Assembly (NCBI GenBank): GCA_049303835.1
Contig: JBAQNN010000003.1
Location: 114,820 to 178,819, forward strand
Origin: Minisyncoccia bacterium
GTDB lineage: Bacteria; Patescibacteriota; Minisyncoccia; Phycocordibacterales; UBA9973
Length of the DNA: 64,000 nucleotides
Reading direction: 5' to 3'
Shown: in pieces, positions 1 to 64,000 of the stretch
Numbering within the stretch: the stretch's first letter is position 1
Layout: each line of letters starts with the position of its first letter
Notes under the pieces: model-generated
Database searches by the model: none
What the model was told of the DNA's origin: nothing
What the model saw: only the letters and a program-made list of their open reading frames with translations
Position numbers and translations under genes: made by a program

Positions 1-37
1 CCCTAGGGTGGTTTTTTGTGAAATAAAGATTATATCT

Positions 38-352
38 TTAGTACTCTCGGCGTCCTCCGCCATTGTATCCTCCTCTGTCGCCTCCACTTCGTGGTGGACG
101 AGCTTCCATAGGACGAGCTTCGTTGACAGTAAGTTTGCGTCCTTCAAATTCTTGATCGTTGAACATAGAGATAGCTTTAGCTGCCTCATCAGCAGATGAC
201 ATTTCTACGAATCCAAAACCTTTTGAACGACCGGACATTTTGTCCATGATAATCACAGCAGAAACAACGTTTCCAGCTTGTGCGAAGAGCTCTTTAAGAG
301 CGTCCTCTTGGGTGCTGTAAGGGAGTCCCCCTACATATAGCTTTGTAGCCAT
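38..352 (-). CDS. RNA-binding protein with RRM domain and Gly/Arg-rich C-terminal tail
   Basis: RNP-1 motif KGFGFVEM and RNP-2 LYVGGL; C-terminal RGG/GGYNGGG; TAA stop. Confidence 0.8.
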   Translation of the reverse strand: MATKLYVGGLPYSTQEDALKELFAQAGNVVSAVIIMDKMSGRSKGFGFVEMSSADEAAKAISMFNDQEFEGRKLTVNEARPMEARPPRSGGDRGGYNGGGRREY

Positions 353-496
353 ACTTTTTTACTTCTTCCTTTTTTACGAAAAAGGACAAAAAACTATTTA
401 ATAAAACGTAGAAACTCTATTTCGCTAAATGAGACCTACGTGTTAATTATAACATAACCATAATTAAAAGCAAAAAGTAATTTAAATTTAAAACAG

Positions 497-540
497 CCCG
501 GGCGAGTGCTTGGAAGCTACTCGACCCAGGCTGTGTGTCT
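497..540 (-). terminator. GC-rich hairpin (cgagt..actcg within gcccgggcgagtgcttggaagctactcgaccc), T-run on the minus strand; terminator of cassette A
   Basis: Inverted repeat directly downstream of the 557..808 minus-strand ORF, followed on that strand by ctgttttaaattt. Confidence 0.5.
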
Positions 541-556
541 GGCTGAGGTTCTATAC

Positions 557-808
557 TCAGCCGTGATGGTCGGAGATGATGTTGGTGACGAGCTTACGCG
601 CCCATGGAGTGGAGGTGATGTCCCTCCCACTCTCAACATCGAGAATCTTCTCGATGTGTTTGTTCCCGTTGATCTCAGCTCGGATGAACTTCTTGGTCTG
701 ATCCAGGTCGTTCCAGAAGAGGTTGATGTCTTCCTCCGAGGGTCTTTCCCCCACGAAAGAAATGACCTCACAACCGTTACCAAAGGTCTGAGCCCAAATT
801 ACTTCCAT
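557..808 (-). CDS. GC-rich cassette A: 83-aa hypothetical protein with no recognisable family
   Basis: ATG preceded by GGAGGT SD at 6-nt spacing; about 55% GC, unlike flanks; followed by a hairpin terminator; the overlapping plus-strand ORF has no SD. Confidence 0.55.
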   Translation of the reverse strand: MEVIWAQTFGNGCEVISFVGERPSEEDINLFWNDLDQTKKFIRAEINGNKHIEKILDVESGRDITSTPWARKLVTNIISDHHG

Positions 809-863
809 TTTCTACCTCCAAAAATACGTTAACACGAGTTAGCAATTCTGTCTAGATTTTATT

Positions 864-1847
864 TTATTCTTCCTCTTCATCCCCGACAGCACCAGATTCA
901 ATATCAGCAATGATTTCCCCTATTTCTCCTTCCATTATTTTGGGAAGATTATGCCATGATTTTTTTATACGGTGATCAGTTACTCTGTCTTGAGAATAAT
1001 TGTAAGTACGAATTTTTTCAGAACGATCACCGGAACCGATTTGCCCTTTACGAATACCGGCATGTTTGGCTGCTTCTTTCTCTTCTTCCAACTGCTGAAG
1101 TTTGGCAGTCAAAATCATCATTGCTTTCTCACGATTGGCGAGCTGGCTTCGTTCATTGGTAGAACGCACATCCAAACCTGTTGGCTTGTGAATAATCCTC
1201 ACAGCTGTTTCAACCTTGTTCACATTTTGTCCACCTTTCCCTCCTGAGCGGGAATATTCCATATCAAAATCCGCCGGATTTATTTGAAAAGTAACTTTTT
1301 TTCTGATTGGCAACACCGCCACAGAAGCGGTAGAGGTGTGCACTCGGCCATTTTTTTCGGTAGCTGGAATTCTTTGTACTCTATGCACCCCTGTCTCATA
1401 ACGCATCTTTTTAAAAACATCCTGTCCTTTTATTTCAAAACTTGCTTCTTTGTATCCATTCAAATCGCTTTTGGACTCATAATTTGTTTTCCATTGCCAA
1501 CCTTGTATCTCAGAGTATCTTTCATACATATGTGCTAGTTCCCAAGCAAAAAGCGAAGCTTCGTCTCCCCCGGCACCGGCGCGTACTTCTAGGACTATCT
1601 CATTTGGCGATTCATTTAGTTTGTCTTCCGCTTCTTTGTCTTTGTCTAAAATGTCTTGTACTTGTTTTTCTATTCTTTCTTTTTCTTCTTGAATAAATTT
1701 TAGTTCCTTCGCAGCCATCTCATGCAAGGTTTCATCACTATCCAACATCTCTCGTACTTCTGCTTCTTCACGTGCTAAACGCAAAAGTTCTCCAGCTAAA
1801 TAACTGGTATTGTGATTTTTCTTAAGTTCTTCAAGATCTAAACTCAT
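864..1847 (-). CDS. prfA: peptide chain release factor 1
   Basis: GGQ motif SGGKGGQNVNK; PxT-type tripeptide (RIPATE) rather than the SPF of RF2; full length 327 aa. Confidence 0.85.
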   Translation of the reverse strand: MSLDLEELKKNHNTSYLAGELLRLAREEAEVREMLDSDETLHEMAAKELKFIQEEKERIEKQVQDILDKDKEAEDKLNESPNEIVLEVRAGAGGDEASLFAWELAHMYERYSEIQGWQWKTNYESKSDLNGYKEASFEIKGQDVFKKMRYETGVHRVQRIPATEKNGRVHTSTASVAVLPIRKKVTFQINPADFDMEYSRSGGKGGQNVNKVETAVRIIHKPTGLDVRSTNERSQLANREKAMMILTAKLQQLEEEKEAAKHAGIRKGQIGSGDRSEKIRTYNYSQDRVTDHRIKKSWHNLPKIMEGEIGEIIADIESGAVGDEEEE

Positions 1848-1855
1848 AAAATTAA

Positions 1856-1939
1856 AAAGCTCCTTGCAATTTTACACTTCTGTGGGGCCCGCCCAGTATT
1901 CTGGGATGGGAGGAAGAATGTAAAATTGCAAGGAGCTTT
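1856..1939. repeat. perfect 21-bp inverted repeat (aaagctccttgcaattttaca / tgtaaaattgcaaggagcttt) around a 42-nt GC-rich spacer that itself contains a cccag/ctggg hairpin
   Basis: Read directly in the sequence between the rpmE stop and the prfA start; compound stem-loop. Confidence 0.7.
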
Positions 1940-1944
1940 GTTCC

Positions 1945-2163
1945 TTATTTCTTGGCTTTTCCTGTTGCAGCTGCTCTTTTCTTGAATCGTTCCACCCGTC
2001 CGGCAGTGTCCATAATCTTTTCATTACCAGTATAAAAAGGATGGCATTGACTGCAGATTTCCATTTTTATTTCAGGCATAGTGGAGCCAACTTCAAAAAT
2101 CGCCCCACAGGCGCAGGTCGCCTTTGTTTTTAAATCATATTTTGGGTGTATATCTTTTTTCAT
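1945..2163 (-). CDS. rpmE: 50S ribosomal protein L31
   Basis: [10 protein letters not shown]-terminus; CxxC...[10 protein letters not shown] zinc ribbon; 72 aa. Confidence 0.9.
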
Positions 2164-2186
2164 TGCCTGATTAGGTTATCATGATT

Positions 2187-3566
2187 TTACTGAGAAAGCA
2201 AATCTATATTCGCCTGTATATTAGTTTTTAATTTCATTACACTATTACTATACGAACAAGTAGTCCCTCCTGTACCATAATATCTACAAGCTGCTTTATG
2301 TTGAGCACTTGCACTTACTCCTACCGCACCTAGATCCGTCAGATACATAGATGAAGCCATAAAAGCATCTTTGGGTGCCCAGGGATTTGCGTCATACCCG
2401 AGCAAACTCTTTAAGCGATTTTCAAATAATGTCCAAGTGGTAGGGATAAATTGGGCGGGCCCCATCGCTCCTCCGTAACCAGCCACTCCAACAATCGGGC
2501 AAGATACAGCTGTCTGATTCCAGGTCAGTCCTAGTTTTGAAGTTATTCTTAAAAAGTCTTCTACATCACCTTTTCTGCCCGGCATGCCCATCGGCTTCAT
2601 CACATTGGCAAAAGGAGTGCCGGTATTTTTACCAACTCCTGCTCCAGTAGTTTGGTTCGTCAAATAACATTGGCCCACATTTGAACCGAGATTACTTTCT
2701 TGGGTAAGTATGGCAAGGAGGAATGAGGGTTCAATACCTGTCAATTTCTGAGCTTCGTTCGCATAGACAAGTGCTGTGCCAAAATCAATTTTCGTAGATG
2801 TGCCGGCCAAAGGGAACAGCGCTGCCCTGATTCTGTCTGCTTTAGCTTTCTTCTCGGCAGCGAGCATCTGATAAGCGGCTTCGGTCTGCTGACTGATGGA
2901 CAAAAGTTTCTTTTTTTCTGCTTCCGATACGGCTACTTTTTGATGAGCACTCTCCAGTTCTGCCTTTGCGTCAGTCTCCGCGTCTTGTTTTTTCTCCAGA
3001 TCTTGTTTGGCAACTTCGGTCTCTACTTTTACTCCATTGATAATGTCTATAGAATCTTTTACCGCTTCTTTGATGGAATTGTAAGATTCCAAATCGCTAT
3101 AAAAACTTGAAATACTATCGTCAGACAAAATCAGGCCGACTATATTTTCGTTATCAAATTCATTGGTATTACGAAGAAGTTGAGACAGAGATTCGTGTTC
3201 CCTTTCTATCTTACTGGAAAGAGATTTTATCTTGCTTACCTTCTCGGCAATGTTCACTTTCAGCTGAGCGATAGCGAGAGCTCTTGCTTTGATTTTTGTT
3301 TTGAGTGCATTTATCTGGCTTGTTAGATAGTCCACATCTCCTTTGATCGTACCTGTTTGCTTTTGTTGTTCTTTTTGTTTTTGGAGAAGTTCTGCCAATT
3401 CGGCCTCTATTTGAGCAAGTTCATTTTTACAATAATCTTTGTCTTTTTCGCTGGAAGAAGTCGTAATCGTCAAACAGTTTATAGCCGCCCACGTTTTTAG
3501 AACTCCCGTATTTAAAAATACTATAGAAATTAAAACAAAAAAAGTTATGACCGTATTCCGTTTCAT
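2187..3566 (-). CDS. secreted coiled-coil protein with C-terminal lytic transglycosylase (MltB/SLT_2-like) domain
   Basis: N-terminal signal peptide; long charged coiled coil; LAILTQESNLG and AMGPAQFIPTTW motifs typical of lytic murein transglycosylases. Confidence 0.6.
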   Translation of the reverse strand: MKRNTVITFFVLISIVFLNTGVLKTWAAINCLTITTSSSEKDKDYCKNELAQIEAELAELLQKQKEQQKQTGTIKGDVDYLTSQINALKTKIKARALAIAQLKVNIAEKVSKIKSLSSKIEREHESLSQLLRNTNEFDNENIVGLILSDDSISSFYSDLESYNSIKEAVKDSIDIINGVKVETEVAKQDLEKKQDAETDAKAELESAHQKVAVSEAEKKKLLSISQQTEAAYQMLAAEKKAKADRIRAALFPLAGTSTKIDFGTALVYANEAQKLTGIEPSFLLAILTQESNLGSNVGQCYLTNQTTGAGVGKNTGTPFANVMKPMGMPGRKGDVEDFLRITSKLGLTWNQTAVSCPIVGVAGYGGAMGPAQFIPTTWTLFENRLKSLLGYDANPWAPKDAFMASSMYLTDLGAVGVSASAQHKAACRYYGTGGTTCSYSNSVMKLKTNIQANIDLLSQ

Positions 3567-3608
3567 AACCTTTATTGTAACATATTTAGTTAAAAATTTT
3601 AAACTATT

Positions 3609-4271
3609 TTATTCTTTAGCAGGTTCGCTTGCAGGGGCCTCTTCAGCACCTTCCTCATCTTTCTTGCCTTTCTTTTCCACTTCAATTGCAGACAAATCAA
3701 CAGGTACTACTACTTCTTCTTTTTCTTCAACTTGTTCAATGATAGAAGCTACGACATCAGAAGGATTGCTTACCAGTGTCACTCCCGAAGGAAGTTCTAC
3801 GTCATATACGAAAATCTGGTCTTTCAAAGTTTCTAACTTGGAGATATCAACAGAGAGGCTGTGTGGTAGATCGGCTGGCAATGCTTCTACTTCAAGTTCA
3901 TGAATGGATTTTACCAGGTTTCCTATTCCACTCTTCACAGCGTTGGACACACCATCAAATTCAAGCGGTACTTTGACAGTAATCTTCTTTTTCATATCTA
4001 TCGCTAAAAAGTCAACATGGATAGGCTCTTCCGTGATTGGGTCAACTTGCACTTCATGAATAAGCGCATCAATATTCCCTGCCGGAGTGGTAATTTTTAC
4101 AGCCGAAGATTCTCCTGCCTCTCTCCACACTTTTTTAAATTCTATGGTTTCCACAGAAATAGGAGTGGTTTCCTTGCCTGCTCCATAAAAAACAGCTGGA
4201 ATTTCCCCAGATTTTCGTAGAGCATCCACTTTGACACTCGCATCTCTTGTTTTAGCTTTTATTGCAAACAT
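3609..4271 (-). CDS. rplY: 50S ribosomal protein L25 / general stress protein Ctc
   Basis: N-terminal L25 domain (KAKTRDASVKVDALRKSGEIPAVFYG) plus Ctc-type C-terminal extension with acidic tail. Confidence 0.85.
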   Translation of the reverse strand: MFAIKAKTRDASVKVDALRKSGEIPAVFYGAGKETTPISVETIEFKKVWREAGESSAVKITTPAGNIDALIHEVQVDPITEEPIHVDFLAIDMKKKITVKVPLEFDGVSNAVKSGIGNLVKSIHELEVEALPADLPHSLSVDISKLETLKDQIFVYDVELPSGVTLVSNPSDVVASIIEQVEEKEEVVVPVDLSAIEVEKKGKKDEEGAEEAPASEPAKE

Positions 4272-4307
4272 AAGAATAGTATATATAAAAAAGATAAAAA
4301 AGCAAAT

Positions 4308-6071
4308 CTAAACTCTATGTACTGCCTTGTGTTCTACTGCAATATGAGAGGCTAAATATTCTTTTGTCCCACCTGAATCTTTTGTGGCAATCTTTTTGCC
4401 AGGATTAAAAATATTTTTGGGATCAAAAACTTCTTTCACTTTTTTAAAAATTTCCATCATCTTATCTCCATACATTTTTTCCAGATACGGAGTACGAATG
4501 AGGCCATCATTGTGTTCTGCAGTTATAGAACCATGGTATTTTACAACCAGGTCATACACCTTTTCTCCTAATTCTAATATTATTTTTGCCGTGTCTTTAC
4601 GCTTGAAATCCATCAGCGGAATGATATGGAAATTTCCATCCCCCGCATGTCCGGCCAAAGTAAACATCAAATCGTATTTATTTAAAATACTATTTAGTTC
4701 TGGAAGAAATTTAGGTAAAAATTCCGGACGGACGATGATGTCGTCTATAAAAGGGGCTGTGCGCATACCTTTCACATGTTTGCGCAACAGAGCAAAACTT
4801 TCTCTTCTAATATCCCAATACTTATTTGCTTCTATCTCGGACTCTGTAATATGTACCTTTAATTTAAAATTATTTATCTTTTCTGCCAATTTTATACATT
4901 TATCATCCACTATTTTTTCATTTTCTCCCGCAAATTCAGCCAAAATAATTAGTTTTGGTACCCCACCGGTAAGCATCAAAAACACTTCTGGCAAAAAACT
5001 CCACATAAATTTAACCATTCCGATAAATCCTTTATTTTTAAGAAAATCTGGAAAGAACTTCATCGCTAATTTCATCGTTTTATCATCATAAATTTCCAAA
5101 GTTTCTGGATTTTGGGTCAAAATTTCATCTACCAATCGGCCTAGAGGTCCTACATCGTTCATAAAAATCACCACCAGTTTGGAATGTTTATTTTCAGGAA
5201 TTAATTTTAAAGTCATCTCAGTGACAATACCCAAGGTCCCCTGCGAACCGACTAATAATTTATTTAAATCAAACACAGAGTAAGGAAGAAAATTTTTACG
5301 GCGGAAGGTTCCAGCCGAAGGCTGGAGTAATGCCGAGAAATTTTCTTCCTTACCCTGATCCATCACATTCCAAATATAGTATCCCGCAGAATTCTTGCTG
5401 ACTTTCGGCTTGGCTTGCATTATTTCTTCTTTATTTTCTTTTATTAATTCAAAAATATTTTTATAAACACTCCCCTCAAAATCATTTTGCTTTATTTTTT
5501 TATCCAACTCTTTTTGATTTAAAGGTTTTACTTCATATTCGTTGCCATCCTCCAAGACAACCTTCGCAGACAAGATATAATCTTCCATCTTCCCGTATTT
5601 CAAGGTTCTTTCTCCTGCCGAATTGTTGCCATACATTCCGCCAAGGGCATTGAGACTTTTAGACGCAGTATAACAAGGCAAGATAAGACCCTTCCCGAGA
5701 GCGATCTTTTCAAAATCCCGATAAAACATCCCGGGTTGTACTACAATTTCCCATTTTTGTTTATTTTCAATCGGTAGTGGCCCCCCGATTAATTTATTCA
5801 TATATCGGGTAAAATCCAAAATAATTGACTCTCCGATTGCCCCACCCGACATATCCGTACCCGCGCACCTGGCAGTAATGGCTACGTCAGGGTATTTTTC
5901 TTTACTCTCTTTTATCCACTTTACTAAATTCTTTATATCTTCCGAATCTTTTGGAAAAAGCACGATTTTCGGTCGTACTTCAAGCAGACTCGCATCATGC
6001 GAGTATTTTATGAGAGTATCTTCATCGTCCTCCACATCACCCCTAAAAAATTTTAAAATTTCTTCTTTCAA
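4308..6071 (-). CDS. FAD-binding oxidoreductase (FAD-linked oxidase, GlcD/D-lactate dehydrogenase family)
   Basis: PCMH-type FAD-binding domain near the N-terminus (ARCAGTDMSGGAIGESIILDF); C-terminal FAD-oxidase domain; 587 aa. Confidence 0.7.
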   Translation of the reverse strand: MKEEILKFFRGDVEDDEDTLIKYSHDASLLEVRPKIVLFPKDSEDIKNLVKWIKESKEKYPDVAITARCAGTDMSGGAIGESIILDFTRYMNKLIGGPLPIENKQKWEIVVQPGMFYRDFEKIALGKGLILPCYTASKSLNALGGMYGNNSAGERTLKYGKMEDYILSAKVVLEDGNEYEVKPLNQKELDKKIKQNDFEGSVYKNIFELIKENKEEIMQAKPKVSKNSAGYYIWNVMDQGKEENFSALLQPSAGTFRRKNFLPYSVFDLNKLLVGSQGTLGIVTEMTLKLIPENKHSKLVVIFMNDVGPLGRLVDEILTQNPETLEIYDDKTMKLAMKFFPDFLKNKGFIGMVKFMWSFLPEVFLMLTGGVPKLIILAEFAGENEKIVDDKCIKLAEKINNFKLKVHITESEIEANKYWDIRRESFALLRKHVKGMRTAPFIDDIIVRPEFLPKFLPELNSILNKYDLMFTLAGHAGDGNFHIIPLMDFKRKDTAKIILELGEKVYDLVVKYHGSITAEHNDGLIRTPYLEKMYGDKMMEIFKKVKEVFDPKNIFNPGKKIATKDSGGTKEYLASHIAVEHKAVHRV

Positions 6072-6083
6072 ATTTTTAAAAAA

Positions 6084-6950
6084 TTATTTTATTCCATTGA
6101 AAAGTTTTAATCGCTCTAGTACCACTTTCTCTATATCTTCTTTGGCTAGCTCCATAATTTTATACGGTACTACTTCGTCTTTATTTTCTAATATAGACTC
6201 TTTCAATCCTTCCATAAAAGCCACCCGAATTTCCGTATTGATATGCACCACGCTGATACCAGATGAGATGGCCTCTGTAAAATCCACCTCTCGCAATCCT
6301 GAACCTCCATGGAGCACCAAAGGCACACCTGTAGCTTCTTTTATTTTGGCAACAAGCCCGACATCAATATGCGGTTTACCACTTTTTATCAATCCATGGA
6401 TACTACCCACAGACGGCGCAAACATGTCTACCCCTGTTAACTCTACAAACTTTTTTGCTTCTTCCGGCTTAGTCAAAATCCCAGCGCCTTCGGGAATAGT
6501 GTCTTTAATATTTGAACCTTCACCGATATATCCGAGTTCCGCCTCTACCAAAACATCCCGGCCGGTAGTTTTTGTCACAGCCCGGGCGTATTCCACACAC
6601 TCTTTGGTAATTTTTACATTTTCTTCAAAACTTAATTTGGCTCCATCAAAAATCACAGAGTCAAACCCCGCATCTATGCATGCCTTCACTGAGTCAAAAC
6701 TATGATGGTGATCCGCATTTAAGAATATCGGATAGTCATCCCGTTCTCTTATGACATTAACGAGTGCAACTCCTTCTTCAAGTCCGACGAAGTTTTCTTC
6801 TCCCTCTGAAAGTCCGATAATTACCGGCACATTCAATTTCTTGGCAGCATTATAAATAGCGTGCAGTCCCTCCAAATTTGAAATATTAAAATGCCCAATG
6901 GCAACCTTTTTTTCTTCAGCCTCTTTGATGCATTCTCTTAAAGTCTTCAT
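6084..6950 (-). CDS. fba: class II fructose-bisphosphate aldolase
   Basis: HFNISNLEG near the N-terminus, LVLHGGSG motif, metal-binding His residues; 288 aa. Confidence 0.8.
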   Translation of the reverse strand: MKTLRECIKEAEEKKVAIGHFNISNLEGLHAIYNAAKKLNVPVIIGLSEGEENFVGLEEGVALVNVIRERDDYPIFLNADHHHSFDSVKACIDAGFDSVIFDGAKLSFEENVKITKECVEYARAVTKTTGRDVLVEAELGYIGEGSNIKDTIPEGAGILTKPEEAKKFVELTGVDMFAPSVGSIHGLIKSGKPHIDVGLVAKIKEATGVPLVLHGGSGLREVDFTEAISSGISVVHINTEIRVAFMEGLKESILENKDEVVPYKIMELAKEDIEKVVLERLKLFNGIK

Positions 6951-6954
6951 TATT

Positions 6955-8388
6955 TTATTTTAACATTTCTTTTAGTAATTTAGTAACAACTTGAGGATTC
7001 GCAGAACCATTTGATTCTTTAATAATTTTCCCAACCAAAGACATAATGGCATTTTCTTTTCCACTTTTATACACAGCCACCACTTCAGGATTTTCATTGA
7101 TTGCTTTTTCTACCAAAACTTTCACCGCTCCTTCATCATTTTTTTGCAACAAATTTTTCTCTGTGGCAATTTTTAATGGCGATTCATCATTTATGACTAT
7201 CATAGCCAAAATATCTTTTGCTACTCGGGAAGAAATACTACCATTATTTACCATTTCTATAAGTTCTAAATAATGATGCGGTTTTGGAATCTTAATATTT
7301 GAGTTTTTTTGTTTCAACCCTAAATAGTCAGATATTAAATAATTAGAAGCTGTCTTTATTTTGTCCTTATCTCCATTAAAACCCAAAACCATCTCCTCAA
7401 ACCACTGACCAAGATTTAAATCATTGATATAAACTTCAATATCTTCATCTTTTATATCAAAATCATTTTTATATCTCAGTCTTTTCGCTTGCGGTAATTC
7501 AGGCATTTCTTTTTTCATTTTTTCCAATGAAAACGCTTCATGCAGTTTCATTTTTGGTAGATCAGGGTCCGGGAAGTATCTATAGTCTGCACTTCCCTCT
7601 TTTTTTCTTTGAGAAAAAGTCTTCTGTTTAGATTCATCCCAACCCCGTGTCTCCTGCACTATTTCATCCCCTTTTCCGTTCTCCATCAGTTCTGTCATTC
7701 TGTCTATTTCATACTTGATAGCACGCTCTACACTTCTAAATGAATTCAAATTCTTCACTTCTACTTTTGTTCCCAATTTATTTTTATCTGCTGAAATTGA
7801 TATATTGGCTTCCACTCTCATCTCCCCTTTTTCCATATTTGCTTCAGACACTCCTAAATACCAAAGTGTCAATTGCAATTCTTTCGCAAATCTAGTCGCT
7901 TTTTTAGCTGTCTCTTCGGCAGTCTCAAATGTGTGCGGTTCGGTAACTAGCTCCATCAATGGCACACCGGCACGGTTGAAATCAATTAAAGAAAAATCAC
8001 CACGATCATGTTTATTATTTGCTGTATCTTCTTCTAGATGAATACGAGTGACGTCCATATCTGCTAGGTGTCCACCGGATACTATCGGATATTTATACTG
8101 AGAAATCTGATATCCTTTTGGAATATCCGGATAAAAATAATTTTTACGATCAAATTCCGAAAAGTCCGCAATCTGTCCGTCTATCGCCAAACCGACTTTA
8201 ATTACATTCTCAATAGCCTTTTTATTGGCGACAGGCAGTGTCCCCGGATGCGCCATACACACCGGGCAGACATTTACATTCGGTTTTTCCTCATCCGGGT
8301 CATTCTTACAACCACAAAACATTTTGGTTTGTGTTTTCAACTCTGCATGTATTTCCAAGCCCACTGTCGGATAATATTTATTTGCCAT
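6955..8388 (-). CDS. gatB: Asp-tRNA(Asn)/Glu-tRNA(Gln) amidotransferase subunit B
   Basis: MANKYYPTVGLEIHAEL N-terminus; CxxC motifs; C-terminal GatB/YqeY domain; 477 aa. Confidence 0.9.
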   Translation of the reverse strand: MANKYYPTVGLEIHAELKTQTKMFCGCKNDPDEEKPNVNVCPVCMAHPGTLPVANKKAIENVIKVGLAIDGQIADFSEFDRKNYFYPDIPKGYQISQYKYPIVSGGHLADMDVTRIHLEEDTANNKHDRGDFSLIDFNRAGVPLMELVTEPHTFETAEETAKKATRFAKELQLTLWYLGVSEANMEKGEMRVEANISISADKNKLGTKVEVKNLNSFRSVERAIKYEIDRMTELMENGKGDEIVQETRGWDESKQKTFSQRKKEGSADYRYFPDPDLPKMKLHEAFSLEKMKKEMPELPQAKRLRYKNDFDIKDEDIEVYINDLNLGQWFEEMVLGFNGDKDKIKTASNYLISDYLGLKQKNSNIKIPKPHHYLELIEMVNNGSISSRVAKDILAMIVINDESPLKIATEKNLLQKNDEGAVKVLVEKAINENPEVVAVYKSGKENAIMSLVGKIIKESNGSANPQVVTKLLKEMLK

Positions 8389-8425
8389 TATTTAACATAA
8401 TAGCATAAATTTTAATTTGTATTAA

Positions 8426-9763
8426 TTACATTCCAACTGCAAAAATATTTAAGGTTTTAAGAATTAAATCATCAGCATCAGAAGTATTTCCGATATACAC
8501 TTCAATATAATCATTTGTAGCTAACTCCACCATTAAGTGAAAAGCAAATGCTTGTGTGTCGCTCGCATTTGTAATTTTCTGAAGAACTTTACTAGAAGAT
8601 ATGACTGTCCCATTCTTTGCTAAACCAACCACAAAAGTATCATTTGCGCCATCTGGAGCAATACTCATAGTTATAGCAGTATGGAACATTTTTGTCGTTG
8701 CACCGGTATATCTCAACCTTCCATTATTTGCTCCACCGTTATCAAATTCAAATTCACCCATAGAAAGCGCTGTCGTCGGAGCTACTAATACCATATTTGT
8801 AGAACCATTTGATGAAGCTGCTATAGGAACTGCAGTTCCAGTGGTACTAAAATATGATAATTCACCCATCGGCACTATCAATCTTCCAGAAGGAGTCACA
8901 TCATTTGCAAACTTAAATGCCGGAGCGGAACCTGCTCCAGTGAAGGTCGTCATTCCCGTAGATGATAAAGTCGTATCCATGTAAGTAGTAGCAGTTCCAA
9001 AGGCATTATCATACGTAAGTCTCAAAGCATCTGTTGTTCCTAAGTTTATTTCTACTTTTTTGTTGGGTACCGTCGTTCCGATTCCAATATTTCCATCCGC
9101 GAATATAGCAGCATAATTGTTGGTAGCACCTGTAGCACTTGCATATATACCATAGTTAGCATCGGCAGTTCCAGAGGCATCAAACCTTCCCCCATAATGT
9201 CTGGTTAATCCAGTGGTTCCAATATCTCCCCCAGAGCTAGCCCTTATTCCATATACAAAAGCAATGTCCGAAGCATCTCCTACTGTGCCACTCCACCCTG
9301 CAGTGGCATTGACTCCCGATAGCATTAAACTATCATCTCCGGCCATAGAATTCAAAACACCTGAATAAGTAGCGTTTGCTTTTATACCATTAAGTGTATA
9401 AGATTCTGCGTTTCCATTACTTCCATAATTTCCCGAACTATTAAGGGTGCCGAGAAAAGCATTTTTTGTAAAAGTACCACCGAGAACTCCGCTATCTGTC
9501 AAGGTAACTTGGGAGGTGGTGAGCTCCAGATTTGCTGTACTGTTTGTTTGCTCTATATCAAGAACTGAATCGGGGGTGAGGTCACCGATACCGACCCTAC
9601 CTCCTGAAGTTTGTAACAATAAATTATTCCCTACACCTAGATCTATGGTAGAAGCGGTAGTGCCGGTAATGGCATCTGACGTAAACGTAAGAGACGCAAA
9701 AGCAGTAGTGCTAAAAGCTAACATTAAAACCAAAACTAGAACACCAAGTATTTTTTTGTTCAT
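8426..9763 (-). CDS. secreted Gly/Thr/Ser/Ala-rich repetitive protein (possible surface protein)
   Basis: Signal peptide MNKKILGVLVLVLMLAFSTTAFA; low-complexity G/T/S/A repeats; family not recognised. Confidence 0.5.
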   Translation of the reverse strand: MNKKILGVLVLVLMLAFSTTAFASLTFTSDAITGTTASTIDLGVGNNLLLQTSGGRVGIGDLTPDSVLDIEQTNSTANLELTTSQVTLTDSGVLGGTFTKNAFLGTLNSSGNYGSNGNAESYTLNGIKANATYSGVLNSMAGDDSLMLSGVNATAGWSGTVGDASDIAFVYGIRASSGGDIGTTGLTRHYGGRFDASGTADANYGIYASATGATNNYAAIFADGNIGIGTTVPNKKVEINLGTTDALRLTYDNAFGTATTYMDTTLSSTGMTTFTGAGSAPAFKFANDVTPSGRLIVPMGELSYFSTTGTAVPIAASSNGSTNMVLVAPTTALSMGEFEFDNGGANNGRLRYTGATTKMFHTAITMSIAPDGANDTFVVGLAKNGTVISSSKVLQKITNASDTQAFAFHLMVELATNDYIEVYIGNTSDADDLILKTLNIFAVGM

Positions 9764-9794
9764 AATCTTTTATATAACTTTTTACTAATAGTAA

Positions 9795-10805
9795 TTAAAA
9801 CTTTTTTAAGATTTTAGATAGATCGTCATTTAGCTTCTTTACCATTTTATCATCAAACAAAGACAAAACAAATACCTTCTTGCAGATTTTTTTGAATTCT
9901 GCAACTTTTTTTAGAACGATTTTTATATCATCTACTACATCACTTTTTGTCAAAATAATTATCTCTTCTTTAGAAGCAAGTCCGTCTTCACCCAAGCTCA
10001 ATTTCTTATCATATTTTTCAAGTTCTTTTCTTATTTCTTTATAACTTTTTATCATCCCCGTACTACCTTTGGATAAATTTTCAAAGGAAACAAGGTGTGC
10101 GAGCATTTTGGTACGTTTAATGTGTCGTAAAAATTTTACTCCGAGACCTTTGCCATCCGATGCCCCTTCAATAATTCCGGGAATATCAGCAATTATATAG
10201 CCATAAAAATCTCCCAAGTTCGGATCCAAAGTAGTGAAAGCATAGTCCCCAACTTTCGCATCCGCATTGGTAAGTGTATTCAGAAGAGAACTCTTCCCCG
10301 CATTCGGTAAACCTATCAACCCAATATCGGCAAAAAGCTCCAGCTCAATTTTAAAATCTCCTCTCTCGCCCTCTTGCCCCTCCCGCGACTCCTTCGGAGT
10401 AGTATTCGTAGAACTTTTGAAATGTTCATTACCAAAACCTCCATACCCGCCTCTTAAAATCAAAAATTTCTCTCCAGGCTCCGAGAGTTGCCATACTTCA
10501 TCAGTCTCTAAATTGGTGACAATAGAACCTACAGGTAATTCTAAAATAAAATCCTCACCGTTCTTTCCGTGAAGACTTTTATTCCCGCCATCTTCTCCAC
10601 GCCCTGCAACAAAACTCTTCTTCGCTTTATATTTTGAAAGGATGTGTATATCCCGCACTGCCATAACATAAAAATCGCCACCACGTCCGCCGTCTCCGCC
10701 CGAGGGTCCGCCCTTTGGCACGAATTTCTCTTGACGCCAACGCACTACACCGTCACCACCACGTCCGGCTTCTGCATAAATTTTCATTTCATCAATAAAC
10801 GCCAT
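9795..10805 (-). CDS. obg: GTPase Obg
   Basis: Gly-rich Obg fold N-terminus (GGDGGRGGD), G1 motif GLPNAGKSS, DIPGII G3 region. Confidence 0.9.
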   Translation of the reverse strand: MAFIDEMKIYAEAGRGGDGVVRWRQEKFVPKGGPSGGDGGRGGDFYVMAVRDIHILSKYKAKKSFVAGRGEDGGNKSLHGKNGEDFILELPVGSIVTNLETDEVWQLSEPGEKFLILRGGYGGFGNEHFKSSTNTTPKESREGQEGERGDFKIELELFADIGLIGLPNAGKSSLLNTLTNADAKVGDYAFTTLDPNLGDFYGYIIADIPGIIEGASDGKGLGVKFLRHIKRTKMLAHLVSFENLSKGSTGMIKSYKEIRKELEKYDKKLSLGEDGLASKEEIIILTKSDVVDDIKIVLKKVAEFKKICKKVFVLSLFDDKMVKKLNDDLSKILKKF

Positions 10806-10809
10806 ATAC

Positions 10810-11709
10810 TTAAGATTCTAGCGCAATTTGCGCTAATTTGATAGCTCCTTCTTTAGATTTGGCAACTGCCATAAACAAAGCCCGATGGCAAAATATAGCG
10901 TCAGAGACTCCTGTAATTTTTTGTAATTCATTATCTTTTAATCCGGCCCAGGAATTCGGTAGATTTTTTTTATTTTCAAAACTTTTAAAATCTTTACGGA
11001 TGGCCTCAACCCCCCAAGAATTGTCAGTGCTCCTAGGATAAACTATATAAATAGTTTCAGTGAGTTTTTCCAAAACTTCTTTTTTGTCATAGTTTTTGTC
11101 TAAGACAATAATTTTTTTATTTTCCGTATTTTCGTAAATTGACAAGATTGTCTCATCCGCTAAGACTGAATCTTGCGCATATATTATTTCTCGGGACAAA
11201 ATCTCTTTAGCTATTTGAACACTTTTTAGAAACATCCGATCAACATCCAAATCTGTTTCCCTCCAAGTAGGACGCAATACTCTAAAAAAATCTTGAATCA
11301 AATACGGAAATATCTCATGTTTGCTCTCTACCAAATCAAAACCATTGTCGGAAGCATCTATCGGAGCGACCAAATGTCTGTCTATTATCATTTTTGCTTT
11401 CTCTCCACCTGTGAGTTTTTCACCGAATTTTTTCCAGACCAAACCGAAAGAAGAATATTCTATATTATTTTCACGCTTCCCCGCGCCACCTTTCTGATGA
11501 TGATCAAAACGATTTAAACTTTCATCATAAATTCCACCCACATCAAAAACATAATCCCCTGTCGTGATTATCTCCTCATCTCTGGTACGGATCACCTCAA
11601 ATTCTTCTCCAGCTTTTTCAAGGATCAGACTCAGAGTCGCACAAGCGAAAATATCATCCGCGTGAAAAGATCCATTGTGGGTTATTAATTTTTTACTGTT
11701 TATTGCCAT
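10810..11709 (-). CDS. MYG1/UPF0160 family metal-dependent hydrolase
   Basis: THNGSFHADD motif near the N-terminus; the longer ORF to 11766 would overlap the DedA-like gene, so the internal Met was chosen. Confidence 0.6.
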   Translation of the reverse strand: MAINSKKLITHNGSFHADDIFACATLSLILEKAGEEFEVIRTRDEEIITTGDYVFDVGGIYDESLNRFDHHQKGGAGKRENNIEYSSFGLVWKKFGEKLTGGEKAKMIIDRHLVAPIDASDNGFDLVESKHEIFPYLIQDFFRVLRPTWRETDLDVDRMFLKSVQIAKEILSREIIYAQDSVLADETILSIYENTENKKIIVLDKNYDKKEVLEKLTETIYIVYPRSTDNSWGVEAIRKDFKSFENKKNLPNSWAGLKDNELQKITGVSDAIFCHRALFMAVAKSKEGAIKLAQIALES

Positions 11710-12301
11710 GATAAAATTCTTCAAATAATTCATAAAGCCAACCGACAAATTTATCAAAAAGAACAAAGATTATAAACATGACGAGAATTACCATAGAGAA
11801 TTTCCAAATTTCCCTGGTAATGTGAAGTGCAGTATAACCAAAGAAATATCCGACGGACAACATAAACGGAGCCCAGATTAAGGTAGATGAAATTTCCGCT
11901 TTCAAAAATTTTTTATATTCTATTCCTTCATAACCGGCAAAAATAACCACCAGATAATTTGCCCCCATGATAAATTTTGAAACAAAGATGGACCAAAAAG
12001 GTTTGACCTTAAATCTGGGCAAGATGGCATATACTCTTCTTTGGATATAACCAAAAACTTTATTATGATTATATTTTTTATATAAAAATTTACCAAAGGC
12101 ATAGCCTAAAATAGTTTTAGAAAAACCACCCAAAAGAATAAATAAAAGAGAAAACCAAAAATTCAAAGCTCCCAAGTGCGTCAAAATTCCCGTGGAAATA
12201 ATAAATATTTCTCCTTCAAATATTAATCCCAGATAAATTACCACATAGGCCAAAACCTGATGATGTTCTACCAGACTAGTCAAAAGGTTTACGGTATGCA
12301 T
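11693..12301 (-). CDS. DedA/VTT-domain family membrane protein
   Basis: Multi-TM protein with an LGLIFEGE-type DedA motif; 202 aa. Confidence 0.55.
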   Translation of the reverse strand: MHTVNLLTSLVEHHQVLAYVVIYLGLIFEGEIFIISTGILTHLGALNFWFSLLFILLGGFSKTILGYAFGKFLYKKYNHNKVFGYIQRRVYAILPRFKVKPFWSIFVSKFIMGANYLVVIFAGYEGIEYKKFLKAEISSTLIWAPFMLSVGYFFGYTALHITREIWKFSMVILVMFIIFVLFDKFVGWLYELFEEFYHGNKQ

Positions 12302-12322
12302 GATAAATATTTAAAATACAAA

Positions 12323-12772
12323 TTAGAACATAAGATCCACGACTTCCTTGACTATGGAGCCATCCGCTTTACCTTTTAAGTCTTTCATCAGTGCGGACAT
12401 CAGCATCCCCTTTTTTGTAGCATCCGTTATGCCAAGCTCTTCTTTTTTTATTTTGGCGATTTTTTCTACTTCATCTCTGTCCATCATTTTTGGTAAATAT
12501 GTTTCCAGAATTGAAAGCTCTTCTTGTTCTTTTATGGCCAAATCCTCACGGTTTCCTTTTTTGAACTGCTCTATTGAGTCCTTGCGTTGTTTGGAGAGAC
12601 GAGAAATAACGGCGACCGCTTCTTCGTCGGTGAGCATTTCATTTGGCTTTTTGCCTTTACTAACGAGTTCGTTGGTAAAAGAAGAAAGCATGTTTCGGTA
12701 TGTCAAAAGCCGTACATTGTCTTTGGCCATCATCGCTTCTTTTATCTTATCTTTTATTTGTTCGTGAATCAT
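12323..12772 (-). CDS. GatB/YqeY domain-containing protein
   Basis: Around 150 aa, helical, YqeY-like pattern (TYRNMLSSF..., LSILETYLPK); start at the internal Met (MIHEQ). Confidence 0.7.
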   Translation of the reverse strand: MIHEQIKDKIKEAMMAKDNVRLLTYRNMLSSFTNELVSKGKKPNEMLTDEEAVAVISRLSKQRKDSIEQFKKGNREDLAIKEQEELSILETYLPKMMDRDEVEKIAKIKKEELGITDATKKGMLMSALMKDLKGKADGSIVKEVVDLMF

Positions 12773-12807
12773 ACACACATTGTAGCAAATTATGATAAAA
12801 TAATAAA

Positions 12808-13536
12808 ATGCCAAACATAAAACAAAGACTAATATTTTTTGATACAGAGACTACGGGCAACACAGAAAAAGATTTCTTGATTCAAATCGCCTACAAAGTA
12901 AATAGTGAAACTTTCGTTGGCCTTTACAAACCGGAAGTCAAAATTCCCCCGGAAGCTTCTGCCGTACACCACATCACTGATAAGATGGTTGCAGAGAAGC
13001 CGACTTTCAAAGAAAGTACGGATCAGCCCATAATCAAAAAACTTTTTGAAGCTAAAGACTCCGTCGTCATCGCCCACAACGCACCTTTTGACCTGATGAT
13101 CATAAAAAAAGAAGAGATTGTTCCAAATAAATTTATCTGCACCTTGAGAGTAGCCAGATATTTAGACAAGGAAGGAAAAATTGAACGATATAATTTGCAA
13201 TACTTGCGCTATTTGCTTGATTTGGAGGTAGAAGCTGTCGCGCACGATGCCTTGGGTGATGTATTGGTATTGGAAAAACTTTTTGGCAGACTCTTGAAAA
13301 AATTAATGGAAACAGAAAACTTGGATGGAGAAGACGCGATAGAAAAAATGATAGAAATTTCTTCGCATCCTTCCCTTTTGCTCACTTTTAACTTTGGAAA
13401 ACACACCGGTAAAAAAATAGGAGACGTGCTCATGACTGACCGAGGATATTTGGAATGGCTCCTTTCCCAAAAACTAGAAAGCGATCAAATAGAAGATGAT
13501 TGGATTTACACACTCAAGCACTATTTGGAAAAATAA
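12808..13536 (+). CDS. DEDDh 3'-5' exonuclease (DnaQ-like) with C-terminal DUF3820-like domain
   Basis: Exo I FFDTETTG, Exo II AHNAPFD and Exo III HDALGD motifs; C-terminal FGKHTGKKIGDV...YLEWLL. Confidence 0.8.
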   Translation: MPNIKQRLIFFDTETTGNTEKDFLIQIAYKVNSETFVGLYKPEVKIPPEASAVHHITDKMVAEKPTFKESTDQPIIKKLFEAKDSVVIAHNAPFDLMIIKKEEIVPNKFICTLRVARYLDKEGKIERYNLQYLRYLLDLEVEAVAHDALGDVLVLEKLFGRLLKKLMETENLDGEDAIEKMIEISSHPSLLLTFNFGKHTGKKIGDVLMTDRGYLEWLLSQKLESDQIEDDWIYTLKHYLEK

Positions 13537-13539
13537 TTT

Positions 13540-13568
13540 TTGACAAAACAGATTTATCATGCATAATG
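13540..13568 (+). promoter_or_regulatory. sigma70-like promoter: TTGACA, 17 nt, (c)ATAATg, with TG extension; drives cassette B
   Basis: Consensus -35 hexamer at 13540-13545 and -10 at 13563-13568, about 30 nt upstream of the AAGGAGG SD. Confidence 0.55.
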
Positions 13569-13602
13569 TTGCTTAAGTTATAAGTTCTTAAGGAGGATAG
13601 GA

Positions 13603-13827
13603 ATGAACGGCAAGCTGATCGTCATGATCAAAAGGAACGGAGGCTGGTCTGGACACGTCTTTGATGGCGCGAAGTGTGTCCAGGACCTGGATGTTCCCGC
13701 GGGTCTTCGTGTGGGTGACGGAAGTCTCGTCGCCTACGTGGAAGAAGTCGCCACCAAGATGGGCCTCGTGCCGACGGAAGTGGACTGGTCACCCCACGTG
13801 TTTCAGTTGTCTTCCCCTACCAAGTAG
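13603..13827 (+). CDS. GC-rich cassette B: 74-aa hypothetical protein
   Basis: AAGGAGG SD 7 nt upstream of ATG; about 57% GC; codons GGC/GTG/GAG atypical for the host; terminator immediately downstream. Confidence 0.6.
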   Translation: MNGKLIVMIKRNGGWSGHVFDGAKCVQDLDVPAGLRVGDGSLVAYVEEVATKMGLVPTEVDWSPHVFQLSSPTK

Positions 13828-13832
13828 ACCCC

Positions 13833-13876
13833 AGCCACCAAAGAAGCCACGCTTCTTTGGTGGCTTCTTTGTTTTT
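13833..13876 (+). terminator. rho-independent terminator (agccaccaaagaagc / gcttctttggtggct plus tctttgttttt)
   Basis: Perfect 15-bp stem, 3-nt loop, T-tract. Confidence 0.8.
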
Positions 13877-13894
13877 AAGTGCTAAAATAAACAG

Positions 13895-14881
13895 ATGGAA
13901 AATATTCTTTTTATATTATTGGGATTGATTGCAGGAGGTGTAGTCGTTTATTTTATTTTCGGCAACAAAAAGAAAGAAGAGAAAAAAGAAGACAACGGAG
14001 CACTACTCATGCTCCAGCAACAAATGGCAGACCTGACTCGCGAAGTAAATAAAAATTTGATAGAGGTAGCGCGCGAACAAACGAAAACCAACGAAGCCAC
14101 CAGACAATTTATCACCATCGCCGATAAACTTGGAGACCTGGAGAAAACCCTTAAACACCAAAAACAACGTGGTAATTGGGGTGAAGCTTCGCTTGAACTC
14201 ATACTTTCAAATACCCTCGCGCCGGGGCAATTTAAAATGCAATATGAATTTAAAAATAAAGAAGTAGTGGACGCCGTCATCATCACCAAAGAAGGCATCA
14301 TCCCTATAGATGCAAAATTTTCTCTGGACAATTATGACCGAGTGGTACACGCGATGGACGAACGACAACGCGAAGAATTGGAAAAGGAATTCAAAAATGA
14401 TTTAAAGAAAAGAATAGACGAGACAGCCAAATATGTACGCCCCGAAGAAGGCACTTTGCCGTTTGCTTTTATGTATATTCCCGCCGAAGCTATCTATTAT
14501 GATTTGCTCGTAAACGAGGTGGGCTCTATAAAAGTAAACACTCGTAATCTCATAGACTACGCCTACAACGAAAAGAAAGTCATCGTCATTTCACCGACGA
14601 CCTTTATGGCATATTTACAATCCGTGCTCTATGGTTTCAAGGCTTTCAAGATAGAAGAATCAGCCAAAGAAATAATCAAGAAAGTGAGCGACTTAACAAA
14701 ACATTTAAAATCATACGAGGAATATCATAACAAACTAGGAAATGCCATCGGTACTGTCGTCAATCATTACCAAGCTTCCGGGAGAGAATATAAAAAAATA
14801 GACAAAGATGTTTTAAAAATCACCGGCACTTCGCCAGACATAAATCTTTTAGAAATAGAAAAACCCAAAATAGAAGACTAA
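13895..14881 (+). CDS. rmuC: DNA recombination protein RmuC
   Basis: N-terminal TM helix, long coiled coil and C-terminal RmuC nuclease-like region (FAFMYIPAEAIYYDL). Confidence 0.7.
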   Translation: MENILFILLGLIAGGVVVYFIFGNKKKEEKKEDNGALLMLQQQMADLTREVNKNLIEVAREQTKTNEATRQFITIADKLGDLEKTLKHQKQRGNWGEASLELILSNTLAPGQFKMQYEFKNKEVVDAVIITKEGIIPIDAKFSLDNYDRVVHAMDERQREELEKEFKNDLKKRIDETAKYVRPEEGTLPFAFMYIPAEAIYYDLLVNEVGSIKVNTRNLIDYAYNEKKVIVISPTTFMAYLQSVLYGFKAFKIEESAKEIIKKVSDLTKHLKSYEEYHNKLGNAIGTVVNHYQASGREYKKIDKDVLKITGTSPDINLLEIEKPKIED

Positions 14882-14926
14882 AACGAAAAGGCCCCAGCGA
14901 CTCCTCCTGGTGTCGCTGGGGCTTGA
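14882..14926. terminator. bidirectional GC hairpin terminator (gccccagcgac..gtcgctggggc) shared by rmuC (+) and cassette C (-)
   Basis: 11-bp stem flanked by an A-run on the left and a T-rich stretch on the right. Confidence 0.65.
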
Positions 14927-14951
14927 ATATGTGTGTACTATAAAAAGAACG

Positions 14952-15404
14952 CTACTGCGGTCGGAGGTTCTCCACCTCTCTGTAGAATGCCTCCAGGTTG
15001 GCTCCCTGCTCGGGGAAAAAGTATTTCCCCTTCTTGGCCATCGCGACCATCCGATCCAGAACCTTGTTCACCTCCTTAGGGTTTACCTTCTCTCTGTTGA
15101 GTTTCTTGAGGAGAACAGAGTAGTAGTTCGGCCAGGAGCCACTCGGCTCCACGCCGGACTCCACCGCATTCAGCTCTTGGTGGAGCAGTCTGAGGGTGGT
15201 GTGGTTCTCCATGTCAGAGAGCCAAAAGTGCAGGTCCTTCACCTTCCTTTCCATTTGCACAACCCTTCTTTCCAACTGAGCGACCTCGGTGATGGATTTG
15301 TCCACCTTCTTCTCGGTGGGCGTTCGGTAGGACGTGGGGAGGATGAGGAAAAAGATGGATACCAATCCTATGGCGAAGAGCGAAGAAGGTCTCCTTGTGG
15401 GCAT
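14952..15404 (-). CDS. GC-rich cassette C: 150-aa membrane-anchored hypothetical protein
   Basis: TAGGAGGT SD 7 nt before ATG; N-terminal hydrophobic signal-anchor (LFAIGLVSIFFLILP); GC-rich; charged coiled-coil-like remainder; no family recognised. Confidence 0.6.
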   Translation of the reverse strand: MPTRRPSSLFAIGLVSIFFLILPTSYRTPTEKKVDKSITEVAQLERRVVQMERKVKDLHFWLSDMENHTTLRLLHQELNAVESGVEPSGSWPNYYSVLLKKLNREKVNPKEVNKVLDRMVAMAKKGKYFFPEQGANLEAFYREVENLRPQ

Positions 15405-15500
15405 CTGATAACCTCCTAAATCCCAAATTCACAATTCCGCGCTTAATATAGCATACTCTAAAATAAAATGTTATATTCTCCATTAAGGTTCCTTGTATAT

Positions 15501-15572
15501 GGCCTCATCGTCTAATAGTCAGGACACAAGCTTCTCAAGCTTGGAATTCGGGTGCGATTCCCGGTGAGGTCA
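15501..15572 (+). tRNA. tRNA-Glu (anticodon CUC)
   Basis: Hand-folded cloverleaf: acceptor ggcctca/tgaggtc, anticodon stem caagc/gcttg, loop ttCTCaa; paralog of the tRNA-Glu(UUC) at 30874. Confidence 0.8.
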
Positions 15573-15647
15573 CAAATCTTTTGTCTTTTTCTTTTTATGT
15601 GATATAAAACAAGCGAATGCACATCCAAGAAATTAAGGGGGAAAATT

Positions 15648-15884
15648 ATGCCTAGAAGAATCGGCACTCTCACTCAGAGCATCTCTCATCTCGGGAGGAT
15701 GCTCACTCAAGGCAACGAGATGAACAGCGGAACCCGTCGGACCATCATGGACACCGCCGGGTTCAACCTGACCATGGTAATAGGCCCCAGGATGGAGGAG
15801 ATTCACAGGGCACTCAAGGATGGGGACTCCAAGATGGCCCTTGAACTCCTTGAAAAGGAGATTGAGTACAGCATCAGTATCTAG
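15648..15884 (+). CDS. GC-rich cassette E: 78-aa hypothetical protein
   Basis: AAGGGGGAA SD; GC-rich; plausible TTGTCT / N16-17 / TATAAA promoter at 15581-15608; terminator follows. Confidence 0.55.
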   Translation: MPRRIGTLTQSISHLGRMLTQGNEMNSGTRRTIMDTAGFNLTMVIGPRMEEIHRALKDGDSKMALELLEKEIEYSISI

Positions 15885-15932
15885 ACCCGCCCACACAGCG
15901 CAAGACTCGCTTTCGGGCGGGTTTTGTGTTTA
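15885..15932 (+). terminator. rho-independent terminator (acccgccc..gggcgggt plus ttttgtgttt)
   Basis: 8-bp GC stem with inner gcg/cgc pairing, T-tract. Confidence 0.65.
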
Positions 15933-15939
15933 TTAGTTC

Positions 15940-17238
15940 TTAAACATTAGATTTTTTATTATTTTCTTTATGTTCTTTTTTGATATCTCTATAAAGAGAA
16001 ATTAAATCCGAAGCAATATTTTTACTACAAAATTTTTCTGCCGTTTGTTTTGCTTTCACGGCCATTTCAATACGTTTTGCATTATCATTCAAAAGCTCTC
16101 TGGCTCGTTCTTCGGCCTCTTCTTCGGTTGATACGATAAACCCATTTTCTCCATTTTGTATAATCTCCGGGGCAATCCCGACAGAAAATGATATCGGCAC
16201 TAATCCTTGAGACATTCCTTCCACCAAGCTCAGAGAAAATCCTTCATATCTGGAAGATATAAAAAGGATGCTCCCAAAAAGCGGAGCAAGGGCGCCAGGA
16301 ATCAAATCTTTCCGTAGATTCACATACATGTAATGTTTTGGAAAAGAAACTTTCAACCATTCTTTTAATTTAAAATTCGTAGTCATGCATATCGTAGTTT
16401 TTGGAATTTCAGGAAAAGCCCGATAAAAATTTACCAACCTAGAAAGTCCTTTTATTTTTAAGGTAAAAACATCATTACCAAGCCTCCCCAAAAATACTAG
16501 GTGTGGAGCTTGTATGTCTGTGGTTCTCGGTGGGAGGAACCAGTAATCTTCAATAGCATTATGGATAATGAAAATTTTCTCTTTTGGCACCCCGACACTT
16601 TCTAATTCGTCTTTCACTTTTTGAGATGTGGCGATACAGGCAGTCGCGCGAGAAGCAGCTATCGTTTCTATGTCTGCAATATCTTCCATTGGGCGAAATG
16701 TCTTTAAATCAAATTCCGGAATAATTTTTAACTTTACCAGTTCTTTAAAAACTTGTTGTTCTTTCAGCGGTAATTTCTTAGTAGGAAGTACAGTATTAAG
16801 AAAACCATAGGTTGTAGATCCAAAATGACAAACTACCGGCGTATTGAAAGTCAAAAAAGGCAAAGGTGTATAAGTAGTCCCCTGGATAATATCAAATTTT
16901 AAAATTTCTTTTTTATTTTCAAGCATTGAATAGAAAAAAAGGATATTCGCTATCCCTTTTAAATGTGCTGGAGCGTCAGAAAGTTGAAGTTTTGGATAAA
17001 AATGCTTGACCTGAACCCCGAAAGCTCCTAGGGCCTGAGCCATAAAACGATTGATTTGAGCTGCTCCTGTATGCATGCCTGTATGAATCCGTTTTTCGTT
17101 GTGAATAAAAGCAACCTTGATGCCGGTTTTTTTTAATGTCTTAGGTATAGAATCAACTTTCTCAGAGTGAAACATTTTCAAAATAGAGCGTGTAAAATAA
17201 AAAGCGCGTCTTTGTAGTCCTTGTTCTTTTTTTTGCAT
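15940..17238 (-). CDS. glycosyltransferase family 4 (GT-B, group 1)
   Basis: C-terminal EGFSLSLVEGMSQGLVPIS motif (E-x7-E signature region); start codon uncertain (could be 17175-17289). Confidence 0.65.
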   Translation of the reverse strand: MQKKEQGLQRRAFYFTRSILKMFHSEKVDSIPKTLKKTGIKVAFIHNEKRIHTGMHTGAAQINRFMAQALGAFGVQVKHFYPKLQLSDAPAHLKGIANILFFYSMLENKKEILKFDIIQGTTYTPLPFLTFNTPVVCHFGSTTYGFLNTVLPTKKLPLKEQQVFKELVKLKIIPEFDLKTFRPMEDIADIETIAASRATACIATSQKVKDELESVGVPKEKIFIIHNAIEDYWFLPPRTTDIQAPHLVFLGRLGNDVFTLKIKGLSRLVNFYRAFPEIPKTTICMTTNFKLKEWLKVSFPKHYMYVNLRKDLIPGALAPLFGSILFISSRYEGFSLSLVEGMSQGLVPISFSVGIAPEIIQNGENGFIVSTEEEAEERARELLNDNAKRIEMAVKAKQTAEKFCSKNIASDLISLYRDIKKEHKENNKKSNV

Positions 17239-17318
17239 TATACTTTCATTATAAAACATATTTGAAAAAATAAAAGGTGATAGCAACAAAAAAATAAAAT
17301 TGTAGTATAATAAATACT

Positions 17319-17795
17319 ATGAAAAAAATTTTATTAATAATTATAATCCTCGCTATCGTTGTATTGGCAGTGCTTTGGCAACCAAAAAATATCAATACTG
17401 ACGTCACTCCCAATGTCCCAGAAATGGATCCTGTTCAAAAAGCCGAGATAGAAAGTAAAAAAGATCTCATCCGCCTGGAAACTCCTATCCCAAACGGCAC
17501 TATTACCAGTCCCCTCCTTATCAAAGGAAAAGCACGGGGAAATTGGTTCTTTGAAGCAAGTTTTCCGATATTTTTGACTAATTGGGATGGGCTCATAATT
17601 GCCGAAGGGTATGCCACAGCCGAAGGTGAATGGATGACGACAGAATTCGTGCCCTTTACTGCAACTATCTCATTTATAAATCCCCCACACCCGACAGACA
17701 GAAACAATGGCAGTCTAATTTTGAAAAAAGACAACCCTTCCGGATTACCTGAACATGACGACGCCCTAGAGATACCTATATTCTTCGGCCAATAA
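17319..17795 (+). CDS. Gmad2 immunoglobulin-like domain protein (membrane-anchored)
   Basis: N-terminal TM anchor; GNWFFEASFP...DGLIIAEGYATAEGEWM pattern typical of Gmad2/GerMN-like Ig domains. Confidence 0.55.
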   Translation: MKKILLIIIILAIVVLAVLWQPKNINTDVTPNVPEMDPVQKAEIESKKDLIRLETPIPNGTITSPLLIKGKARGNWFFEASFPIFLTNWDGLIIAEGYATAEGEWMTTEFVPFTATISFINPPHPTDRNNGSLILKKDNPSGLPEHDDALEIPIFFGQ

Positions 17796-17802
17796 TTTTT
17801 TA

Positions 17803-19107
17803 TTATTTATTCTTCCACTCGTCGTCCTGGCGAACCAAGAGTCTATCTTTGTTTTTTTGGTCCGAGAGTATCGCTTCCACTACACGCTCCATGCGTATCC
17901 CTTGTGATCCTTTCACTAGTATCATATCGCCTGGTTGAACAAAAGTTTTTATAAACTCTCCAGCTTCGTGCGAATCTAAAAATTCAAATATATTTTCTCC
18001 ACCCATACCACAGGAAAAAGCTCCCTCTTTGATAGCTTTAGCTCTCTGACCGACTACTATAAGCACATCCTCTTTTCTGTTTAAATTTTCTTGAGCTATC
18101 TTCCCTATGTTTTTATGAGCTTCTACTGTATGCCGTCCTAGCTCTAACATATCACCCAAAATAGCAATTTTTCTACCTTCCCACTTCATCGTTCCTAAGG
18201 TTTTAAGTGCGGACTCACATGCAAATGGAGAAGAGTTGTAGGTATCATCTAATATCAAACTACCTTTTATTCCGTTTAAAAGTCGCATTCTTCCAGGTGG
18301 AACATCATAGTTTTTCAATGAATTTGCCGCAGCCAACATGTTGAATTTTAGTCCGGAGGACAAGGCCAAGGCTGCCAAAGAGGCATACACATGATTACGT
18401 CCAAATACTCCCTCTATAATAACGGGCAAACTAGTTCCTTTTTCATCCACTCTAAAAATTACTCCTGCTGGTTCGTCTTTGTCGTTAAAAAATATTTTAT
18501 CATCCGAACCCAGGATATCCGCTCCTTCTTCAAAACCATAAGTAACGGAACGACATTTACTTTTAGTTTTCATCTCTAAAACGATCTTATCGTCGGCATT
18601 CAACACGAGAAGACCGTCTGATTTTAAAGTTTTTATAAGCTGACTTTTTTCCTCTACCAAGTGTTTGTGAGAATTGAAAAATTCAATATGAGGAGGAGTC
18701 TCTCCTATGGCGGTGATAATGACGGCATCCGTAGAGAGCCAGGAAGCTGTCTTTTTCATATCTTCTGGTTTACCCACTCCCACTTCAAGGACGAGCCATT
18801 CCGGATATTTATGGGGCCAGATAAACAACCACAAACCTTTTAAAATATTTATTAACCAGACAAATGGATCACTCCATCCATTTGGACACCCCAAAATAGT
18901 AAGGGGCAAACCTATTTCACTATTAAAACTTTTCTCGCTTTTACGGACGTAGGCAATCTTGGAAAGTACGGCGTATACTGCATCTTTAGTGGAAGTTTTG
19001 CCAAGAGATCCGGTGATAGCGATAATCTTCGGCTTGTATTTCCGAAGTACAAGCTGTGATTCTATCCTGAGAATATAAGTTATAGCTTTTTTAAAACTGA
19101 TTTTCAT
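17803..19107 (-). CDS. murF: Mur ligase, probably UDP-MurNAc-tripeptide--D-Ala-D-Ala ligase MurF
   Basis: Mur ligase ATP-binding P-loop AITGSLGKTSTKD; lies downstream of ftsI in the dcw cluster; 434 aa is MurF-sized, but MurE/MurF cannot be separated by eye. Confidence 0.6.
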   Translation of the reverse strand: MKISFKKAITYILRIESQLVLRKYKPKIIAITGSLGKTSTKDAVYAVLSKIAYVRKSEKSFNSEIGLPLTILGCPNGWSDPFVWLINILKGLWLFIWPHKYPEWLVLEVGVGKPEDMKKTASWLSTDAVIITAIGETPPHIEFFNSHKHLVEEKSQLIKTLKSDGLLVLNADDKIVLEMKTKSKCRSVTYGFEEGADILGSDDKIFFNDKDEPAGVIFRVDEKGTSLPVIIEGVFGRNHVYASLAALALSSGLKFNMLAAANSLKNYDVPPGRMRLLNGIKGSLILDDTYNSSPFACESALKTLGTMKWEGRKIAILGDMLELGRHTVEAHKNIGKIAQENLNRKEDVLIVVGQRAKAIKEGAFSCGMGGENIFEFLDSHEAGEFIKTFVQPGDMILVKGSQGIRMERVVEAILSDQKNKDRLLVRQDDEWKNK

Positions 19108-19109
19108 AT

Positions 19110-20825
19110 CTATCGGTCCGGTGGAACATTATAATAATTTAATAAAAATTTTGTGATATCTATAAAAGGATCCGACCAAGTGGTGGCTGCGTATGAAACC
19201 CCTTTTGGATTTATCGCATAGAGAAGAACTATAAACTGCGGATCATACGCCGGGAAATAGCCAAAAAATGAATGCGTATGCCTATCAGTATAATATCCTC
19301 CAGTAGTGTTGTCCGCAACTTGCGCCGTACCAGTCTTTACTGCCACGCTAAAATGTTCAAATTTCGCGTTTCCTTCTTTTATTGCTTTATCCATCACCGT
19401 CACGAGCATTCTCGTGATGGTCTCTCCTGAACTTTTAGTAATTTTTCCTGGGGTGACAGGGTAAGTAATTTCTTTTGTGATGCCACTATTATATTTAATC
19501 TCTTTTACCACGTGTGGTACTACCAAATTTCCTCCATTTCCCAAAGACGCAAGCGCTCGCACTAATTCAATCGGGGTAAGTGCTATACCTTGACCGAAAG
19601 CGGCATTGGCATATTCAATTTCACGAGGGCTTTTTAATATACCCGAGACCAAACCACTCGTTTCGTTTGGTAAGTCAATTTTTGTTTTAGTATTTATGCC
19701 AAAAGAAAGCAAATAATCCCGCAGTCTTTCTTTCCCCAATTTTTGCTCTACGAAAACCATTCCAGTATTGAGAGACTGATTCAAAACTTCCTGCATGCTT
19801 GTATTCGGCCCTCTGCCTTTTTTGTCAAAATTAAATATTTCTTTTTTTTCAACCACTACTGATCCCTTGTCATTATATGTAGTCTCCGGTGTGACTACTC
19901 CTGCATCAATGGCTGATGCCATCACCAATGGTTTTACCACAGATCCGAACTCTAAGACATTCTCCACTAATGGATTTGAAAAAATTGAAACATTCTTGGC
20001 TTGAAAAAAATTATTTGGATCAAAATCCGGCTTGACGGTAAGCGCATATATGGATCCATCTCGTGGATTCATAACTATTCCGCCGATAGAATCAACCTGA
20101 TACTTGTCTCTCACCTCCATTAGTTTTTTTTCCAAAAAACCTTGAACTTGAGGCTCAATCGTAGTCACTATGTCTCCATCAAGCATTTCGTCCTCAAACA
20201 AAGTTTTTCTTAAATTAGAAAAAACTTCGGCAAAAAAATTGACGTACGGATTGTTTGTATCACGAGAAAGTAGATCATCATATTGTCTTTCCAAGCCATA
20301 ACGTCCACTCAGCTCGTCACCTTTATAGCCCACAAAACCGAGAGTGTGTGCCGCCAGATTTCCACCAGGATAGAATCGCCATTTCTCTTTAAAAATATTT
20401 ACTCCGGGTAATTTCAAGCCGGAGATCGCATCCGCTTGCTCTTTGGATAGATGATGTAGCATTTCTTCGTAGGGGTCATTTTTCTTTTCCGCCTTGGAGA
20501 AAAAATCACCACGAGCAATACTTACCACTTTGGATAATTTTTCATAAGTATCTTCGGGATCGGTAATTTTACTGGCATTGATAGCCATCTTAAAACCAGA
20601 AACTTGGGTAGCGGCGGAAACTAGCTGTCCATCTTTGCGTTCAAAATAAATATTGCCTCGTTCAAATATATCAGAAGATGAGGTAGCATACTGTCTATCG
20701 GCAGCCTCCGAATATGTCTTACCATGCACAATTTGGACAAAAAAGAGTTTTGCCAAAAGAATACCGGCAAAAAGAATTACAAAAAAAAGAATGACCCTAG
20801 ATCTTGTCAGAAAACTATATTTCAT
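19110..20825 (-). CDS. ftsI: penicillin-binding protein 2 / FtsI transpeptidase
   Basis: N-terminal TM, PBP dimerisation domain, SxxK active site (SVVKP), SxN and KTG (KTGTA) motifs. Confidence 0.8.
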   Translation of the reverse strand: MKYSFLTRSRVILFFVILFAGILLAKLFFVQIVHGKTYSEAADRQYATSSSDIFERGNIYFERKDGQLVSAATQVSGFKMAINASKITDPEDTYEKLSKVVSIARGDFFSKAEKKNDPYEEMLHHLSKEQADAISGLKLPGVNIFKEKWRFYPGGNLAAHTLGFVGYKGDELSGRYGLERQYDDLLSRDTNNPYVNFFAEVFSNLRKTLFEDEMLDGDIVTTIEPQVQGFLEKKLMEVRDKYQVDSIGGIVMNPRDGSIYALTVKPDFDPNNFFQAKNVSIFSNPLVENVLEFGSVVKPLVMASAIDAGVVTPETTYNDKGSVVVEKKEIFNFDKKGRGPNTSMQEVLNQSLNTGMVFVEQKLGKERLRDYLLSFGINTKTKIDLPNETSGLVSGILKSPREIEYANAAFGQGIALTPIELVRALASLGNGGNLVVPHVVKEIKYNSGITKEITYPVTPGKITKSSGETITRMLVTVMDKAIKEGNAKFEHFSVAVKTGTAQVADNTTGGYYTDRHTHSFFGYFPAYDPQFIVLLYAINPKGVSYAATTWSDPFIDITKFLLNYYNVPPDR

Positions 20826-21198
20826 TTTTATCTAGTTTTAGATTACCCAGATTCTTCCCTGTAGAACCGTAACCCAATGCTTTGCGAGTCGCAAAGGTCG
20901 CTTTGGTTTCTTTAAACCCCATAGAATGCGACAAGGCTAAATCAATACTATTTGAGACAGACAGATACGAAAGTTCCAAATTCCCTATTTCATTTGATAG
21001 AACTAGAGCCTCTTTTTCCAAGACTCTCCTTTCTACTATATTGAAAGTCATGTTACCTATAATCAAAACGTACCAAAATGCCAAAGCAGCCAAAATAGCG
21101 AACATAGTATTTAAAATAATTTTTCTTACTTCAACATTATTAGTCATAATGTTTACGTTTTCTATGCTCGTTTTTAATTTTAGGCTTGCTTGTCTCAT
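20815..21198 (-). CDS. ftsL: cell division protein FtsL-like (TM plus coiled coil)
   Basis: Small bitopic protein between rsmH and ftsI in the conserved dcw order. Confidence 0.5.
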   Translation of the reverse strand: MRQASLKLKTSIENVNIMTNNVEVRKIILNTMFAILAALAFWYVLIIGNMTFNIVERRVLEKEALVLSNEIGNLELSYLSVSNSIDLALSHSMGFKETKATFATRKALGYGSTGKNLGNLKLDKNEI

Positions 21199-21205
21199 GA
21201 TTTTT

Positions 21206-22093
21206 TTATTTTTTTTCTAAAATTCTTAATTTTGCACTTCTGGCTCTAGGGTTTTTATTTAATTCTTCCTTACTTTCCAAAATTGGCTTTTTGTTTATTA
21301 AAATCGCTTTCCCCTCTTTTTCTAACATTCTGTAAAATTTTTTCACTATCCTATCTTCCAAACTATGGAATGAAATTGTTGACATCCTTCCACCCGACTT
21401 CAATGCACCAAATCCTTTTTCTAATCCTGTTTGTAAATTCCGTAATTCATCGTTGACCGCTATACGCAATGCTTGAAATGTCCTAGTAGCAAAATGTATC
21501 CTCCCTCTCTTGTACACTGCCGGCACCGATTCGCTGATTACTTTCACTAAATTGAAGGTAGTTTTAATCCTCGCCTTCCCTCTCGCATCCACTATCCCTT
21601 TGGCTATTCTCCTACTAAATCTTTCTTCTCCGTATCCGTAGATGATGTCGGCTAAATTTTTTTCTTCCCAAGTGTTTACGACTTCTTCCGCAGTCAGGTC
21701 TTCTTCGCCAGGCACCGCCTTCATCGTCATCAACAATGGTTCATCTTTCAGAAAAGAAAATCCTCGCCCGGAATTTTCCAATTGGTCGGAGCTTAGCCCG
21801 AGATCAAAGATAATTCCATCCACTTTTTCATCTTTTAAAACTTCATCCAATTCTCTGAAGTTTTTATTATGAAAAGAAATTCTTTTCTCATTTCCCTGCC
21901 AAACACTTTTATCTTGATCAAGCGCTATCACTTTTGCTTTTGGAAATCTTTTTAAAACTTCCAAGCTGTGTCCCCCTCCACCGAAAGTACAATCCACTAC
22001 TACCGACTTTTCGGATAAATTCAAACCATCTATTGTTTCTTTTAAAAGAACTGTCTTGTGCACACTACTCATCTTATTTCCCTTCGTTTCCAA
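21206..22093 (-). CDS. rsmH: 16S rRNA (cytosine1402-N4)-methyltransferase RsmH/MraW
   Basis: HKTVLLKE...VVDCTFGGGGHS SAM-binding motif; 295 aa. Confidence 0.9.
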   Translation of the reverse strand: METKGNKMSSVHKTVLLKETIDGLNLSEKSVVVDCTFGGGGHSLEVLKRFPKAKVIALDQDKSVWQGNEKRISFHNKNFRELDEVLKDEKVDGIIFDLGLSSDQLENSGRGFSFLKDEPLLMTMKAVPGEEDLTAEEVVNTWEEKNLADIIYGYGEERFSRRIAKGIVDARGKARIKTTFNLVKVISESVPAVYKRGRIHFATRTFQALRIAVNDELRNLQTGLEKGFGALKSGGRMSTISFHSLEDRIVKKFYRMLEKEGKAILINKKPILESKEELNKNPRARSAKLRILEKK

Positions 22094-22517
22094 GCTTTTC
22101 CGCCAATTGGTCCGCTTGCTTTTCCACGACTTCTTTGTACTGCGACCATGTCTTTTCGTTCCAAATCTCCACCCTATCTTCCACTCCGATAACTGCCGCC
22201 TTATCTTTGAGTCCGATTCTATCTTTCAGAAAATCCGGAATTAATATTCGGCCGATAGAATCCACTTCTACATCTACCGCGCGACCAAACATAAATCTGT
22301 TGAAACTTCTTTTATCCGCTTTCAGAAAAGATAAATCTGAATCAGAATCCGAAAGTCTCTTGCTCACCTTCGCCCATTCTTTGATCGTAAAAACAAACAA
22401 ACAAGAATCCAACCCAGGGGTGACGATAATTTTCTTGCCCATCTCTTTGCGAAATTTTACAGGCAAAGACATCCTGTTTTTTTCATCTATGGTGTGTATG
22501 TATTCGCCGATGAGCAT
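22074..22517 (-). CDS. mraZ: transcriptional regulator MraZ
   Basis: MLIGEY...DEKNRMSLP tandem MraZ motifs; start at the internal Met (longer ORF to 22625). Confidence 0.8.
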   Translation of the reverse strand: MLIGEYIHTIDEKNRMSLPVKFRKEMGKKIIVTPGLDSCLFVFTIKEWAKVSKRLSDSDSDLSFLKADKRSFNRFMFGRAVDVEVDSIGRILIPDFLKDRIGLKDKAAVIGVEDRVEIWNEKTWSQYKEVVEKQADQLAEKLGNEGK

Positions 22518-22638
22518 ATTTTTATAAAAATTATTTATCAACCCGTTTCCCACTTTTTCCCACTTGATTAACATTATAAACCACATATAAAACAACACCA
22601 AGCCCTCCCCTGTGGATAACTCCACAAAATACGTTTTC

Positions 22639-22667
22639 TTGACTATTTGCGCTAAAAATTGTAAAAA
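22639..22667 (+). promoter_or_regulatory. sigma70-like promoter: TTGACT, 17 nt, TAAAAA; upstream of cassette F
   Basis: Hexamers read in the sequence; about 28 nt upstream of the AGAGGAGG SD and ATG at 22696. Confidence 0.4.
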
Positions 22668-22695
22668 ATAAATAGAGGAGGTTTTGAAAATTTAA

Positions 22696-22959
22696 ATGAG
22701 GATAACGATTAAAGAAGCATCCCCTGAGCAGGTAGAGGTATTTGCTCAGAGTCTCGCAAACACCCTCCACCGCCCCGTCTTTCGGTGGAACAAAGACCAG
22801 GAGGAGGCTGATGGTGCCGTGCTTGAATTCCGGGTCGCCTCCACGGGTGAAGCAGAAGATGTCCAGAAGAACATCATGGACCTCGCCTGCTCTCTTCGGG
22901 TCAACGTGATGTTCTGGACCTACCGAACATCCAAAAACAGGAGAACATTGCTCTGGTGA
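22696..22959 (+). CDS. GC-rich cassette F gene 1: 87-aa hypothetical protein
   Basis: AGAGGAGG SD; GC-rich; TGA stop (host genes in the window end in TAA or TAG). Confidence 0.6.
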   Translation: MRITIKEASPEQVEVFAQSLANTLHRPVFRWNKDQEEADGAVLEFRVASTGEAEDVQKNIMDLACSLRVNVMFWTYRTSKNRRTLLW

Positions 22960-22980
22960 CAACGACAAAGGAGGTCTACA

Positions 22981-23109
22981 GTGTTTGACTTGGCAGTAGG
23001 CATCTTCTTCGGTCTCGTGGTGTTGTTCATCATTGGCTTCATCATCCTCTGCTCCGGCGTGAGAATGATCAAAGGAAACAAGATGACTGGAGAGGAGGAG
23101 GCCCAATGA
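22981..23109 (+). CDS. GC-rich cassette F gene 2: 42-aa hydrophobic single-TM peptide, GTG start
   Basis: AAAGGAGG SD 6 nt before GTG; product VFDLAVGIFFGLVVLFIIGFIILCSGVRMIKGNKMTGEEEAQ; its stop overlaps the next start (ATGA); not in the ORF track (<60 aa, non-ATG). Confidence 0.5.
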   Translation: MFDLAVGIFFGLVVLFIIGFIILCSGVRMIKGNKMTGEEEAQ

Positions 23110-23348
23110 AAATCGTGGTTCTAAGCGCCCCAGGAGGGCCGGGCATGGAAGCGGAGAGGATTTCATTTCTACTCCGCAAGAAAGTGAAACGGGTCAAACC
23201 CAAACCCCGCCGCCGCCACTCCATAACCCTAGAGGTTCCTGGTCTAACTTGCCAGGACCTCAGAAACATCAGGAAAGGAGGGTACAGGGTCTTGATTCCC
23301 CTCTTCAACCATCCGAAGTCAACCTGGGGTTCCCCCAGGCTTTACTAG
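23106..23348 (+). CDS. GC-rich cassette F gene 3: 80-aa basic hypothetical protein
   Basis: Translationally coupled to the upstream peptide; Lys/Arg-rich KKVKRVKPKPRRRH segment; terminator follows. Confidence 0.55.
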   Translation: MKIVVLSAPGGPGMEAERISFLLRKKVKRVKPKPRRRHSITLEVPGLTCQDLRNIRKGGYRVLIPLFNHPKSTWGSPRLY

Positions 23349-23360
23349 CCACCCTCCATG

Positions 23361-23400
23361 CCCCCGCTTCGGCACGCGCCGAAGCGGGGGTGCCAAGAGT
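23361..23400 (+). terminator. GC hairpin (cccccgcttcggc acgc gccgaagcggggg) terminating cassette F
   Basis: 13-bp near-perfect stem; weak T-tract. Confidence 0.55.
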
Positions 23401-23445
23401 ATTGTTCTTTAAAAACCATCAACTAATCGGCAATAAAATGCCACA

Positions 23446-23487
23446 AACAAAAACGCTCCGACCAAAATCGGAGCCGTTCTCGTTTTT
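23446..23487. terminator. bidirectional hairpin (gctccga ccaaaa tcggagc) flanked by A- and T-runs; lysS terminator
   Basis: 7-bp stem; the A-run on the plus side reads as a T-run on the minus strand downstream of lysS. Confidence 0.6.
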
Positions 23488-23493
23488 AGCAAA

Positions 23494-24948
23494 TTATTTT
23501 GGTCGCATTAATGGGAAGAGCTGTGTCTCACGAAGAGGTTTGTCCACCAAGAAAGCAAAGAATCTTTCGCCAAAACCGAAACCAAAAGCTGGAGGCATGC
23601 CGTGTTCAAGCATCTCCACAAATTCATCATCCGGCATCATCGCTTCTTCATCCCCTCCCTCTATTAATTTCTTTTGAATTTCAAATCGTTCGCCTTGGTC
23701 TATCGGATCATTCAATTCAGAAAAACCATTTGTCATTTCCGCCCCAGCCAAGATGAGCTGTACACGTTCGGTCAAAAGCGGATTTTCCGGTTTAGCTTTG
23801 GAAAGCGGAGACACGAGCTTCGGCACATCTACGAGCCAAGCCGGTCCGACAATTTGTTTACGACAATACTTCCAGAGAGAATCCATCAGACGTTCTATAT
23901 TTGTCCCTTCATATTTCACTCCGAGCTCATCCAATTTTTTCATCATTTCTTTTTCGTCCGTAGATAACACATCTACGCCAGTCATCTTTTTAATCGTCTC
24001 CACATAAGTGATAACTTCCCACTTGGGAGACAAATCAATCTTATGTCCGTGAGTTTCAAATTGAAGAGTCCCCAACGTCTCTTGCGCAATCTCTTTTAGC
24101 ATTCTTTCGGTAAATTCTATCCCCTGTTTATAATCCATATAACCGGCATAAAATTCCAAATTGGTAAATTCCTGTGTATGCTCCGGACTGGATCCTTCAT
24201 TTCTATATACTCTTCCTATCTCAAAAACACGAGGGAAACCAGCGGCGAGCAACCTCTTCTGCCATAGTTCTCCAACAGAAATACGCATATATACATCTAT
24301 ATCAAAATCATTGTGATGAGTCTTAAAGGGTCGTGCTTCCGCTCCACCCGTCGTCACTTCTATGGTTGGAGTCTCCACTTCCAAAAAATTTTCTTTCTTC
24401 AAAAAACTACGGGCTGCATTCCAAAACCTTGCCTTCTTTTCAAAAATTTCTTTAACCTCCGGGTTCATCAGGATATCCAAATATCTTTTTCGGAATCTCT
24501 CTTCTGTGTCTGTCAGTCCATGCCATTTTTCAGGCAGGGGCCGCAAGCTCTTGGAGAGCATGCGCCAATATTTCACTTCCAAAGTTTTCTCTCCTCTGTT
24601 CGTCTTGAAAAAAGTCCCTTGTATTTCTACAAAGTCCCCAATATCAACCACTTCATTCCAAAAATTAAATTTTTCATCACCGATGATATCTTTTTTGAGC
24701 AATCCCTGAAAACTTCCGGTGCCATCATATAAAGTGATGAAGATAATAGCACCCTGCCCACGGATAGACATCACTCTACCTCCAATCCATTTTATATCTT
24801 TATTTTTCTCTAAATCTTCAAAATTATTTCCTGCGTCTTTGAGGATTAGCTCCCTTTTAGATTCTGCCGGGTACGGATTGACACCCTTATCCCGCAAGAG
24901 TTTAAGTTTGTTTATTCTGGCGTCCCTAATTTCATCAATTGAAGACAT
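23494..24948 (-). CDS. lysS: lysine--tRNA ligase, class II
   Basis: N-terminal OB anticodon-binding domain; class II motifs (FEIGRVYRNEG..., motif 3 region); 484 aa. Confidence 0.9.
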   Translation of the reverse strand: MSSIDEIRDARINKLKLLRDKGVNPYPAESKRELILKDAGNNFEDLEKNKDIKWIGGRVMSIRGQGAIIFITLYDGTGSFQGLLKKDIIGDEKFNFWNEVVDIGDFVEIQGTFFKTNRGEKTLEVKYWRMLSKSLRPLPEKWHGLTDTEERFRKRYLDILMNPEVKEIFEKKARFWNAARSFLKKENFLEVETPTIEVTTGGAEARPFKTHHNDFDIDVYMRISVGELWQKRLLAAGFPRVFEIGRVYRNEGSSPEHTQEFTNLEFYAGYMDYKQGIEFTERMLKEIAQETLGTLQFETHGHKIDLSPKWEVITYVETIKKMTGVDVLSTDEKEMMKKLDELGVKYEGTNIERLMDSLWKYCRKQIVGPAWLVDVPKLVSPLSKAKPENPLLTERVQLILAGAEMTNGFSELNDPIDQGERFEIQKKLIEGGDEEAMMPDDEFVEMLEHGMPPAFGFGFGERFFAFLVDKPLRETQLFPLMRPK

Positions 24949-24974
24949 TTTAATTTGTTCGCCTGAGGCGAGAG

Positions 24975-25463
24975 CTACGACACATCTAGTATTTTATAAT
25001 CAACCAAACCATTTGGAGTCTTGAAAGAAACTTTTTCACCTTTCTTTTTGCCAAAAAGTGCCTTCCCAAAAGGAGACTGGTTAGAAATTTTTCCATTTAC
25101 CATATCCGCCTCCTCAGATCCTACTATAACATATTTTTTCTCTTCCGCCTTCTCGGCGGACAGGCCCTTGGTATCTATTTTCTGTACTACTACCTTGGAG
25201 CCAACTTCTATGATATCTCCTCCTCCACCTTTTACAGTTTGAGATGATTCAAGAATCCTTTCAATTTTGGCGATACGTTCTTCTAGCTTACCTTGATCTT
25301 CGCGAACTTGATGGTATTCCGCATTCTCGGATAAATCACCCAAGGATTTTGCGTATTCTAGATTTTCCAATATTTCTTTTCTTTTGGGACCTTTTAAGTC
25401 TTTTAACTCAGCCAAAAGTGCTTGCCTTTTTTCTTCAGTTATATAATTCCCCTCCTGTTGCAT
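24975..25463 (-). CDS. greA: transcription elongation factor GreA
   Basis: N-terminal coiled coil with LGDLSENAEY motif; C-terminal FKBP-like domain; 162 aa. Confidence 0.85.
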   Translation of the reverse strand: MQQEGNYITEEKRQALLAELKDLKGPKRKEILENLEYAKSLGDLSENAEYHQVREDQGKLEERIAKIERILESSQTVKGGGGDIIEVGSKVVVQKIDTKGLSAEKAEEKKYVIVGSEEADMVNGKISNQSPFGKALFGKKKGEKVSFKTPNGLVDYKILDVS

Positions 25464-25510
25464 AGATAATTATATTATATTTTTTTGGTAAAAAGTCAAT
25501 AAAAATTGAA

Positions 25511-25556
25511 CAAAAAAGAGGCCACGCGCTTGTGCGCGTGGCCGAAACGAAAACTG
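25511..25556. terminator. palindromic GC hairpin (ggccacgcgc ttgt gcgcgtggcc) flanked by an A-run and gaaacgaaaa
   Basis: 10-bp perfect stem; serves minus-strand cassette G (T-run on the minus strand). Confidence 0.65.
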
Positions 25557-25575
25557 ATTGGACGGGACAGAGAAC

Positions 25576-25758
25576 CTAAGGAGAGGCCGTCACGGGATAG
25601 TCCTCCGAGCCTTTGGTCTTCTCGGGCTCGGGCTTCTTGATGGTCGGCTCCACCATCGGAGCCTTGTCCGCTCCCTCGGGGATGGAATCCCCGAGGGAAA
25701 CCGACCCTGCTGGAGTCGTAAGCAGGAAGTTGGGAATGTAGTTTTCTCCCTTCACCAT
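25576..25758 (-). CDS. GC-rich cassette G: 60-aa Pro/Glu/Lys-rich hypothetical protein
   Basis: AAAGGAGGA SD before the internal ATG; the ORF-track N-terminal extension (to 25818) is AT-rich and contains this SD and the promoter, so it was rejected. Confidence 0.5.
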   Translation of the reverse strand: MVKGENYIPNFLLTTPAGSVSLGDSIPEGADKAPMVEPTIKKPEPEKTKGSEDYPVTASP

Positions 25759-25799
25759 TTGAGATCCTCCTTTTAAGAACTTTTGATATTTATTACACT

Positions 25800-25828
25800 T
25801 AAAACAACGTTTTGTCAATCAGCCATAT
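25800..25828 (-). promoter_or_regulatory. sigma70-like promoter on the minus strand: TTGACA, 17 nt, TAATAA (shares the TTGACAAAAC start with the cassette B promoter)
   Basis: Reverse-complement hexamers at 25823-25828 and 25800-25805. Confidence 0.45.
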
Positions 25829-25875
25829 ACGCAATATTTGCAAAAATATTATTTTATGATAACATACATGACTAT

Positions 25876-26109
25876 ATGGCTAAAACAGTAATTGAGGTGA
25901 AGAAAAATCCAAACGAAAACAACGCAAGTGTCTTGCGCCGTTTTTCACGCAGAATTCAAGAATCTGGCATTGTCCGCAAAGTCAAAGGGGCTCGCTATAA
26001 TGTCAGAAAGGAATCAAAACTCAAAATAAAAAATAGTGCGCTCAAAAGAATGGGCCGAAGAAAAGAGATAGAGAAACTAAAAAAGTTGGGTAAAATGGTA
26101 ACCAAGTAA
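25876..26109 (+). CDS. rpsU: 30S ribosomal protein S21
   Basis: MAKTVIEVKKNPNE...LRRFSRRIQESG...KRMGRRKE; start at the internal Met of the ORF-track ORF. Confidence 0.8.
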   Translation: MAKTVIEVKKNPNENNASVLRRFSRRIQESGIVRKVKGARYNVRKESKLKIKNSALKRMGRRKEIEKLKKLGKMVTK

Positions 26110-26113
26110 AACA

Positions 26114-26578
26114 ATGCAAGGTGAATTTTCTCTAATAAATAAAACTCGGGGTAAACTCCCCTCTTTGCCGTTTCTAAAAATTAAAAATGATATTTTGGGA
26201 GAAAAATACTCTCTCTCCCTCGCTTTTGTCAGTAAAAAAGAATCCCAAAAAATAAATAAAAAATACAGAAACAAAAACAAGCCTACCAATATTTTATCTT
26301 TCCTTCTCCATAAAAATGAGGGAGAAATAATTATCTGCCCGGCGGTGGTGAGACGTGAAGCTAAAAGTTTTGAAAAAACTTTTAGCCAATTCTTGGGCTT
26401 TTTAGTTATCCACGGGATGTTACATTTGGAAGGAATGGAACATAGTAGTAGAATGGATACAAAGCAAGATTTTTATTTTACAAAATATGATCAGAAATAT
26501 TTCAGTGGGCATAGACGTAGGGTCGTCCATGACACGGGTCGTGGTCGGAGAATTCTTCAAAGGAGAAAAAAATCCTAA
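26114..26578 (+). CDS. ybeY: rRNA maturation endoribonuclease YbeY
   Basis: HGMLHLEGMEH zinc-binding motif; the C-terminal roughly 30 codons overlap the ftsA start. Confidence 0.75.
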   Translation: MQGEFSLINKTRGKLPSLPFLKIKNDILGEKYSLSLAFVSKKESQKINKKYRNKNKPTNILSFLLHKNEGEIIICPAVVRREAKSFEKTFSQFLGFLVIHGMLHLEGMEHSSRMDTKQDFYFTKYDQKYFSGHRRRVVHDTGRGRRILQRRKKS

Positions 26579-27653
26579 AATTATTGGCGTGGGAGAAAGT
26601 CCCACTTCGGGCTTACGTCATGGTTACGTCGTAAATTCTTCTTTAGTTGCAAATTCTATCAAGAGCGCCGTGGAGGGAGCAGAAAAAACTTCCGGCTTAA
26701 AAATAAAACGTGCTTTTATCTCACTCTCCGGAGCAACCCTGCGCGGAGAAATAAGCTCTGGTGGAACTATCGTTTCTAAGGCCGACGGTGAGGTGACGGC
26801 ACTTGATATAAATAAAGCTCTGTCAGACTGTGAAGACAATCTGAGTCTTGGTAATAAAAAAATTATCCACTCCTTTCCTATTTCTTTTCGCCTTGACGGA
26901 AAAGAAGTTTTGGGCAGACTGGAGGGAATGAAAGGAACCAAACTAGAAGCCAAAGCTCTTTTTGTTACTTATTCTATCGTGCATTTGGAAGATTTACTCG
27001 GAGTTGTGGCTGAAGCCGGAGTAGAAACCTTGGATGTGGTAGCTTCTCCTGTGGCCATAAGCAACCTGGCTTTATCTGAAAAACAAAAAATAGTCGGGGT
27101 GGCTCTCGTGGACATAGGAGACCAGACGACCTCTTTGTCCGTTTTTGAAAATGGTTTATTGATGTCTGTCCATACTTTCTCTATCGGCTCCGCAGAAATT
27201 ACCAATGACATTGCTTTAGGATTCAAAATCCCAATAGAAAAAGCAGAAGAACTAAAACTCGGAAATGGTGATGGAGGAGAATTTTCAAAAAAGAAATTAG
27301 AAGAAATAATTGAGGCTCGGCTCTGTGACATTTTTGAATCAATAGAAAATAATTTAAAAAAGCAAAAAAGATCGGAGCTGCTACCGGCTGGTATTGTATT
27401 TGTGGGTGGCGGGGCAAACACTTTTGGTCTTGTAGAATTATCCAAATCCATACTGAAGCTTCCTTCCAGTCTAGGATTGACAGACATCTTCGGCAACACT
27501 AAAACAAAGTTTCGCGATCCGGCCTGGTTCAACGTGTTGGGTCTTTTGACCTCCAGCAAAGAAACTTCCGGATATTCAGACAGTTCCTTTGGAAACTTAT
27601 TAAAAGACTTAAAAAATACGCTAAAATCAAGCCTAAAACAGCTACTTCCGTAA
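26487..27653 (+). CDS. ftsA: cell division protein FtsA
   Basis: Actin-fold VGIDVGSS phosphate-1 motif; sits immediately upstream of ftsZ. Confidence 0.8.
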   Translation: MIRNISVGIDVGSSMTRVVVGEFFKGEKNPKIIGVGESPTSGLRHGYVVNSSLVANSIKSAVEGAEKTSGLKIKRAFISLSGATLRGEISSGGTIVSKADGEVTALDINKALSDCEDNLSLGNKKIIHSFPISFRLDGKEVLGRLEGMKGTKLEAKALFVTYSIVHLEDLLGVVAEAGVETLDVVASPVAISNLALSEKQKIVGVALVDIGDQTTSLSVFENGLLMSVHTFSIGSAEITNDIALGFKIPIEKAEELKLGNGDGGEFSKKKLEEIIEARLCDIFESIENNLKKQKRSELLPAGIVFVGGGANTFGLVELSKSILKLPSSLGLTDIFGNTKTKFRDPAWFNVLGLLTSSKETSGYSDSSFGNLLKDLKNTLKSSLKQLLP

Positions 27654-27742
27654 AAACTTTACTTTTCCCCACTTTCTGATAATGTAGTATCTATATAAGA
27701 TAAATTTTCCCCGCCACATCGGGGTAAGCTAATAAAAAAACT

Positions 27743-36319: not shown

Positions 36320-37324
36320 TTAGTACTCTTCATTTATGTCTTTATCATCACCAGGATCTTCGTTGTTGAATAAGGTTTCATCGTTATATGGACTTTCGTC
36401 TTCCTTATCTTCAAAGAAATTAGGTTCTTGCGATTCATTGTTTTTTATCCGTGAAGACCATATTTCAGGATGCCTTAACTCTGGTTCAGGTAATATGGTA
36501 AAAATAGGCTCATAGAATTCCTTTTTATCTGTGAATGGATCTTCGTTTGTTTTAAAGATAGTCTTAAGTGTGTCTGAAAGTATTCTCTTTGTTTGGTAGA
36601 CATTTTCTTTTGTTATTCCATTTCCTCCTGTGTGATTTTTAAACATCGGACCTATGTTTGCCGGTGTTGCTTCTGTAATATTTCTAAGCTGGAACACAGA
36701 AAGAATTACTAAAAGTTGCCATCCTCTATTTGGTTTATGATTTTTTGTATTTGAGCTGAAGCCAAGATCAATATAACTTTTTGTTCCCAAAGTTTTGTCT
36801 TTATAGACAACCTCAACATCTTCCTTCCCATCTTTAATTTTTAGAGTTAATCCATCCCATTGAATCGGTTCGACAAAATCAAATTTAAAAATGTTCTTAT
36901 CTCTCTTTTTTTCTCTATTTTTTACTAAAATATTCTCAACTTCGTTTGTTTTTTCTTCTGGATTTAATTCAAAAATAATTTTTTTAATCCTTGTCTTTAT
37001 ATCTTGTATACTTTCACCATTAATTTGCCCAAGCTGAACAAAATCATAGTTTGGATGTTCGTGGTCTATATACATATCCGGGGATTCATTTTCTAGATCA
37101 AAAGTTATATGAAAATCCACTCCTTTTTTTTGCAGAAATGTTTCAATATCATGTATATGTTTACCATTTTTAAGAACGGTAAAATCTATATCGTCAAAAG
37201 AAATCCAAAGATATTTGTCTTCCAATTCTTCTCCTGGATTATATATTTCAAAACGATCACAACAATATTCTAATTGTTTAAGTATTTCTAAAGTTTCGTG
37301 GTGAAATGTAGATAACTTTTCCAT
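36320..37324 (-). CDS. hypothetical protein (334 aa) with acidic C-terminal tail, encoded immediately downstream of the PHP-SMC ATPase
   Basis: ORF with a hairpin terminator at about 36290-36316; no motif recognised; the 14-nt gap to the upstream gene suggests an operon. Confidence 0.45.
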   Translation of the reverse strand: MEKLSTFHHETLEILKQLEYCCDRFEIYNPGEELEDKYLWISFDDIDFTVLKNGKHIHDIETFLQKKGVDFHITFDLENESPDMYIDHEHPNYDFVQLGQINGESIQDIKTRIKKIIFELNPEEKTNEVENILVKNREKKRDKNIFKFDFVEPIQWDGLTLKIKDGKEDVEVVYKDKTLGTKSYIDLGFSSNTKNHKPNRGWQLLVILSVFQLRNITEATPANIGPMFKNHTGGNGITKENVYQTKRILSDTLKTIFKTNEDPFTDKKEFYEPIFTILPEPELRHPEIWSSRIKNNESQEPNFFEDKEDESPYNDETLFNNEDPGDDKDINEEY

Positions 37325-37338
37325 TAATTTAAAAGATT

Positions 37339-40300
37339 TTATTTTCTGATATATTTATTGCCTCTAATATCAAATGCCGGTAACGTACCCTCTAACACAT
37401 CAGATGCCTTCTTATTCATTTCAATATTCTCTATACTACCAAATGTGTATCTTATTTGATTTTTCTGTTTATTCATTGAAACGGCGACAATTTGCTCCGC
37501 ATCACACACAATAGCTAAATTAGGGTTGTGCGTAACAATGATAATTTGCCTTTTCAACTTTGCTTTCCGTATATAGGGAACGAGCAGTTCAAAAATCGAC
37601 TCATTATCTAGATTTTCCTCTGGCTGATCCATAATCAAAGGTATCCTCTCTTTGTCTATTAGTAGGTAAAAAATGAGCAATAATGCCCCCTTTTCTCCTG
37701 GTGAAAATTCATTACTGTTTAGATCTTTGCCGTTAAATAATACTTTATATTTAACATTTAAGTAATCTAAACCAAAGATGTAATCATAAAATTGTATGTT
37801 CTCTTGTTCTCCACCTTTAAGTTGAGAACGCAGAGTACTTTCTTTTTCAGGATTTTGGGTTTTATCATATTTTAAGTGTTCAATTAATTCTTGTGTAAAA
37901 TTTTTAATTCCAGTAGGACCAGAAAAATCAGTTTTATCAGTAATCTTGTTCAGCACTTTTTGCCCTTTATCTGTATATTGAAAACTACCATCTCGGTTTT
38001 GGTTAATGTAACCAAGAAAGCGATTTGTAAAAGAACTTCTATCAAAAACCACACCGGCATCAAATTCAAGCATACTCCCAGATTCCTCTTGTGTTTTCTT
38101 TTCAACCTCTATAAATCTTTGAATTGGGCGGTAAATATCTTTATAAAAATTAGATTTTTGTTGTAACTCTGTATATAGATTTCCGGCTAGTAAGTCTCTT
38201 TCATTGAGTTCATTTTTTAGGTCAGAGTAAACTTTTTTATCGAGATATTTTATTTCCGTTTCAATTGATTGAATAGTCTCTAGAGTTAAATCATTTGGCT
38301 TACCCTCAATCTCTTTTTTTCTCGCTTCATATTCTTTAATTTTGTTTTGGTATGCAGAATATTTCTTTTGATCTTCTCCTAGAACATTAACCATTTTTTC
38401 CTTTTGTGATTCAAGGTCTGACTTTTTTGCATAAAGACTTTTGGATGAAGGGTTATCATTTTGATCCAACAACTCTTCTAGGTGTTTTTTCTTTTTAGAT
38501 AATTGTTGTTCTGCCTTGTCTAAAATTTTATTATCAACTTTAATACTCAAAAGCTCTGACAAATTGATTGAGAGGAATTTCGCATCTTCTGTAAAGTCTC
38601 TTACTATTGTAGCGGCGCTTTCTGTAATATGTCCAACTGCTGCTTTAAGTTTTACAAGCTTGTTGAGCTTGTCGTTAACTGTTTTTATAGAAGCTTTTGC
38701 GGTTTCAATTTCTTTTGAAATTGTTTCTATTCCGTCCGTTATTTTAGTTAGTTTATCTTGGTCGGTTTTTTTAAGCTGATTTTTGGGCGCAACAACCGTC
38801 TTAGGTTTAATTAAGCTTTTTAATTCCTGCTTTTTACCTTCAAGCTTATTTTGTAGTGATTCTAAATATTGGGGATAAAGTTTCCCCTCCAATTTAACAA
38901 GTCGCTCATTTACAGAATGAAGATCAGCCCTAATCTGCACAACCCTACCTTCGATTGTAGAAGTTTTTACATCTATAAGATCAATAAGGTTTGTCGTATT
39001 TAGTCTATTTTCTTCTGGAATATAGGAAAAAATGACCTTATCTATTTCTCTTTGAAATTGGGAACTTACACCATCTTCATTACATATTGTCTCTACATAT
39101 TTTTGTGGTAAATACTTTATTTTTTCAACCTCTGTAGCACTTACCTTTGCATCAAGATTTTCAGTAATAGATACCCCATCTAACCATGTCATAGTTGCTT
39201 CATAACCTTTTGCTAAACCTCTCTTACGGAATTTATCTTCACGTAGAAAAGAATAGTCTTTTGGATCTATTTTAGTCCTTCCACATAAACCAACTATGTC
39301 AGTTAATGCACTTTTTCCTTGACCTTTTCTTCCAATAATAGCAACTAACCCGGAATTCAAAGAAATTTCACTATTAAACCAACCAGATGTTTGTTTACTG
39401 TCTATATGTCCAACTTTTACAGACTCCACAAATCTTGAACGGTTTGATTCGACATCTAAAAGTTTTTCTGGTTTATCGCCCAAAAAGACTCTCTCTTGTG
39501 GTTCATGAGTAATTTGTTTTAAGCCCTCAAAGGTTTTATCTGCTTTTATCCAAGTGGGGGAAGTGTGTCTTGTGCTATCATTCAAAAACTTTTTCCCAAC
39601 CTTATCATCAAAATCTTCGAAAGAGTGAGCATCACTTCCAGAGATACAGGCTTTTTTCTTTCTTACTTTACCTCTATCATTAAGAAAAAATTCTCTGTCT
39701 TTTCCATCACAGCCAAAATAAATGTCTGCTACTCTCTTATCTGTTTCTTCAGCAACTGCGTTCTTTCTAGAGTTATCCTTTTCCGGCTGTATGCCACCAT
39801 GTCCATGAGCCATGAGTATTCTAAAAAATGGCCGTTTATCACCGAATGTATCTTTGAGAGCTTCGTCGATAAAAGGAATTGTGGTAAAAGCAGTTTTAAA
39901 ATCGTTTTCTGTTTTTAATTCGCTTGCCTTTAGTTTTTTACCATTAGTATTCGTATTTTCTAACTTTAAATTATGTAGAAAGTTTTCTAGTTCTACATCA
40001 TCAATCTTATTATCAAAAACTAAGTGCAAATCATACCCTTCATTGCGATTGTTCGAGGAACGGTCAACTCTTAACTCAATGTTAGGGAAAAATACCTTTT
40101 CTGATTTTGGATATTTTACTTCAAACTTCTTTTTAAAAATAAGGTAATTTTCTACAGAAAAATAGTCTGTTATACCAAAAACTTCCACATCTGCACTTTC
40201 CACCTTTTCGCAAAATTCTATCCATACATCGCTGTTTTGAGTATTAGAATAATTATTATTTAACTTTGTGAAAGGCGTATGAGTATGTAAATCCCATTTT

Positions 40301-40344
40301 CTCCATTCAGAACCCCTGTTAAATTTTGGATCTCCATTATTCAT
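37339..40344 (-). CDS. PHP-domain phosphoesterase fused to an SMC/Rad50/SbcC-like ABC ATPase with coiled-coil insertion (1001 aa)
   Basis: N-terminal PHP motifs WDLHTHTP ... GSDAHS; Walker A GRKGQGKS at about aa 330; roughly 400-aa heptad-rich coiled coil without a CxxC hook; C-terminal signature-like FSPGEKG, Walker B PLIMDQPE, H-loop IVTHNPN. Confidence 0.7.
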   Translation of the reverse strand: MNNGDPKFNRGSEWRKWDLHTHTPFTKLNNNYSNTQNSDVWIEFCEKVESADVEVFGITDYFSVENYLIFKKKFEVKYPKSEKVFFPNIELRVDRSSNNRNEGYDLHLVFDNKIDDVELENFLHNLKLENTNTNGKKLKASELKTENDFKTAFTTIPFIDEALKDTFGDKRPFFRILMAHGHGGIQPEKDNSRKNAVAEETDKRVADIYFGCDGKDREFFLNDRGKVRKKKACISGSDAHSFEDFDDKVGKKFLNDSTRHTSPTWIKADKTFEGLKQITHEPQERVFLGDKPEKLLDVESNRSRFVESVKVGHIDSKQTSGWFNSEISLNSGLVAIIGRKGQGKSALTDIVGLCGRTKIDPKDYSFLREDKFRKRGLAKGYEATMTWLDGVSITENLDAKVSATEVEKIKYLPQKYVETICNEDGVSSQFQREIDKVIFSYIPEENRLNTTNLIDLIDVKTSTIEGRVVQIRADLHSVNERLVKLEGKLYPQYLESLQNKLEGKKQELKSLIKPKTVVAPKNQLKKTDQDKLTKITDGIETISKEIETAKASIKTVNDKLNKLVKLKAAVGHITESAATIVRDFTEDAKFLSINLSELLSIKVDNKILDKAEQQLSKKKKHLEELLDQNDNPSSKSLYAKKSDLESQKEKMVNVLGEDQKKYSAYQNKIKEYEARKKEIEGKPNDLTLETIQSIETEIKYLDKKVYSDLKNELNERDLLAGNLYTELQQKSNFYKDIYRPIQRFIEVEKKTQEESGSMLEFDAGVVFDRSSFTNRFLGYINQNRDGSFQYTDKGQKVLNKITDKTDFSGPTGIKNFTQELIEHLKYDKTQNPEKESTLRSQLKGGEQENIQFYDYIFGLDYLNVKYKVLFNGKDLNSNEFSPGEKGALLLIFYLLIDKERIPLIMDQPEENLDNESIFELLVPYIRKAKLKRQIIIVTHNPNLAIVCDAEQIVAVSMNKQKNQIRYTFGSIENIEMNKKASDVLEGTLPAFDIRGNKYIRK

Positions 40345-40399
40345 GTTTATGCTCAGAGTATAGCATTTTTTGCTAAAAAAACATTATAACTAATAGGGT

Positions 40400-40621
40400 A
40401 TATTAGTTTTACACTTTCTTTATATTTCTTCCCCACAAACACTGCTAACATCAGCAGCGCCATCAATTTTTAACCGGTTATCATTAGATGAGAAGTTTAA
40501 AAAGTATAAAAACGATACAGTTACTAGATATATATATTATGGTTGCACAAAAGCACGAGGTACTGATTCTAAATGTGGATATACTGAAGAAGTAGCATTT
40601 GCTATTTTGTTGCTAATATGA
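40400..40621 (+). pseudogene. possible remnant of a second serine-recombinase zinc-ribbon region (no start codon)
   Basis: Open frame ...RLSLDEKFKKYKNDTVTRYIYYGCTKARGTDSKCGYTEE... loosely resembles the ...KKHIYLGARCDKSCPNTRK... region of the 30900..32603 recombinase; weak. Confidence 0.2.
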
Positions 40622-40632
40622 TAAGGTAAGCT

Positions 40633-40655
40633 AATAGTTAGTTTGCCTAACTATT
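40633..40655. promoter_or_regulatory. perfect 9-bp inverted repeat AATAGTTAG-n5-CTAACTATT upstream of the MarR gene (candidate operator)
   Basis: Read in the sequence 28 nt upstream of the marR-like ATG. Confidence 0.45.
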
Positions 40656-40682
40656 TTATTATAACTAAACAATCTCAATGAT

Positions 40683-41096
40683 ATGATTTTAGAAAAAGAT
40701 TTAGAAAATGCAATGTTATCTTTTCGTCGTAAAATGACGGATGAAATGCACAAACAAGCAAAATTGTTAAATTTTAGCACTTCTCAATTAGAAGTTTTAT
40801 ACTATGTTATAAAAAAAGGTAATCCAACAATGAAAAACATAGCTGATAAATTACGAATTACTCCACCATCAGTTACAAGCATTATAGAATCTCTTTACGA
40901 TAGGGGGCTATTAAAAAGAGAATTTGATGAAAAAGATCGTAGAACTATAAGGATTACTGCTACTCAAAAAACATTTAAACTTTTCTCTGTATTTAAAGAT
41001 AAAAAATTATTAATTTTAAAAAACTTGTTTTCAAAATTAAGCAATGAAAACAAGAAACAACTTATTAAAATAATCAATATTATAATTAAAGATTAA
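40683..41096 (+). CDS. MarR family transcriptional regulator
   Basis: Winged-helix MarR pattern (LEVLYYV...NIADKLRITPPSVTSIIESLYDRGLLKRE...DRR); 137 aa. Confidence 0.8.
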   Translation: MILEKDLENAMLSFRRKMTDEMHKQAKLLNFSTSQLEVLYYVIKKGNPTMKNIADKLRITPPSVTSIIESLYDRGLLKREFDEKDRRTIRITATQKTFKLFSVFKDKKLLILKNLFSKLSNENKKQLIKIINIIIKD

Positions 41097-41101
41097 AAAT
41101 T

Positions 41102-42181
41102 ATGAAACAACATATAAAATCATTACCACATCATCCAAAGAGAGTAGTCGTACTCTCTTTGATTGTCGCCCTCACAGTGGGTACTTTTGGTTATCTGCAA
41201 ATTAATAAAAAGGTCGCTACCCCGGTGATACCAGAAAGTACAAAGAGTGATGTGACGAATTTATCTTCTGGCAACCTGACCTTGGGCTTTTTGGCTTCTG
41301 GACGAATTAAGTCTGTTTCCGTAAAGGCTGGCGATACAGTTACCAAAGGCCAAGTACTTGCGGAGCTGGATGCAGGTAATACTTTGGGTGCCCTTACTCA
41401 AGCCCGGGCTGCATATAAAGGCGCACAGGCTAGTTATCAAAAAGTGATCAATGGTGCGACTGGTACTACCATAGATGTGGTCAAGGCTGCTTTAAATACC
41501 GCAAAGACAAATCTGGAACAAGTAACTAATCAACAGAATACTTTGGTTATCAATGCGAGACGAAAACTTTATTCGGATAGTCTAGTGGCTGTATCAAATG
41601 ACGATACTAGGAGAAATATTATTCCTACAATTACGGGTAACTACGATGGATCACAAGAAGGCCAGTATAAAATCTATTTTGCAGATTTTAATGCTCTATA
41701 TAACAGAAATGAGGTATCTTTTTTGGGTCTAGAAAGAGGTATCGCAGAAAAAAGTGATGTACCCCAAAAGTTTGGCACAAAGGGACTTCTAATTGCATTT
41801 CCTGAGGCAGATTATCGTCTCGATGATAGGTGGATAGTAGATATACCAAATAAAAACGGGGCAAACTATGTCGCCAATCTAAATGCATATCAATCTGCAA
41901 TTCAAACAAAAGATCAATCTATTGCTACAGCCCAAGCATCCCTTGATCAAGCAAATGCAAACCTTGTTTCTATAGCGACTACTGCTCGCCCAGAAGATGT
42001 TGAGGGAGCTCAAGCGCAAGTGAATAGTGCGCTTGGAGCCGTACAAATTGCGGAAGCTGCTTACAACAATACTATTATTACTGCGCCGACGGACGGCACT
42101 ATTACCTCAGTGGTAATTGCGGCTGGACAAATAGCAGTACCGAATGCTTCTGCTATCGAATTAAAAACTAATAATTTTTAA
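41102..42181 (+). CDS. HlyD-family periplasmic adaptor (membrane fusion protein)
   Basis: N-terminal TM; biotin-lipoyl-like GRIKSVSVKAGDTVTKGQVLAELD; long helical hairpin; C-terminal beta domain. Confidence 0.6.
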   Translation: MKQHIKSLPHHPKRVVVLSLIVALTVGTFGYLQINKKVATPVIPESTKSDVTNLSSGNLTLGFLASGRIKSVSVKAGDTVTKGQVLAELDAGNTLGALTQARAAYKGAQASYQKVINGATGTTIDVVKAALNTAKTNLEQVTNQQNTLVINARRKLYSDSLVAVSNDDTRRNIIPTITGNYDGSQEGQYKIYFADFNALYNRNEVSFLGLERGIAEKSDVPQKFGTKGLLIAFPEADYRLDDRWIVDIPNKNGANYVANLNAYQSAIQTKDQSIATAQASLDQANANLVSIATTARPEDVEGAQAQVNSALGAVQIAEAAYNNTIITAPTDGTITSVVIAAGQIAVPNASAIELKTNNF

Positions 42182-42191
42182 ATTACATTAT

Positions 42192-42872
42192 ATGGAAACA
42201 AATATCAAAAAAGCACTTGAAGCAGAAGAAGGTTTTGAAGAAAAAATTAAAAAACAACATATATTAAAAACACCCTGGATACGAAGTGCAATATATTTTG
42301 TTGTTATCTTTGGTTTACTAGGTATTTTTCTCTTTTGGCAAGCAGAACGTGGTAGTATATCTATTGAAAATTCATATTTAGATGCACCAATTGTAAATCT
42401 TACCCCAACTTCACCTGGAACCTTAAATGCATTATATGTTAAAGAGGGAGACAGAGTGCAAGCGAACTCACAAATAGCATTAGTTGGTTCACAAATAATT
42501 TATACTAAAGAAGGCGGTATTATTTCTAGTGCACCCCTTGTTTTGGGTTCCTACTATGCTCCTGGGCAGACTGTTGTTTCTGTCGTTAATGACGAGAAAA
42601 TGAGAGTTATAGGAAAAATAGAAGAAACTAAGGGATTAGATAGTATAAAAGTCGGGCAACGTGCTACTTTTACTGTTGATACGTTTCCTGACAATGAATA
42701 TGAAGGTGTCGTTAATGAAATAAGTCCAGTATCAAACAATAGTGGTATTTTATTTTCTATTTCAGACAAAAGACCAGTCAATAAGTTTAACGTCTATATA
42801 ACATTTGATGTATCTAAATATCCAGAATTAAAATCTGGCATGTCTGCTAAGTTATTGGTATATAGCAGATAG
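42192..42872 (+). CDS. HlyD/EmrA-like secretion (adaptor) protein
   Basis: TM anchor; lipoyl-like LNALYVKEGDRVQANSQIALV; sits directly upstream of the EmrB-type MFS pump. Confidence 0.55.
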   Translation: METNIKKALEAEEGFEEKIKKQHILKTPWIRSAIYFVVIFGLLGIFLFWQAERGSISIENSYLDAPIVNLTPTSPGTLNALYVKEGDRVQANSQIALVGSQIIYTKEGGIISSAPLVLGSYYAPGQTVVSVVNDEKMRVIGKIEETKGLDSIKVGQRATFTVDTFPDNEYEGVVNEISPVSNNSGILFSISDKRPVNKFNVYITFDVSKYPELKSGMSAKLLVYSR

Positions 42873-42880
42873 TCAACTGT

Positions 42881-44392
42881 ATGACAAACACTGAAGTAAA
42901 AAAACCGACTCACTCTCCTTGGATTGTACTTATGACTGTAATGGTAGGTACTCTTCTTATTGGTCTTGATCGTACAGTAGTCAACCTAGGATTACCTGGA
43001 ATGATTAGCGATTTTAATATAACCGTTTCTGCTGCTGGTTGGATTGCAACTTCCTATATAATTTCAAACGCAGTTTTTGTGCCAGTTTTTGGCAAACTTG
43101 GAGATAAACTTGGCAATAGGGTTATTTATTTATGGAGTTTTGTTGCTTTTGTGGCTATCTCTGTATTTGCGGGGTTTTCTTGGAATTTATCCTCCATGAT
43201 ATTTTTTCGGGTACTTCAAGGACTCGTTGGGGCTGCTGTATATCCAACCGCTATGGCTCTTATTGCAAAAACTTTTACTAATCCCCAACAAAGAACCCAA
43301 GCACTTGGCCTTTGGTCTGCATCTTTTGCTGTTTCTGCAGTACTCGGGCCACTTATTGGAGGACCACTAATTGATAATCTATCTTGGAGATGGCTTTTCT
43401 ATATAAATCTTCCCGTTGGTATTATAGGTATTTTTATGACGCTTTGGTATTTACCACACGACAAACCCGTAGATAAAAAATCTGGTTTTGACTACAAGGG
43501 AGCAAGTGTTCTTGCCATAGCTCTTACCTCACTCGTCCTTGTTCTTGAAAAGGGTCGTGATTGGGGCTGGGGTTCTTGGGAAAGTGTTACTTTTTATGCT
43601 CTAGTGGTGATAGCCTTAATTGTTTTCTATTTTATTGAAAAAAGATCCAAAGATCCAATCGTTGACCTAAAATTGTTCAGCAACCGCATCTACTCGAACA
43701 TTTTGCTTCTCTCGTTTATCTCTTTCGGAGGCATGATGGGCGCAATGTTCCTTCTGCCTGTTTTTGCGCAAACCTATCTTGGTTTTAATGCTACAGAAAC
43801 CGGTTTCCTGTTTATTCCAATGGCACTTTCTATGTTTGTGGCAGCACCATTGGGGGGTTATTTATCACGTAAAATTCCTTTGAAATATCTTGTAAGTATT
43901 GGAATGGCAATTTCGGCTTTTGGTATTTATCTTTTCTCTGGGCTAGATGTAAAAACAACTGCACTTGACCTCACTATACCTCTCGTTGTTTTTGCTTTAG
44001 GTTTGGGGCTAGGTATGGCGCCAATGACGGCCGCCGCAACGAACTCTGTACCTGCAAACGAGGTTGGCGTTTCTTCTGCACTGCTTAACCTTGTGCGAAA
44101 TATCGCGGGGGCCGTAGGCATTGCCTTTTTTAGTACAGTCTTAAGTAATATTATTGAGTCAAATGTAATTCAGCTTGGTCAAGATGCGATTATTAATACT
44201 ACCAACCCGCAAGTAATACAGACAGTTAGCGCTCTAGTTATTCTCAAAGCACAAGTAATGGCATATGCAGATGTATTCGTTATCGCTTCTTCTATTATGG
44301 CCCTCGGTGTTATTGTGGCGCTCTTTCTACGACAGCCTCCAGAACAGCCAAAACGATCAGAAGATGTAGCGTTAGCCACGGCTATACATTAA
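42881..44392 (+). CDS. MFS transporter, DHA2 (EmrB/QacA, 14-TMS) drug-efflux family
   Basis: 14 predicted TM segments; motif A region GKLGDKLGNR; 503 aa. Confidence 0.8.
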   Translation: MTNTEVKKPTHSPWIVLMTVMVGTLLIGLDRTVVNLGLPGMISDFNITVSAAGWIATSYIISNAVFVPVFGKLGDKLGNRVIYLWSFVAFVAISVFAGFSWNLSSMIFFRVLQGLVGAAVYPTAMALIAKTFTNPQQRTQALGLWSASFAVSAVLGPLIGGPLIDNLSWRWLFYINLPVGIIGIFMTLWYLPHDKPVDKKSGFDYKGASVLAIALTSLVLVLEKGRDWGWGSWESVTFYALVVIALIVFYFIEKRSKDPIVDLKLFSNRIYSNILLLSFISFGGMMGAMFLLPVFAQTYLGFNATETGFLFIPMALSMFVAAPLGGYLSRKIPLKYLVSIGMAISAFGIYLFSGLDVKTTALDLTIPLVVFALGLGLGMAPMTAAATNSVPANEVGVSSALLNLVRNIAGAVGIAFFSTVLSNIIESNVIQLGQDAIINTTNPQVIQTVSALVILKAQVMAYADVFVIASSIMALGVIVALFLRQPPEQPKRSEDVALATAIH

Positions 44393-44422
44393 CGAAGAGA
44401 CAAATGAGTCTTCCCTTGTTAA

Positions 44423-44803
44423 CTAAAGTGCGTAGGCAATGAGCGCCACCGCCAAACCAATAAGAATAGCATAGATAACAATCTGCCATGCCTTGCGCTT
44501 ATCTTTTGCGCGTAATTCAGCTTGAGACACGCTTTCTGTTTTGCCGACATCTCCAAAGTTAAAGAGCGAGGCAAAGCCAAAGTAGGCGCAAAAATGCATG
44601 TATGCTTGCAGAAATCCTGTTGCCGACATCATCGCTGACAAAAAGAGCGTAAGCCGCCAGATAGATGGGATATCAAACCAGATAAATATTGCCCACAGCG
44701 CGATGGTCGCAATGAGCCCTATCCATCCCGCTTGTTTTCGTTTGTTGATTTCTGCAGGGCCGATATTGCAAACCCCGGGAATATATTTATTTTGCATTTC
44801 CAT
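44423..44803 (-). CDS. hypothetical integral membrane protein (126 aa)
   Basis: Three or four hydrophobic helices; no family recognised. Confidence 0.4.
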   Translation of the reverse strand: MEMQNKYIPGVCNIGPAEINKRKQAGWIGLIATIALWAIFIWFDIPSIWRLTLFLSAMMSATGFLQAYMHFCAYFGFASLFNFGDVGKTESVSQAELRAKDKRKAWQIVIYAILIGLAVALIAYAL

Positions 44804-44817
44804 AAAATTTGTCGTGC

Positions 44818-45405
44818 TTAATTTTCTCTTGCTGTTTTAAGTGCCTTTGCCCACCAAAAAAGTCTAGAAATCATATTTTGAGCCTTATCCTCGTAGCTCG
44901 CCAAGAGCTTTAGATGGTCGCCACCTCCCATTATCACTGGAAAATACTGCTCTCCGTTTATATGAATTGCTTCCCGAATAGGTGCCATTTGAAGTTCAAT
45001 GGCAATAAGACGCAATTGCTCCACAGCACGTGCTCCACCAACAGATCCATAACTCACAAATGCAATAGGTTTGTTGTTCCATTCTGGACCAATCCAATCA
45101 ATCGCATTTTTCAATACGCCGGAAGTGCTGTGATTATATTCCGGTGTCACCATTATAAACGCATCTCCTTCATCAATCTTTTTTGTGAAGCGAGCAACGG
45201 CTTCATTCTCATAGGGTTCCTTTTTAAAGGAAGGGCTGACCGCCTCGTTAAAGAACGGCATATCGTAATCACGTAGGTCAAGCATTTCGACGATAATACC
45301 GGTTTGTTTTTTTATCTCCTCTGTAATCCAAGCAGCTGCTTTATCTGAAAAACGTCCCTCACGCGTACTGCCGATAATTACCTTTATTTTTATTAATGTT
45401 TTCAT
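44818..45405 (-). CDS. NAD(P)H-dependent FMN reductase (flavodoxin-like fold)
   Basis: MKTLIKIKVIIGSTREGRFS N-terminus and ...TPEYNHS... pattern typical of the NADPH-dependent FMN reductase family. Confidence 0.7.
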   Translation of the reverse strand: MKTLIKIKVIIGSTREGRFSDKAAAWITEEIKKQTGIIVEMLDLRDYDMPFFNEAVSPSFKKEPYENEAVARFTKKIDEGDAFIMVTPEYNHSTSGVLKNAIDWIGPEWNNKPIAFVSYGSVGGARAVEQLRLIAIELQMAPIREAIHINGEQYFPVIMGGGDHLKLLASYEDKAQNMISRLFWWAKALKTAREN

Positions 45406-45478
45406 AATGATTTTATTTATATACCATCCTTGGAAAATTCAGCTACTCTTTTCTAAGAATATTGTTATTTCTTCAAAA

Positions 45479-45805
45479 TTAGTTTTTTGATATTCTTTCG
45501 CCAATTTTAATCATGCCGTCGTAGATAGGGAGAAGATCGGACCCAAACCTTGTTAAGGTATATGTCACAGACAGCTTATCGATAGTTTCTTCGGTTCGAG
45601 CAATCGCTTTTATTTCTTCAAGTCGCTTTAAGCGAGCACTCAACGTAGCTGAGTTAATAGATAATATATTTCCGATTTCCTTGAAACGCATTTCACCATT
45701 TCTAAGAGTGCTTACTATTCGCAAAGTCCATTTGTCTCCAAGCAACTTGAAAACACTACGGCAAATAGGATCTGATGGTGTTAAAGATTGTTTTAATTTT
45801 TTCAT
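45479..45805 (-). CDS. HxlR family transcriptional regulator
   Basis: CRSVFKLLGDKWTLRIVSTLRNGEMRFKEI...LSARLKRLEE: canonical HxlR-type wHTH. Confidence 0.8.
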   Translation of the reverse strand: MKKLKQSLTPSDPICRSVFKLLGDKWTLRIVSTLRNGEMRFKEIGNILSINSATLSARLKRLEEIKAIARTEETIDKLSVTYTLTRFGSDLLPIYDGMIKIGERISKN

Positions 45806-45837
45806 CGTGTTGTAATGGTTAAACCAATTGATTTATT

Positions 45838-45872
45838 TTATAAAGTGCTTTACAATATAAACTACTTTATAA
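45838..45872. promoter_or_regulatory. inverted repeat TTATAAAGT-n17-ACTTTATAA in the divergent HxlR/NmrA-like intergenic region (candidate operator)
   Basis: Read in the sequence. Confidence 0.35.
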
Positions 45873-45955
45873 TATAAATTGATAATATCATGTGCTCGTA
45901 ATAAAAACAAGTGGTCGTAAATATTATAAGTATTAATAATAATAATAAAATAAAT

Positions 45956-46594
45956 ATGAAAATAACAATTTTTGGAGCATCAGGCGCAACAGGAAAAAAT
46001 GTAGTTGAGCAGGCGCTAGCTCAAGGAAATGAAGTAACTGCATTTGTCAGAAACCCTAAGAAAATGGATATTAAAAACGATAAGCTTACTGTAACTCAAG
46101 GCGATGTCACAAAGGCGCAGGGTGTTGAAAATGCAGTTGCGGTTGCTGATGGGGTTGTCGTAGCGTTAGGCGCGTCTCCCGATATGCAGGCAGATATAGT
46201 TATGGAAGAAGGGACTAGGAATATAATGGATGCCATGAAAAAGCACGGCGTTAAGAGAATTATTGTCCAAAGCTCATATCCTATGAGTGGATCTGCGGAG
46301 GGTGTTGCGTTTTTGAAACAAATGGGTATGGGAGATGAGCAAATAGCGATGGTACAGCCTGTTCTTGATGATAAAGCAAAACAAGAAGACGCTATCCGTG
46401 ATAGCGGACTTGAATATACAATTGTGAGACCCCTTATGTTAAATAATGAGCCAAAAACAGGAAAATACCGGGTAGGAGAAAATCTGGTTGTTAAAGTGGG
46501 AGATGCTATTTCCCGCGCGGATGTGGCGGATTTTATGTTGAAAGACTTAACAGAGAATAAGTTTATAGGAAAAACAGTAACCCTCGCATACTAA
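45956..46594 (+). CDS. NAD(P)-binding protein, NmrA/BVR-B-like atypical SDR
   Basis: MKITIFGASGATGKN Rossmann GxxGxxG at the N-terminus; start at the internal Met rather than the ORF-track 45911. Confidence 0.7.
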   Translation: MKITIFGASGATGKNVVEQALAQGNEVTAFVRNPKKMDIKNDKLTVTQGDVTKAQGVENAVAVADGVVVALGASPDMQADIVMEEGTRNIMDAMKKHGVKRIIVQSSYPMSGSAEGVAFLKQMGMGDEQIAMVQPVLDDKAKQEDAIRDSGLEYTIVRPLMLNNEPKTGKYRVGENLVVKVGDAISRADVADFMLKDLTENKFIGKTVTLAY

Positions 46595-46988
46595 AAATCC
46601 AAATGTACGCATCACTTTGGTATCTCCTGATAGGATTCTTACTTGGCTATGGATAAAGAGGAGTACAACGAAGGCAATTGTCCCTATTGCACGAAAGTAA
46701 TTTTTTGTGATGGCAAATTCAATTCCGAAGCCATGTCCACAACAAGATGTCCTCACTGACAGAAACCTCTCAAGGTGACAATAAGAAAAAGGATCTAAAT
46801 CATTATTGTGCCATTTGATCCAAAGTCGGGATGCAAAGTCGACAAGAAAATAAATAATCGATGGACTCATCATTCTGATTGTAGTTCTTTTTTTGCCTCC
46901 GCTCATTAGTTTTCTATTCGACACTTTTAACGCCTTAGACAAAGTACCCCTACTTAACTTATTGACAGATGCGAGGTGTCTTTGATAT

Positions 46989-47006
46989 ACTTACCGAGTG
47001 GTAAGT
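46989..47006. promoter_or_regulatory. palindrome ACTTACC-gagt-GGTAAGT upstream of the TetR gene (candidate operator)
   Basis: Perfect 7-bp arms 25 nt upstream of the TetR-family ATG. Confidence 0.4.
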
Positions 47007-47030
47007 AATGCAAATAAATAATTTAAAAAT

Positions 47031-47618
47031 ATGAGCACAATAGCAAAACAATCCGATGACATTATTCTAGACACTAAGAAATATATCATCGATACAGCTC
47101 GTCACCTTTTCTCTGAATATAGCTATTTGGGTGTTTCAATGAATGACATTGCAAAGAAACTGAATGTCACTAAGGCGGCACTTTATTATCATTTTGCCGG
47201 TAAAACAGAAATTTACGGGAAAGTAATCGATGGGGTTTCTAATGATCTAAGTCTAACTATTACGGAAGCTTTGAATGAGGTTACTATTGATAAAAAACTG
47301 CATAAATTAATTAAGAATTACTTGGATTTCGGTTTTAAGGAAAATAATCTCATTAAAGCTTTGATGTTAAAACTGCCACCAGCCGATTCAGAAATAACAA
47401 AACACATTATTCAGTTAAGAGAGCGGGTCGCTAGCCTAATCCAACCCGTAATTGAGGAAATGTCAGTAAACAAAAAAATAACCGGAAAAGTTGATAGTCG
47501 ACTTTTAACTTCTATGCTTACCGGTATGATGGATGGTCTGCTTTTGGAACATTCATTCCTCAATAAAAAAATAAATTCAGCAAAAATATCAGATCAAATT
47601 ATTGCTGTTTTATTTTAA
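47031..47618 (+). CDS. TetR/AcrR family transcriptional regulator
   Basis: N-terminal HTH IIDTARHLFSEYSYLGVSMNDIAKKLNVTKAALYYHF. Confidence 0.85.
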   Translation: MSTIAKQSDDIILDTKKYIIDTARHLFSEYSYLGVSMNDIAKKLNVTKAALYYHFAGKTEIYGKVIDGVSNDLSLTITEALNEVTIDKKLHKLIKNYLDFGFKENNLIKALMLKLPPADSEITKHIIQLRERVASLIQPVIEEMSVNKKITGKVDSRLLTSMLTGMMDGLLLEHSFLNKKINSAKISDQIIAVLF

Positions 47619-47675
47619 AGGTCGAGGACTGATTCACCTCACGGGTCTTATAAATTAATTAGATTAAGTAAAATC

Positions 47676-47816
47676 ATGCAAACAAATTTTTTAACAAACA
47701 TTAATTGGTCAAGTCCTACAACTATTGGAATTGTTATAGGAGTAATCGTTGTCATAGCTATTGTCGGTTATTTGATATGGGCTTGGACAGCAAAAAAGCC
47801 ACCGTTTGTACAATAA
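47676..47816 (+). CDS. possible small single-TM protein (46 aa), not in the ORF track
   Basis: ATG..TAA ORF MQTNFLTNINWSSPTTIGIVIGVIVVIAIVGYLIWAWTAKKPPFVQ in an otherwise empty 290-nt intergenic gap. Confidence 0.25.
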   Translation: MQTNFLTNINWSSPTTIGIVIGVIVVIAIVGYLIWAWTAKKPPFVQ

Positions 47817-47906
47817 AAATATTTAGGGTATTCAGTTGCTAAATTTAAAATTATAAAAACTGAGTACCCAATAATGCTTTTATTTAATATTTTTAAAAAA
47901 TAGTTT

Positions 47907-49004
47907 ATGCATAAAGAATATAGACCAATAAAATTTCCAGCAGACGAATCAGCTCACGATTACATAATTGAATGGTGGTATTTTAACGGCCATTTAAAAG
48001 ACAATGATGGCAATGAATATTCGTTTATGGATTGTTTGTTTCGGGTAGATGTTAAAAAAGTAAAAATACCATTTTTAAGCAAAATACCACTTAAAACATC
48101 TTACTTTTCTCATTCCCTTATTACTGATTTAAATACTAAAAAATTCTTTCATAGGATAGCCCCTTTCTCGATGATTTCTGATGATAGTTTCTCTAAGCCA
48201 CTGCTTTATATAAATTATCTTAATCCGGAAGTCAAAAACGGATATATCAACTGTGCTATTGAAAAAATAGACGAATCAAAATATCACCTGAAAAATGAAG
48301 ATGTTGATTTAATTTTGACCTCAAACAAAGAGCCAATACTTGAGGGAGGGAAAGGATACTTGGATCTTCATTCCAAAACCACATATTATTATTCTCTGAC
48401 AAATTTAAAAACCGAAGGCAGGATAAAAATTAGAAACAAGTGGATAGATGTTACTGGAAAATCATGGATGGATCATCAGTGGGCTGACACTGAATATTCG
48501 CAGGATAAGTGGGATTGGTTTTCGGTGCAACTAGATAATAATACAGAAATAGTCTGTTGTGTATATGATGACGGCAAGGTAAAAACCTACTTCGCAGACA
48601 TTTCTTATGCGGACAACCGCCAAGAACATTATCAAGAAGTTGAGATCACCACTTTAAATGAGCGGTGGACAAGCCCAAAAAGCAAAGCAGTTTATCCATT
48701 AGCATGGAAAATAAAAATACCGGAAAGAAATATCGAACTGAATTTGACGGCGAAAGTTGATAATCAGGAAATGCTATTTGGTTCAATTAACTATTGGGAA
48801 GGCCCACTTCGAGTGGAAGGAAATTTTGGAGAAGAAAAAGTAGAAGGAGTCGGTTTTATGGAATTGGTTGGTTATCCTTCACAATATACCAATGTAAAAT
48901 ATCTAAGCGATGAAATAGGTAAAACTGCAAGTCGGTTTTTCTCCATCGCCAAAAACAAAGCTTTTGATATAACCGGAAATTTAAAAAAGAGAATAACTGG
49001 ATAG
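47907..49004 (+). CDS. AttH/CrtC-like lipocalin-domain protein (COG5621 predicted secreted hydrolase family)
   Basis: N-terminal FPADESAHDYIIEWWYFNGHL motif characteristic of the CrtC/AttH family; 365 aa. Confidence 0.6.
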   Translation: MHKEYRPIKFPADESAHDYIIEWWYFNGHLKDNDGNEYSFMDCLFRVDVKKVKIPFLSKIPLKTSYFSHSLITDLNTKKFFHRIAPFSMISDDSFSKPLLYINYLNPEVKNGYINCAIEKIDESKYHLKNEDVDLILTSNKEPILEGGKGYLDLHSKTTYYYSLTNLKTEGRIKIRNKWIDVTGKSWMDHQWADTEYSQDKWDWFSVQLDNNTEIVCCVYDDGKVKTYFADISYADNRQEHYQEVEITTLNERWTSPKSKAVYPLAWKIKIPERNIELNLTAKVDNQEMLFGSINYWEGPLRVEGNFGEEKVEGVGFMELVGYPSQYTNVKYLSDEIGKTASRFFSIAKNKAFDITGNLKKRITG

Positions 49005-49014
49005 AATTATAATT

Positions 49015-49851
49015 ATGGCAAAATCAAAGCGACCCAAAATCGGTTTAGCATTAGGAAGCGGAGGCTCAAGAGGGTTGGCTCATATTGGGGTCATTAAAGT
49101 CTTGGAGGAAAATAATATACCGATTGATTTTATTGCGGGGACAAGCATCGGCGCCATGGCAGGTGGATTTTATGCGGCCGGATTAGGTGTCAAAAAAATG
49201 GAGGAAATAGTATTAGAAACTAACTGGCGCAGAATGTTTTCGCTGGTTGATCCGCATTTAAAGCAAGGACTGATCACTGGAGAAAAAGTAAAAACATTTA
49301 TTGAGGGATATGTTGATGGAAAAAGAATTGAAGATTGTAAAATCCCGTTTGTGGCGGTGGCTACGGATTTAAAAACTGGAGAGATTGTGGTTTTAAACAA
49401 AGGTGAAATGGCACAAGCCATAAGAGCCAGCATCTCTATCCCTTTGGTTTTTAAACCAGTGGAAATAGATGGCAGAATGTTAATTGACGGTGGTTTATCG
49501 GCACCTGTTCCTGTAAAGATTGTTCAGGATATGGGAGCAGATATAGTTATTGCTGTTAATTTAGACAAACATTACCACAATGAAAAATGGAAGCCTGGGT
49601 GGTACAATATTGCCAATGATTCGCTAAATATTTTGCGCCACCATCTCGCACTTTCAAACGTGTCAACTGCTGACATTGTTATTAATATAGATGTCGGCAC
49701 AAATAATTATTGGTATCAGTTTATAAATGGTCAAGATAAAATCCTGACTGGTGAGAAAGCGGCCAAAGAAATACTTCCGAGATTGCAAGAAATAATATAT
49801 CAAAAAAGCAAAAATGGCCTTAAAAAATATCTGGAATTTTTTAAGGGGTAA
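49015..49851 (+). CDS. patatin-like phospholipase
   Basis: Oxyanion GLALGSGGSRG; nucleophile GTSIG (GxSxG); catalytic DGG. Confidence 0.8.
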   Translation: MAKSKRPKIGLALGSGGSRGLAHIGVIKVLEENNIPIDFIAGTSIGAMAGGFYAAGLGVKKMEEIVLETNWRRMFSLVDPHLKQGLITGEKVKTFIEGYVDGKRIEDCKIPFVAVATDLKTGEIVVLNKGEMAQAIRASISIPLVFKPVEIDGRMLIDGGLSAPVPVKIVQDMGADIVIAVNLDKHYHNEKWKPGWYNIANDSLNILRHHLALSNVSTADIVINIDVGTNNYWYQFINGQDKILTGEKAAKEILPRLQEIIYQKSKNGLKKYLEFFKG

Positions 49852-49956
49852 GAATATTAGTAACGGTATTTATTATAATTATGGAACATCATCCATCTCT
49901 TCAATACTGATTGGTATTTTAGTAGTATTAGAAGTATATTTGATATAATTTAATCT

Positions 49957-50526
49957 ATGGATATTTTTTCACATGGCCTCTGGGCCGGGGCCGCATACAA
50001 AGCAATAAATAAGAAAGCAAAAAAGCCGCTCAATGTGTGGTTTGCCGGTTTCTGGGGAATATTCCCCGATCTTTTTGCATTCACTATCACGTTTATCTGG
50101 CTATTTGGGAACATTATTTTTGGCGGTATGAGTTTTTCTGATCTGCCACACCCCGATTCGGTTGAACCAGCGCCGCAGGATACCCTGCCGATTTTTCGTC
50201 TTACCTCGCTTCTCTATAGCATCAGCCACAGCGCAATTATATTTCTCATTGTTTTTGGTATAACTTTTCTCATATTTCGCCGGCCAATCTGGGAGCTCGG
50301 GGGCTGGTTTATCCATATTCTTTTGGACATCCCGACGCATTCCTTTCAATTCTATCCAACGCCGTTCCTGTGGCCGCTCTCTGGATGGACATTTGATGGA
50401 TTCTCTTGGGGGACGGTCTGGTTCCTTATACCAAACTACATTGCCATCATTGCCGTATATATGCTTCTTCGCAGAAAGAAAAAACTTAATTCCGCTAGAC
50501 ATTATCCGAGCCATAACATTGAGTAA
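49957..50526 (+). CDS. hypothetical membrane protein (possible YdjM/DUF457-like membrane-bound hydrolase)
   Basis: Four or five TM helices; MDIFSHGLWAGAAY N-terminus reminiscent of the YdjM family; weak. Confidence 0.35.
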   Translation: MDIFSHGLWAGAAYKAINKKAKKPLNVWFAGFWGIFPDLFAFTITFIWLFGNIIFGGMSFSDLPHPDSVEPAPQDTLPIFRLTSLLYSISHSAIIFLIVFGITFLIFRRPIWELGGWFIHILLDIPTHSFQFYPTPFLWPLSGWTFDGFSWGTVWFLIPNYIAIIAVYMLLRRKKKLNSARHYPSHNIE

Positions 50527-50595
50527 AGTAACGGTCCGTAAAATAAAACAAAATCTTTTCTGGGCTGCCGTCTAAAAAATAAAAAAGAAACACAA

Positions 50596-50630
50596 AAAAT
50601 GGCGAAGCCCAGTTTAAGGACCTCGCCATT
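50596..50630. terminator. hairpin (aaatggcga...tcgccattt) in the convergent intergenic region
   Basis: 9-bp stem flanked by A/T runs. Confidence 0.5.
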
Positions 50631-50645
50631 TAATGTTTATATTTT

Positions 50646-50885
50646 CTATTTCCATCTCGCGAAACTAAAATCAAGAATGCAATTCTCTGCCTCTGAGAAA
50701 GACAAATCATCCAGTTCTTTAATGCGAGTTTCTTGTTCACTCTCTCCTTGAATATATGTGTAGATCAAGTTAGTGAGTGTGCGACGTTGCCCTTCCGAAA
50801 TCATTCCTTCGTCTACATATTCCACAGGAAAAGCATAACCTCTTCTAGGACCTTCAAAACTAGCTATCGCTGTATTGTTTATCAT
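50646..50885 (-). CDS. hypothetical protein (79 aa)
   Basis: ORF only. Confidence 0.35.
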   Translation of the reverse strand: MINNTAIASFEGPRRGYAFPVEYVDEGMISEGQRRTLTNLIYTYIQGESEQETRIKELDDLSFSEAENCILDFSFARWK

Positions 50886-50910
50886 ATTTTTAAGATTAAG
50901 TTAATAATAA

Positions 50911-51570
50911 TTATTTCATCGGCAGTAAACTAGATATCAATTCCGAAGCATCAAATCGTGAGAGGTATGGGGAACTCAATTGATTGAGATATTCTTCTTT
51001 GGAAGAACTACTGCATTTCTCGTTAATCAATTGTTGTAAAAAATCACGCTGTTTCTGGGTTGCAAATTTCGGCAGATCTTCGTCATTGAAACTTGCAACT
51101 CTATCCCGACCTTCCAAATCTATTTCTTTGTTATCTTCCGGTAGAAAATCTTGTGAGAACAAGAAAGACATTCCTGTTACTCTTAAAATTCCATCAACAA
51201 AAGCACTTTTTTGCGCAACTTTAATTGTGGAATTAATAGATTCATCATGATCCTTGAGTGAGGCACTACCTCTGCCTTCGCCACAAACGACCCCATTTCT
51301 TCTGAGAACACATCTATAAACCACAGTATCGGTTGTGTTACCAAAGAAAGCTAAAGATTCCTTATCAGCCACAAATTGAGCTGTAATAGAATATATTTCT
51401 GCCAGGCGTTCAGCACCGCCTTTACTTAACACCTTTCTGCCTTCATCTGTAATCCAGTAATCTTGTTCAAGGACCAATGTAGGCAGTATTTGCTCCATAA
51501 ATATCTTTCTCTTTTTTGCTAGAGCCTCAATACCGTTTTTTATATCCGTTTGTTCTATTATTTCTGGCAT
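50911..51570 (-). CDS. hypothetical protein (219 aa), possibly mobile-element associated
   Basis: ORF; sits in a block with the ArdC-N-like and SymE-like genes; no motif recognised. Confidence 0.4.
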   Translation of the reverse strand: MPEIIEQTDIKNGIEALAKKRKIFMEQILPTLVLEQDYWITDEGRKVLSKGGAERLAEIYSITAQFVADKESLAFFGNTTDTVVYRCVLRRNGVVCGEGRGSASLKDHDESINSTIKVAQKSAFVDGILRVTGMSFLFSQDFLPEDNKEIDLEGRDRVASFNDEDLPKFATQKQRDFLQQLINEKCSSSSKEEYLNQLSSPYLSRFDASELISSLLPMK

Positions 51571-51755
51571 AAGTTTGAATTAATTTTAGTAATAATAATC
51601 GAGCCCTTAAGATACTCAACCGTAAATTTATCTCCAATCATAAAACCACCTAGCTTGGTTAGTAGGTGGTTCGCGATGACTATTTTCGGAGCTGTTGGTC
51701 TATCGCCCCTAACTCCATGTCTGAATTGATAGTAAACAGTCATTAATTTTTTCAT
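51558..51755 (-). CDS. SymE/AbrB-fold-like small protein (65 aa)
   Basis: RPTAPKIVIANHLLTKLGGFMIGDKFTVEYLKGSIIITKI resembles the swapped-hairpin SymE/MazE-AbrB pattern; weak. Confidence 0.35.
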   Translation of the reverse strand: MKKLMTVYYQFRHGVRGDRPTAPKIVIANHLLTKLGGFMIGDKFTVEYLKGSIIITKINSNLCQK

Positions 51756-52072
51756 TTTGTTGTACCAATCTTTTCGACTTGGCGATAGTAAAATAAAAAC
51801 ACAGGACGTCTGTATTTTTTTAGAATGTTGCCATTAGAATCTTTCTGCTCAACATAGGTTATTGACCTAATTGCTTTTTCGCCACGTCTTACCTTGAAAC
51901 CTAACTTTAACCACGAATGGAAAGTTCTAATATTGTGATAGCAATCCATGTTCTTGATCTCAGCAGATCCATATTTCTCTTTTATAGCATCCTCACAAAT
52001 GGTTTTTGTTGTCTCTGAACCCGTGTATTCAGATAGCGAACTATTCATCACTTCTTTTATACTTTGAACCAT
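51752..52072 (-). CDS. ArdC-N-terminal-like (DUF1738) ssDNA-binding domain protein
   Basis: TFHSWLKLGFKVRRGEKAIRSITY matches the (T/Y)xxWxxLGxxVxKGEKxI motif of the ArdC N-domain; start at the internal Met (ORF-track start at 52138 also possible). Confidence 0.45.
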   Translation of the reverse strand: MVQSIKEVMNSSLSEYTGSETTKTICEDAIKEKYGSAEIKNMDCYHNIRTFHSWLKLGFKVRRGEKAIRSITYVEQKDSNGNILKKYRRPVFLFYYRQVEKIGTTK

Positions 52073-52484
52073 AGATAATAAATAATTTAATAAGTAAATT
52101 TTGTACGAGAGACTAGCACGTACCGTGAAGACATACATCGACCTGTCTTCAAAAACATAGTTTTAATGTTTGTGTTATTAAGTGTTTTAAAAAAGGGGTA
52201 TGGGGGGTTGTCGATTCGTGGATGTTTGGGATTGGCTAGATGTGGTGAAACGTAACCTTCTGGAATTCCGAAACTTATTTTCAATTTAGGCTAAGGGGTT
52301 GTTTGGAATATTTTTAGATCTGAAAATCGAGGACCTCCAAAAATTCCGCTAGAAAAAATTAGAAAATGGCTTGGAAAATAAGGCCTAGTTTCAATATTTG
52401 CAGTATTTAATAACAAGGTGGTAATATGTAAGTACAACTTTATAAGCGATCTAAATCAGTAGACAATTACTGACATGATTCAAG

Positions 52485-52592
52485 ACCAGACACGGGCAAG
52501 AAACCTATCATATAGGACTGCCGTGTCTGGCCGTGTCTCGAAAGGGATGCTGGAGGACTTCGGTCCTCACCTATGTGGTAGGTTTTTTGTTT
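52485..52592 (+). promoter_or_regulatory. structured 5' leader: hairpin ccagacacggg..ccgtgtctgg, direct repeat ccgtgtctgg/ccgtgtctcg, hairpin gaggac-ttcg-gtcctc, then cctatgtggtagg plus T6, ending 4 nt before the ATG
   Basis: Read in the sequence; a terminator-like element immediately before the start codon suggests attenuation or a small RNA. Confidence 0.4.
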
Positions 52593-53477
52593 ATGAACAC
52601 AGAAAATAATATAAATTATGAATATACCGATAAAAAGACTGCTCTTGAGGCAGTGGAAAATGACAGATATGTCTTAGCTTCTCTTCCTCCGAATCTTCAA
52701 GACGATGCGGAGATTGTTCGTGTTGCCATATCACTTGAAACTTTGTGCGGATCAAATATGAATGGGCCAGTATTTAAATATGCCTCTCCAAGATTACGCA
52801 GTAAAAGAAATATTGTGCTTGAAGCAGTAAAAAACTATGGCGAGGCAATAGAATACGCTTCACCTAGTTTTGATGACGATAAAGAAATAGTTCTTACTGC
52901 TCTAAATAATTCCTGGGTAGATACCTATCCTTATGGCGGATCCATTATTTATGCCTGTATATCTCGTAAACTTCGCGAAGATTCAAAAGTAATCGAGGCT
53001 ATGGGATTTATAAAGGAAAGCAATTTGTTAATGCGTTTAATGACGTGGAAAGAAGACAAAAGAAAACGAGAAGAGTGGTGGCAAGAGAAATATGGAACAA
53101 TCAACAAAGAACGCTTAGAACAGTGGAAGCGTGATGTGGCAGAGTGGCAACAGAATAAAAAGAGCAGTGAAAATGAAAGCTATACAAAACTAAGAGCAGA
53201 AATTGAGAAAATGCCTCAATATGAAATTTGGAGACAATCAGTTCTTGAGAAGTTTGGCAAAAAATGCGCTGTCTGCGGTTCTACCGAAAGTTTAGAAGTG
53301 GACCATCGCTATAAATCTTTTTACGCAATTATAAAAGAATACGGAATTACTAATACAATCCAAGCCTATGAATGTGCTGCTTTGTGGAATATAAATAATG
53401 GCGCGCCTCTATGCAAGAAACATCATGATAGAACTGTAACTAGTGTATATCGAATATTAAAAAGTAGTTTATCTTAA
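52593..53477 (+). CDS. DUF4116-repeat protein fused to a C-terminal HNH endonuclease
   Basis: DUF4116-type repeats (NIVLEAVKNYGEAIEYASPSFDDDKEIVLTALNN); HNH CAVCGS...LEVDH...CKKHHD; the ORF-track start at 52533 was rejected because it lies inside the leader hairpins. Confidence 0.6.
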   Translation: MNTENNINYEYTDKKTALEAVENDRYVLASLPPNLQDDAEIVRVAISLETLCGSNMNGPVFKYASPRLRSKRNIVLEAVKNYGEAIEYASPSFDDDKEIVLTALNNSWVDTYPYGGSIIYACISRKLREDSKVIEAMGFIKESNLLMRLMTWKEDKRKREEWWQEKYGTINKERLEQWKRDVAEWQQNKKSSENESYTKLRAEIEKMPQYEIWRQSVLEKFGKKCAVCGSTESLEVDHRYKSFYAIIKEYGITNTIQAYECAALWNINNGAPLCKKHHDRTVTSVYRILKSSLS

Positions 53478-53479
53478 AC

Positions 53480-53833
53480 ATGAAAAGAAACATTTTTTAT
53501 ATAGCTATAGTTATTATTTTCTTTCTTGCCTTAAATTTTTATTTAAAAATTTCAACGCAAAGCACACACATTAAATGTCCGGAAGAGTACACAGAGGATG
53601 ATATCGGCACTGCGGAGTATAGAGAGGCGCTAAGTAATTGGACCTCTGAGTTTTTTAAGACCCCTCAGGCAACAATGTCTGACTGGGCTATGGCAAAAAT
53701 GAAACGATGGGAAGACAACAATTGTGTAATTGCCATTGAGCGATCTAAAATGTCTGGCAAGGTAGCAGATTTAAAACCGTGGGAGCGAGTAGATTATGAA
53801 GTACAAAATGCTATACAAAATGCCACAAAATAA
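53480..53833 (+). CDS. hypothetical membrane-anchored protein (117 aa)
   Basis: N-terminal TM helix; ORF only. Confidence 0.4.
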   Translation: MKRNIFYIAIVIIFFLALNFYLKISTQSTHIKCPEEYTEDDIGTAEYREALSNWTSEFFKTPQATMSDWAMAKMKRWEDNNCVIAIERSKMSGKVADLKPWERVDYEVQNAIQNATK

Positions 53834-54197
53834 AAACAGTAGAAATTTAATATATTCGTTAATGCTTTTTGTTCTAGCTAATGTGACCTTATTCTGTGAA
53901 CCACTAGATAAATTGAAAGAGCTTATATTTTCCTTTCCAAGTATTAAAGCTAAATTTCTTTTTTCTGATTTTTTCCCATTATTCCTACAAATAAATGGCT
54001 ATATGATTATATTAGTTTTCTTTCTTTTATTGTGTTCTGTCTATTTTAGTATTCAATTCATAAGGAAGGACTCTAGCGACAAAAAACTATTTGATTTAAT
54101 CCCTAATAATACTTCCGGATTCTTTGCCCTTCTTGTGATTGTTATTTCTTCGATTTATATAAAAATGATTCTAGCTGAATTCATGACCTATCTCTAA
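53796..54197 (+). CDS. hypothetical polytopic membrane protein (133 aa)
   Basis: Three hydrophobic helices; start codon uncertain (overlaps the upstream ORF). Confidence 0.35.
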   Translation: MKYKMLYKMPQNKNSRNLIYSLMLFVLANVTLFCEPLDKLKELIFSFPSIKAKFLFSDFFPLFLQINGYMIILVFFLLLCSVYFSIQFIRKDSSDKKLFDLIPNNTSGFFALLVIVISSIYIKMILAEFMTYL

Positions 54198-54232
54198 CTC
54201 AGTAGTTTTAGGTACTAGCGTATAATATAAGT

Positions 54233-54814
54233 ATGAAAACATTAAAGGAATCATGCTTTGCGCTAAGCACAAAAATATTGAGAACTAGCCTTCAAAAAGC
54301 ACGCTTAAAAGAGCCGGTGGAGGAGGAATATCTTAACTTTATACATAATGGTAAACCATCCGTCCTTTTCTATTCCATAGAGGATAGTTTTGATGGAAAT
54401 ACCTACTTTGTTATTGATTTTAACGGAGAACCACAGAAAATCCTTTTATCTAATAGAGAATTAACCTATGGCACCAGAACCTATTTAACTTGCGGTTGTG
54501 GACACAAAACCAATGCCTTATACCTCAAGAACACCCCGGAAAGCACCTTTTTTGCCTGCTTTAAGTGTCACAATCTTCGTTATAAATCTACTACGATCAA
54601 TAGCAGGAGTGACCATGGACGAATGCTTTATCAACAAAGCAAGAGATTAGCCCTTCTTGATATGCGTGAAAGTATTCCACGACCTCTATATAAATCTAAA
54701 TGGACAAAACGTTTTCAACGCTTCTTGAAACTCTGTAATCAATCGGGGTTGTTTAACCAAGTAAAGGATGCTCAAACAACTATGGAAATGATAAGGGGGT
54801 ATCAATCTCAATAG
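54233..54814 (+). CDS. hypothetical protein with Cys/His cluster (TCGCGHK...CFKCHNLRY), possible zinc ribbon
   Basis: ORF; CxC...CxxC pattern. Confidence 0.4.
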   Translation: MKTLKESCFALSTKILRTSLQKARLKEPVEEEYLNFIHNGKPSVLFYSIEDSFDGNTYFVIDFNGEPQKILLSNRELTYGTRTYLTCGCGHKTNALYLKNTPESTFFACFKCHNLRYKSTTINSRSDHGRMLYQQSKRLALLDMRESIPRPLYKSKWTKRFQRFLKLCNQSGLFNQVKDAQTTMEMIRGYQSQ

Positions 54815-55060
54815 TCTTAGACGAATACAATACTTTTGCAATTCTCTTAGAAGCTGTCCGTGCGGTTTAAGATTTTTTATCAATCAATAATGCTGTAAAT
54901 GCCGTAATAGCGTAAATACTGACGACATTGACGATACTTACGGTATTTTTAAGCAACTATATTGTTGTGTACTTGCATATATGCCGATAGTTCCTGTATG
55001 CTTATAGCAATCGAATTGCGTTGGCTCAAAAGTTCGGAAAGCCACGCATTTTGGTCACAA

Positions 55061-55648
55061 ATGGATAAAAATGAAAAACTCCAAAATTTACACAAAAAAT
55101 GGGTGGAGGAGTGTGAGTGTGAACTTAAAAAAACAGCCACTCAAGCAGTAAAGGGTGTCGGTAGCGCGAACGCAGAGATAATATTTATAGGTGAAGCCCC
55201 TGGAAAATCAGAAGATAAAAAAGGCGAACCTTTTGTGGGCGCGGCGGGAAAATTCTTAAACGAAATGCTCTCGTTGATAAATTTAAAAAGAGAAGACATC
55301 TACATCACTAATATTGTAAAGTACCGCCCACCTGACAACCGCGATCCCCTGCCGGAAGAAAAAGCAGAGTGCAGAGAGTGGCTCTTAGATGAGCTAAAAA
55401 TAATTTCGCCCAAACTCATAATTTTCTTGGGGCGACACGCAATGAATAATTTTTTCCCAGATTTGCAAATATCCCAAGCGCACGGGAAAATGCTTGTCAA
55501 AAAATTTAACGGCATGTCTACGAAATACTTCTTCCCTCTTTATCACCCGGCGGCGGCCCTATACGACGGCTCTATGCGTGGTATTTTAATAGAGGATTTC
55601 AAAAAAATTCCAAAAGTTCTGAAGGAAATTGAGAAACGTGAAGCTTAG
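55061..55648 (+). CDS. uracil-DNA glycosylase, family 4
   Basis: [27 protein letters not shown] motif A and HP..LY...(HPAA) motif B; start at the internal Met (MDKNEKL). Confidence 0.85.
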
Positions 55649-55663
55649 TGTATAATCAAAAAT

Positions 55664-56422
55664 ATGGATGCAAAAAATATAAAAATAATTATTTTGGCGG
55701 CCGGGAAAGGTAAAAGAATGAAGTCAGAAGAACCAAAGGCTCTTACCAAATTGCAAGGCAAACCATTTTTAAAGCATATTTTGGAGACTTTAAATAGGTT
55801 TAATCCTGAAATAAAACCAATTATAGTGGTCGGCTATAAAAAAGAACGAATTTTAGAAGTCTTTGGTGATGGATACACATACGCTATCCAAGAAGAACAA
55901 CTCGGCACCGGTCACGCAGTCAAGTCCGCCCGAAGTGCTATTGACTCCCCTCACGAGACTGTCTTGGTACTCTCTACGGACCAGCCCCTAATATCAAAAG
56001 AAACCCTCGCACGAATTTTTTCTGTGCATACCGAAAAGAAACCTACCATCACCCTGGGGACGGTGGTGGTCCCAGATTATGAGGACTGGAGAGTGGGTCT
56101 TTATTCAAATTTCGGCAGAGTCGTACGTACAGAGAATGGACAAGTAGAAAAATTGGTTGAATTTAAAAATGCCAACGATGAAGAAAAGAAAATCAAAGAG
56201 GTAAACCCGGCAATTTATTTGTTTAACGCAAAGTGGCTCTGGGAGAATATAGAAAAAATACAACTAAACGAAGCGCGAGGAGAATATTTATTTACCGATA
56301 TAATAAAAATAGCTTTTGATCAGAATAAAAAAATTGAGGCCGTACCCGTGGCAAATATTATTGAGGGCCTCCAGCCAAATTCCCAAGAAGAACTTGAAAT
56401 ATTAGAGAAATTAATAGTATAG
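55664..56422 (+). CDS. sugar-phosphate nucleotidyltransferase (GlmU N-terminal pyrophosphorylase-like domain only)
   Basis: IILAAGKGKRMKS..PKAL..L.GKP signature; no left-handed beta-helix acetyltransferase part; 252 aa. Confidence 0.7.
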   Translation: MDAKNIKIIILAAGKGKRMKSEEPKALTKLQGKPFLKHILETLNRFNPEIKPIIVVGYKKERILEVFGDGYTYAIQEEQLGTGHAVKSARSAIDSPHETVLVLSTDQPLISKETLARIFSVHTEKKPTITLGTVVVPDYEDWRVGLYSNFGRVVRTENGQVEKLVEFKNANDEEKKIKEVNPAIYLFNAKWLWENIEKIQLNEARGEYLFTDIIKIAFDQNKKIEAVPVANIIEGLQPNSQEELEILEKLIV

Positions 56423-56445
56423 TGTCTTATGTTGAGTGCAGTTCA

Positions 56446-56496
56446 CGCGGTTAGCTGTTTTGATAAATAACGATAAATGCGCGGTTAGCTGTTTTG
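56446..56496 (+). repeat. two direct copies of gcgcggttagctgttttg (the 5' 12 nt of tRNA-Val plus a variant continuation), 33 and 38 nt apart, immediately upstream of tRNA-Val
   Basis: Copies at 56446-56462 (first base differs) and 56479-56496; the tRNA itself starts gcgcggttagctcagttgg at 56517. Confidence 0.7.
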
Positions 56497-56516
56497 GTGG
56501 GTCATTGACCTTATTT

Positions 56517-56590
56517 GCGCGGTTAGCTCAGTTGGTAGAGCGACCCCTTGACGTGGGGTAGGCCACAGGTTCGAATCCTGTATCGCGCAC
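56517..56590 (+). tRNA. tRNA-Val (anticodon GAC)
   Basis: Hand fold: acceptor gcgcggt/atcgcgc, anticodon stem acccc/ggggt, loop ttGACgt, T-loop ttcgaat. Confidence 0.8.
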
Positions 56591-56596
56591 TTTATT

Positions 56597-57688
56597 ATGA
56601 AAATTTTAAGCATAGAGACATCTTGTGACGACACAGGGATAAGTATATTAGATATTAAAGGAGGCATAAAAGATGCTTCTTTTAAAGTATTAGCAAACAA
56701 TGTGTCTTCACAGATTGATGTCCACATACCCTACGGAGGCGTTTATCCAGCTTTAGCAAAAAGAGAACACACCAAAAACTTGCCTTTTGTTCTAGAAAAA
56801 ACATTGGAAGAAGCCAAACTCTTAAAAAAAAGCCTAAAGAATAAAGCGCCTGTAGACGCTATCGCCGTTACTTACGGACCAGGCCTGGAGATAACACTCT
56901 GGACAGGGATAACTTTTGCACAAGAATTAGCAAAAAAATGGAACGTCCCCATAATTCCTGTGAATCACATGGAGGGACATATGTTTTCTGTTTTTGGGAA
57001 AGGTAAAGGAAAATTTAAAATTCCAGCCATAAAAACACCCACCCTATCACTGCTGGTCTCAGGTGGACACACAGAGCTCATATTAATCAAAAAATGGATG
57101 CAATACGAAAGAATAGGCGAAACAGTAGATGATGCTGTAGGTGAAGCTTTTGACAAGGTCGCACGCATACTCGGACTTCCCTATCCGGGCGGACCACAGA
57201 TTTCAAAATTAGCAGAAAGTGTACGAGAAAATGGTGAAAAAACTTTTACGGACAAGTTTGTTCTTCCTCGCCCTATGCTTCACAGTAAAAATTTTGATTT
57301 TTCTTATTCTGGATTAAAAACAGCAGTTTTGTATCTAGTTAGAGATCTGGGTGGTCTTGAAAAAATTAATGAAGAGACAAAAATACAGATAGCTCTGGAA
57401 TTTGAAAACGCTGCCATAGAATGTCTGGTTTACAAGACGACAAAAGCAATTGAAAAATATAAAATTAAAACTCTCATAGTAGCTGGTGGAGTCTCTGCAA
57501 ACAATCATCTAAAAAGAGAAATCCAAAAAATAACCACAAATAAGATAAAACTTTTCTTCCCGCCCAGAGAATTGACTGGAGATAATTCTCTAATGATAGG
57601 CATCGCTGGATATTTGAATTACATAAAAAACAAGAAGAAAACTCCAAAAATAAATAGCATAAAAGCAACTGGTAACTTAAGGCTTTAG
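56597..57688 (+). CDS. tsaD: tRNA N6-adenosine threonylcarbamoyltransferase TsaD
   Basis: MKILSIETSCDDTGISILD N-terminus; Kae1/TsaD His/metal motifs (HMEGH). Confidence 0.85.
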   Translation: MKILSIETSCDDTGISILDIKGGIKDASFKVLANNVSSQIDVHIPYGGVYPALAKREHTKNLPFVLEKTLEEAKLLKKSLKNKAPVDAIAVTYGPGLEITLWTGITFAQELAKKWNVPIIPVNHMEGHMFSVFGKGKGKFKIPAIKTPTLSLLVSGGHTELILIKKWMQYERIGETVDDAVGEAFDKVARILGLPYPGGPQISKLAESVRENGEKTFTDKFVLPRPMLHSKNFDFSYSGLKTAVLYLVRDLGGLEKINEETKIQIALEFENAAIECLVYKTTKAIEKYKIKTLIVAGGVSANNHLKREIQKITTNKIKLFFPPRELTGDNSLMIGIAGYLNYIKNKKKTPKINSIKATGNLRL

Positions 57689-57726
57689 TCCTTCTCCAGT
57701 CAGAATAAATGTGATATTATTGGGTT

Positions 57727-59868
57727 ATGCACGAGAAGCTAAAGAAACCTTATGACCCAAAAGCAACTGAAGAAAGAATCTACAAGCTCTGGGAGGAGTC
57801 TGGTTTTTTTAATCCAGATAATCTACCCGAAGAAAGAAAAAAATTTTTCACCATCATGATGCCTCCTCCGAACGTAACCGGTGTACTTCATATGGGCCAC
57901 GCTTTGATGATCACCCTAGAGGATATAATGATCCGGTACAAACGTATGCAAGGGTTTAAAACCCTTTGGCTACCTGGCACAGATCATGCTGCCATAGCTA
58001 CTCAGTCCAGGGTGGAAAAAGAGATTCAAAAAAAAGAAGGTAAGTCTCGTCATGACTTAGGACGAGAAGAAATGTTAAAACGAATAAAAGATTTTGCCAA
58101 AGAGAGTCACGACACCATCGTTTCTCAAATAAAAGTAATGGGAGCATCCTGTGACTGGTCTCGTGAAGCTTTTACTTTGGATGAAAAAAGAAATCTGGCC
58201 GTCAATACAATATTCAAAAAGATGTACGACGATAGATTGATTTATCGTGGAAATAGAATCGTAAATTGGGACCCAAAAGGACAAACCACTATCTCCGATG
58301 ATGAAATTGTATATGAAGAGCGCAGTGCTAAACTTTACACTTTTAAATACAACAAAGACTTCCCTATTTTTATTTCCACCACCAGACCGGAGACAAAAAT
58401 CGGTGACGTGGCAGTAGCAGTACACCCCGACGATAAAAGATATATAAAATTCGTCGGTAAAGAATATAATTTAGAATTTTGCGGAGTACCAATACATATT
58501 AAAATAATTGCGGACAAAGAAGTAGACCCTGCATTTGGTACTGGTGCACTCGGGGTTACTCCCGCTCACTCTATGATTGACTGGGAAATAGCAGACAGAC
58601 ATGATTTGCCAAGACCTCAAGTAATAAACGAATATGCAAAGATATCCGTAGGTGGTGAAGATTTGTTGGGAAAGAAAACTACAGAGGCAAGAGAAATTAT
58701 AGTAGAATGGCTGCGTTCCGAAAATCTTCTAGAAAAAGAAGAAGAGGTAAAACAGAATATTTCTACCGCTGAACGAACCGGTGGAATAATAGAACCATTA
58801 CCTAAGTTACAGTGGTTTATAAATGTGAATAAACCAATAAAAGAACGTGGAAACAAAACTTTAAAGGAACTGATGCGCGAACCCATGGAAAAAGGAGACA
58901 TAAAAATAATTCCAGACTATTTTTCTAAAACTTATTTCCATTGGATAGAAAACCTGAAGGATTGGTGTATTTCTCGCCAAATATGGTACGGGCACAGAGT
59001 TCCCGTCTGGTATGACAATCAAGATCAGATTTATTGTGGAATAAAAGCACCTGAAGGAGAAAATTGGAAACAAGACGAAGACACCCTAGATACTTGGTTC
59101 TCTTCTGGACTTTGGACTTTTTCAACTTTGGGCTGGCCAGAACAGACAAAGGATTTAGAATCCTATCACCCCACGGATGTTCTTGAAACAGGATATGAAA
59201 TTCTTTTCTTCTGGGTAGCGAGAATGATTTTAATGTCAGAATACGCGCTTGGAGTCATACCATTTAAAAACGTATTTCTGCATGGAACAGTTCGCGACGC
59301 CAAAGGAAGAAAGATGTCCAAATCTTTAAACAACGGCATTGACCCACTTGATATAGCTGACAAATTCGGCGCCGACGCCGGACGCATGGCTCTCGTAGTA
59401 GGCACGGCTCCGGGAACAGACAGCAAAATATCCGAAGACAAAATAAAGGGTTATAAAAATTTCTCAAATAAAATTTGGAACATCACCCGATTTATTTTGG
59501 ACAATGTAGACGAAGATAGTTTTGGAGAAAATGTAAAAAATAAATTAACCAAAGAATTCAGTGAGATTGTAGAAGACATCACTTCTGATATGGATAATTA
59601 CCGTTTTCACTTGGCATCGGAAAAAATCTATCAATACATCTGGCACAGATTCGCGGATGAGATCGTGGAAGAATCAAAGGAAATTATCAAATCTGGTGAT
59701 GAAAAAGCAAGAGAGAGGAAAGCGACTCTGGTTACAATTTGGATTGACTGCCTCAAAATCCTCCATCCTTTTATTCCATTCGTCACAGAAGAAATCTGGT
59801 CTATGATACCAAAGACAAGAAACCAGCAGAATAAAAACCTTTTAATGATTGAACAATGGCCATCTTAA
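57727..59868 (+). CDS. valS: valine--tRNA ligase (compact form, 713 aa)
   Basis: HIGH motif PPPNVTGVLHMGHAL; KMSKS motif KMSKSLNN; editing domain present; lacks the long C-terminal coiled coil. Confidence 0.85.
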   Translation: MHEKLKKPYDPKATEERIYKLWEESGFFNPDNLPEERKKFFTIMMPPPNVTGVLHMGHALMITLEDIMIRYKRMQGFKTLWLPGTDHAAIATQSRVEKEIQKKEGKSRHDLGREEMLKRIKDFAKESHDTIVSQIKVMGASCDWSREAFTLDEKRNLAVNTIFKKMYDDRLIYRGNRIVNWDPKGQTTISDDEIVYEERSAKLYTFKYNKDFPIFISTTRPETKIGDVAVAVHPDDKRYIKFVGKEYNLEFCGVPIHIKIIADKEVDPAFGTGALGVTPAHSMIDWEIADRHDLPRPQVINEYAKISVGGEDLLGKKTTEAREIIVEWLRSENLLEKEEEVKQNISTAERTGGIIEPLPKLQWFINVNKPIKERGNKTLKELMREPMEKGDIKIIPDYFSKTYFHWIENLKDWCISRQIWYGHRVPVWYDNQDQIYCGIKAPEGENWKQDEDTLDTWFSSGLWTFSTLGWPEQTKDLESYHPTDVLETGYEILFFWVARMILMSEYALGVIPFKNVFLHGTVRDAKGRKMSKSLNNGIDPLDIADKFGADAGRMALVVGTAPGTDSKISEDKIKGYKNFSNKIWNITRFILDNVDEDSFGENVKNKLTKEFSEIVEDITSDMDNYRFHLASEKIYQYIWHRFADEIVEESKEIIKSGDEKARERKATLVTIWIDCLKILHPFIPFVTEEIWSMIPKTRNQQNKNLLMIEQWPS

Positions 59869-60563
59869 CCACAGATCCAAAACTTTTAGCCATAGCATTC
59901 TTGGGTGGACTCATCCCTTCCCTTTTGTGGTTGTGGTTCTGGCTCAGGGAGGATGATAAACATCCGGAACCCAAAAGCATGCTGACTATTGTTTTTATTA
60001 TGGGAATGCTCTCCGTCATGGTAGTCCTTCCTATTCAAAAATTTATCCAAGCCCATATAGGCTCTTCTCAAATGGAACTCGTCTTGTGGGCAAGCACGGA
60101 AGAAATATTAAAATACCTTGCCGTGTTAGCGGTTCTCTATAAGACAAATACCGCAGACGAACCAGTAGATTGGCCTATATACCTAGTCACCGCAGCTCTT
60201 GGTTTTGCCGCCCTGGAAAACACTTTATTTCTTATAAAGATGTACCCGATAAGTGGCACTACTGTGGCCCTACTCACCGGGCAGCTCAGGTTTATGGGGT
60301 CTACCCTGCTCCACACCATATCAAGTGGCATGATCGGTATCGCCATAGGACTCTCCTTCTTTATGAAAGAATGGAAGAAAGAGTGGTTTCTGATTATGGG
60401 CTTTATCGTCGCCATCACCTTGCATAGCGCTTTTAATTTTTTTATAATAAGTGGTAATGGAAATAATTTTTTGAAGATACTCGCGTTCTTGTGGGTAATA
60501 ACTATTATCATCATGCTACTCTTTGAGAAAGTTAGAAGAATGAGTGAGAAGATTATTAATTAG
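59856..60563 (+). CDS. PrsW-family intramembrane glutamic protease
   Basis: Polytopic membrane protein with EE (WASTEEILKY), FAALEN and HxxxSSG motifs; 13-nt overlap with the valS end. Confidence 0.65.
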   Translation: MAILTTDPKLLAIAFLGGLIPSLLWLWFWLREDDKHPEPKSMLTIVFIMGMLSVMVVLPIQKFIQAHIGSSQMELVLWASTEEILKYLAVLAVLYKTNTADEPVDWPIYLVTAALGFAALENTLFLIKMYPISGTTVALLTGQLRFMGSTLLHTISSGMIGIAIGLSFFMKEWKKEWFLIMGFIVAITLHSAFNFFIISGNGNNFLKILAFLWVITIIIMLLFEKVRRMSEKIIN

Positions 60564-60573
60564 AATAAAAAAC

Positions 60574-61059
60574 ATGGAAAATAAAAAAAGAAGTTTTTTT
60601 GAAAGATTGACAGGAAGCGTAAGTGTAGATGAAGAACAAGGATCAAACGGAGGATATCTGGGTAAGGGGTTCAGGTCTGGCAAAGGAGAAAAGGGCAACG
60701 ACAATAATTGGATGGAAGAAAAAAATGACGAAGCAGAATTGTCCGTAGATGTGTACCAGACTCCAACTGACGTGGTAATCCAAGCGATGGTAGCCGGAGT
60801 GAAGCCGGACGATTTAGAATTGTCCATCGCCAGGGACACTATCACTATTCGCGGAGAAAGAGAAGAAAATAGAAATATTGATGAAGATAATTATTTTGCT
60901 AAAGAGCTTTATTGGGGAAAATTTTCCAGAACCTTCCCCCTCCCCATGGAAGTGGAACCGGAAGAAGTAGATGCCACCGAGAGACATGGTTTGATAACCA
61001 TAAAAATCAAGAAAGTAGACAAGGAAAAGAAAAATACTGTTAAAGTAAAATCTATCTAA
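60574..61059 (+). CDS. Hsp20/alpha-crystallin family small heat-shock protein
   Basis: Alpha-crystallin domain (VDVYQT..DVVIQAMVAGVKPDDLELSIA..TITIRGER ... F.R.F.LP); start at the internal Met. Confidence 0.8.
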   Translation: MENKKRSFFERLTGSVSVDEEQGSNGGYLGKGFRSGKGEKGNDNNWMEEKNDEAELSVDVYQTPTDVVIQAMVAGVKPDDLELSIARDTITIRGEREENRNIDEDNYFAKELYWGKFSRTFPLPMEVEPEEVDATERHGLITIKIKKVDKEKKNTVKVKSI

Positions 61060-61060
61060 T

Positions 61061-61096
61061 AAAAAATTCCCTAGTTTATAACTAGGGAATTTTTTA
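61061..61096. terminator. perfect bidirectional hairpin aaaaaattccctagtt-tata-aactagggaatttttt
   Basis: 16-bp stem with A/T runs on both sides, between hsp20 (+) and tRNA-Phe (-). Confidence 0.8.
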
Positions 61097-61129
61097 TTAT
61101 TCGTGCTTCAACCCACAAAAGCTTTGCTT

Positions 61130-61205
61130 TGGTGCCTGGGGGCAGGATCGCACTGCCGACCCTTCCCTCTTCAGGGGAATGCTCTACTAACTGAGCTACC
61201 CAGGC
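61130..61205 (-). tRNA. tRNA-Phe (anticodon GAA), CCA encoded
   Basis: Reverse complement gcctgggtagctcagttagtagagcattcccctGAAgagggaag...ccaggcacca; anticodon stem ttccc/gggaa, loop ctGAAga. Confidence 0.8.
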
Positions 61206-61292
61206 ATAAATTCTCTCACACAAATTTTCAACAAACACTTTACCCAACCTGATGCATTCTATTAAAACAGTCACCCAGGCAAACTAATTTTT

Positions 61293-61523
61293 TTAAAAAC
61301 TTTCTAATATATCACTCGCCCCACTATACAAATCCTTTACTTGATCAATATATGGCTGAAGTAAATAAAAAGCGCCTACCGCCGAACCGATAATAAACAC
61401 CCAATATATGACCCTCATTACACGAGACCACATCATTGAACGTTTTATATCGTGCAACGTTTTATTATTATCTTCCACCAGGCGATATGTCTCCTCTAAT
61501 AATCTTCTTCCTTCAGGATCCAT
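61293..61523 (-). CDS. hypothetical small membrane protein (76 aa)
   Basis: One TM helix (VIYWVFIIGSAVGAFYLL); ORF only. Confidence 0.4.
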   Translation of the reverse strand: MDPEGRRLLEETYRLVEDNNKTLHDIKRSMMWSRVMRVIYWVFIIGSAVGAFYLLQPYIDQVKDLYSGASDILESF

Positions 61524-61570
61524 AAGTATAATTTAGCATAGTTTTTTAAAAAATAAAAGGGATTTAAAAA

Positions 61571-62236
61571 TTATATACTATAGTCCTCTAGCCCACTTTT
61601 TGGATAACTGATTTCTTTTTGTTTCATTCTTTCTTTGTCTTTATACATCTCCAAGTCAGTGTGGTTTAAGATTTCTTCAACAGCACTGGGAGTTCCTTTC
61701 TCTATCATCGTATATCCCATAGCTGCGGTAATAGCAAACTCTTTTTCATTAAGTTTGATGGTTAGATTATTATTTACGGATTCTTTTATTCTTTTAAATA
61801 TTTTCTCTGGATCCACTTCCTTCTTAAATATTTGTAACAATATCACAAATTCATCTCCACCTTTGTTGTGTCGGAATATAAAATCTACATCCTTTATAAC
61901 CATTCTAAGACGATTGGCAAAAGCGGTCAGAGCCTTGTTGCCCCCAGCATGTCCATATGTATCATTAAAAAACTTTAAACCATTCATATCTAAAGCGATG
62001 ACCATAACTTTTTCTGGTACATCTTTCATATTTTTATTTTCAGTAGAATTCAATTTCTTGACCAAATCTTCTAGTTTTGGCACCAAATGATCTCCACCGG
62101 ATAACCCAGTCATCCGATCAAACCTATCGGCTTCTACTTTTGCTTGAAGTTCGTTGTTTTTACGTTCTAGCTCCGCTTCGCGACTATTATAGACATCAAA
62201 AGCTCCTTCTATTGGCATATACCGATATATTATCAC
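61571..62236 (-). CDS. GGDEF-domain diguanylate cyclase (single domain)
   Basis: GLKFFNDTYGHAGGNKAL and RHNKGGDEFVILL (GGDEF) motifs. Confidence 0.75.
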   Translation of the reverse strand: MIIYRYMPIEGAFDVYNSREAELERKNNELQAKVEADRFDRMTGLSGGDHLVPKLEDLVKKLNSTENKNMKDVPEKVMVIALDMNGLKFFNDTYGHAGGNKALTAFANRLRMVIKDVDFIFRHNKGGDEFVILLQIFKKEVDPEKIFKRIKESVNNNLTIKLNEKEFAITAAMGYTMIEKGTPSAVEEILNHTDLEMYKDKERMKQKEISYPKSGLEDYSI

Positions 62237-62304
62237 GATTTTATATATAAAACAAAACCACTCCAGATTTTCAATACGGAGGTTTTGTGTTAGATTATAT
62301 ATAG

Positions 62305-62376
62305 GTCTTCGTAGTTAAATGGATATAACGACTCCGTCCTAAGGAGTAATTGCAGGTTCGATTCCTGCCGAGGACA
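62305..62376 (+). tRNA. tRNA-Arg (anticodon CCU)
   Basis: Hand fold: acceptor gtcttcg/cgaggac (one G-U), D-stem gtta/taac, anticodon stem actcc/ggagt, loop gtCCTaa, T-loop ttcgatt. Confidence 0.65.
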
Positions 62377-62380
62377 CAAT

Positions 62381-62614
62381 CTAAAGGGCTAATAAACCAA
62401 CGATTCTTGGTTTATCAAAACCCACAGTAATTTCATTATCAATTATAATAACCGGCACACCCATTTGTCCGCTTTTTTCTACCATTTCCTTTCTCTTTTC
62501 AAGATCACTTGCTACGTCATATTCTGTGTAAGCAATATCGTTTGCTTTAAAATAATCTTTGGCCAGGTGGCAGAAATGACAAGTCGGGGTTGAATAAATC
62601 GTTACATTTTTCAT
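62381..62614 (-). CDS. glutaredoxin-like protein (NrdH/YruB-type)
   Basis: IYSTPTCHFCHLAKDYF (CxxC) and GVPVIIID motif; 77 aa. Confidence 0.8.
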   Translation of the reverse strand: MKNVTIYSTPTCHFCHLAKDYFKANDIAYTEYDVASDLEKRKEMVEKSGQMGVPVIIIDNEITVGFDKPRIVGLLAL

Positions 62615-62694
62615 ATATTTTTCTTCTTTTATCTTTTAATATCTTCATTATAGCATACTTGTCAAGCACCAAAAATAAAGTTATATTTTAGTTG

Positions 62695-62738
62695 CGCGGG
62701 ATTAGTTTAGCTTGCCCCGCCTGAAATAGGCGGGGTGA
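62695..62738 (+). repeat. tRNA-like 5' fragment (gcgcgggattagtttagc plus stem-loop ccccgcc-tgaaata-ggcgggg) immediately upstream of tRNA-Gly; overlaps the TATAAT -10 element at 62741-62746
   Basis: Resembles the acceptor and D-arm of the downstream tRNA-Gly (gcggttgtagtttagtgg); the stem-loop could also act as a terminator for upstream transcription. Confidence 0.35.
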
Positions 62739-62755
62739 AGTATAATGAGTCTTAT

Positions 62756-62826
62756 GCGGTTGTAGTTTAGTGGTAGAACTGGTGCTTCCCAAGCATCGGA
62801 CGCGAGTTCGATTCTCGCCAGCCGCA
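62756..62826 (+). tRNA. tRNA-Gly (anticodon CCC)
   Basis: Hand fold: acceptor gcggttg/cagccgc, anticodon stem ggtgc/gcatc, loop ttCCCaa, T-loop ttcgatt. Confidence 0.75.
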
Positions 62827-62830
62827 CATT

Positions 62831-64000
62831 TTATTTTTTCTCACCCAAAGCCATGATTATCTTGATGACCGTATCAGGATTGAGAGACATACTTTCTATC
62901 CCCTCATTTACCAAGAATTGAGCAAAATCCGGATAGTCCGACGGTGCTTGTCCACAAATTCCAATATATTTCCCCTTTTCTTTGCATTTGTGAATAATTT
63001 CCGCCACAAGTTTTTTCACAGCAGGATTATTTTCATTTGATATATGTGTGACTATTCCAGAATCACGATCAAGTCCCAAAGTAAGTTGAGTAAGATCATT
63101 GGACCCTATAGACATACCATCAAAGATTTCTAAAAATTCATCCGCTAATAAAATATTTGAAGGTATCTCACACATTACATAAATCTTCAAGCTTTCATCT
63201 TTTGCTCTATCTAAGCCAAATTCTTTCATCACTTCTATAACCTTCTTACCCTCTTCTGGGGTTCGACAAAATGGAATCATAGGTACCACATTTGATAGAC
63301 CCATATCCTCTCGCACAATTTTCATTGCTTTACATTCCAAACCAAAAGCTGTTTTAAATTTTGGATCATAATACCTGGAAGCTCCGCGCCAACCCAACAT
63401 AGGATTTTCTTCGTGCGGTTCATACATCTCTCCGCCGACTAAGGTACGATATTCATTGGTCTTAAAATCAGAAAATCTGATGATAACTTTATTAGGATAA
63501 AAAGCAGCGCCTATTTTCGCAATTCCGAGAGCCAGTTCGTCCACATAAAACTGAGGTTTGTCTTTATAAAGAGGCGTCATCGCCTCAATCTCTTTAAGTA
63601 ATTTCGTGATAGCTGGAGTCTTTTTTCCAAGTTTTAATTTTTTATAATCAATCAAAGCGTTCGGATGTAAACGAATATGCGAAGCGATAATGAACTCAAG
63701 TCTTCCTAAGCCCACTCCTTCTGCGGGGATATTGTGGTTCTTGAAAGCATCATCGGGAGAACCAATGTTTACCATTATTTTTGTATCTACTTTAGGTATT
63801 TTATCTAAATGATGCTCTTTTACTTCAAATGGAATAATCCCTTCATATACGTTGCCCACCTGGCCTCCTGAGGCGTCCACCGTGACTTCCTGACCGTTTT
63901 TTAGTGCCTTGGTAGCATTATTAGCCCCCACAATACAAGGAATGCCCAATTCGCGAGAAACGATAGCTGCATGCGAAGTACGCCCCCCTTTATCTGTGAC
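62831..64000 (-). CDS. PEP-utilising enzyme (phosphoenolpyruvate synthase / pyruvate phosphate dikinase family), C-terminal part; the gene continues beyond the window end
   Basis: The reverse strand at the window edge encodes ...[21 protein letters not shown] (phospho-His domain), followed by the PEP-binding TIM-barrel domain. Confidence 0.75.

Follow-up and report, generated by a model that had tools for sequence, protein, structure and literature searches.

In Parcubacteria, the CCUCCU motif was not detected in about half of the 16S genes surveyed (PMC9297842), and 16S 3' ends are frequently mis-annotated as truncated (PMC6107228). The DNA analysed here, a stretch of 64,000 nucleotides hereafter called the window, originates from a Patescibacteria MAG (Minisyncoccia, Nomurabacteria-like; NCBI proteins MFZ30118xx), whose small genome is of the CPR symbiont type. 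It had been predicted from the letters of the window that its core genes start without a Shine-Dalgarno sequence (SD), and that every ORF of a set of GC-rich cassettes carries a near-perfect one. The contrast is real. Our reading of it, to which we give a probability of roughly 0.6, is that two gene-expression architectures would coexist side by side in one genome, the second being SD-dependent and maintained. The split is better described as leaderless versus leadered than as host versus foreign.

Results

Contrast in SD strength

SD strength was scored as the energy of the duplex that the segment from -20 to -3 relative to the start forms with 5'-CACCUCCU-3', taken here as the presumed anti-SD. 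On this scale, nine small ORFs (42-150 aa), which occupy seven GC-rich intergenic units on both strands, range from -6.2 to -11.2 kcal/mol (median -10.1). The median of 69 ordinary genes is +0.3 kcal/mol, and only three of them reach -6 or lower, compared with 9.8% of random positions. The two distributions within the window are thus clearly distinct (p about 1e-6; Mann-Whitney p = 7e-7, and still 3e-6 when each host gene is allowed its best candidate start within the first 30 codons). Among all ORFs of at least 35 aa in the window, none outside the units combines a strong SD with a GC3 of 0.64 or more, and none does so beyond 30 kb.

Every gene named in the original prediction proved to be SD-less. 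Pfam and the contig-gene table support the identity of fba, gatB, obg, rmuC, ftsI, ftsA, ftsZ, trxB, greA and tsaD, as well as of the serine recombinase, MarR and the MFS pump. The valS assignment corresponds to a class-I aminoacyl-tRNA synthetase in these sources, which was taken as valS, and the identity of lysS comes from its translation and 80 relatives. On the side of the cassettes, an SD precedes all nine ORFs as proposed, but the uniform spacing of 6-8 nt did not hold, since SD-to-start distances extend from 4 nt (D3) to 14 nt (D1). "Near-perfect" is also too strong for two units, C having AAGGGGG and F only GUGAGG (-6.2 kcal/mol).

Anatomy of the GC-rich units

The seven units are as follows; their promoter boxes are sequence predictions.

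493-821, minus strand: unit G; terminator hairpin 493-534; ORF 557-808 (83 aa, GC3 0.69); SD UUGGAGGU at 814-821 (-10.7 kcal/mol)
13540-13865, plus strand: unit A; putative promoter TTGACA 13540-13545, 16 nt, CATAAT 13562-13567; SD UAAGGAGG at 13589-13596 (-10.0 kcal/mol); ORF 13603-13827 (74 aa, GC3 0.71); terminator 13833-13865
14891-15474, minus strand: unit B; putative promoter ATAACA 15469-15474, 18 nt, TATATT 15445-15450; SD UAGGAGGU at 15411-15418 (-11.1 kcal/mol); ORF 14952-15404 (150 aa, GC3 0.76); terminator 14891-14922 with an AGGAGGA loop
15581-15921, plus strand: unit C; putative promoter TTGTCT 15581-15586, 16 nt, TATAAA 15603-15608; SD UAAGGGGG at 15634-15641 (-9.1 kcal/mol); ORF 15648-15884 (78 aa, GC3 0.72); terminator 15886-15921
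22639-23390, plus strand: unit D, three ORFs between mraZ and lysS; putative promoter TTGACU 22639-22644, 17 nt, UAAAAA 22662-22667
22696-22959, plus strand: D1 (87 aa); SD 22674-22682, spacing 14 nt
22981-23109, plus strand: D2, a membrane peptide of 42 aa; SD 22967-22975
23106-23348, plus strand: D3 (80 aa), whose start overlaps the D2 stop; SD 23092-23101
23361-23390, plus strand: hairpin of unit D (-33.2 kcal/mol), without U-tract
25520-25818, minus strand: unit E, between greA and rpsU; putative promoter TTGACA 25813-25818, 17 nt, UAAUAA 25790-25795; SD AAAGGAGGA at 25765-25773 (-10.0 kcal/mol); ORF 25576-25758 (60 aa, GC3 0.75); terminator 25520-25543
28981-29404, minus strand: unit F, between ftsZ and trxB; putative promoter TTGACA 29399-29404, 17 nt, UACUAU 29376-29381; weak SD AGUGAGGA at 29357-29364 (-6.2 kcal/mol); ORF 29036-29350 (104 aa, GC3 0.66); terminator 28981-29010

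Most units display a TTGACA-like box followed, after 16-18 nt, by a TAnnnT-like box; the -10 box is weak in D and E, and no convincing promoter was seen for G. A leader of roughly 10-35 nt with a GGAGG-type SD is predicted wherever the -10 box could be located. A stable hairpin closes all seven units (-20 to -33 kcal/mol, z from -3.7 to -6.4; B, -27.2 kcal/mol and z -6.4; G, -30.4 kcal/mol and z -5.2), with a U-tract after it in every unit except D. In a scan for promoter and terminator matches that covered 12.8-30.5 kb, the two best promoters are those of A (11/12) and F, and the four best terminators those of F, E, A and C, with F ranked first and A third; the overall excess of promoter-like matches is modest (46 versus 35 in shuffles).

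Composition also sets the units apart. The GC3 of their ORFs lies between 0.64 and 0.76, against 0.34 ± 0.07 (maximum 0.49) in ordinary genes, GC3 exceeds GC1 and GC1 exceeds GC2 in 9/9 ORFs, and codon usage is roughly inverted relative to the host (AAC, 0.91 versus 0.25; AAG, 0.69 versus 0.21). No match to the unit proteins was found in Pfam, PHROG, NCBIfam or PADLOC, nor to the GC-rich stretches in Rfam, even at E <= 1. The protein of unit B begins with a hydrophobic stretch and probably forms a coiled coil.

Unit A follows the stop codon of exoX and precedes the predicted leaderless promoter of rmuC (insert limits about 13537-13878), C lies directly 3' of tRNA-Glu(CUC) (15501-15573), and G 55 nt 3' of prfA, an arrangement repeated in the Logan contig L082. 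E and G, flanking sequence included, recur in an independent Logan assembly, in which the contig of E (L001) is 100% identical to the window over 2,349 bp.

Predicted leaderless type of the ordinary genes

Host genes are SD-less across all 80 related loci. In core genes, a TATAAT-like box ends 6-8 nt 5' of the ATG, with a sharp spacing peak shared by these 80 loci: at a spacing of 6 nt, such hexamers were counted 36 times in close and 41 times in distant relatives, against about 2-4 times at most other spacings. Three examples from the window are given below.

17306-17321, plus strand: Gmad2-domain protein; TATAAT 17306-17311, 7 nt to the ATG at 17319
29428-29442, plus strand: trxB; TATAAT 29428-29433, 6 nt to the ATG at 29440; leaderless mRNA predicted, SD-less
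54221-54235, plus strand: TATAAT 54221-54226, 6 nt to the ATG at 54233

The box of trxB is kept in L002, L005, L006 and L008, and where the F slot is empty in relatives, stop codon, promoter and ATG are all contained within 40 bp. From this geometry, we infer that core genes are transcribed as leaderless mRNAs. The lack of an SD in host genes would then follow from the short distance of 6 nt that separates the -10 box from the ATG.

Age and turnover of the units in relatives

Homologues of B number 10 (52-85% identity). The genomic context was inspected in five records, which represent three distinct sequences; in each of them B lies convergent with rmuC at an unchanged position, and each orthologue has an SD and a GC3 of 0.57-0.76, versus 0.26-0.40 for rmuC. 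The C-terminal part of the protein is under purifying selection (dN/dS about 0.13). For F, an orthologue is present in the same slot downstream of ftsZ in L083, whose FtsZ is 86% identical. At the nucleotide level, the two copies are as diverged as the flanking ftsA-ftsZ, synonymous change is close to saturated (pS 0.66, dS about 1.6) and dN/dS is about 0.10; SD and GC3 (0.63-0.66) are conserved. The F family comprises 28 clusters at 50% identity, and its members share similar AT-rich contexts and the same layout of promoter, SD and terminator. In all traced contexts of F and B, which are AT-rich, the neighbours are SD-less and of leaderless type wherever DNA is available.

Unit E has an orthologue in L002, the closest GTDB relative, with three compensatory pair changes in its hairpin. 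The L002 counterpart of unit D shares with it the predicted promoter, the first SD, the hairpin and a D2-like peptide, and has different other ORFs. B and F are old residents of the same slots, as are E and D2 on thinner evidence. No orthologues of A, C, G, D1 and D3 were traced, and these may be recent imports; for G, no homologue was found even among 5.8 billion proteins. Maintenance of the style is argued mainly from B and from the depth of the F family, since F alone leaves the GC3 question unsettled: its third positions (SS 50, SW 17, WS 14, WW 20) fit slow decay from a GC-richer ancestor as well as equilibrium.

Presence and absence also vary between relatives. In L005, L006 and L010, the slot of E holds no unit and measures 60-90 bp; that of F is empty in L002, L005, L006 and L008, and that of A in L088 and L091 but occupied in L093, with a distant A homologue in the same slot of L012. 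The length of the D slot lies between 279 and 2681 bp in relatives, and recombination has left a mosaic around rmuC. The mobility implied by the original prediction is therefore partly borne out, with real horizontal exchange at A, at F and in the rmuC/B mosaic.

Clade-wide survey of slots

An SD-led ORF is present in 62% (threshold +0.15) to 90% (+0.20) of the intergenic slots with a GC-rich stretch, compared with 11-15% after shuffling. In slots, ATGs that open an ORF of at least 35 aa are about 3.7-fold enriched at 5-9 nt after GGAGG. Ninety percent of 48 SD-led slot ORFs exceed the GC content of their own locus, the excess being modest in more distant relatives (mean +0.07). They are mostly singletons across 80 species, and within one three-species family the conserved SD is GGAGGUG. 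When GC3-rich ORFs of relatives are picked by composition only, about 30% have an SD of -7 or lower, versus 2-6% of host genes, a weaker enrichment given by a rule that often selects the antisense frame.

Discussion

According to our reading, core and most other genes would be AT-rich and transcribed from the start codon or next to it, so that an SD would not be needed, with downstream operon genes following at short or overlapping junctions. The small genes would form a class lodged on either strand in the gaps that separate conserved core genes, most units being self-contained with their own sigma-70-type promoter; G, without one, may be read through from prfA. Their mRNAs would consist of a 5' leader with a GGAGG-type SD, a GC3-rich ORF with C- or G-ending codons and a stable hairpin. 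As these leadered mRNAs probably depend on SD/anti-SD pairing, the SD signal tracks the small-gene class. Conservation and spacing suggest that the organism's own ribosomes use these SDs. The class is present clade-wide and would be native to the clade, some members persisting for long in fixed slots under purifying selection with SD and GC3-rich codons retained, as observed for B and F, and others being gained and lost among close relatives, the probable route being homologous recombination in the conserved flanking genes. The high GC3 may be due to selection on mRNA stability, structure or decoding, to biased gene conversion or to a hidden GC-rich reservoir.

Two alternatives place the origin of the units elsewhere, and we consider both unlikely. 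The units could be fragments that arrived recently, together with their own SDs, from a donor of moderately high GC (about 55%) that uses SDs, and they would not yet have drifted to the host composition. Their atypical composition and codon usage agree with such an import, including choices for Arg, Leu and Pro (AGG/AGA, CUC, CCC) unlike those of the host, and so do the patchy distribution of A and F, the prevalence of singletons among SD-led slot ORFs, the isolation of G and the third positions of F, which would also fit an ancestral GC3 of about 0.85 that has since decayed. However, B remains syntenic and GC3-rich despite saturated synonymous sites, F has diverged as far as the neighbouring core genes under purifying selection, the GC3 of the nine ORFs is confined to a narrow band despite different apparent ages, and the promoter of D is conserved with L002; moreover, the search for a GC-rich, SD-using donor with an F or B homologue found none. 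Of the two origins offered by the original prediction, cassettes of an SD-dependent donor not adapted to the host are contradicted for B, F, E and D2, since these are old residents of the same slots and F keeps both SD and high GC3; distinct translational control is favoured, with the refinement that host genes look leaderless and units leadered. The other alternative is a clade-specific, unrecognised pool of plasmids, phages or mobile elements (GC about 55%, SD-led) that repeatedly feeds the same slots and holds composition constant. The same narrow GC3 band would be expected from it, and the high diversity of slot contents, the mosaic histories around rmuC, B and A, the different neighbourhoods of the F family between genomes (ftsZ, enolase, rpsF-ssb, TrmB) and one F-family copy in a block adjoining a serine recombinase point in the same direction. 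Against this pool, viral contigs gave no match for F, B, G or A, the unit borders show no recombinase, att-like repeats or target duplications, B does not leave its slot, and the F cassette and its flanks are equally diverged.

Far less probable is that the AGGAGG motifs do not act as SDs, for instance with a 16S devoid of anti-SD (an intact tail being ...CACCUCCUUA), and serve another purpose or accompany another means of expression. The Parcubacteria survey mentioned above is compatible with this view, as is the conservation of an SD-like AGGAGGA in the terminator loop of B, where it is not a ribosome-binding site. Yet ORF starts are enriched at 5-9 nt after GGAGG, SDs are kept between orthologues while spacers diverge, the conserved motif extends to GGAGGUG, complementary to canonical CACCUCC, and truncated annotation of 16S 3' ends is common. 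Finally, we regard as nearly negligible, and already largely refuted, that the ORFs are spurious and the GC-rich stretches either chimeras of the assembly or genes for structured RNAs. The data do come from MAGs, GC-rich sequence yields long chance ORFs on both strands, and the L002 assembly breaks inside the E orthologue. Opposed to this are the recovery of E and G in an independent assembly, the same architecture in MAGs of many studies, the uniform order of GC3, GC1 and GC2, the low dN/dS of F and B and the absence of Rfam matches. Two architectures coexisting in one genome thus remain our preferred reading.

The integrated element of the window lies outside the GC-rich class.

30900-40344, minus strand: integrated element adjoining tRNA-Glu(UUC); GC 0.30-0.35, SD-less host-style starts

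It codes for a serine recombinase, a prim-pol and proteins without assigned function. The earlier view that this region (30.9-40.6 kb) follows the host style is borne out by its AT-rich composition and SD-less starts.

Shine-Dalgarno-led small genes in GC-rich units

Seven short GC-rich stretches stand out in the window, whose overall GC content is 0.38. They were read as nine open reading frames (ORFs) lying in seven intergenic units, A to G, with three ORFs (D1, D2, D3) in unit D.

Unit ORFs and predicted unit promoters (-35 box, spacer in nt, -10 box)
557-808, minus strand: ORF G
13603-13827, plus strand: ORF A; TTGACA-16-CATAAT
14952-15404, minus strand: ORF B; ATAACA-18-TATATT
15648-15884, plus strand: ORF C; TTGTCT-16-TATAAA
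22696-22959, plus strand: ORF D1; TTGACT-17-TAAAAA for unit D (weaker)
22981-23109, plus strand: ORF D2
23106-23348, plus strand: ORF D3
25576-25758, minus strand: ORF E; TTGACA-17-TAATAA
29036-29350, minus strand: ORF F; TTGACA-17-TACTAT

Shine-Dalgarno (SD) strength was scored as the duplex energy (dG) between the 18 nt upstream of each start and the canonical 16S rRNA tail 5'-CACCUCCU-3'. The nine unit ORFs range from -6.2 to -11.2 kcal/mol (median -10.1), eight of them at -9 or below and F at -6.2, whereas the median of the 69 other genes of the window is +0.3 (Mann-Whitney p = 7e-7; p = 3e-6 when each host gene is granted its best candidate start within 30 codons). Only three of these 69 genes reach -6 or below, which is less than at random positions (9.8%). 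When all ORFs of at least 35 aa in the window were scanned, the combination of a strong-SD start with a third-position GC content (GC3) of at least 0.64 was found only at unit ORFs, and none past 30 kb. The contrast between SD-less host genes and SD-led cassette ORFs put forward in the original prediction is thereby borne out, and it reaches across the clade. The prediction also placed an AGGAGG-like sequence 6-8 nt before every cassette ORF: an SD is indeed present in each, but the spacing is not uniform (4-9 nt from the GGAGG-type motif to the start, with D3 at 4 nt and D1 outside at 14 nt) and the motif departs from AGGAGG in C (AAGGGGG) and in F (merely GUGAGG). Between the D1 SD (AGGAGG, 22676-22681) and its ATG (22696), a three-codon mini-ORF, TTG AAA ATT TAA, abuts the ATG (22676-22698); the 14-nt spacing may reflect termination-reinitiation through this mini-ORF, or the latter may be due to chance. 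For A and E, the NCBI annotation of this metagenome-assembled genome (MAG) gives 67 and 80 aa, where the SD-supported starts give 74 and 60 aa, and these mismatches suggest start-codon errors in the automated annotation of the lineage.

Units E and G, flanks included, were also recovered in a separate Logan assembly (SRR28062879), in which the contig bearing unit E is 100% identical to the window; these features are therefore not chimeras of one assembly. The gene names used for the host side are confirmed by Pfam for fba, gatB, obg, rmuC, ftsI, ftsA, ftsZ, trxB and tsaD as well as for the serine recombinase, MarR and the MFS pump, and that of greA by the gene table of a matching contig. For the gene taken to be valS, Pfam returns a class-I aminoacyl-tRNA synthetase.

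The element at 30.9-40.6 kb had been described as following the host style, and it does so, being AT-rich and SD-less (serine recombinase, prim-pol). This integrated element (around 30874-40344) lies beside tRNA-Glu(UUC), has a GC content of 0.30-0.35, under that of the host, and also encodes a 1001-aa protein without family.

Genes of the integrated element
30900-32603: large serine recombinase
32823-35111: prim-pol
35130-35645: pol-beta-thumb protein

An accessory-looking block at 40683-50526 encodes MarR, a biotin-lipoyl-like protein, the MFS pump, an FMN reductase, an NmrA-like protein, TetR, a CrtC-like lipocalin and a patatin. Its starts are AT-rich, SD-less and host-style throughout, so that accessory status alone does not predict the SD or GC style.

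Predicted promoters and terminators of the units

A sigma-70-like promoter is predicted near the ORF in five units (A, B, C, E and F), while no convincing one was found for unit G, located 55 nt behind prfA. Between the end of the -10 box and the ATG lie 25-40 nt, except in unit D, where the box ends about 10 nt before the D1 SD; these positions imply leaders of roughly 10-35 nt with the SD inside. All seven units end with a hairpin (-20 to -33 kcal/mol, z -3.7 to -6.4), followed by a U-tract in every unit but D. A consensus scan of 12.8-30.5 kb places A and F at the top two ranks for promoters, and F, E, A and C at the top four for terminators. An Rfam scan of the units, permissive to E <= 1, gave no family and matched only tRNA, which speaks against their being non-coding RNAs. 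No paralogy or repeats common to different units were found.

The hairpin after B (14891-14922, minus strand) is near-invariant in four species, reading CCAGCGAC-ACC(A/T)AGGAGGA-GTCGCTGG, with its counterparts at approximately 4488-4530, 4487-4530 and 4484-4527 in the related loci L088, L091 and L093; the genes around it have diverged to saturation. Read on the B strand, its loop resembles an SD (AGGAGGA), and on the rmuC strand an anti-SD (UCCUCCU); the hairpin may be more than a terminator.

Composition and codon usage

GC3 of the unit ORFs is 0.64-0.76 (mean 0.70), a range disjoint from that of host genes (0.34 +/- 0.07, maximum 0.49). The rise in GC1 and GC2 is only moderate, the R/K ratio amounts to 1.0 versus 0.41 in the host, and each unit ORF displays GC3 > GC1 > GC2, as real coding frames should. 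Their codon usage is approximately the inverse of that of the host: AAC 0.91 versus 0.25, TAC 0.81 versus 0.22, AAG 0.69 versus 0.21, GAG 0.68 versus 0.24, CTC 0.52 versus 0.12 and CCC 0.53 versus 0.13. Since the ribosomal-protein and cell-division genes of the window have the same AT-rich usage as other host genes, that of the units is not the host's highly-expressed-gene pattern. C34 tRNAs for GAG, AGG, GGG and UCG are encoded in the window, so G-ending codons of this kind are readable; such codons are minor in host genes and far commoner in unit ORFs.

C34 tRNAs of the window
15501-15573: tRNA-Glu(CUC), between units B and C
30635-30722: tRNA-Ser(CGA)
62305-62377: tRNA-Arg(CCU)
62756-62827: tRNA-Gly(CCC)

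Predicted leaderless organisation of host genes

A LysS-anchored scan with one genome per species gave 80 related loci, all from Candidatus Nomurabacteria, Paceibacterota or Parcubacteria MAGs (best LysS identity 92%). The order trxB-ftsZ-ftsA-ybeY-rpsU-[E]-greA-lysS-[D]-mraZ-rsmH-ftsL-ftsI-murE is syntenic in about 30 relatives. Host genes of at least 100 aa are SD-less in all 80 loci: their median dG is close to 0, and the share that scores -7 or below does not exceed 0-20% in any locus (0-10% in most); the SD-less style is thus a property of the entire clade. Before ATG-started genes having an upstream gap of at least 35 nt, we tallied TAnnnT hexamers that differ from TATAAT at no more than one position. 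The hexamer end peaks sharply at exactly 6 nt before the ATG, with 5 of 27 genes in the window (a further two at 7 nt and one at 8 nt), 36 in the close relatives (L002-L032) and 41 in the distant ones (L033-L081), over a background of about 2-4 per position. When only 6-8 nt separate the -10 box from the ATG, transcription is predicted to begin at the start codon or next to it. From these sequence signals, the reading that best fits the SD-less style of the clade is leaderless initiation for genes heading operons, and short or overlapping junctions suggest coupling inside operons. No description of a leaderless organisation in the Candidate Phyla Radiation (CPR) was found in the literature searched.

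The trxB promoter region (29416-29442) consists of cTTGACgcgTAGTGTATAAT, then 6 nt, then the ATG, and is kept in the relatives L002, L005, L006 and L008. Only 5-7 nt separate its TTGAC from the -10 box downstream, an abnormal -35 spacing; the TTGAC may serve as a site for a regulator or as a promoter element of an unusual kind. Elsewhere, the GTG taken as the start of a DUF4116 ORF (52533-53477) falls inside a LOOT RNA (Rfam RF03000, 62 bits) at 52448-52568, and the true start of this ORF is probably further downstream.

SD-led ORFs in the slots of related loci

Slots, i.e. intergenic spaces between conserved core genes that are able to hold a unit, were surveyed in the 80 loci. Among those of at least 200 bp with a 150-bp stretch at least 0.15 over the locus GC, 62% contain an SD-led ORF of at least 35 aa, versus 11% after shuffling. 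These figures become 90% versus 15% at a threshold of +0.20, and 5% versus 2% in slots below +0.05. ATGs opening a slot ORF of at least 35 aa are about 3.7-fold enriched 5-9 nt after GGAGG compared with 10-24 nt. Among 48 clean SD-led slot ORFs of the relatives, 90% are above the locus GC (mean excess +0.07, mean GC3 0.52). A stricter, composition-only rule yields a weaker result in relatives (about 30% with an SD versus 2-6% of host genes), such picking being noisy and often retaining antisense frames because these share third positions. Nearly all SD-led slot proteins are singletons across species, implying high turnover and divergence. One three-species family in the lysS-mraZ slot displays GGAGGUG at constant spacing, matching the canonical CACCUCC tail.

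Gain, loss and persistence of units

The F slot measures 485 bp in the window versus 40-50 bp in L002, L005, L006 and L008, where the ftsZ stop is followed at once by the trxB promoter and ATG. The E slot measures 412 bp versus 60-90 bp in L005, L006 and L010, and the D slot varies from 279 to 2681 bp. For unit A, the insertion point falls precisely between the stop of exoX and the promoter of rmuC; this site is occupied in L093 as well, but empty in both L088 and L091. These variable and empty slots show that gain and loss of units are real. Absence from the same site in close relatives holds for A and F in the loci just named, but not for B, E and D2, nor for F with respect to L083.

In L083, an organism whose FtsZ is 86% identical, an F homologue (77% identity) occupies the same slot beside ftsZ. 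Codon differences between both copies are 31 synonymous and 23 non-synonymous (dN/dS 0.10), pS is 0.66 for F, near saturation, and 0.75 for ftsZ, and nucleotide identity is uniform along ftsA-ftsZ-F (0.70-0.82), so that F has diverged as much as its flanks. GC3 of F is 0.66 in the window and 0.63 in the homologue versus 0.37-0.38 in the flanks, and its SD (AGAAAGUGAGG) is kept between the orthologues with an altered spacer. For B, ten homologues (52-85% identity) were found, and in every relative with context examined (five records, three distinct sequences) B is convergent with rmuC in the synteny of the window. Although synonymous sites of B are saturated, its GC3 is 0.76, 0.64, 0.57 and 0.64 in four copies, versus 0.40, 0.32, 0.26 and 0.32 for rmuC, and an SD-like motif is present in all four. 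Singleton-based polarising of GC3 in these four orthologues was uninformative because the expected ratio is set by composition alone at saturation. In L002, the closest GTDB relative, the terminator stem of the E orthologue shows three compensatory pair changes, and the D unit is alike in its promoter, first SD, D2-like 42-aa peptide and hairpin, its other ORFs being different. The L002 assembly also has a run of 10 N inside the E orthologue and a duplicated greA 5' end (5268-5640); as it breaks at a GC-rich unit, such units may be under-represented in MAGs.

An exhaustive profile search assigned to the F family 28 clusters at 50% identity, all of them proteins of about 100 aa, and the placeable members adjoin core genes (enolase, rpsF-ssb-efp, YcaO/TrmB). 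The broad alignment was too divergent for a locus search, and a narrower one led to one metagenome locus. Those members for which DNA could be read repeat the layout of unit F. The L084 member has TTGACA-17-TACAAT, GGAGGG and a GC3 of 0.66, with flanks at 0.36-0.45; in L085, AAGGAG precedes the F-family ORF and a neighbouring gene displays CATAAT-6-ATG. The F-family gene P0012, present on 24 contigs, lies between two TrmB-like genes and adjoins a YcaO gene (L085, L087). One contig has a large serine recombinase at the border of this block, so that some members of the family may be carried by integrative elements.

The rmuC region has a mosaic history. Compared with L088, the window has a dS of 0.74 in rmuC, yet B is saturated; relative to L093, the C-terminal part of B (dS 0.86) is closer than rmuC (dS 1.42), and A is common to the window and L093 but absent from L088. 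Such a pattern suggests homologous recombination between related lineages through conserved flanking genes.

Origin of the units and proposed upkeep of their composition

The original prediction considered a foreign donor, the cassettes not being host-adapted. Their atypical composition and codon usage would fit a recently acquired foreign islet. However, all the members of the F and B families that were found lie in similar AT-rich contexts and not in a compositionally matching lineage, the other units having no homologues for this closest-lineage comparison. Besides, a recent islet would show low divergence or a drift to the host composition, but F is as diverged as its flanks, and GC3 of B and F is high despite saturated synonymous sites. 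A foreign donor is thus not supported for the traceable units, from the evidence on F, B, E and D. Searches of viral contigs with F, B, G and A found no relative, which speaks against a phage origin. Like phage morons and small genomic islets, the units are predicted to be autonomous promoter-ORF-terminator modules of atypical composition, precisely inserted between genes adjacent in relatives (slots A, E and F). They differ by their location in the core chromosome (dcw/ftsZ, lysS-greA, rmuC), between conserved and syntenic flanks and not in a prophage, by the lack of phage homologues, and by the long-term residence of at least B and F under purifying selection with composition kept. Integron cassettes have attC at each end, a nearby IntI integrase and promoterless ORFs in one orientation. 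Unit ORFs resemble them in being small, highly diverse, mostly without known function and gathered at particular sites, but they have no integrase, share no attC-like repeat, have their own predicted promoters, and occur on both strands over separate slots. The units are not integron cassettes, the sole recombinase being the serine recombinase of the separate element. Indeed, no repeats, target duplications or recombinases were found at unit borders, which leads us to reject integron, transposon and target-duplication models.

That B and F, as resident genes, persist with a GC3-rich usage is what was least expected among these results. Selection at the mRNA level, biased gene conversion in recombining slots or a hidden GC-rich reservoir or mobile pool may be what upholds it. 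For F, a slow decay from a more GC-rich ancestor fits as well, its third-position counts being equally compatible with decay and with equilibrium. As F alone is ambiguous, the case for maintenance draws chiefly on B and on how deep the F family is.

Two probable styles of translation initiation

Judged from the predicted signals, it is with leadered mRNA, and not with foreignness as such, that the SD signal goes. Core genes would need no SD because they are leaderless or coupled, while the small units, being leadered, would carry one. The distinct translational control proposed as the other option in the original prediction is therefore supported, and sharpened to a leaderless core versus leadered, SD-dependent small genes. 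We consider it highly probable (about 0.9) that the units are read by the organism's own ribosome with a working anti-SD, as the SDs kept between orthologues, their spacing and the match to the canonical tail make likely. No 16S rRNA gene is present in the window or in the 81 loci scanned, and the literature searched gave no lineage-specific answer on the anti-SD. A 16S 3' end with an intact CACCUCCUUA would support SD-dependent translation of the units; one without CACCUCCUUA would turn the SD-led class into a real anomaly.

Bacteroidia translate SD-independently and retain an anti-SD used by few genes, for example in rpsU autoregulation; their start regions have A-rich leaders and are not leaderless, and their SD-bearing genes are specific conserved ones. 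The likeness lies in nearly all genes lacking an SD and a small set having strong ones, which implies a special regulatory status for that set. Here, however, the SD-bearing genes form a diverse class of small GC-rich genes, and rpsU of the window is SD-less. Genomes mixing leaderless and SD-led genes constitute 'group C' of GeneMarkS-2, which covers Actinobacteria such as Mycobacterium and Deinococcus, and such mixing is also found in haloarchaea (PMC6028130, PMC3898074, PMC3986360). Group C combines a -10 box (TANNNT) at a fixed short distance before SD-less starts with a second gene set having leaders and SDs. Both the -10 spacing peak and the lack of an upstream SD occur here, as expected for a leaderless-type organisation of this style. 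By contrast with group C, the two modes coincide here with two sharply different GC3 and codon classes (less so in relatives) and also track gene size and position (small autonomous intergenic units); moreover, the SD-led class is a small minority and the lineage belongs to CPR. Within this superphylum, a published survey failed to detect CCUCCU in roughly half of the 16S genes of Parcubacteria (Tsurumaki et al. 2022, PMC9297842), which agrees with a general picture of SD-independent translation and leaves some doubt about a working anti-SD here. That study reports an rRNA feature only and does not describe a coexisting SD-led GC-rich gene class; should the anti-SD truly be absent from the clade, a simple reading of that study would be at odds with the present finding.

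A more far-reaching and rather doubtful proposal is that this CPR clade (Nomurabacteria/Paceibacteria) maintains two 'dialects' within a genome of less than one megabase, an AT-rich, leaderless, SD-free bulk and a selected minority of GC3-recoded, SD-dependent small proteins. Composition and SD of this minority would then be under selection and form a separate translational regulon, for which anti-SD availability, specialised ribosomes or C34 tRNAs reading G-ending codons are candidate switches. In its strongest form, the 16S of the clade would lack the canonical anti-SD and the small genes would be translated in some non-standard way. Both mixed leaderless/SD genomes and compositional islets are known already; their coupling in a CPR clade, together with long-retained deviant codon usage, appears undescribed in the literature searched.

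CPR/Patescibacteria represent a large share of bacterial diversity and have unusual ribosomes, and to our knowledge their translation initiation has hardly been studied. The present data provide sequence-level evidence for a Parcubacteria clade running mostly on leaderless mRNAs. This style matters for gene calling, since start codons and small genes are easily mis-annotated in such MAGs. The clade also possesses distinct, fast-turnover, SD-led small genes whose GC3-rich usage persists against AT bias; they offer a handle on anti-SD function in reduced ribosomes and on what keeps deviant codon usage in resident genes.

Properties of the unit proteins

Comparison of the unit proteins with Pfam, PHROGs, NCBIfam and PADLOC returned nothing significant. 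The AlphaFold model of F is small and helical (pLDDT 75.6), with no fold match in the PDB. The small variable unit proteins, which include membrane peptides and possibly a membrane-anchored or secreted protein, may be symbiont-host interaction or accessory factors. The E protein looks disordered, D2 is a predicted 42-aa membrane peptide, and the B protein combines a hydrophobic N-terminus with a probable coiled coil and a C-terminal domain that is conserved.

What the first reader, a model, noticed from the sequence alone, without database searches (positions are those of the whole stretch)
22639..23400. Three-gene GC-rich micro-operon (87-aa protein, 42-aa TM peptide with GTG start, 80-aa basic protein) between mraZ and lysS
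The cassette has a promoter-like TTGACT-17-TAAAAA and an AGAGGAGG SD upstream of the 87-aa ORF, which ends in a TGA stop. A second AAAGGAGG SD follows, then a GTG-initiated hydrophobic peptide absent from the ORF track. An ATGA overlap couples it to a Lys/Arg-rich 80-aa ORF, and a 13-bp GC hairpin closes the unit. The layout of a soluble protein, a tiny membrane peptide and a basic protein resembles small toxin/antitoxin or membrane-stress modules, but no family is recognisable.
Basis: partly seen in the sequence, partly recalled or inferred. Interest (0 to 1): 0.7.

Follow-up and report, generated by a model that had tools for sequence, protein, structure and literature searches.

The report
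Orphan small-protein operon beside mraZ
The three tiny genes are real and conserved: a membrane peptide, a basic ferredoxin-fold protein and an optional third protein that always sit between mraZ and lysS in one uncultured bacterial lineage, match no known family, and show no sign of being a toxin-antitoxin system.

Summary
ORF1 (22696-22959), ORF2 (GTG, 22981-23109) and ORF3 (23106-23348) are all under purifying selection (dN/dS 0.11, 0.24, 0.11 against a relative). Antisense ORFs are broken by stops in that relative.

I found nine other cassette layouts in metagenomes. Wherever flanks are held, the cassette lies next to mraZ and/or lysS, as in the window. The constant core is a single-pass membrane peptide followed by ORF3. 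ORF3 has a nearly invariant N-terminus, M[KR][IV]RVL.APGG.GMEAER[IV]S.LLRKK. ORF1 is optional: absent in some relatives and moved in one. One relative fuses a membrane anchor to an ORF3-like domain.

AlphaFold models ORF1 and ORF3 as generic beta-alpha-beta-beta-alpha-beta folds. Nothing significant matches in Pfam, NCBIfam, PHROGs, PADLOC, PDB or Rfam. ORF3 has no relative in the phage, plasmid, viral-contig or GTDB-representative searches.

Best reading: a vertically inherited operon encoding a membrane-anchored small-protein complex. Its function is unknown. The toxin-antitoxin idea is not supported.

Unexplained: GC3 is 0.64-0.72 against 0.32-0.46 in flanking genes. This persists in relatives down to 65% LysS identity, and six other small orphan ORFs in the window share it.

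The parts
22639..22667 (+). Cassette promoter candidate: -35 TTGACT (22639-22644), 17-nt spacer, -10 TAAAAA (22662-22667)
   Evidence: Read from the sequence. The -35 TTGAC[TA] and much of the spacer and -10 region are conserved in 7 loci. The generic scan did not call it because the -10 is weak. Function is inferred.
22674..22681 (+). Shine-Dalgarno AGAGGAGG for ORF1, 14 nt before the ATG
   Evidence: In L002 the same SD region leads straight into ORF2.
22696..22959 (+). ORF1, 87 aa, near-neutral soluble protein with a predicted ferredoxin-like fold. It is a facultative member of the cassette.
22967..22974 (+). Shine-Dalgarno AAAGGAGG for ORF2, 6 nt before the GTG
   Evidence: GGAGG is kept in L001.
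22981..23109 (+). ORF2, 42 aa, GTG start. Single-pass membrane peptide with a basic stretch and then an acidic TGEEE tail. Predicted N-out, C-in.
   Evidence: Maximum Kyte-Doolittle 19-residue mean is 3.11. The GTG aligns with ATG in L001 and L002. dN/dS is 0.24. A homologous peptide precedes ORF3 in every locus where that position is held. Shared motifs are GFIILC.G, TGEE and, in longer versions, a ...DPR end.
23106..23348 (+). ORF3, 80 aa, basic (pI 11.5) ferredoxin-like protein. It is the conserved core gene, and its start overlaps the ORF2 stop (ATGA).
23361..23390 (+). Conserved GC stem-loop (13-bp arms, 4-nt loop) 12 nt after the ORF3 stop. No U-tract follows it directly.
   Evidence: Six sequences keep it, with two-sided compensatory changes at 4 pairs. 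In L004 a further 33-aa membrane-peptide ORF takes its place.
23391..23454 (.). Conserved non-coding linker (CCAAGAG..TTGTTCTTTA..ATCAAC..ATCGGC-loop-GCCACAAA) with a small covarying hairpin, GGCA/TGCC at 23418-23431
   Evidence: It is 73-83% identical to relatives whose ORF3 DNA is only 60-69% identical. One pair of the small hairpin covaries. No Rfam match. The strand and the function are unknown.
23455..23474 (.). Two-way intrinsic terminator shared by the cassette (+) and lysS (-)
   Evidence: Called on both strands, with T-runs on both sides. The stem sequence differs between loci but still pairs.
22611..22619 (-). Perfect DnaA-box consensus TTATCCACA between the divergent mraZ and cassette promoters
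   Evidence: It is the only copy in the window (0.61 expected by chance, so not significant alone). The GATAACT part is invariant in all 7 aligned loci and the full box is kept in the 6 that cover it, while neighbouring bases vary. Whether DnaA binds here is untested.

Best explanation
This is a genuine, vertically inherited operon of small proteins, specific to one lineage of uncultured low-GC bacteria. It is transcribed from its own sigma-70-like promoter, divergently from the mraZ/dcw promoter. It ends at a conserved stem-loop followed by a two-way terminator shared with lysS.

The functional core is a pair.
- ORF2 is a single-pass membrane peptide. It has a short acidic N-terminus outside, and a basic stretch plus an acidic tail in the cytoplasm.
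- ORF3 is a basic ferredoxin-fold protein made in step with ORF2 through an overlapping stop and start.

I infer that ORF3 works at the cytoplasmic face of the membrane, held there by the ORF2 peptide. I also infer that its nearly invariant beta1-loop-alpha1 segment (APGG.GMEAER[IV]S.LLRKK) is the site that contacts a conserved partner or ligand. That loop is where ACT and HMA domains of the same fold bind their ligands. ORF1 is a second ferredoxin-fold protein and an accessory subunit that lineages gain, lose or move.

Shown: the genes are coding, the synteny is conserved, ORF2 and ORF3 always co-occur, and a fusion of a membrane anchor to an ORF3-like domain exists.

Inferred: the physical ORF2-ORF3 complex, the membrane topology and the role of the conserved loop.

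The biological role is open. A link to envelope or division control is only a guess from the position at the head of the dcw cluster.
For: Coding:
- Substitutions are biased to third codon positions: [8,3,16], [10,5,17] and [10,9,30] for ORF1-3.
- dN/dS is 0.11, 0.24 and 0.11.
- Antisense ORFs are interrupted by stops in L001.
- An in-frame 5-codon indel lies in ORF3.
- Synonymous codons vary inside the invariant ORF3 motif.

Fixed locus:
- L004 has mraZ, the cassette, lysS and greA in the window's order.
- L010 and L014 have a gene on each side of the cassette, and the downstream one is lysS by its sequence.
- Loci that reach only one flank show mraZ (L013) or lysS (L002, L005, L006, L015).
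- LysS identity to the window spans 92% down to 65%.

Membrane peptide plus ORF3 as the core:
- In every locus where the position before ORF3 is held, a strongly hydrophobic peptide directly precedes ORF3. The junctions are ATGA or GTGA overlaps or 12-15 nt gaps.
- In L013 the ORF1 homologue lies between the peptide and ORF3.
- Hydropathy is 2.2-3.1 per residue, followed by R/K residues.

Fusion: the L008 139-aa protein is an N-terminal membrane segment plus an ORF3-like domain (hhalign 96.6%, E 5e-10).

ORF1 is facultative: it is absent in L002, where the promoter and SD run straight into ORF2. It lies between the peptide and ORF3 in L013.

Promoter and hairpin are conserved.
Against: - There is no expression, localisation or interaction data.
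- Topology rests only on the positive-inside rule.
- The fusion in L008 involves an ORF3-like paralogue, not the orthologue itself.
- Basic charge and an RRM-like fold would also fit a nucleic-acid-binding role that does not need the membrane peptide.
- The window's ORF2 lacks the C-terminal ...LKL.D.E.FDPR tail seen in longer homologues. The contact surface, if any, is therefore not the whole tail.
- The strong GC3 excess is not explained by this model.
Confidence: 0.55

Rival explanations
1. ORF3 is a small basic nucleic-acid- or ribosome-binding protein with an RRM-like or ribosomal-protein-like ferredoxin fold. The neighbouring membrane peptides are independent small genes that share the operon.
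For: - pI is 8.9-11.5 across the whole family.
- The LLRKK stretch is invariant.
- The neighbours are housekeeping genes (lysS, greA, rpsU).
Against: - There is no sequence match to any RNA-binding or ribosomal family.
- ORF3 is always adjacent to a membrane peptide and often overlaps its stop.
- An ORF3-like domain is fused to a membrane anchor in L008.
Confidence: 0.17
2. The cassette is a toxin-antitoxin or membrane-stress module in which the hydrophobic peptide is a membrane-damaging toxin held in check by the neighbouring proteins or by an antisense RNA.
For: - ORF2 resembles type I toxins and holins in size, a single membrane span and a charged tail.
- Peptide number varies between relatives: two in L010, L014, L006/L007 and L004, one in the other layouts.
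- Codon usage looks foreign.
- A conserved non-coding element lies downstream.
Against: - The cassette holds one chromosomal position in all relatives found, and ORF3 groups roughly as LysS does by eye.
- There are no PADLOC or PHROG hits.
- ORF3 has no copy in phage, plasmid or viral-contig collections.
- No endolysin and no known antitoxin family lies nearby.
- The peptide is under purifying selection together with a conserved partner.
Confidence: 0.1
3. It is a horizontally acquired island, such as a phage or host-derived remnant, whose high GC simply reflects its donor. It has no lineage-specific role.
For: - GC3 is 0.64-0.72 against 0.32-0.46 in flanking genes.
- Gene content varies between relatives.
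- Six other GC3-rich small orphan ORFs are scattered through the window.
Against: - The same site is occupied in relatives down to 65% LysS identity, with GC3 still 0.57-0.74. Neutral sites should have drifted towards the host's AT bias over that distance.
- dN/dS is 0.11-0.24.
- ORF3 has no homologue among 185,579 GTDB species representatives, IMG/VR, phages or plasmids. Its profile search of 1.84 billion protein representatives found no credible relative outside this small family.
- ORF1 has only one relative in the 5.8-billion-protein index.
Confidence: 0.08
4. The GC-rich stretch is a structured non-coding RNA and the ORFs are accidental.
For: - GC-rich islands in AT-rich genomes are often RNA genes.
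- The folding tool gave z = -4.1 on the plus strand and -4.8 on the minus strand for 22690-23400.
Against: - The substitution pattern is codon-like and an in-frame indel is present.
- There are no Rfam hits in the window or in relatives.
- With my own dinucleotide shuffles, ORF1 alone gives z = -0.06 and ORF2-3 gives -1.0.
- The whole stretch gives -2.4, the same as an ftsA control at -2.45. The excess comes from the terminal hairpin.
Confidence: 0.02

Closest known systems
Stand-alone HMA (heavy-metal-associated) domains such as CopZ, MerP and GolB
   Same: - Size is about 70-80 aa.
- The predicted order of elements is beta-alpha-beta-beta-alpha-beta.
- The most conserved residues of ORF3 sit in the beta1-alpha1 loop, and a G-[YF] lies before the last strand.
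   Different: - ORF3 has no GMxCxxC cysteines.
- There is no Pfam HMA hit, even at E <= 10, in any of 10 members.
- No metal transporter lies nearby.
- It is not a member of the family. It resembles it only in fold.
ACT / NIL small-ligand-binding regulatory domains
   Same: - The fold is the same.
- A glycine- and proline-rich beta1-alpha1 loop is where ACT domains bind ligand. That last point rests on established knowledge of ACT domains.
   Different: - There is no sequence-profile match.
- ACT domains are normally fused to, or pair with, metabolic enzymes or transporters. Here the partner is a tiny membrane peptide.
- No ligand is known.
Type I toxin peptides and class III holins (single-span peptides with charged tails)
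   Same: ORF2 matches in length, in having one hydrophobic span and in its basic-then-acidic C-terminal tail.
   Different: - The locus is fixed and appears vertically inherited.
- A conserved protein partner is translationally coupled to the peptide.
- No antisense RNA gene or endolysin was identified.
- No family match was found.
Small single-pass proteins encoded in or next to division/cell-wall clusters (FtsL and FtsB type)
   Same: - It is a small single-pass membrane protein.
- It is encoded at the dcw cluster, divergently from mraZ, with ftsL-like and ftsI genes on one side and ftsA on the other in the window. FtsZ lies beyond FtsA in relatives.
   Different: - Predicted topology is the opposite, with the soluble part in the cytoplasm.
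- There is no coiled coil and no homology.
- The link to division rests on position only.

Membership tests
Toxin-antitoxin module (type I or II) | A small toxic component, here the hydrophobic peptide | tested here: inconclusive
   ORF2 is a 42-aa single-span peptide. Toxicity cannot be tested with these tools.
Toxin-antitoxin module (type I or II) | A cognate antitoxin of a recognisable kind (a known protein family or an antisense RNA) | tested here: not met
   ORF1 and ORF3 have no Pfam, NCBIfam or PADLOC match. There is no Rfam hit. A novel antisense RNA cannot be excluded.
Toxin-antitoxin module (type I or II) | Patchy, mobile distribution across genomes, plasmids and phages | tested here: not met
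   Every locus with flanks has the cassette next to mraZ and/or lysS. ORF3 has no copy in phages, plasmids or IMG/VR.
HMA domain (PF00403) | beta-alpha-beta-beta-alpha-beta ferredoxin-like fold | tested here: met
HMA domain (PF00403) | GMxCxxC metal-binding loop | tested here: not met
   The loop reads APGG.GMEAER and has no cysteine in any of 10 members.
HMA domain (PF00403) | Sequence-profile similarity | tested here: not met
   No Pfam hit at E <= 10 in 10 members. hhalign probability is 1.4%.
ACT domain | ACT-type fold with a ligand-binding beta1-alpha1 loop | tested here: inconclusive
ACT domain | Match to ACT profiles | tested here: not met
   No Pfam family reaches E <= 10.
Structured non-coding RNA (any Rfam family) | Covariance-model match, or excess structure with covariation across the region | tested here: not met
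   No Rfam hit. The coding parts fold no better than shuffles. Covariation is confined to the terminal hairpins.
Intrinsic (Rho-independent) terminator, for the 13-bp GC hairpin | GC-rich stem-loop | tested here: met
   13-bp perfect stem, conserved with compensatory changes.
Intrinsic (Rho-independent) terminator, for the 13-bp GC hairpin | U-tract immediately 3' of the stem | tested here: not met
   The stem is followed by UGCCAAGAGUA, and the T-rich run starts 11-12 nt later. The scan instead calls the hairpin at 23455-23474 on both strands.
MraZ-controlled dcw regulon | Repeated GTG(T/G) MraZ boxes at about 10-bp spacing in the control region | tested here: met
   AGTGGGAAAAAGTGGGAAA lies at 22546-22564 on the minus strand, with 0.02 expected by chance. 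It is conserved in the 5 loci whose sequence reaches that point, and its second box in 2 more. The box consensus is from PMC12957436. The boxes lie on the mraZ side of the intergenic region.
MraZ-controlled dcw regulon | Cassette transcription responds to MraZ | not testable with these tools
   This needs a reporter or EMSA experiment, or transcriptomics.
Phage holin / lysis cassette | Adjacent endolysin or spanin, or a PHROG match | tested here: not met
   No PHROG hit below E = 0.06. No lysin-like gene appears in any locus. There is no significant BFVD structural match.

The most novel reading that the evidence does not exclude
The cassette could be a lineage-specific membrane module that acts on cell division or envelope growth. 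It would be co-controlled with the dcw cluster through the shared divergent control region, which holds MraZ boxes and an invariant DnaA box.

Its anomalous GC3 is shared with at least six other small orphan ORFs in this 64-kb window. That could mark a distinct class of small-protein genes kept GC-rich at silent sites by selection, for example for mRNA stability or a special expression regime, rather than by recent transfer.
Probability: 0.15. Interest if true: 0.65.

Novelty: new variant of a known kind. Interest (0 to 1): 0.4.

Why it matters
Small proteins, especially membrane peptides of 40-50 aa, are routinely missed in genome annotation. Here gene callers did call the 42-aa peptide on L001 and L002.

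This is a clean, comparatively validated example. A peptide with a GTG start is conserved, under purifying selection, and always paired with a conserved soluble partner.

The pair sits at the head of the division/cell-wall cluster of an uncultured lineage. No ORF3 relative turned up in two motif-based scans of the 185,579 GTDB species representatives.

If the pair proves to be a membrane-anchored regulator, it would add a lineage-specific component to a very conserved locus.

The persistent GC3 excess of this and other small orphan genes in a 38% GC genome is a separate question in genome evolution. It can be tested with more genomes and with transcript data.

Tried and rejected
1. Structured RNA. 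Rfam at gathering and at relaxed thresholds found nothing in the window or in four relatives. The tool's fold z-scores looked strong. My own controls show the coding parts are unremarkable and that an ftsA control scores the same.

2. Known protein families. Pfam, PHROGs, PADLOC, NCBIfam and PDB sequences give nothing significant for any ORF or for the paralogues.

3. Giant-protein hits in the exhaustive profile search (P0009-P0013 and others). In P0012, the one I read, the match falls on short repeats (..TTQDLTNIPAGNYSVTV..) aligned to about 20 residues of ORF3. The scores are summed over up to 12 copies. I judged these hits spurious.

4. HMA membership. Rejected.

5. ORF1 as a paralogue of ORF3. 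No detectable sequence relation (blastp E 1.6, hhalign 0.9%), although the predicted fold order is the same.

6. Other GC3-rich small ORFs of the window as ORF3 paralogues. Rejected for the four tested.

7. Mobile element. No convincing flanking direct or inverted repeats. ORF3 has no copy in phages, plasmids or viral contigs.

8. Source and taxonomy.
- The window's own ORF1, ORF3 and LysS are not on record by exact look-up.
- Two motif scans of GTDB species representatives found no ORF3 relative.
- Cluster look-ups gave no organism names.
- The taxon is therefore undetermined.
- Two of the JGI datasets that hold relatives are cited in papers on a municipal landfill.

Full report
**1. What is there**

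- Promoter-like site: TTGACT at 22639-22644, a 17-nt spacer, then TAAAAA at 22662-22667.
- AGAGGAGG at 22674-22681, then ORF1 at 22696-22959 (87 aa, TGA stop).
- AAAGGAGG at 22967-22974, then a GTG-initiated ORF2 at 22981-23109 (42 aa).
- An ATGA overlap into ORF3 at 23106-23348 (80 aa).
- A perfect 13-bp GC hairpin at 23361-23390.

The stretch is 0.48-0.60 GC, against 0.32-0.41 in the flanks. It lies between mraZ and lysS, both on the minus strand. It is therefore divergent from mraZ and convergent with lysS.

**2. Are the ORFs genes?**

Yes. A 1,084-bp relative (L001) carries all three ORFs. Compared with it:
- Differences by codon position are [8,3,16], [10,5,17] and [10,9,30] for ORF1, ORF2 and ORF3.
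- Nei-Gojobori dN/dS is 0.11, 0.24 and 0.11.
- The only indel inside an ORF is an in-frame loss of five codons in ORF3.
- The long antisense ORFs (211 aa and 79 aa) are broken by stops in L001.
- The window's GTG start of ORF2 aligns with an ATG in L001 and L002. The ATG of ORF3 aligns with a GTG there, so the overlap is GTGA instead of ATGA.

The alternative, that a GC-rich island in an AT-rich genome is a structured RNA, fails.
- There is no Rfam match in the window or in relatives.
- With my own dinucleotide shuffles, ORF1 alone gives z = -0.06 and ORF2-3 gives -1.0.
- The whole stretch gives -2.4, equal to an ftsA control at -2.45.
- The larger z-scores come mostly from the terminal hairpin and from small shuffle samples.

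**3. Relatives and what is conserved**

Searches with ORF3, first alone and then as a profile, found a small family.
- Indexed search of 5.8 billion proteins: P0002-P0008.
- Exhaustive HMMER search of 1.84 billion representatives: this adds only P0014 and P0016.
- One metagenome scan found L003.
- Nothing was found among GTDB species representatives in two motif scans, in IMG/VR, or in phage or plasmid records.

The large proteins that also scored are not credible relatives. In the one I read (P0012), the match falls on short repeats aligned to about 20 residues, summed over many copies.

Fetching the contigs gave nine further cassette layouts, listed in the order the genes lie on the + strand.

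| Locus | Layout |
|---|---|
| L001 | ORF1, TM42, ORF3, hairpin |
| L002 | TM42, ORF3, hairpin; no ORF1, promoter and SD run straight into ORF2 |
| L003/L010/L011/L012 | TM26, TM50, ORF3, hairpin |
| L004 | 75-aa ORF3-like paralogue, TM45, ORF3, TM33 |
| L015 | end of a 75-aa-type paralogue, TM58, ORF3 |
| L006/L007 (L005 holds only ORF3 and the downstream side) | ORF1 homologue, inserted minus-strand 201-aa membrane-protein gene with host-like GC3 0.23, TM32, TM42/53, ORF3, hairpin |
| L008/L009 | 67-aa protein, TM39, 139-aa protein, ORF3 with ATGA overlap, hairpin |
| L013 | TM58, ORF1 homologue, ORF3 |
| L014 | TM53, TM50, GTGA overlap, ORF3 (62 aa), hairpin |

TMn means a membrane peptide of n aa.

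Wherever flanks exist, mraZ is upstream and/or lysS is downstream. In the longer contigs greA follows, then a YbeY-family gene in two of them, then ftsA and ftsZ. LysS identity to the window is 92% for L002 and 65% for L004. ORF3 sequences group roughly as LysS does, judged by eye. This fits vertical inheritance over a substantial depth.

The conserved unit is therefore membrane peptide(s) plus ORF3, not the three-gene set.

- **ORF3.** It has a nearly invariant N-terminus, M[KR][IV]RVL.APGG.GMEAER[IV]S.LLRKK, and a more variable C-terminal half. The codons under the invariant residues differ freely at silent sites, for example GGA/GGG/GGT and CCA/CCG/CCC/CCT. The constraint is therefore on the protein.
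- **ORF2.** The family shares an acidic residue at position 2-3 and a span of about 22 hydrophobic residues, often ending ..ILC.G or ..LFC... An R/K cluster follows, then TGEE. Longer versions continue with an ..LKL.D.E.FDPR tail that the window's ORF2 lacks.
- **ORF1.** It has four distinct homologues at 42-91% identity. It is missing in several layouts and changes position in L013.

**4. Structure and family tests**

AlphaFold2 models ORF3 as beta-alpha-beta-beta-alpha-beta (8-sequence alignment, pLDDT 77). It models ORF1 as the same order plus one more strand (pLDDT 78).

Other tests:
- ORF1 and ORF3 show no detectable sequence relation.
- HMA membership fails. ORF3 has no cysteines in the loop, no Pfam hit in any member, and an hhalign probability of 1.4%.
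- No library gives a significant hit: Pfam, NCBIfam, PHROGs, PADLOC, PDB sequences or BFVD.

Two paralogue results matter.
- The L008 139-aa protein is an N-terminal membrane segment followed by an ORF3-like domain (hhalign 96.6%, E 5e-10).
- The first gene of L004 is a weaker ORF3-like paralogue (72.6%).

A membrane anchor and this domain are therefore found both as one chain and as neighbouring genes.

**5. How it most likely works**

Shown:
- The core is a co-inherited pair under purifying selection.
- It consists of a very hydrophobic single-span peptide (Kyte-Doolittle 19-residue mean 3.11) and a basic soluble protein (family pI 8.9-11.5).
- The two genes are often translationally coupled.

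Inferred:
- R/K residues follow the hydrophobic span, and none precede it. The peptide tail therefore most likely faces the cytoplasm (positive-inside rule), and so does the domain in the fused L008 version.
- ORF3 therefore most likely acts at the inner face of the membrane, tethered by ORF2.
- Its invariant beta1-alpha1 loop is the contact site for a conserved partner or ligand. That loop is where ACT and HMA domains bind ligands (established knowledge of those families).
- ORF1 would be an accessory subunit.

I put 0.55 on this membrane-anchored-pair reading.

The biological role is open. The position at the head of the dcw cluster is a lead only. It does not show a role in division.

**6. 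Rivals**

- **Nucleic-acid or ribosome binder (0.17).** The charge and the RRM-like fold fit. The constant pairing with a membrane peptide and the fusion argue against it.
- **Toxin-antitoxin, holin-like or membrane-stress module (0.10).** The shape of the peptide fits. The fixed locus, the apparent vertical descent and the lack of any defence, phage or plasmid link do not.
- **Recently acquired island (0.08).** The composition fits. It is contradicted by retention at the same site with GC3 of 0.57-0.74 in relatives down to 65% LysS identity.
- **Non-coding RNA (0.02).** See section 2.

**7. Control regions**

The mraZ-cassette intergenic region holds conserved blocks in the loci that cover them.
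- Two direct GTGG-type repeats, AGTGGGAAAAAGTGGGAAA, on the minus strand at 22546-22564. Chance expectation is 0.02. They match the GTG(T/G) MraZ box described in PMC12957436.
- A likely mraZ promoter just upstream of the boxes on the minus strand: -10 TATAAT at 22578-22573 and -35 TTGGTG at 22601-22596. I read this from the sequence.
- A perfect DnaA-box consensus, TTATCCACA, on the minus strand at 22619-22611. It is the only copy in the window. It is not significant by count alone, but it is kept in all loci that cover it.
- The cassette -35 hexamer.

Downstream there are three elements.
- The 13-bp hairpin keeps pairing through two-sided changes at 4 pairs in six sequences. It lacks an adjacent U-tract.
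- A hairpin at 23455-23474 is a canonical terminator on both strands.
- The 58-nt linker between them is 73-83% identical to the relatives that carry the GC hairpin. For the more distant of these, ORF3 DNA is only 60-69% identical. This non-coding stretch is therefore itself constrained.

**8. Composition**

The high GC lies at silent sites. GC3 is 0.64, 0.72 and 0.64 for ORF1-3, against 0.32-0.46 for ftsI, rsmH, mraZ, lysS, greA, ybeY and ftsA. The same holds in relatives.

Six other small ORFs in the window share the property: 557-808 (-), 13603-13827 (+), 14952-15404 (-), 15648-15884 (+), 25576-25758 (-) and 29036-29350 (-). The four I tested are not ORF3 paralogues.

rpsU, presumably a highly expressed gene, did not reach the GC3 cut-off of 0.58. 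Simple expression-linked codon bias is therefore unlikely. I have no tested explanation for the GC3 excess.

**9. Verdict**

- The operon is real.
- The toxin-antitoxin interpretation is not supported.
- The family is new to all libraries searched, but its parts are of familiar kinds: a small membrane peptide and small ferredoxin-fold proteins.
- Interest is moderate at 0.4. It is a well-supported orphan small-protein module at a conserved and biologically suggestive locus, with an unexplained compositional anomaly and no function yet.

Noticed in passing
window 22546-22601 (minus strand): Two direct MraZ-box-like repeats, AGTGGGAAAAAGTGGGAAA (22546-22564), lie just downstream of a likely mraZ promoter. 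The promoter is -10 TATAAT at 22578-22573 and -35 TTGGTG at 22601-22596. The repeats are conserved in relatives and fit the GTG(T/G) box consensus of PMC12957436.
   Followed up: partly
window 22611-22619 (minus strand): A perfect DnaA-box consensus, TTATCCACA, lies between the divergent mraZ and cassette promoters. It is the only copy in the 64-kb window. It is kept in all aligned loci that cover it, while flanking bases vary.
   Followed up: partly
window 557-808(-), 13603-13827(+), 14952-15404(-), 15648-15884(+), 25576-25758(-), 29036-29350(-): Six further small ORFs (60-150 aa) have GC3 of 0.66-0.76 in a genome whose ordinary genes have GC3 of about 0.3-0.45. The four tested are not ORF3 paralogues. 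This looks like a class of GC3-rich small orphan genes. No explanation was tested.
   Followed up: partly
window 25521-25758 (minus strand): A 60-aa GC-rich ORF, MVKGENYIPNFLL...PVTASP, starts with ATG at 25758. It has an AAAAGGAGG SD and a GC hairpin plus T-run terminator (25521-25544), and lies between greA and rpsU. L002 has a 63-aa gene at the matching place. No Rfam match was found there.
   Followed up: partly
window 23391-23454; L001, L002, L006, L008, L010, L014 equivalents: The non-coding linker between the GC hairpin and the lysS terminator is better conserved (73-83%) than ORF3 DNA is in the more distant relatives (60-69%). It contains a small covarying hairpin (GGCA/TGCC, GGCGA/TCGCC or GGCG/CGCC). 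It could be a small RNA or a protein-binding site. The strand is unknown.
   Followed up: partly
between the lysS stop and its terminator: L001 about 905-975, L002, L004, L006, L008, L010; absent from the window near 23490: All relatives aligned there carry an AT-rich segment of about 72 nt (..AAATTTCTTAGT.TA..ATATA.ATATATTAAGA.AAATTA..), with internal palindromes in some copies. The window lacks it.
   Followed up: no
L006 813-1418 and L007 693-1298 (minus strand): A 201-aa called gene (239-aa maximal ORF) for a membrane protein, with host-like GC3 of 0.23, is inserted inside the cassette between the ORF1 homologue and the membrane peptides. It is on the opposite strand.
   Followed up: no
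L013 864-1187 against 1114-1344: The ORF1 homologue lies between the membrane peptide and ORF3. As an open frame it runs 74 nt into ORF3 in another frame. This is either a real overlap or a sequencing or assembly frameshift.
   Followed up: no
window 52448-52568 (+): A LOOT RNA (RF03000) match at 62.2 bits, above the gathering score of 46.4.
   Followed up: no
L004 7023-7124 (+); L015 583-660 (+): In these relatives a further small hydrophobic ORF (33 aa and 25 aa) follows ORF3. In L004 it takes the place of the GC hairpin seen elsewhere.
   Followed up: no

Follow-up and report, generated by a model that had tools for sequence, protein, structure and literature searches.

A TrlF-Family PHP-ABC ATPase Gene on an Integrated Element of a Minisyncoccia Bacterium as a Candidate Ppl-Like Defence Nuclease

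The question raised by this locus is whether a long gene on an integrated element of a Minisyncoccia bacterium encodes a new type of nuclease-ATPase or a member of a known family, and which function can be assigned to it. The window analysed here is the whole 64,000-nt stretch of contig JBAQNN010000003.1 (assembly GCA_049303835.1) between positions 114,820 and 178,819. The gene is located at 37339..40344 on the minus strand as one unbroken open reading frame of 1001 codons from ATG to stop, a length far exceeding chance expectation at the local G+C content of 30-34%. An earlier note, made from the sequence alone, had described its product as a PHP phosphoesterase joined in one chain to an ABC ATPase of the SMC/Rad50 kind, had regarded this architecture as unusual, and had proposed a role in either defence or double-strand-break processing. 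Residue numbers in the text refer to the true protein numbering; positions in alignment A1 are lower by one, and those of the AF2 model need one to be added.

The 1001-aa protein matched the NCBIfam model NF045780 ("TrlF family AAA-like ATPase") with 604.8 bits (E 4.7e-181; curated equivalog cut-off, 350 bits), and aa 10-998 were aligned with profile positions 1-943 of 944. The architecture of the family, a PHP domain followed by a coiled-coil-interrupted ABC/SMC-type ATPase in a single chain of about 1000 aa, was found in the protein, as was the TrlF motif set (HxH, SDAH, GxKGxGKS, SPGE, DQPE, and THN). Membership in the TrlF family is practically certain. More than 100 homologues of 950-1050 aa aligned with 99-100% of the protein, which argues against an artefact produced by the fusion of two genes. 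Among the best 150 of 3,201 representatives from a library of 1.84 billion proteins, each gave one single-stretch match and 148 matched end to end; the other two were P0171 (833 aa), which covered only profile positions 193-994, and P0180, which started at position 17. The AF2 model (pLDDT 84.2, pTM 0.67) consisted of three parts, namely an N-terminal PHP barrel, an SMC/Rad50-type ABC head, and an antiparallel coiled coil dividing the head. The proposed fusion was upheld by the alignment, the AF2 model, Foldseek, and a Pfam scan of the family, and all the motifs quoted for it were present. The claim of novelty was not borne out, given the clear full-length match to the curated TrlF model and the end-to-end homology to Ppl described below. 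Because the protein belongs to a large, named family, its gene is better regarded as an ordinary mobile-element defence gene than as a new architecture.

The PHP (polymerase and histidinol phosphatase) domain was assigned to approximately aa 10-300 (39445..40317, minus strand) from the alignment, Pfam matches of the family, and Foldseek. It contains the motifs DLHTHT (aa 18-23) and GSDAHS (aa 236-241), and both the barrel fold and the HxH ... E ... H ... DxH metal-ligand set of the superfamily were present. The candidate metal ligands are H20, H22, D60, E90, H107, H181/H183, D238, and H240. Five of them (H20, H22, D60, E90, and D238) were invariant in all 32 sequences of alignment A1, and the less constant H240 and H107 were found in 27 and 22 of the 32, respectively. 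The canonical His of the 'TDH' motif is replaced by Tyr in the 1001-aa protein and in most family members. PF02811 (PHP) matched 7 of the 32 aligned family members (best E 7.7e-9) and gave no match at E<=0.01 for the 1001-aa sequence itself. Foldseek matched the PHP part to two RNase AM entries, 9etk and the PHP domain 7ug9, the latter with E 7.6e-4, TMt 0.58, and rmsd 4.8 over 241 columns. Because the closest solved PHP fold is that of an RNase, the substrate could be RNA.

The N-lobe of the ABC ATPase was assigned to approximately aa 305-446 (39007..39432, minus strand) from its motifs, a PDB sequence match to the Rad50 N-lobe, and Foldseek; it carries the Walker A motif GRKGQGKS (aa 338-345) and the Q-loop LPQKY (aa 412-416). 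The C-lobe with a conserved C-terminal tail extends over approximately aa 758-1001 (37342..38073, minus strand) and contains the signature FSPGEKG (aa 880-886), Walker B LIMDQPE (aa 903-909), D-loop ENLD, H-loop VTHN (aa 937-940), and the tail motif LEGTLPAF..R..KY; in the PDB sequence search, Rad50 3qku matched aa 813-961. The Foldseek matches of the ATPase head were the heads of SMC, Rad50, MukB, JetC, LmuB, and RecN, with E values of 1e-9 to 1e-6. In the Walker B sequence DQPE, Gln occupies the position of the canonical ABC catalytic Glu. DQPE is conserved throughout the set of 117 full-length homologues, and E. coli Ppl and a TrlF member from a Yersinia phage have it as well. The invariant DQPE suggests a nucleotide-sensing switch rather than a fast motor.

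The two lobes are separated by an antiparallel coiled-coil insertion at approximately aa 453-755 (38080..38988, minus strand), as defined by the AF2 secondary structure. It had been estimated at about 400 residues without a zinc hook; the length was reduced to about 300 residues by the AF2 model, whereas the lack of a hook was confirmed. The only cysteines of the protein are those at positions 45, 212, 233, 354, 421, and 947, and no CxxC zinc hook can be formed because none lies between residues 421 and 947. The coiled-coil helices are broken near aa 510-525 and 681-690, with the apex near aa 590-604. Between the ATPase lobes, the AF2 model contained helices and short breaks only, and no hinge domain.

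The TrlF family is taken to be sister to Ppl, an anti-phage protein of E. coli. In the hhalign analysis, the family profile and the PGAP-annotated E. coli Ppl WP_015059139.1 were aligned over 822 columns with 99.7% probability (E 1.6e-26). Query positions 8-993 corresponded to positions 2-888 of the 891 residues of Ppl, and the PHP domain, the ATPase lobes, and the C-terminal tail were collinear. The two proteins have in common the HxH, (T/S)D, E, and SDAH elements, Walker A, the signature, DQPE, the H-loop, and the EG..AF..R tail, at an identity of about 21%. The Ppl equivalog model NF042955 gave 87.3 bits, below its cut-off of 1000. PADLOC, one of the checks proposed in the note, matched its Ppl model in the C-lobe only (aa 828-994; E 1.1e-15), AriA weakly, and LmuB not at all. 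Ppl protects against phage and is counteracted by the Bas63 protein gp130, which resembles the RNA-binding protein Ro60 (PMC11482910). In a review, Ppl is described as a 3'-5' exonuclease of ssDNA that is inhibited by NTPs and detects 3'-OH ends (PMC12904381).

The location of the gene on an integrated mobile element was corroborated by the annotation of the element backbone (30874..35111, minus strand) and by the occurrence of its cassette on a second backbone. The backbone comprises a tRNA-Glu (30874-30946, plus strand), which abuts or overlaps the 3' end of a large serine recombinase gene (30900-32603, minus strand), followed by a gene for a Prim-Pol/PriCT_1 protein (32823-35111, minus strand). 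Serine recombinase and PrimPol elements with TrlF homologues were also found in other CPR genomes (L016 and L004). The TrlF-family gene forms part of a 5.3-kb cassette (35091..40420, minus strand) with the genes for a 334-aa protein, a 97-aa ORF, and a 171-aa minimal PolX-like palm-thumb protein. By blastn against the window, this cassette was detected at 96.6% nucleotide identity in another Paceibacterota genome (L021), in a setting that differs on either side and in the neighbouring replication gene: a DsbD_TM-domain protein (PF02683) and a redoxin are encoded in the flanks, and next to the cassette lies the gene for a 693-aa AAA_25 protein that has no relation to the PrimPol of the window. 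An extended -10-like box, TGCTATACT (40357..40365, minus strand), was read directly from the sequence within the conserved cassette, ending 12 nt 5' of the TrlF-family ATG, and is proposed as a tentative promoter; a simple consensus promoter scan made no call at this box.

The TrlF family is broad and sporadic in distribution. It comprises at least 3,201 clusters at 50% identity (representatives at E<=1e-30 in the library of 1.84 billion proteins) and at least 584 GTDB species loci in about 20 phyla, and it occurs on more than 1,100 plasmid records; plasmid homologues bear the PGAP name TrlF in Sulfitobacter, Staphylococcus, Burkholderia, Rhizobium, Vibrio, Klebsiella, and E. coli. The settings are plasmids, prophage hotspots, and integrative elements, and a P2-like Yersinia phage has a TrlF-family gene at the gpA-gpQ cargo position. 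Around the genes of the family, restriction-modification (RM) and other defence genes predominate. A 79%-identical homologue is adjoined by type III RM, a 73% homologue by AbiE, a DGR, and RadC, and P0065 by type III RM and a FokI-domain protein. On a Sulfitobacter plasmid, the gene is flanked by type I RM and a DUF262/DUF1524 protein, which we take to be GmrSD-like. Further neighbours include HsdR, HsdM, HsdS, an MmeI-like enzyme, ApeA, Fic, a Schlafen helicase with GIY-YIG, and UvrD with PD-(D/E)XK, and the toxin-antitoxin (TA) systems Fst, AbiE, and Phd/YefM lie near plasmid-borne members. No conserved partner gene was found across 78 TrlF loci; 56 of 67 tightly adjacent ORFs were singletons, and the largest cluster of adjacent ORFs was HsdR with 3 members.

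A role of the TrlF-family gene in defence is likely, and of the two roles proposed earlier this is the one favoured by the genomic context. The function of the gene is most likely that of a single-gene anti-phage or anti-MGE nuclease working like Ppl, and it is reasonably probable that the gene is a self-contained Ppl-like defence nuclease carried as mobile-element cargo. The details of a Ppl-like mechanism are put forward tentatively. By homology to Ppl, as summarised in a review (PMC12904381), the protein would probably dimerise through its ABC heads and/or coiled coils, and bound nucleotide would keep the PHP nuclease in check. The trigger would be an invader under which NTP pools fall and free 3'-OH DNA ends become exposed, upon which the PHP domain would degrade DNA in the 3'-to-5' direction; replication of the phage or foreign element would be halted, possibly at a cost to the host. 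Transfer of this mechanism is kept conditional because the identity to Ppl is about 21%, the Ppl equivalog cut-off is missed, and the PADLOC Ppl match is limited to the C-lobe. The literature searched contained no experimental anti-phage defence by a TrlF-family protein proper. To our knowledge, no phage-host system exists for Patescibacteria (CPR) hosts.

The 334-aa gene (36320..37324, minus strand) begins 14 nt past the TrlF stop codon, and an intrinsic-terminator-like hairpin (36284..36317, minus strand) with a 10-bp stem, 6 G-C pairs, and a following T-run lies directly 3' of its own stop codon and closes a two-gene transcription unit. The presence of this neighbour and its acidic tail, with Asp or Glu at 16 of the last 38 residues, agreed with the earlier description. 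It is not a partner of the family as a whole; no such partner recurred over the 78 loci. Only 4 homologues were found among 5.8 billion proteins. Searches of Pfam, NCBIfam, PHROG, and PDB gave no match to the protein, PADLOC matched it only below threshold, to AbiEii (E 0.0026), and its AF2 model (pLDDT 48) was too low in confidence to be used. For the sole distant homologue, P0124 (37% identity, metagenomic contig), the gene lying 7 nt upstream encodes a defence ATPase that is ABC-type but of another kind, AriA/OLD/GajA-like (PADLOC AriA 4e-31).

The alternative that survives best is a lineage-specific system of two genes, in which the 334-aa protein would serve as regulator, inhibitor, antitoxin, or adaptor of the ATPase-nuclease. 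It is consistent with the 14-nt spacing and the strong terminator, the co-inheritance of the pair in the cassette on two different backbones, the position of P0124 beside another ABC-type ATPase, and the varied genes tightly coupled downstream of other TrlF genes, such as those for a FokI-domain protein and a SET-domain protein, or TrlG in Photorhabdus (PMC7554251). It is nevertheless unlikely: the homologues are so few, no counterpart stands beside the 79%, 73%, and 46% identical TrlF homologues, the diverse loci have no recurring partner, the pairing with ATPases is based on two contexts, and neither the searches nor AF2 gave the protein a fold or domain. Rather than a core component, the 334-aa protein is probably either an accessory specific to the lineage or an unrelated passenger. 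That it is a portable accessory of ABC-type defence ATPases (for example, a brake similar to an antitoxin, an adaptor for a sensor, or an inhibitor or DNA mimic) is rather improbable. If so, the CPR cassette would represent a previously undescribed two-component variant of Ppl/TrlF, the 334-aa type would pair with a TrlF/Ppl-type PHP-ATPase here and with an unrelated AriA/OLD-like ATPase elsewhere. In this view, the natural 'EQ' Walker B (DQPE) found throughout the family would moreover mark sensors of nucleotide level, not motors.

An effector directed at RNA or nucleotides, with the PHP domain acting as an exoribonuclease or nucleotide phosphatase (RNase AM or pAp phosphatase-like) and not as a DNase, is very unlikely. 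The RNase AM folds point to it, as do the matches of the Yersinia-phage TrlF member to the NCBIfam models of RNase RNM and 3',5'-nucleoside bisphosphate phosphatase and the likeness of anti-Ppl gp130 to Ro60 (PMC11482910). However, those PHP structure matches are weak (E about 1e-3), every solved coiled-coil SMC/Rad50-type head that was matched is a DNA-binding module, and Ppl is reported to degrade ssDNA as a 3'-5' exonuclease (PMC12904381).

It is more improbable still that, instead of defending against invaders, the gene stabilises its element as a module of growth arrest or addiction comparable to the 'temperature restriction locus'. The name trlF comes from that locus (TRL) of Photorhabdus laumondii, which causes conditional growth arrest, and the gene is often plasmid-borne beside the TA systems mentioned above; but the phenotype was mapped to TrlG, which is absent from the window locus, and not to TrlF, and no mutations arose in trlF (PMC7554251). 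That paper, which gave the family its name, did not demonstrate what TrlF itself does. Nor is such a module a truly separate mechanism, because abortive-infection defence also predicts growth arrest.

PHP domains are exonucleases in PolX and PolC, and this, together with the Rad50 and SMC heads as best solved-structure matches in sequence and fold, the PolX-like protein in the cassette, and the adjoining PrimPol, was counted for an element-encoded enzyme of DNA-end processing or double-strand-break repair, a one-polypeptide SbcCD/Mre11-Rad50 analogue in replication or integration of the element, which found no specific support and is the least probable reading, since there is no zinc hook, domain searches found no Mre11/SbcD calcineurin-like nuclease gene within the element, the gene is sporadic, mobile, and placed in RM/defence islands across phyla, it was retained in L021 where the adjacent replication module was swapped, DQPE speaks against a robust ATP-hydrolysing machine, and the characterised homologue Ppl is a defence protein.

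Among known systems, Wadjet (JetABCD/MksBEFG) and Lamassu (LmuACB) likewise direct an SMC-type head, a coiled coil, and a nuclease against foreign DNA. They are multi-subunit systems (kleisin/KITE or LmuA/LmuC) with hinge or dimerisation domains, whereas the 1001-aa protein is a single polypeptide. Pfam and PADLOC found no Wadjet/SMC/MukB partner genes (kleisin/KITE JetA/JetB, or JetD) near the TrlF gene, and no LmuA/LmuC partner genes were nearby; JetC and LmuB rank among the top Foldseek matches, but the likeness to LmuB is structural only (9hqx_B). Membership in the group of OLD, Gabija GajA, and PARIS AriA was rejected, the AriA matches being weak (E about 1e-7) and confined to the C-lobe, and no Toprim domain being present. 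Pfam AAA_21 scored 25.5 on the protein, under the cut-off of 27. Rad50/SbcC with Mre11/SbcD likewise combines a metal-dependent nuclease with an ABC head whose lobes are parted by an antiparallel coiled coil, and no solved structure gave a better sequence match than Rad50. In the 1001-aa protein, however, a PHP domain in cis takes the place of the separate calcineurin-like nuclease subunit, the coiled coil is far shorter and lacks the CxxC hook, and Walker B reads DQ and not DE. Nor does its gene form a conserved housekeeping locus.

The composition of the Photorhabdus TRL operon (trlR, and trlG with AlbA_2 and HATPase_c_4; PMC7554251) was not reproduced, as no AlbA_2 or HATPase_c_4 match was found; instead, the window gene stands beside the 334-aa orphan, the 97-aa ORF, and the PolX-like 171-aa protein in a CPR/Patescibacteria host. 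The Spaf_1101 family AAA-like ATPase (NF045781) is a third sibling with a common C-terminal ABC lobe and tail, and its model gave the 1001-aa protein 78 bits (aa 590-998), far under the cut-off of 475. Ppl (NF042955; PADLOC PDLC02208) differs in its length of about 890 aa, its shorter PHP-to-head region, and its canonical 'SDH', for which the 1001-aa protein has 'TDY'; the anti-phage phenotype and the sensing of NTP and 3'-OH ends were shown only for Ppl (PMC11482910, PMC12904381). Like the 1001-aa protein, Ppl is a single-gene combination of PHP and NTPase borne on mobile elements such as conjugative plasmids and prophage or satellite hotspots, and TrlF has similar carriers. The closest agreement is with the TrlF family, which the 1001-aa protein resembles in length (about 950-1050 aa), layout, and invariant motifs.

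The gene under study (37339..40344, minus strand) was found to be a single uninterrupted ORF of 1001 codons running from ATG to stop. The motifs quoted in the earlier note were all located in the encoded protein, comprising the PHP motifs DLHTHT (aa 18-23) and GSDAHS (aa 236-241), Walker A GRKGQGKS (aa 338-345), the signature FSPGEKG (aa 880-886), Walker B LIMDQPE (aa 903-909), and the H-loop VTHN (aa 937-940); a Q-loop (LPQKY, aa 412-416) and a D-loop (ENLD, aa 910-913) were also present. More than 100 homologues of approximately 950-1050 aa covered 99-100% of the ORF. The 150 best matches among 1.84 billion representative proteins were all single-stretch, and 148 of them aligned end to end, the two exceptions (P0171 and P0180) being shorter at the N-terminus. 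A fusion artefact is thus excluded by the existence of full-length, single-stretch homologues of constant size.

In NCBIfam, the protein was matched over aa 10-998 by NF045780 ("TrlF family AAA-like ATPase"; profile positions 1-943 of 944), scoring 604.8 bits where the curated cut-off is 350, and its assignment to the TrlF family is virtually certain. The models of two sibling families, Ppl (an E. coli anti-phage protein) and Spaf_1101, gave 87 bits (cut-off 1000) and 78 bits (cut-off 475), respectively, and the match of the PADLOC Ppl model was confined to the C-terminal lobe; the protein is thus a TrlF member and not a Ppl equivalog. A Pfam scan of the single sequence gave no PHP match, with AAA_21 and SMC_N slightly below threshold. 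Across 32 aligned family members, PHP (PF02811) was detected in 7, AAA_21 in all 32, and SMC_N in 27. The architecture probably appeared new because Pfam alone is uninformative for this sequence. The PHP plus SMC/Rad50-like architecture and the idea of a defence function proposed earlier were upheld, but the claim of novelty was not, as the family is already named and curated and Ppl is a relative that has been characterised.

A minus-strand block comprises the genes for a large serine recombinase (30900-32603), Prim-Pol/PriCT_1 (32823-35111), and a 171-aa protein (35130-35645), followed by a 97-aa ORF, a 334-aa ORF (36320-37324), and, as the outermost gene, TrlF, past which lies a divergently transcribed MarR/HlyD/EmrB efflux operon. 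The G+C content was 0.30-0.34 across 35.5-40.5 kb, compared with 0.38-0.45 in the flanks. A second Paceibacterota genome (L021) shared only positions 35091-40420 of the window (4923-10254 in L021), at 96.6% nucleotide identity. This 5.3-kb block contains four genes, encoding TrlF and the 334-aa, 97-aa, and 171-aa proteins. In L021 it adjoins a different chromosomal flank with a DsbD_TM-domain protein and a redoxin on one side, and is bordered on the other by a 693-aa AAA_25 protein, a different replication protein unrelated to PrimPol. The four-gene block is therefore shared but its flanks differ, which indicates that the segment is a cassette exchanged between the backbones of integrative elements.

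An intact tRNA-Glu(UUC) (30874-30946) on the opposite strand overlaps the 3' end of the recombinase gene (last ~15 codons). A degenerate copy of its 5' half (30782-30798 and 30814-30835) is found approximately 90 nt upstream, and a tRNA-Ser(CGA) is located at 30635-30722. The tRNA region from 30782 to 30946 has the appearance of a scar left where integration took place next to a tRNA. The search for direct repeats at the two ends of the element gave no convincing att duplication, the partial tRNA-Glu copy being the only related feature. A 73-codon frame at ~40400-40620 (plus strand) was considered as a recombinase zinc-ribbon remnant and rejected, as it had neither similarity to the element recombinase nor Pfam support. 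A 24-nt AT-rich motif (consensus approximately TTCATTCATATAATTTT, plus strand) occurs four times (35098-35121, 35632-35655, 35712-35735, and 36098-36121), with two copies overlapping the points where translation of the PrimPol and 171-aa genes (both minus strand) starts; the element may use it as a common signal for transcription (a promoter) or for translation initiation. In the adjoining efflux operon, the HlyD-type membrane-fusion protein (41102-42872, plus strand) is encoded by two consecutive ORFs 10 nt apart, one of 359 aa with the biotin-lipoyl part and the N-terminal barrel-sandwich part and one of 226 aa with the C-terminal barrel-sandwich part and HlyD_3. Independent contigs (L011 and L012) from the same population had this split too, and it could be a truly split adaptor or two paralogous adaptors.

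The 171-aa protein contains a Pol-beta-type nucleotidyltransferase motif (AGSVRRKKAEVGDIEIV), matched Pfam DNA_pol_B_thumb (29.3 against a cut-off of 25), and aligned to residues 167-313 of PolX from Thermus thermophilus (3b0x), which form the palm and thumb, with an E-value of 0.001. Judging from these matches, it looks like a minimal PolX-like polymerase lacking the fingers and the 8-kDa domain. The smallest viral PolX enzymes are of similar size. Bacterial PolX normally has its own PHP domain, and the PolX-like gene rides in the same cassette as the PHP-containing TrlF gene.

The 334-aa gene starts 14 nt past the TrlF stop codon and is directly followed by a strong terminator-like hairpin with a T-run (36317-36284); the two genes therefore form one transcription unit, as would be expected if TrlF and the 334-aa protein acted as a two-gene system. 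The 334-aa protein had only four homologues in 5.8 billion proteins, and its 38 C-terminal residues include 16 acidic ones. Searches of Pfam (E≤5), NCBIfam, PHROGs, and PDB sequences gave nothing meaningful for it, and PADLOC gave only a sub-threshold AbiEii match (E 0.0026). Its AlphaFold2 model, built from only 5 sequences, was too poor for a fold search (pLDDT 48). The 74% and 67% identical homologues lie on contigs too short to reveal a linkage to TrlF in these more diverged pairs, with no more than 43 nt upstream, and this stub gave a suggestive alignment to the 3' end of TrlF. The only distant homologue (P0124, 37% identity; contig L007, 520-2508) is located 7 nt downstream of a 380-aa AAA_15/AAA_21 ATPase of the ABC-type AriA/OLD/GajA kind (PADLOC AriA, 4e-31), which is unrelated to TrlF; this pair may be an uncharacterised two-gene defence candidate. 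These two contexts hint that such ATPases may have a portable accessory in the 334-aa protein. The gene was missing beside the 79%, 73%, and 46% identical TrlF homologues, and the two-gene system is considered unlikely.

The same question was addressed for the whole family using tightly adjacent same-strand ORFs from 78 diverse TrlF loci. A downstream ORF was found in 35 loci and an upstream ORF in 32, and 56 of these 67 ORFs were singletons, the largest cluster (3 members) being HsdR. A conserved partner gene of TrlF was therefore rejected. The annotated neighbours were mostly defence genes, including HsdR (three), HsdM (two), HsdS (two), an MmeI-like type IIG enzyme, an N6_N4 methylase, an SNF2 helicase, a Schlafen-type helicase with GIY-YIG, UvrD with PD-(D/E)XK, ApeA (HEPN), Fic, and an AAA_21 protein. 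Among the CPR homologues, the 79% identical one is preceded by a type III RM unit (HTH, methylase, and ResIII), the 73% one adjoins AbiE, DGR, and RadC, the 41% one is flanked by type III RM and a FokI-cleavage-domain protein, and the 46% one forms the terminal cargo of an element that carries PrimPol, HTH_17, and a serine recombinase. The TrlF gene of a Sulfitobacter plasmid lies between a type I RM system and a DUF262/DUF1524 protein, which we take to be GmrSD-like. CPR TrlF genes other than the one in the window can be tightly coupled to different downstream genes, such as one for a 447-aa FokI-cleavage-domain protein at a distance of 22 nt (L017, 8936-10279) and one for a 126-aa SET-domain protein at 9 nt (L005, 10995-11375); these are either functional partners or mere defence-island neighbours.

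The TrlF profile retrieved 3,201 clusters (50% identity) at E≤1e-30 and 10,391 at E≤1e-3. When each GTDB species was represented by one genome, at least 584 loci were confirmed in approximately 20 phyla, including Patescibacteria, Pseudomonadota, Bacteroidota, Bacillota, Actinomycetota, Cyanobacteriota, Planctomycetota, Verrucomicrobiota, Acidobacteriota, Chloroflexota, and Nitrospirota. A TrlF or Ppl gene was present on more than 1,100 plasmid records, mostly conjugative. In the P2-like Yersinia phage vB_YenM_42.18 (L008, 1748-4366), an 872-aa member (NF045780, 464.8 bits) is encoded between gpA and gpQ and is likely a prophage-encoded defence gene; its GenBank label, 'chromosome partition protein Smc', is a mis-annotation. 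The family thus combines autonomy, mobile-element carriage, and defence-island residence, and its occurrence across these phyla in RM and defence islands with no conserved partner supports treating TrlF as an autonomous defence gene.

The AlphaFold2 model of the TrlF protein, built from the 32-member alignment, was confident (mean pLDDT 84.2, pTM 0.67) and consisted of an alpha/beta barrel (~aa 10-300), an ABC N-lobe (~aa 305-446), long antiparallel helices (~aa 453-755, with breaks at ~510-525 and 681-690 and an apex at ~590-604), and an ABC C-lobe with a conserved tail (~aa 758-1001). No Ppl or TrlF structure was found in PDB by Foldseek or sequence searches. In Foldseek, the N-terminal domain resembled the RNase AM PHP domain (7ug9, E 7.6e-4, TMt 0.58; also 9etk). 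The PHP ligands H20, H22, D60, E90, and D238 were invariant in all 32 aligned sequences, H240 was kept in 27 and H107 in 22, and the canonical 'TDH' histidine is replaced by Tyr in this protein and most members. The PHP domain of the Yersinia phage member also matched the RNase AM and pAp-phosphatase models, as would suit an RNA or nucleotide substrate; Ppl is a ssDNA 3'-5' exonuclease according to a 2026 review (PMC12904381), and such a substrate appears improbable for TrlF.

The name TrlF derives from the "temperature restriction locus" trlR-trlF-trlG of Photorhabdus laumondii, where TrlF was annotated as a histidinol phosphatase (PMC7554251). The growth-arrest phenotype there was traced to TrlG (AlbA_2 and HATPase_c_4) and no trlF mutations were recovered (PMC7554251); that TrlF is purely an addiction or growth-arrest module, as the phenotype of its namesake locus might suggest, is very improbable.

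The ATPase and coiled coil matched the SMC head 5xei (E 1.8e-9) and Rad50 7zr1 in Foldseek, as well as the MukB, Wadjet JetC, Lamassu LmuB, RecN, and RecF heads, and the closest solved relatives by sequence were Rad50 and SMC heads. The AlphaFold2 model predicted no hinge domain. An SbcCD-like repair enzyme, an analogy drawn in the earlier note and in keeping with the Rad50-like head, is the least probable reading and was not borne out, since no cysteine occurs between residues 421 and 947 and a Rad50-type CxxC hook is therefore absent. The protein accordingly unites a PHP phosphoesterase, an SMC/Rad50-like ABC head, and a hook-less coiled coil in one chain.

Walker B reads 'DQPE' in 117 of 117 full-length TrlF homologues, and Gln therefore stands where Rad50, SMC, and ABC ATPases have their catalytic Glu. 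In these ATPases, an engineered E-to-Q change keeps ATP binding and head engagement and stops hydrolysis. DQPE is the natural counterpart of the hydrolysis-dead 'EQ' mutants used for trapping SMC, Rad50, and ABC heads. By this analogy, the head would act as a nucleotide-binding switch or sensor rather than a fast motor.

Ppl, a single-gene anti-phage system of E. coli, combines a PHP with an ATPase domain and is counteracted by the Bas63 protein gp130 (PMC11482910). The 2026 review states that NTPs on both the PHP and NTPase domains inhibit Ppl, which is activated by phage-induced nucleotide depletion in combination with 3'-OH ends from phage homing endonucleases (PMC12904381). When the TrlF profile was compared with the PGAP-annotated Ppl of an IncF plasmid (WP_015059139.1, 891 aa), residues 8-993 of the query aligned to 2-888 of Ppl over 822 columns (probability 99.7%, E 1.6e-26). 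The two proteins share only ~21% identity, yet the catalytic and nucleotide-binding motifs are kept; TrlF and Ppl are therefore end-to-end homologues. A defence role for the TrlF protein is considered probable. In a Ppl-like mechanism, it would dimerise via its heads and/or coiled coils and bind DNA, probably at ends, like Rad50-like heads. The NTP-bound state would hold the PHP nuclease inactive, and infection-associated NTP loss together with free 3'-OH ends would lead to 3'-to-5' degradation of the DNA of the invader and possibly of the host. This detailed mechanism is put forward tentatively, with a little under an even chance of being correct.

In summary, the main use of the finding is a correction, in that a fused PHP-SMC protein looks exotic from raw sequence, when in fact plasmids, prophages, and integrative elements carry few single-gene cargo modules that are more common. 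The TrlF/Ppl type reaches into the under-studied Patescibacteria (CPR) as an exchangeable cassette riding on elements with a serine recombinase and PrimPol. The PADLOC v2 defence-finder models detect only Ppl proper. Modest added value comes from the way the cassette behaves, from the orphan partner, and from the invariant "EQ" Walker B. The last of these is an easily testable clue to TrlF/Ppl regulation: the same DQPE is found in E. coli Ppl and the phage-borne TrlF member, the natural 'EQ' Walker B may underlie the reported NTP-sensing of Ppl, and the Gln invariant in TrlF and Ppl is in line with reports that NTP binding regulates Ppl.
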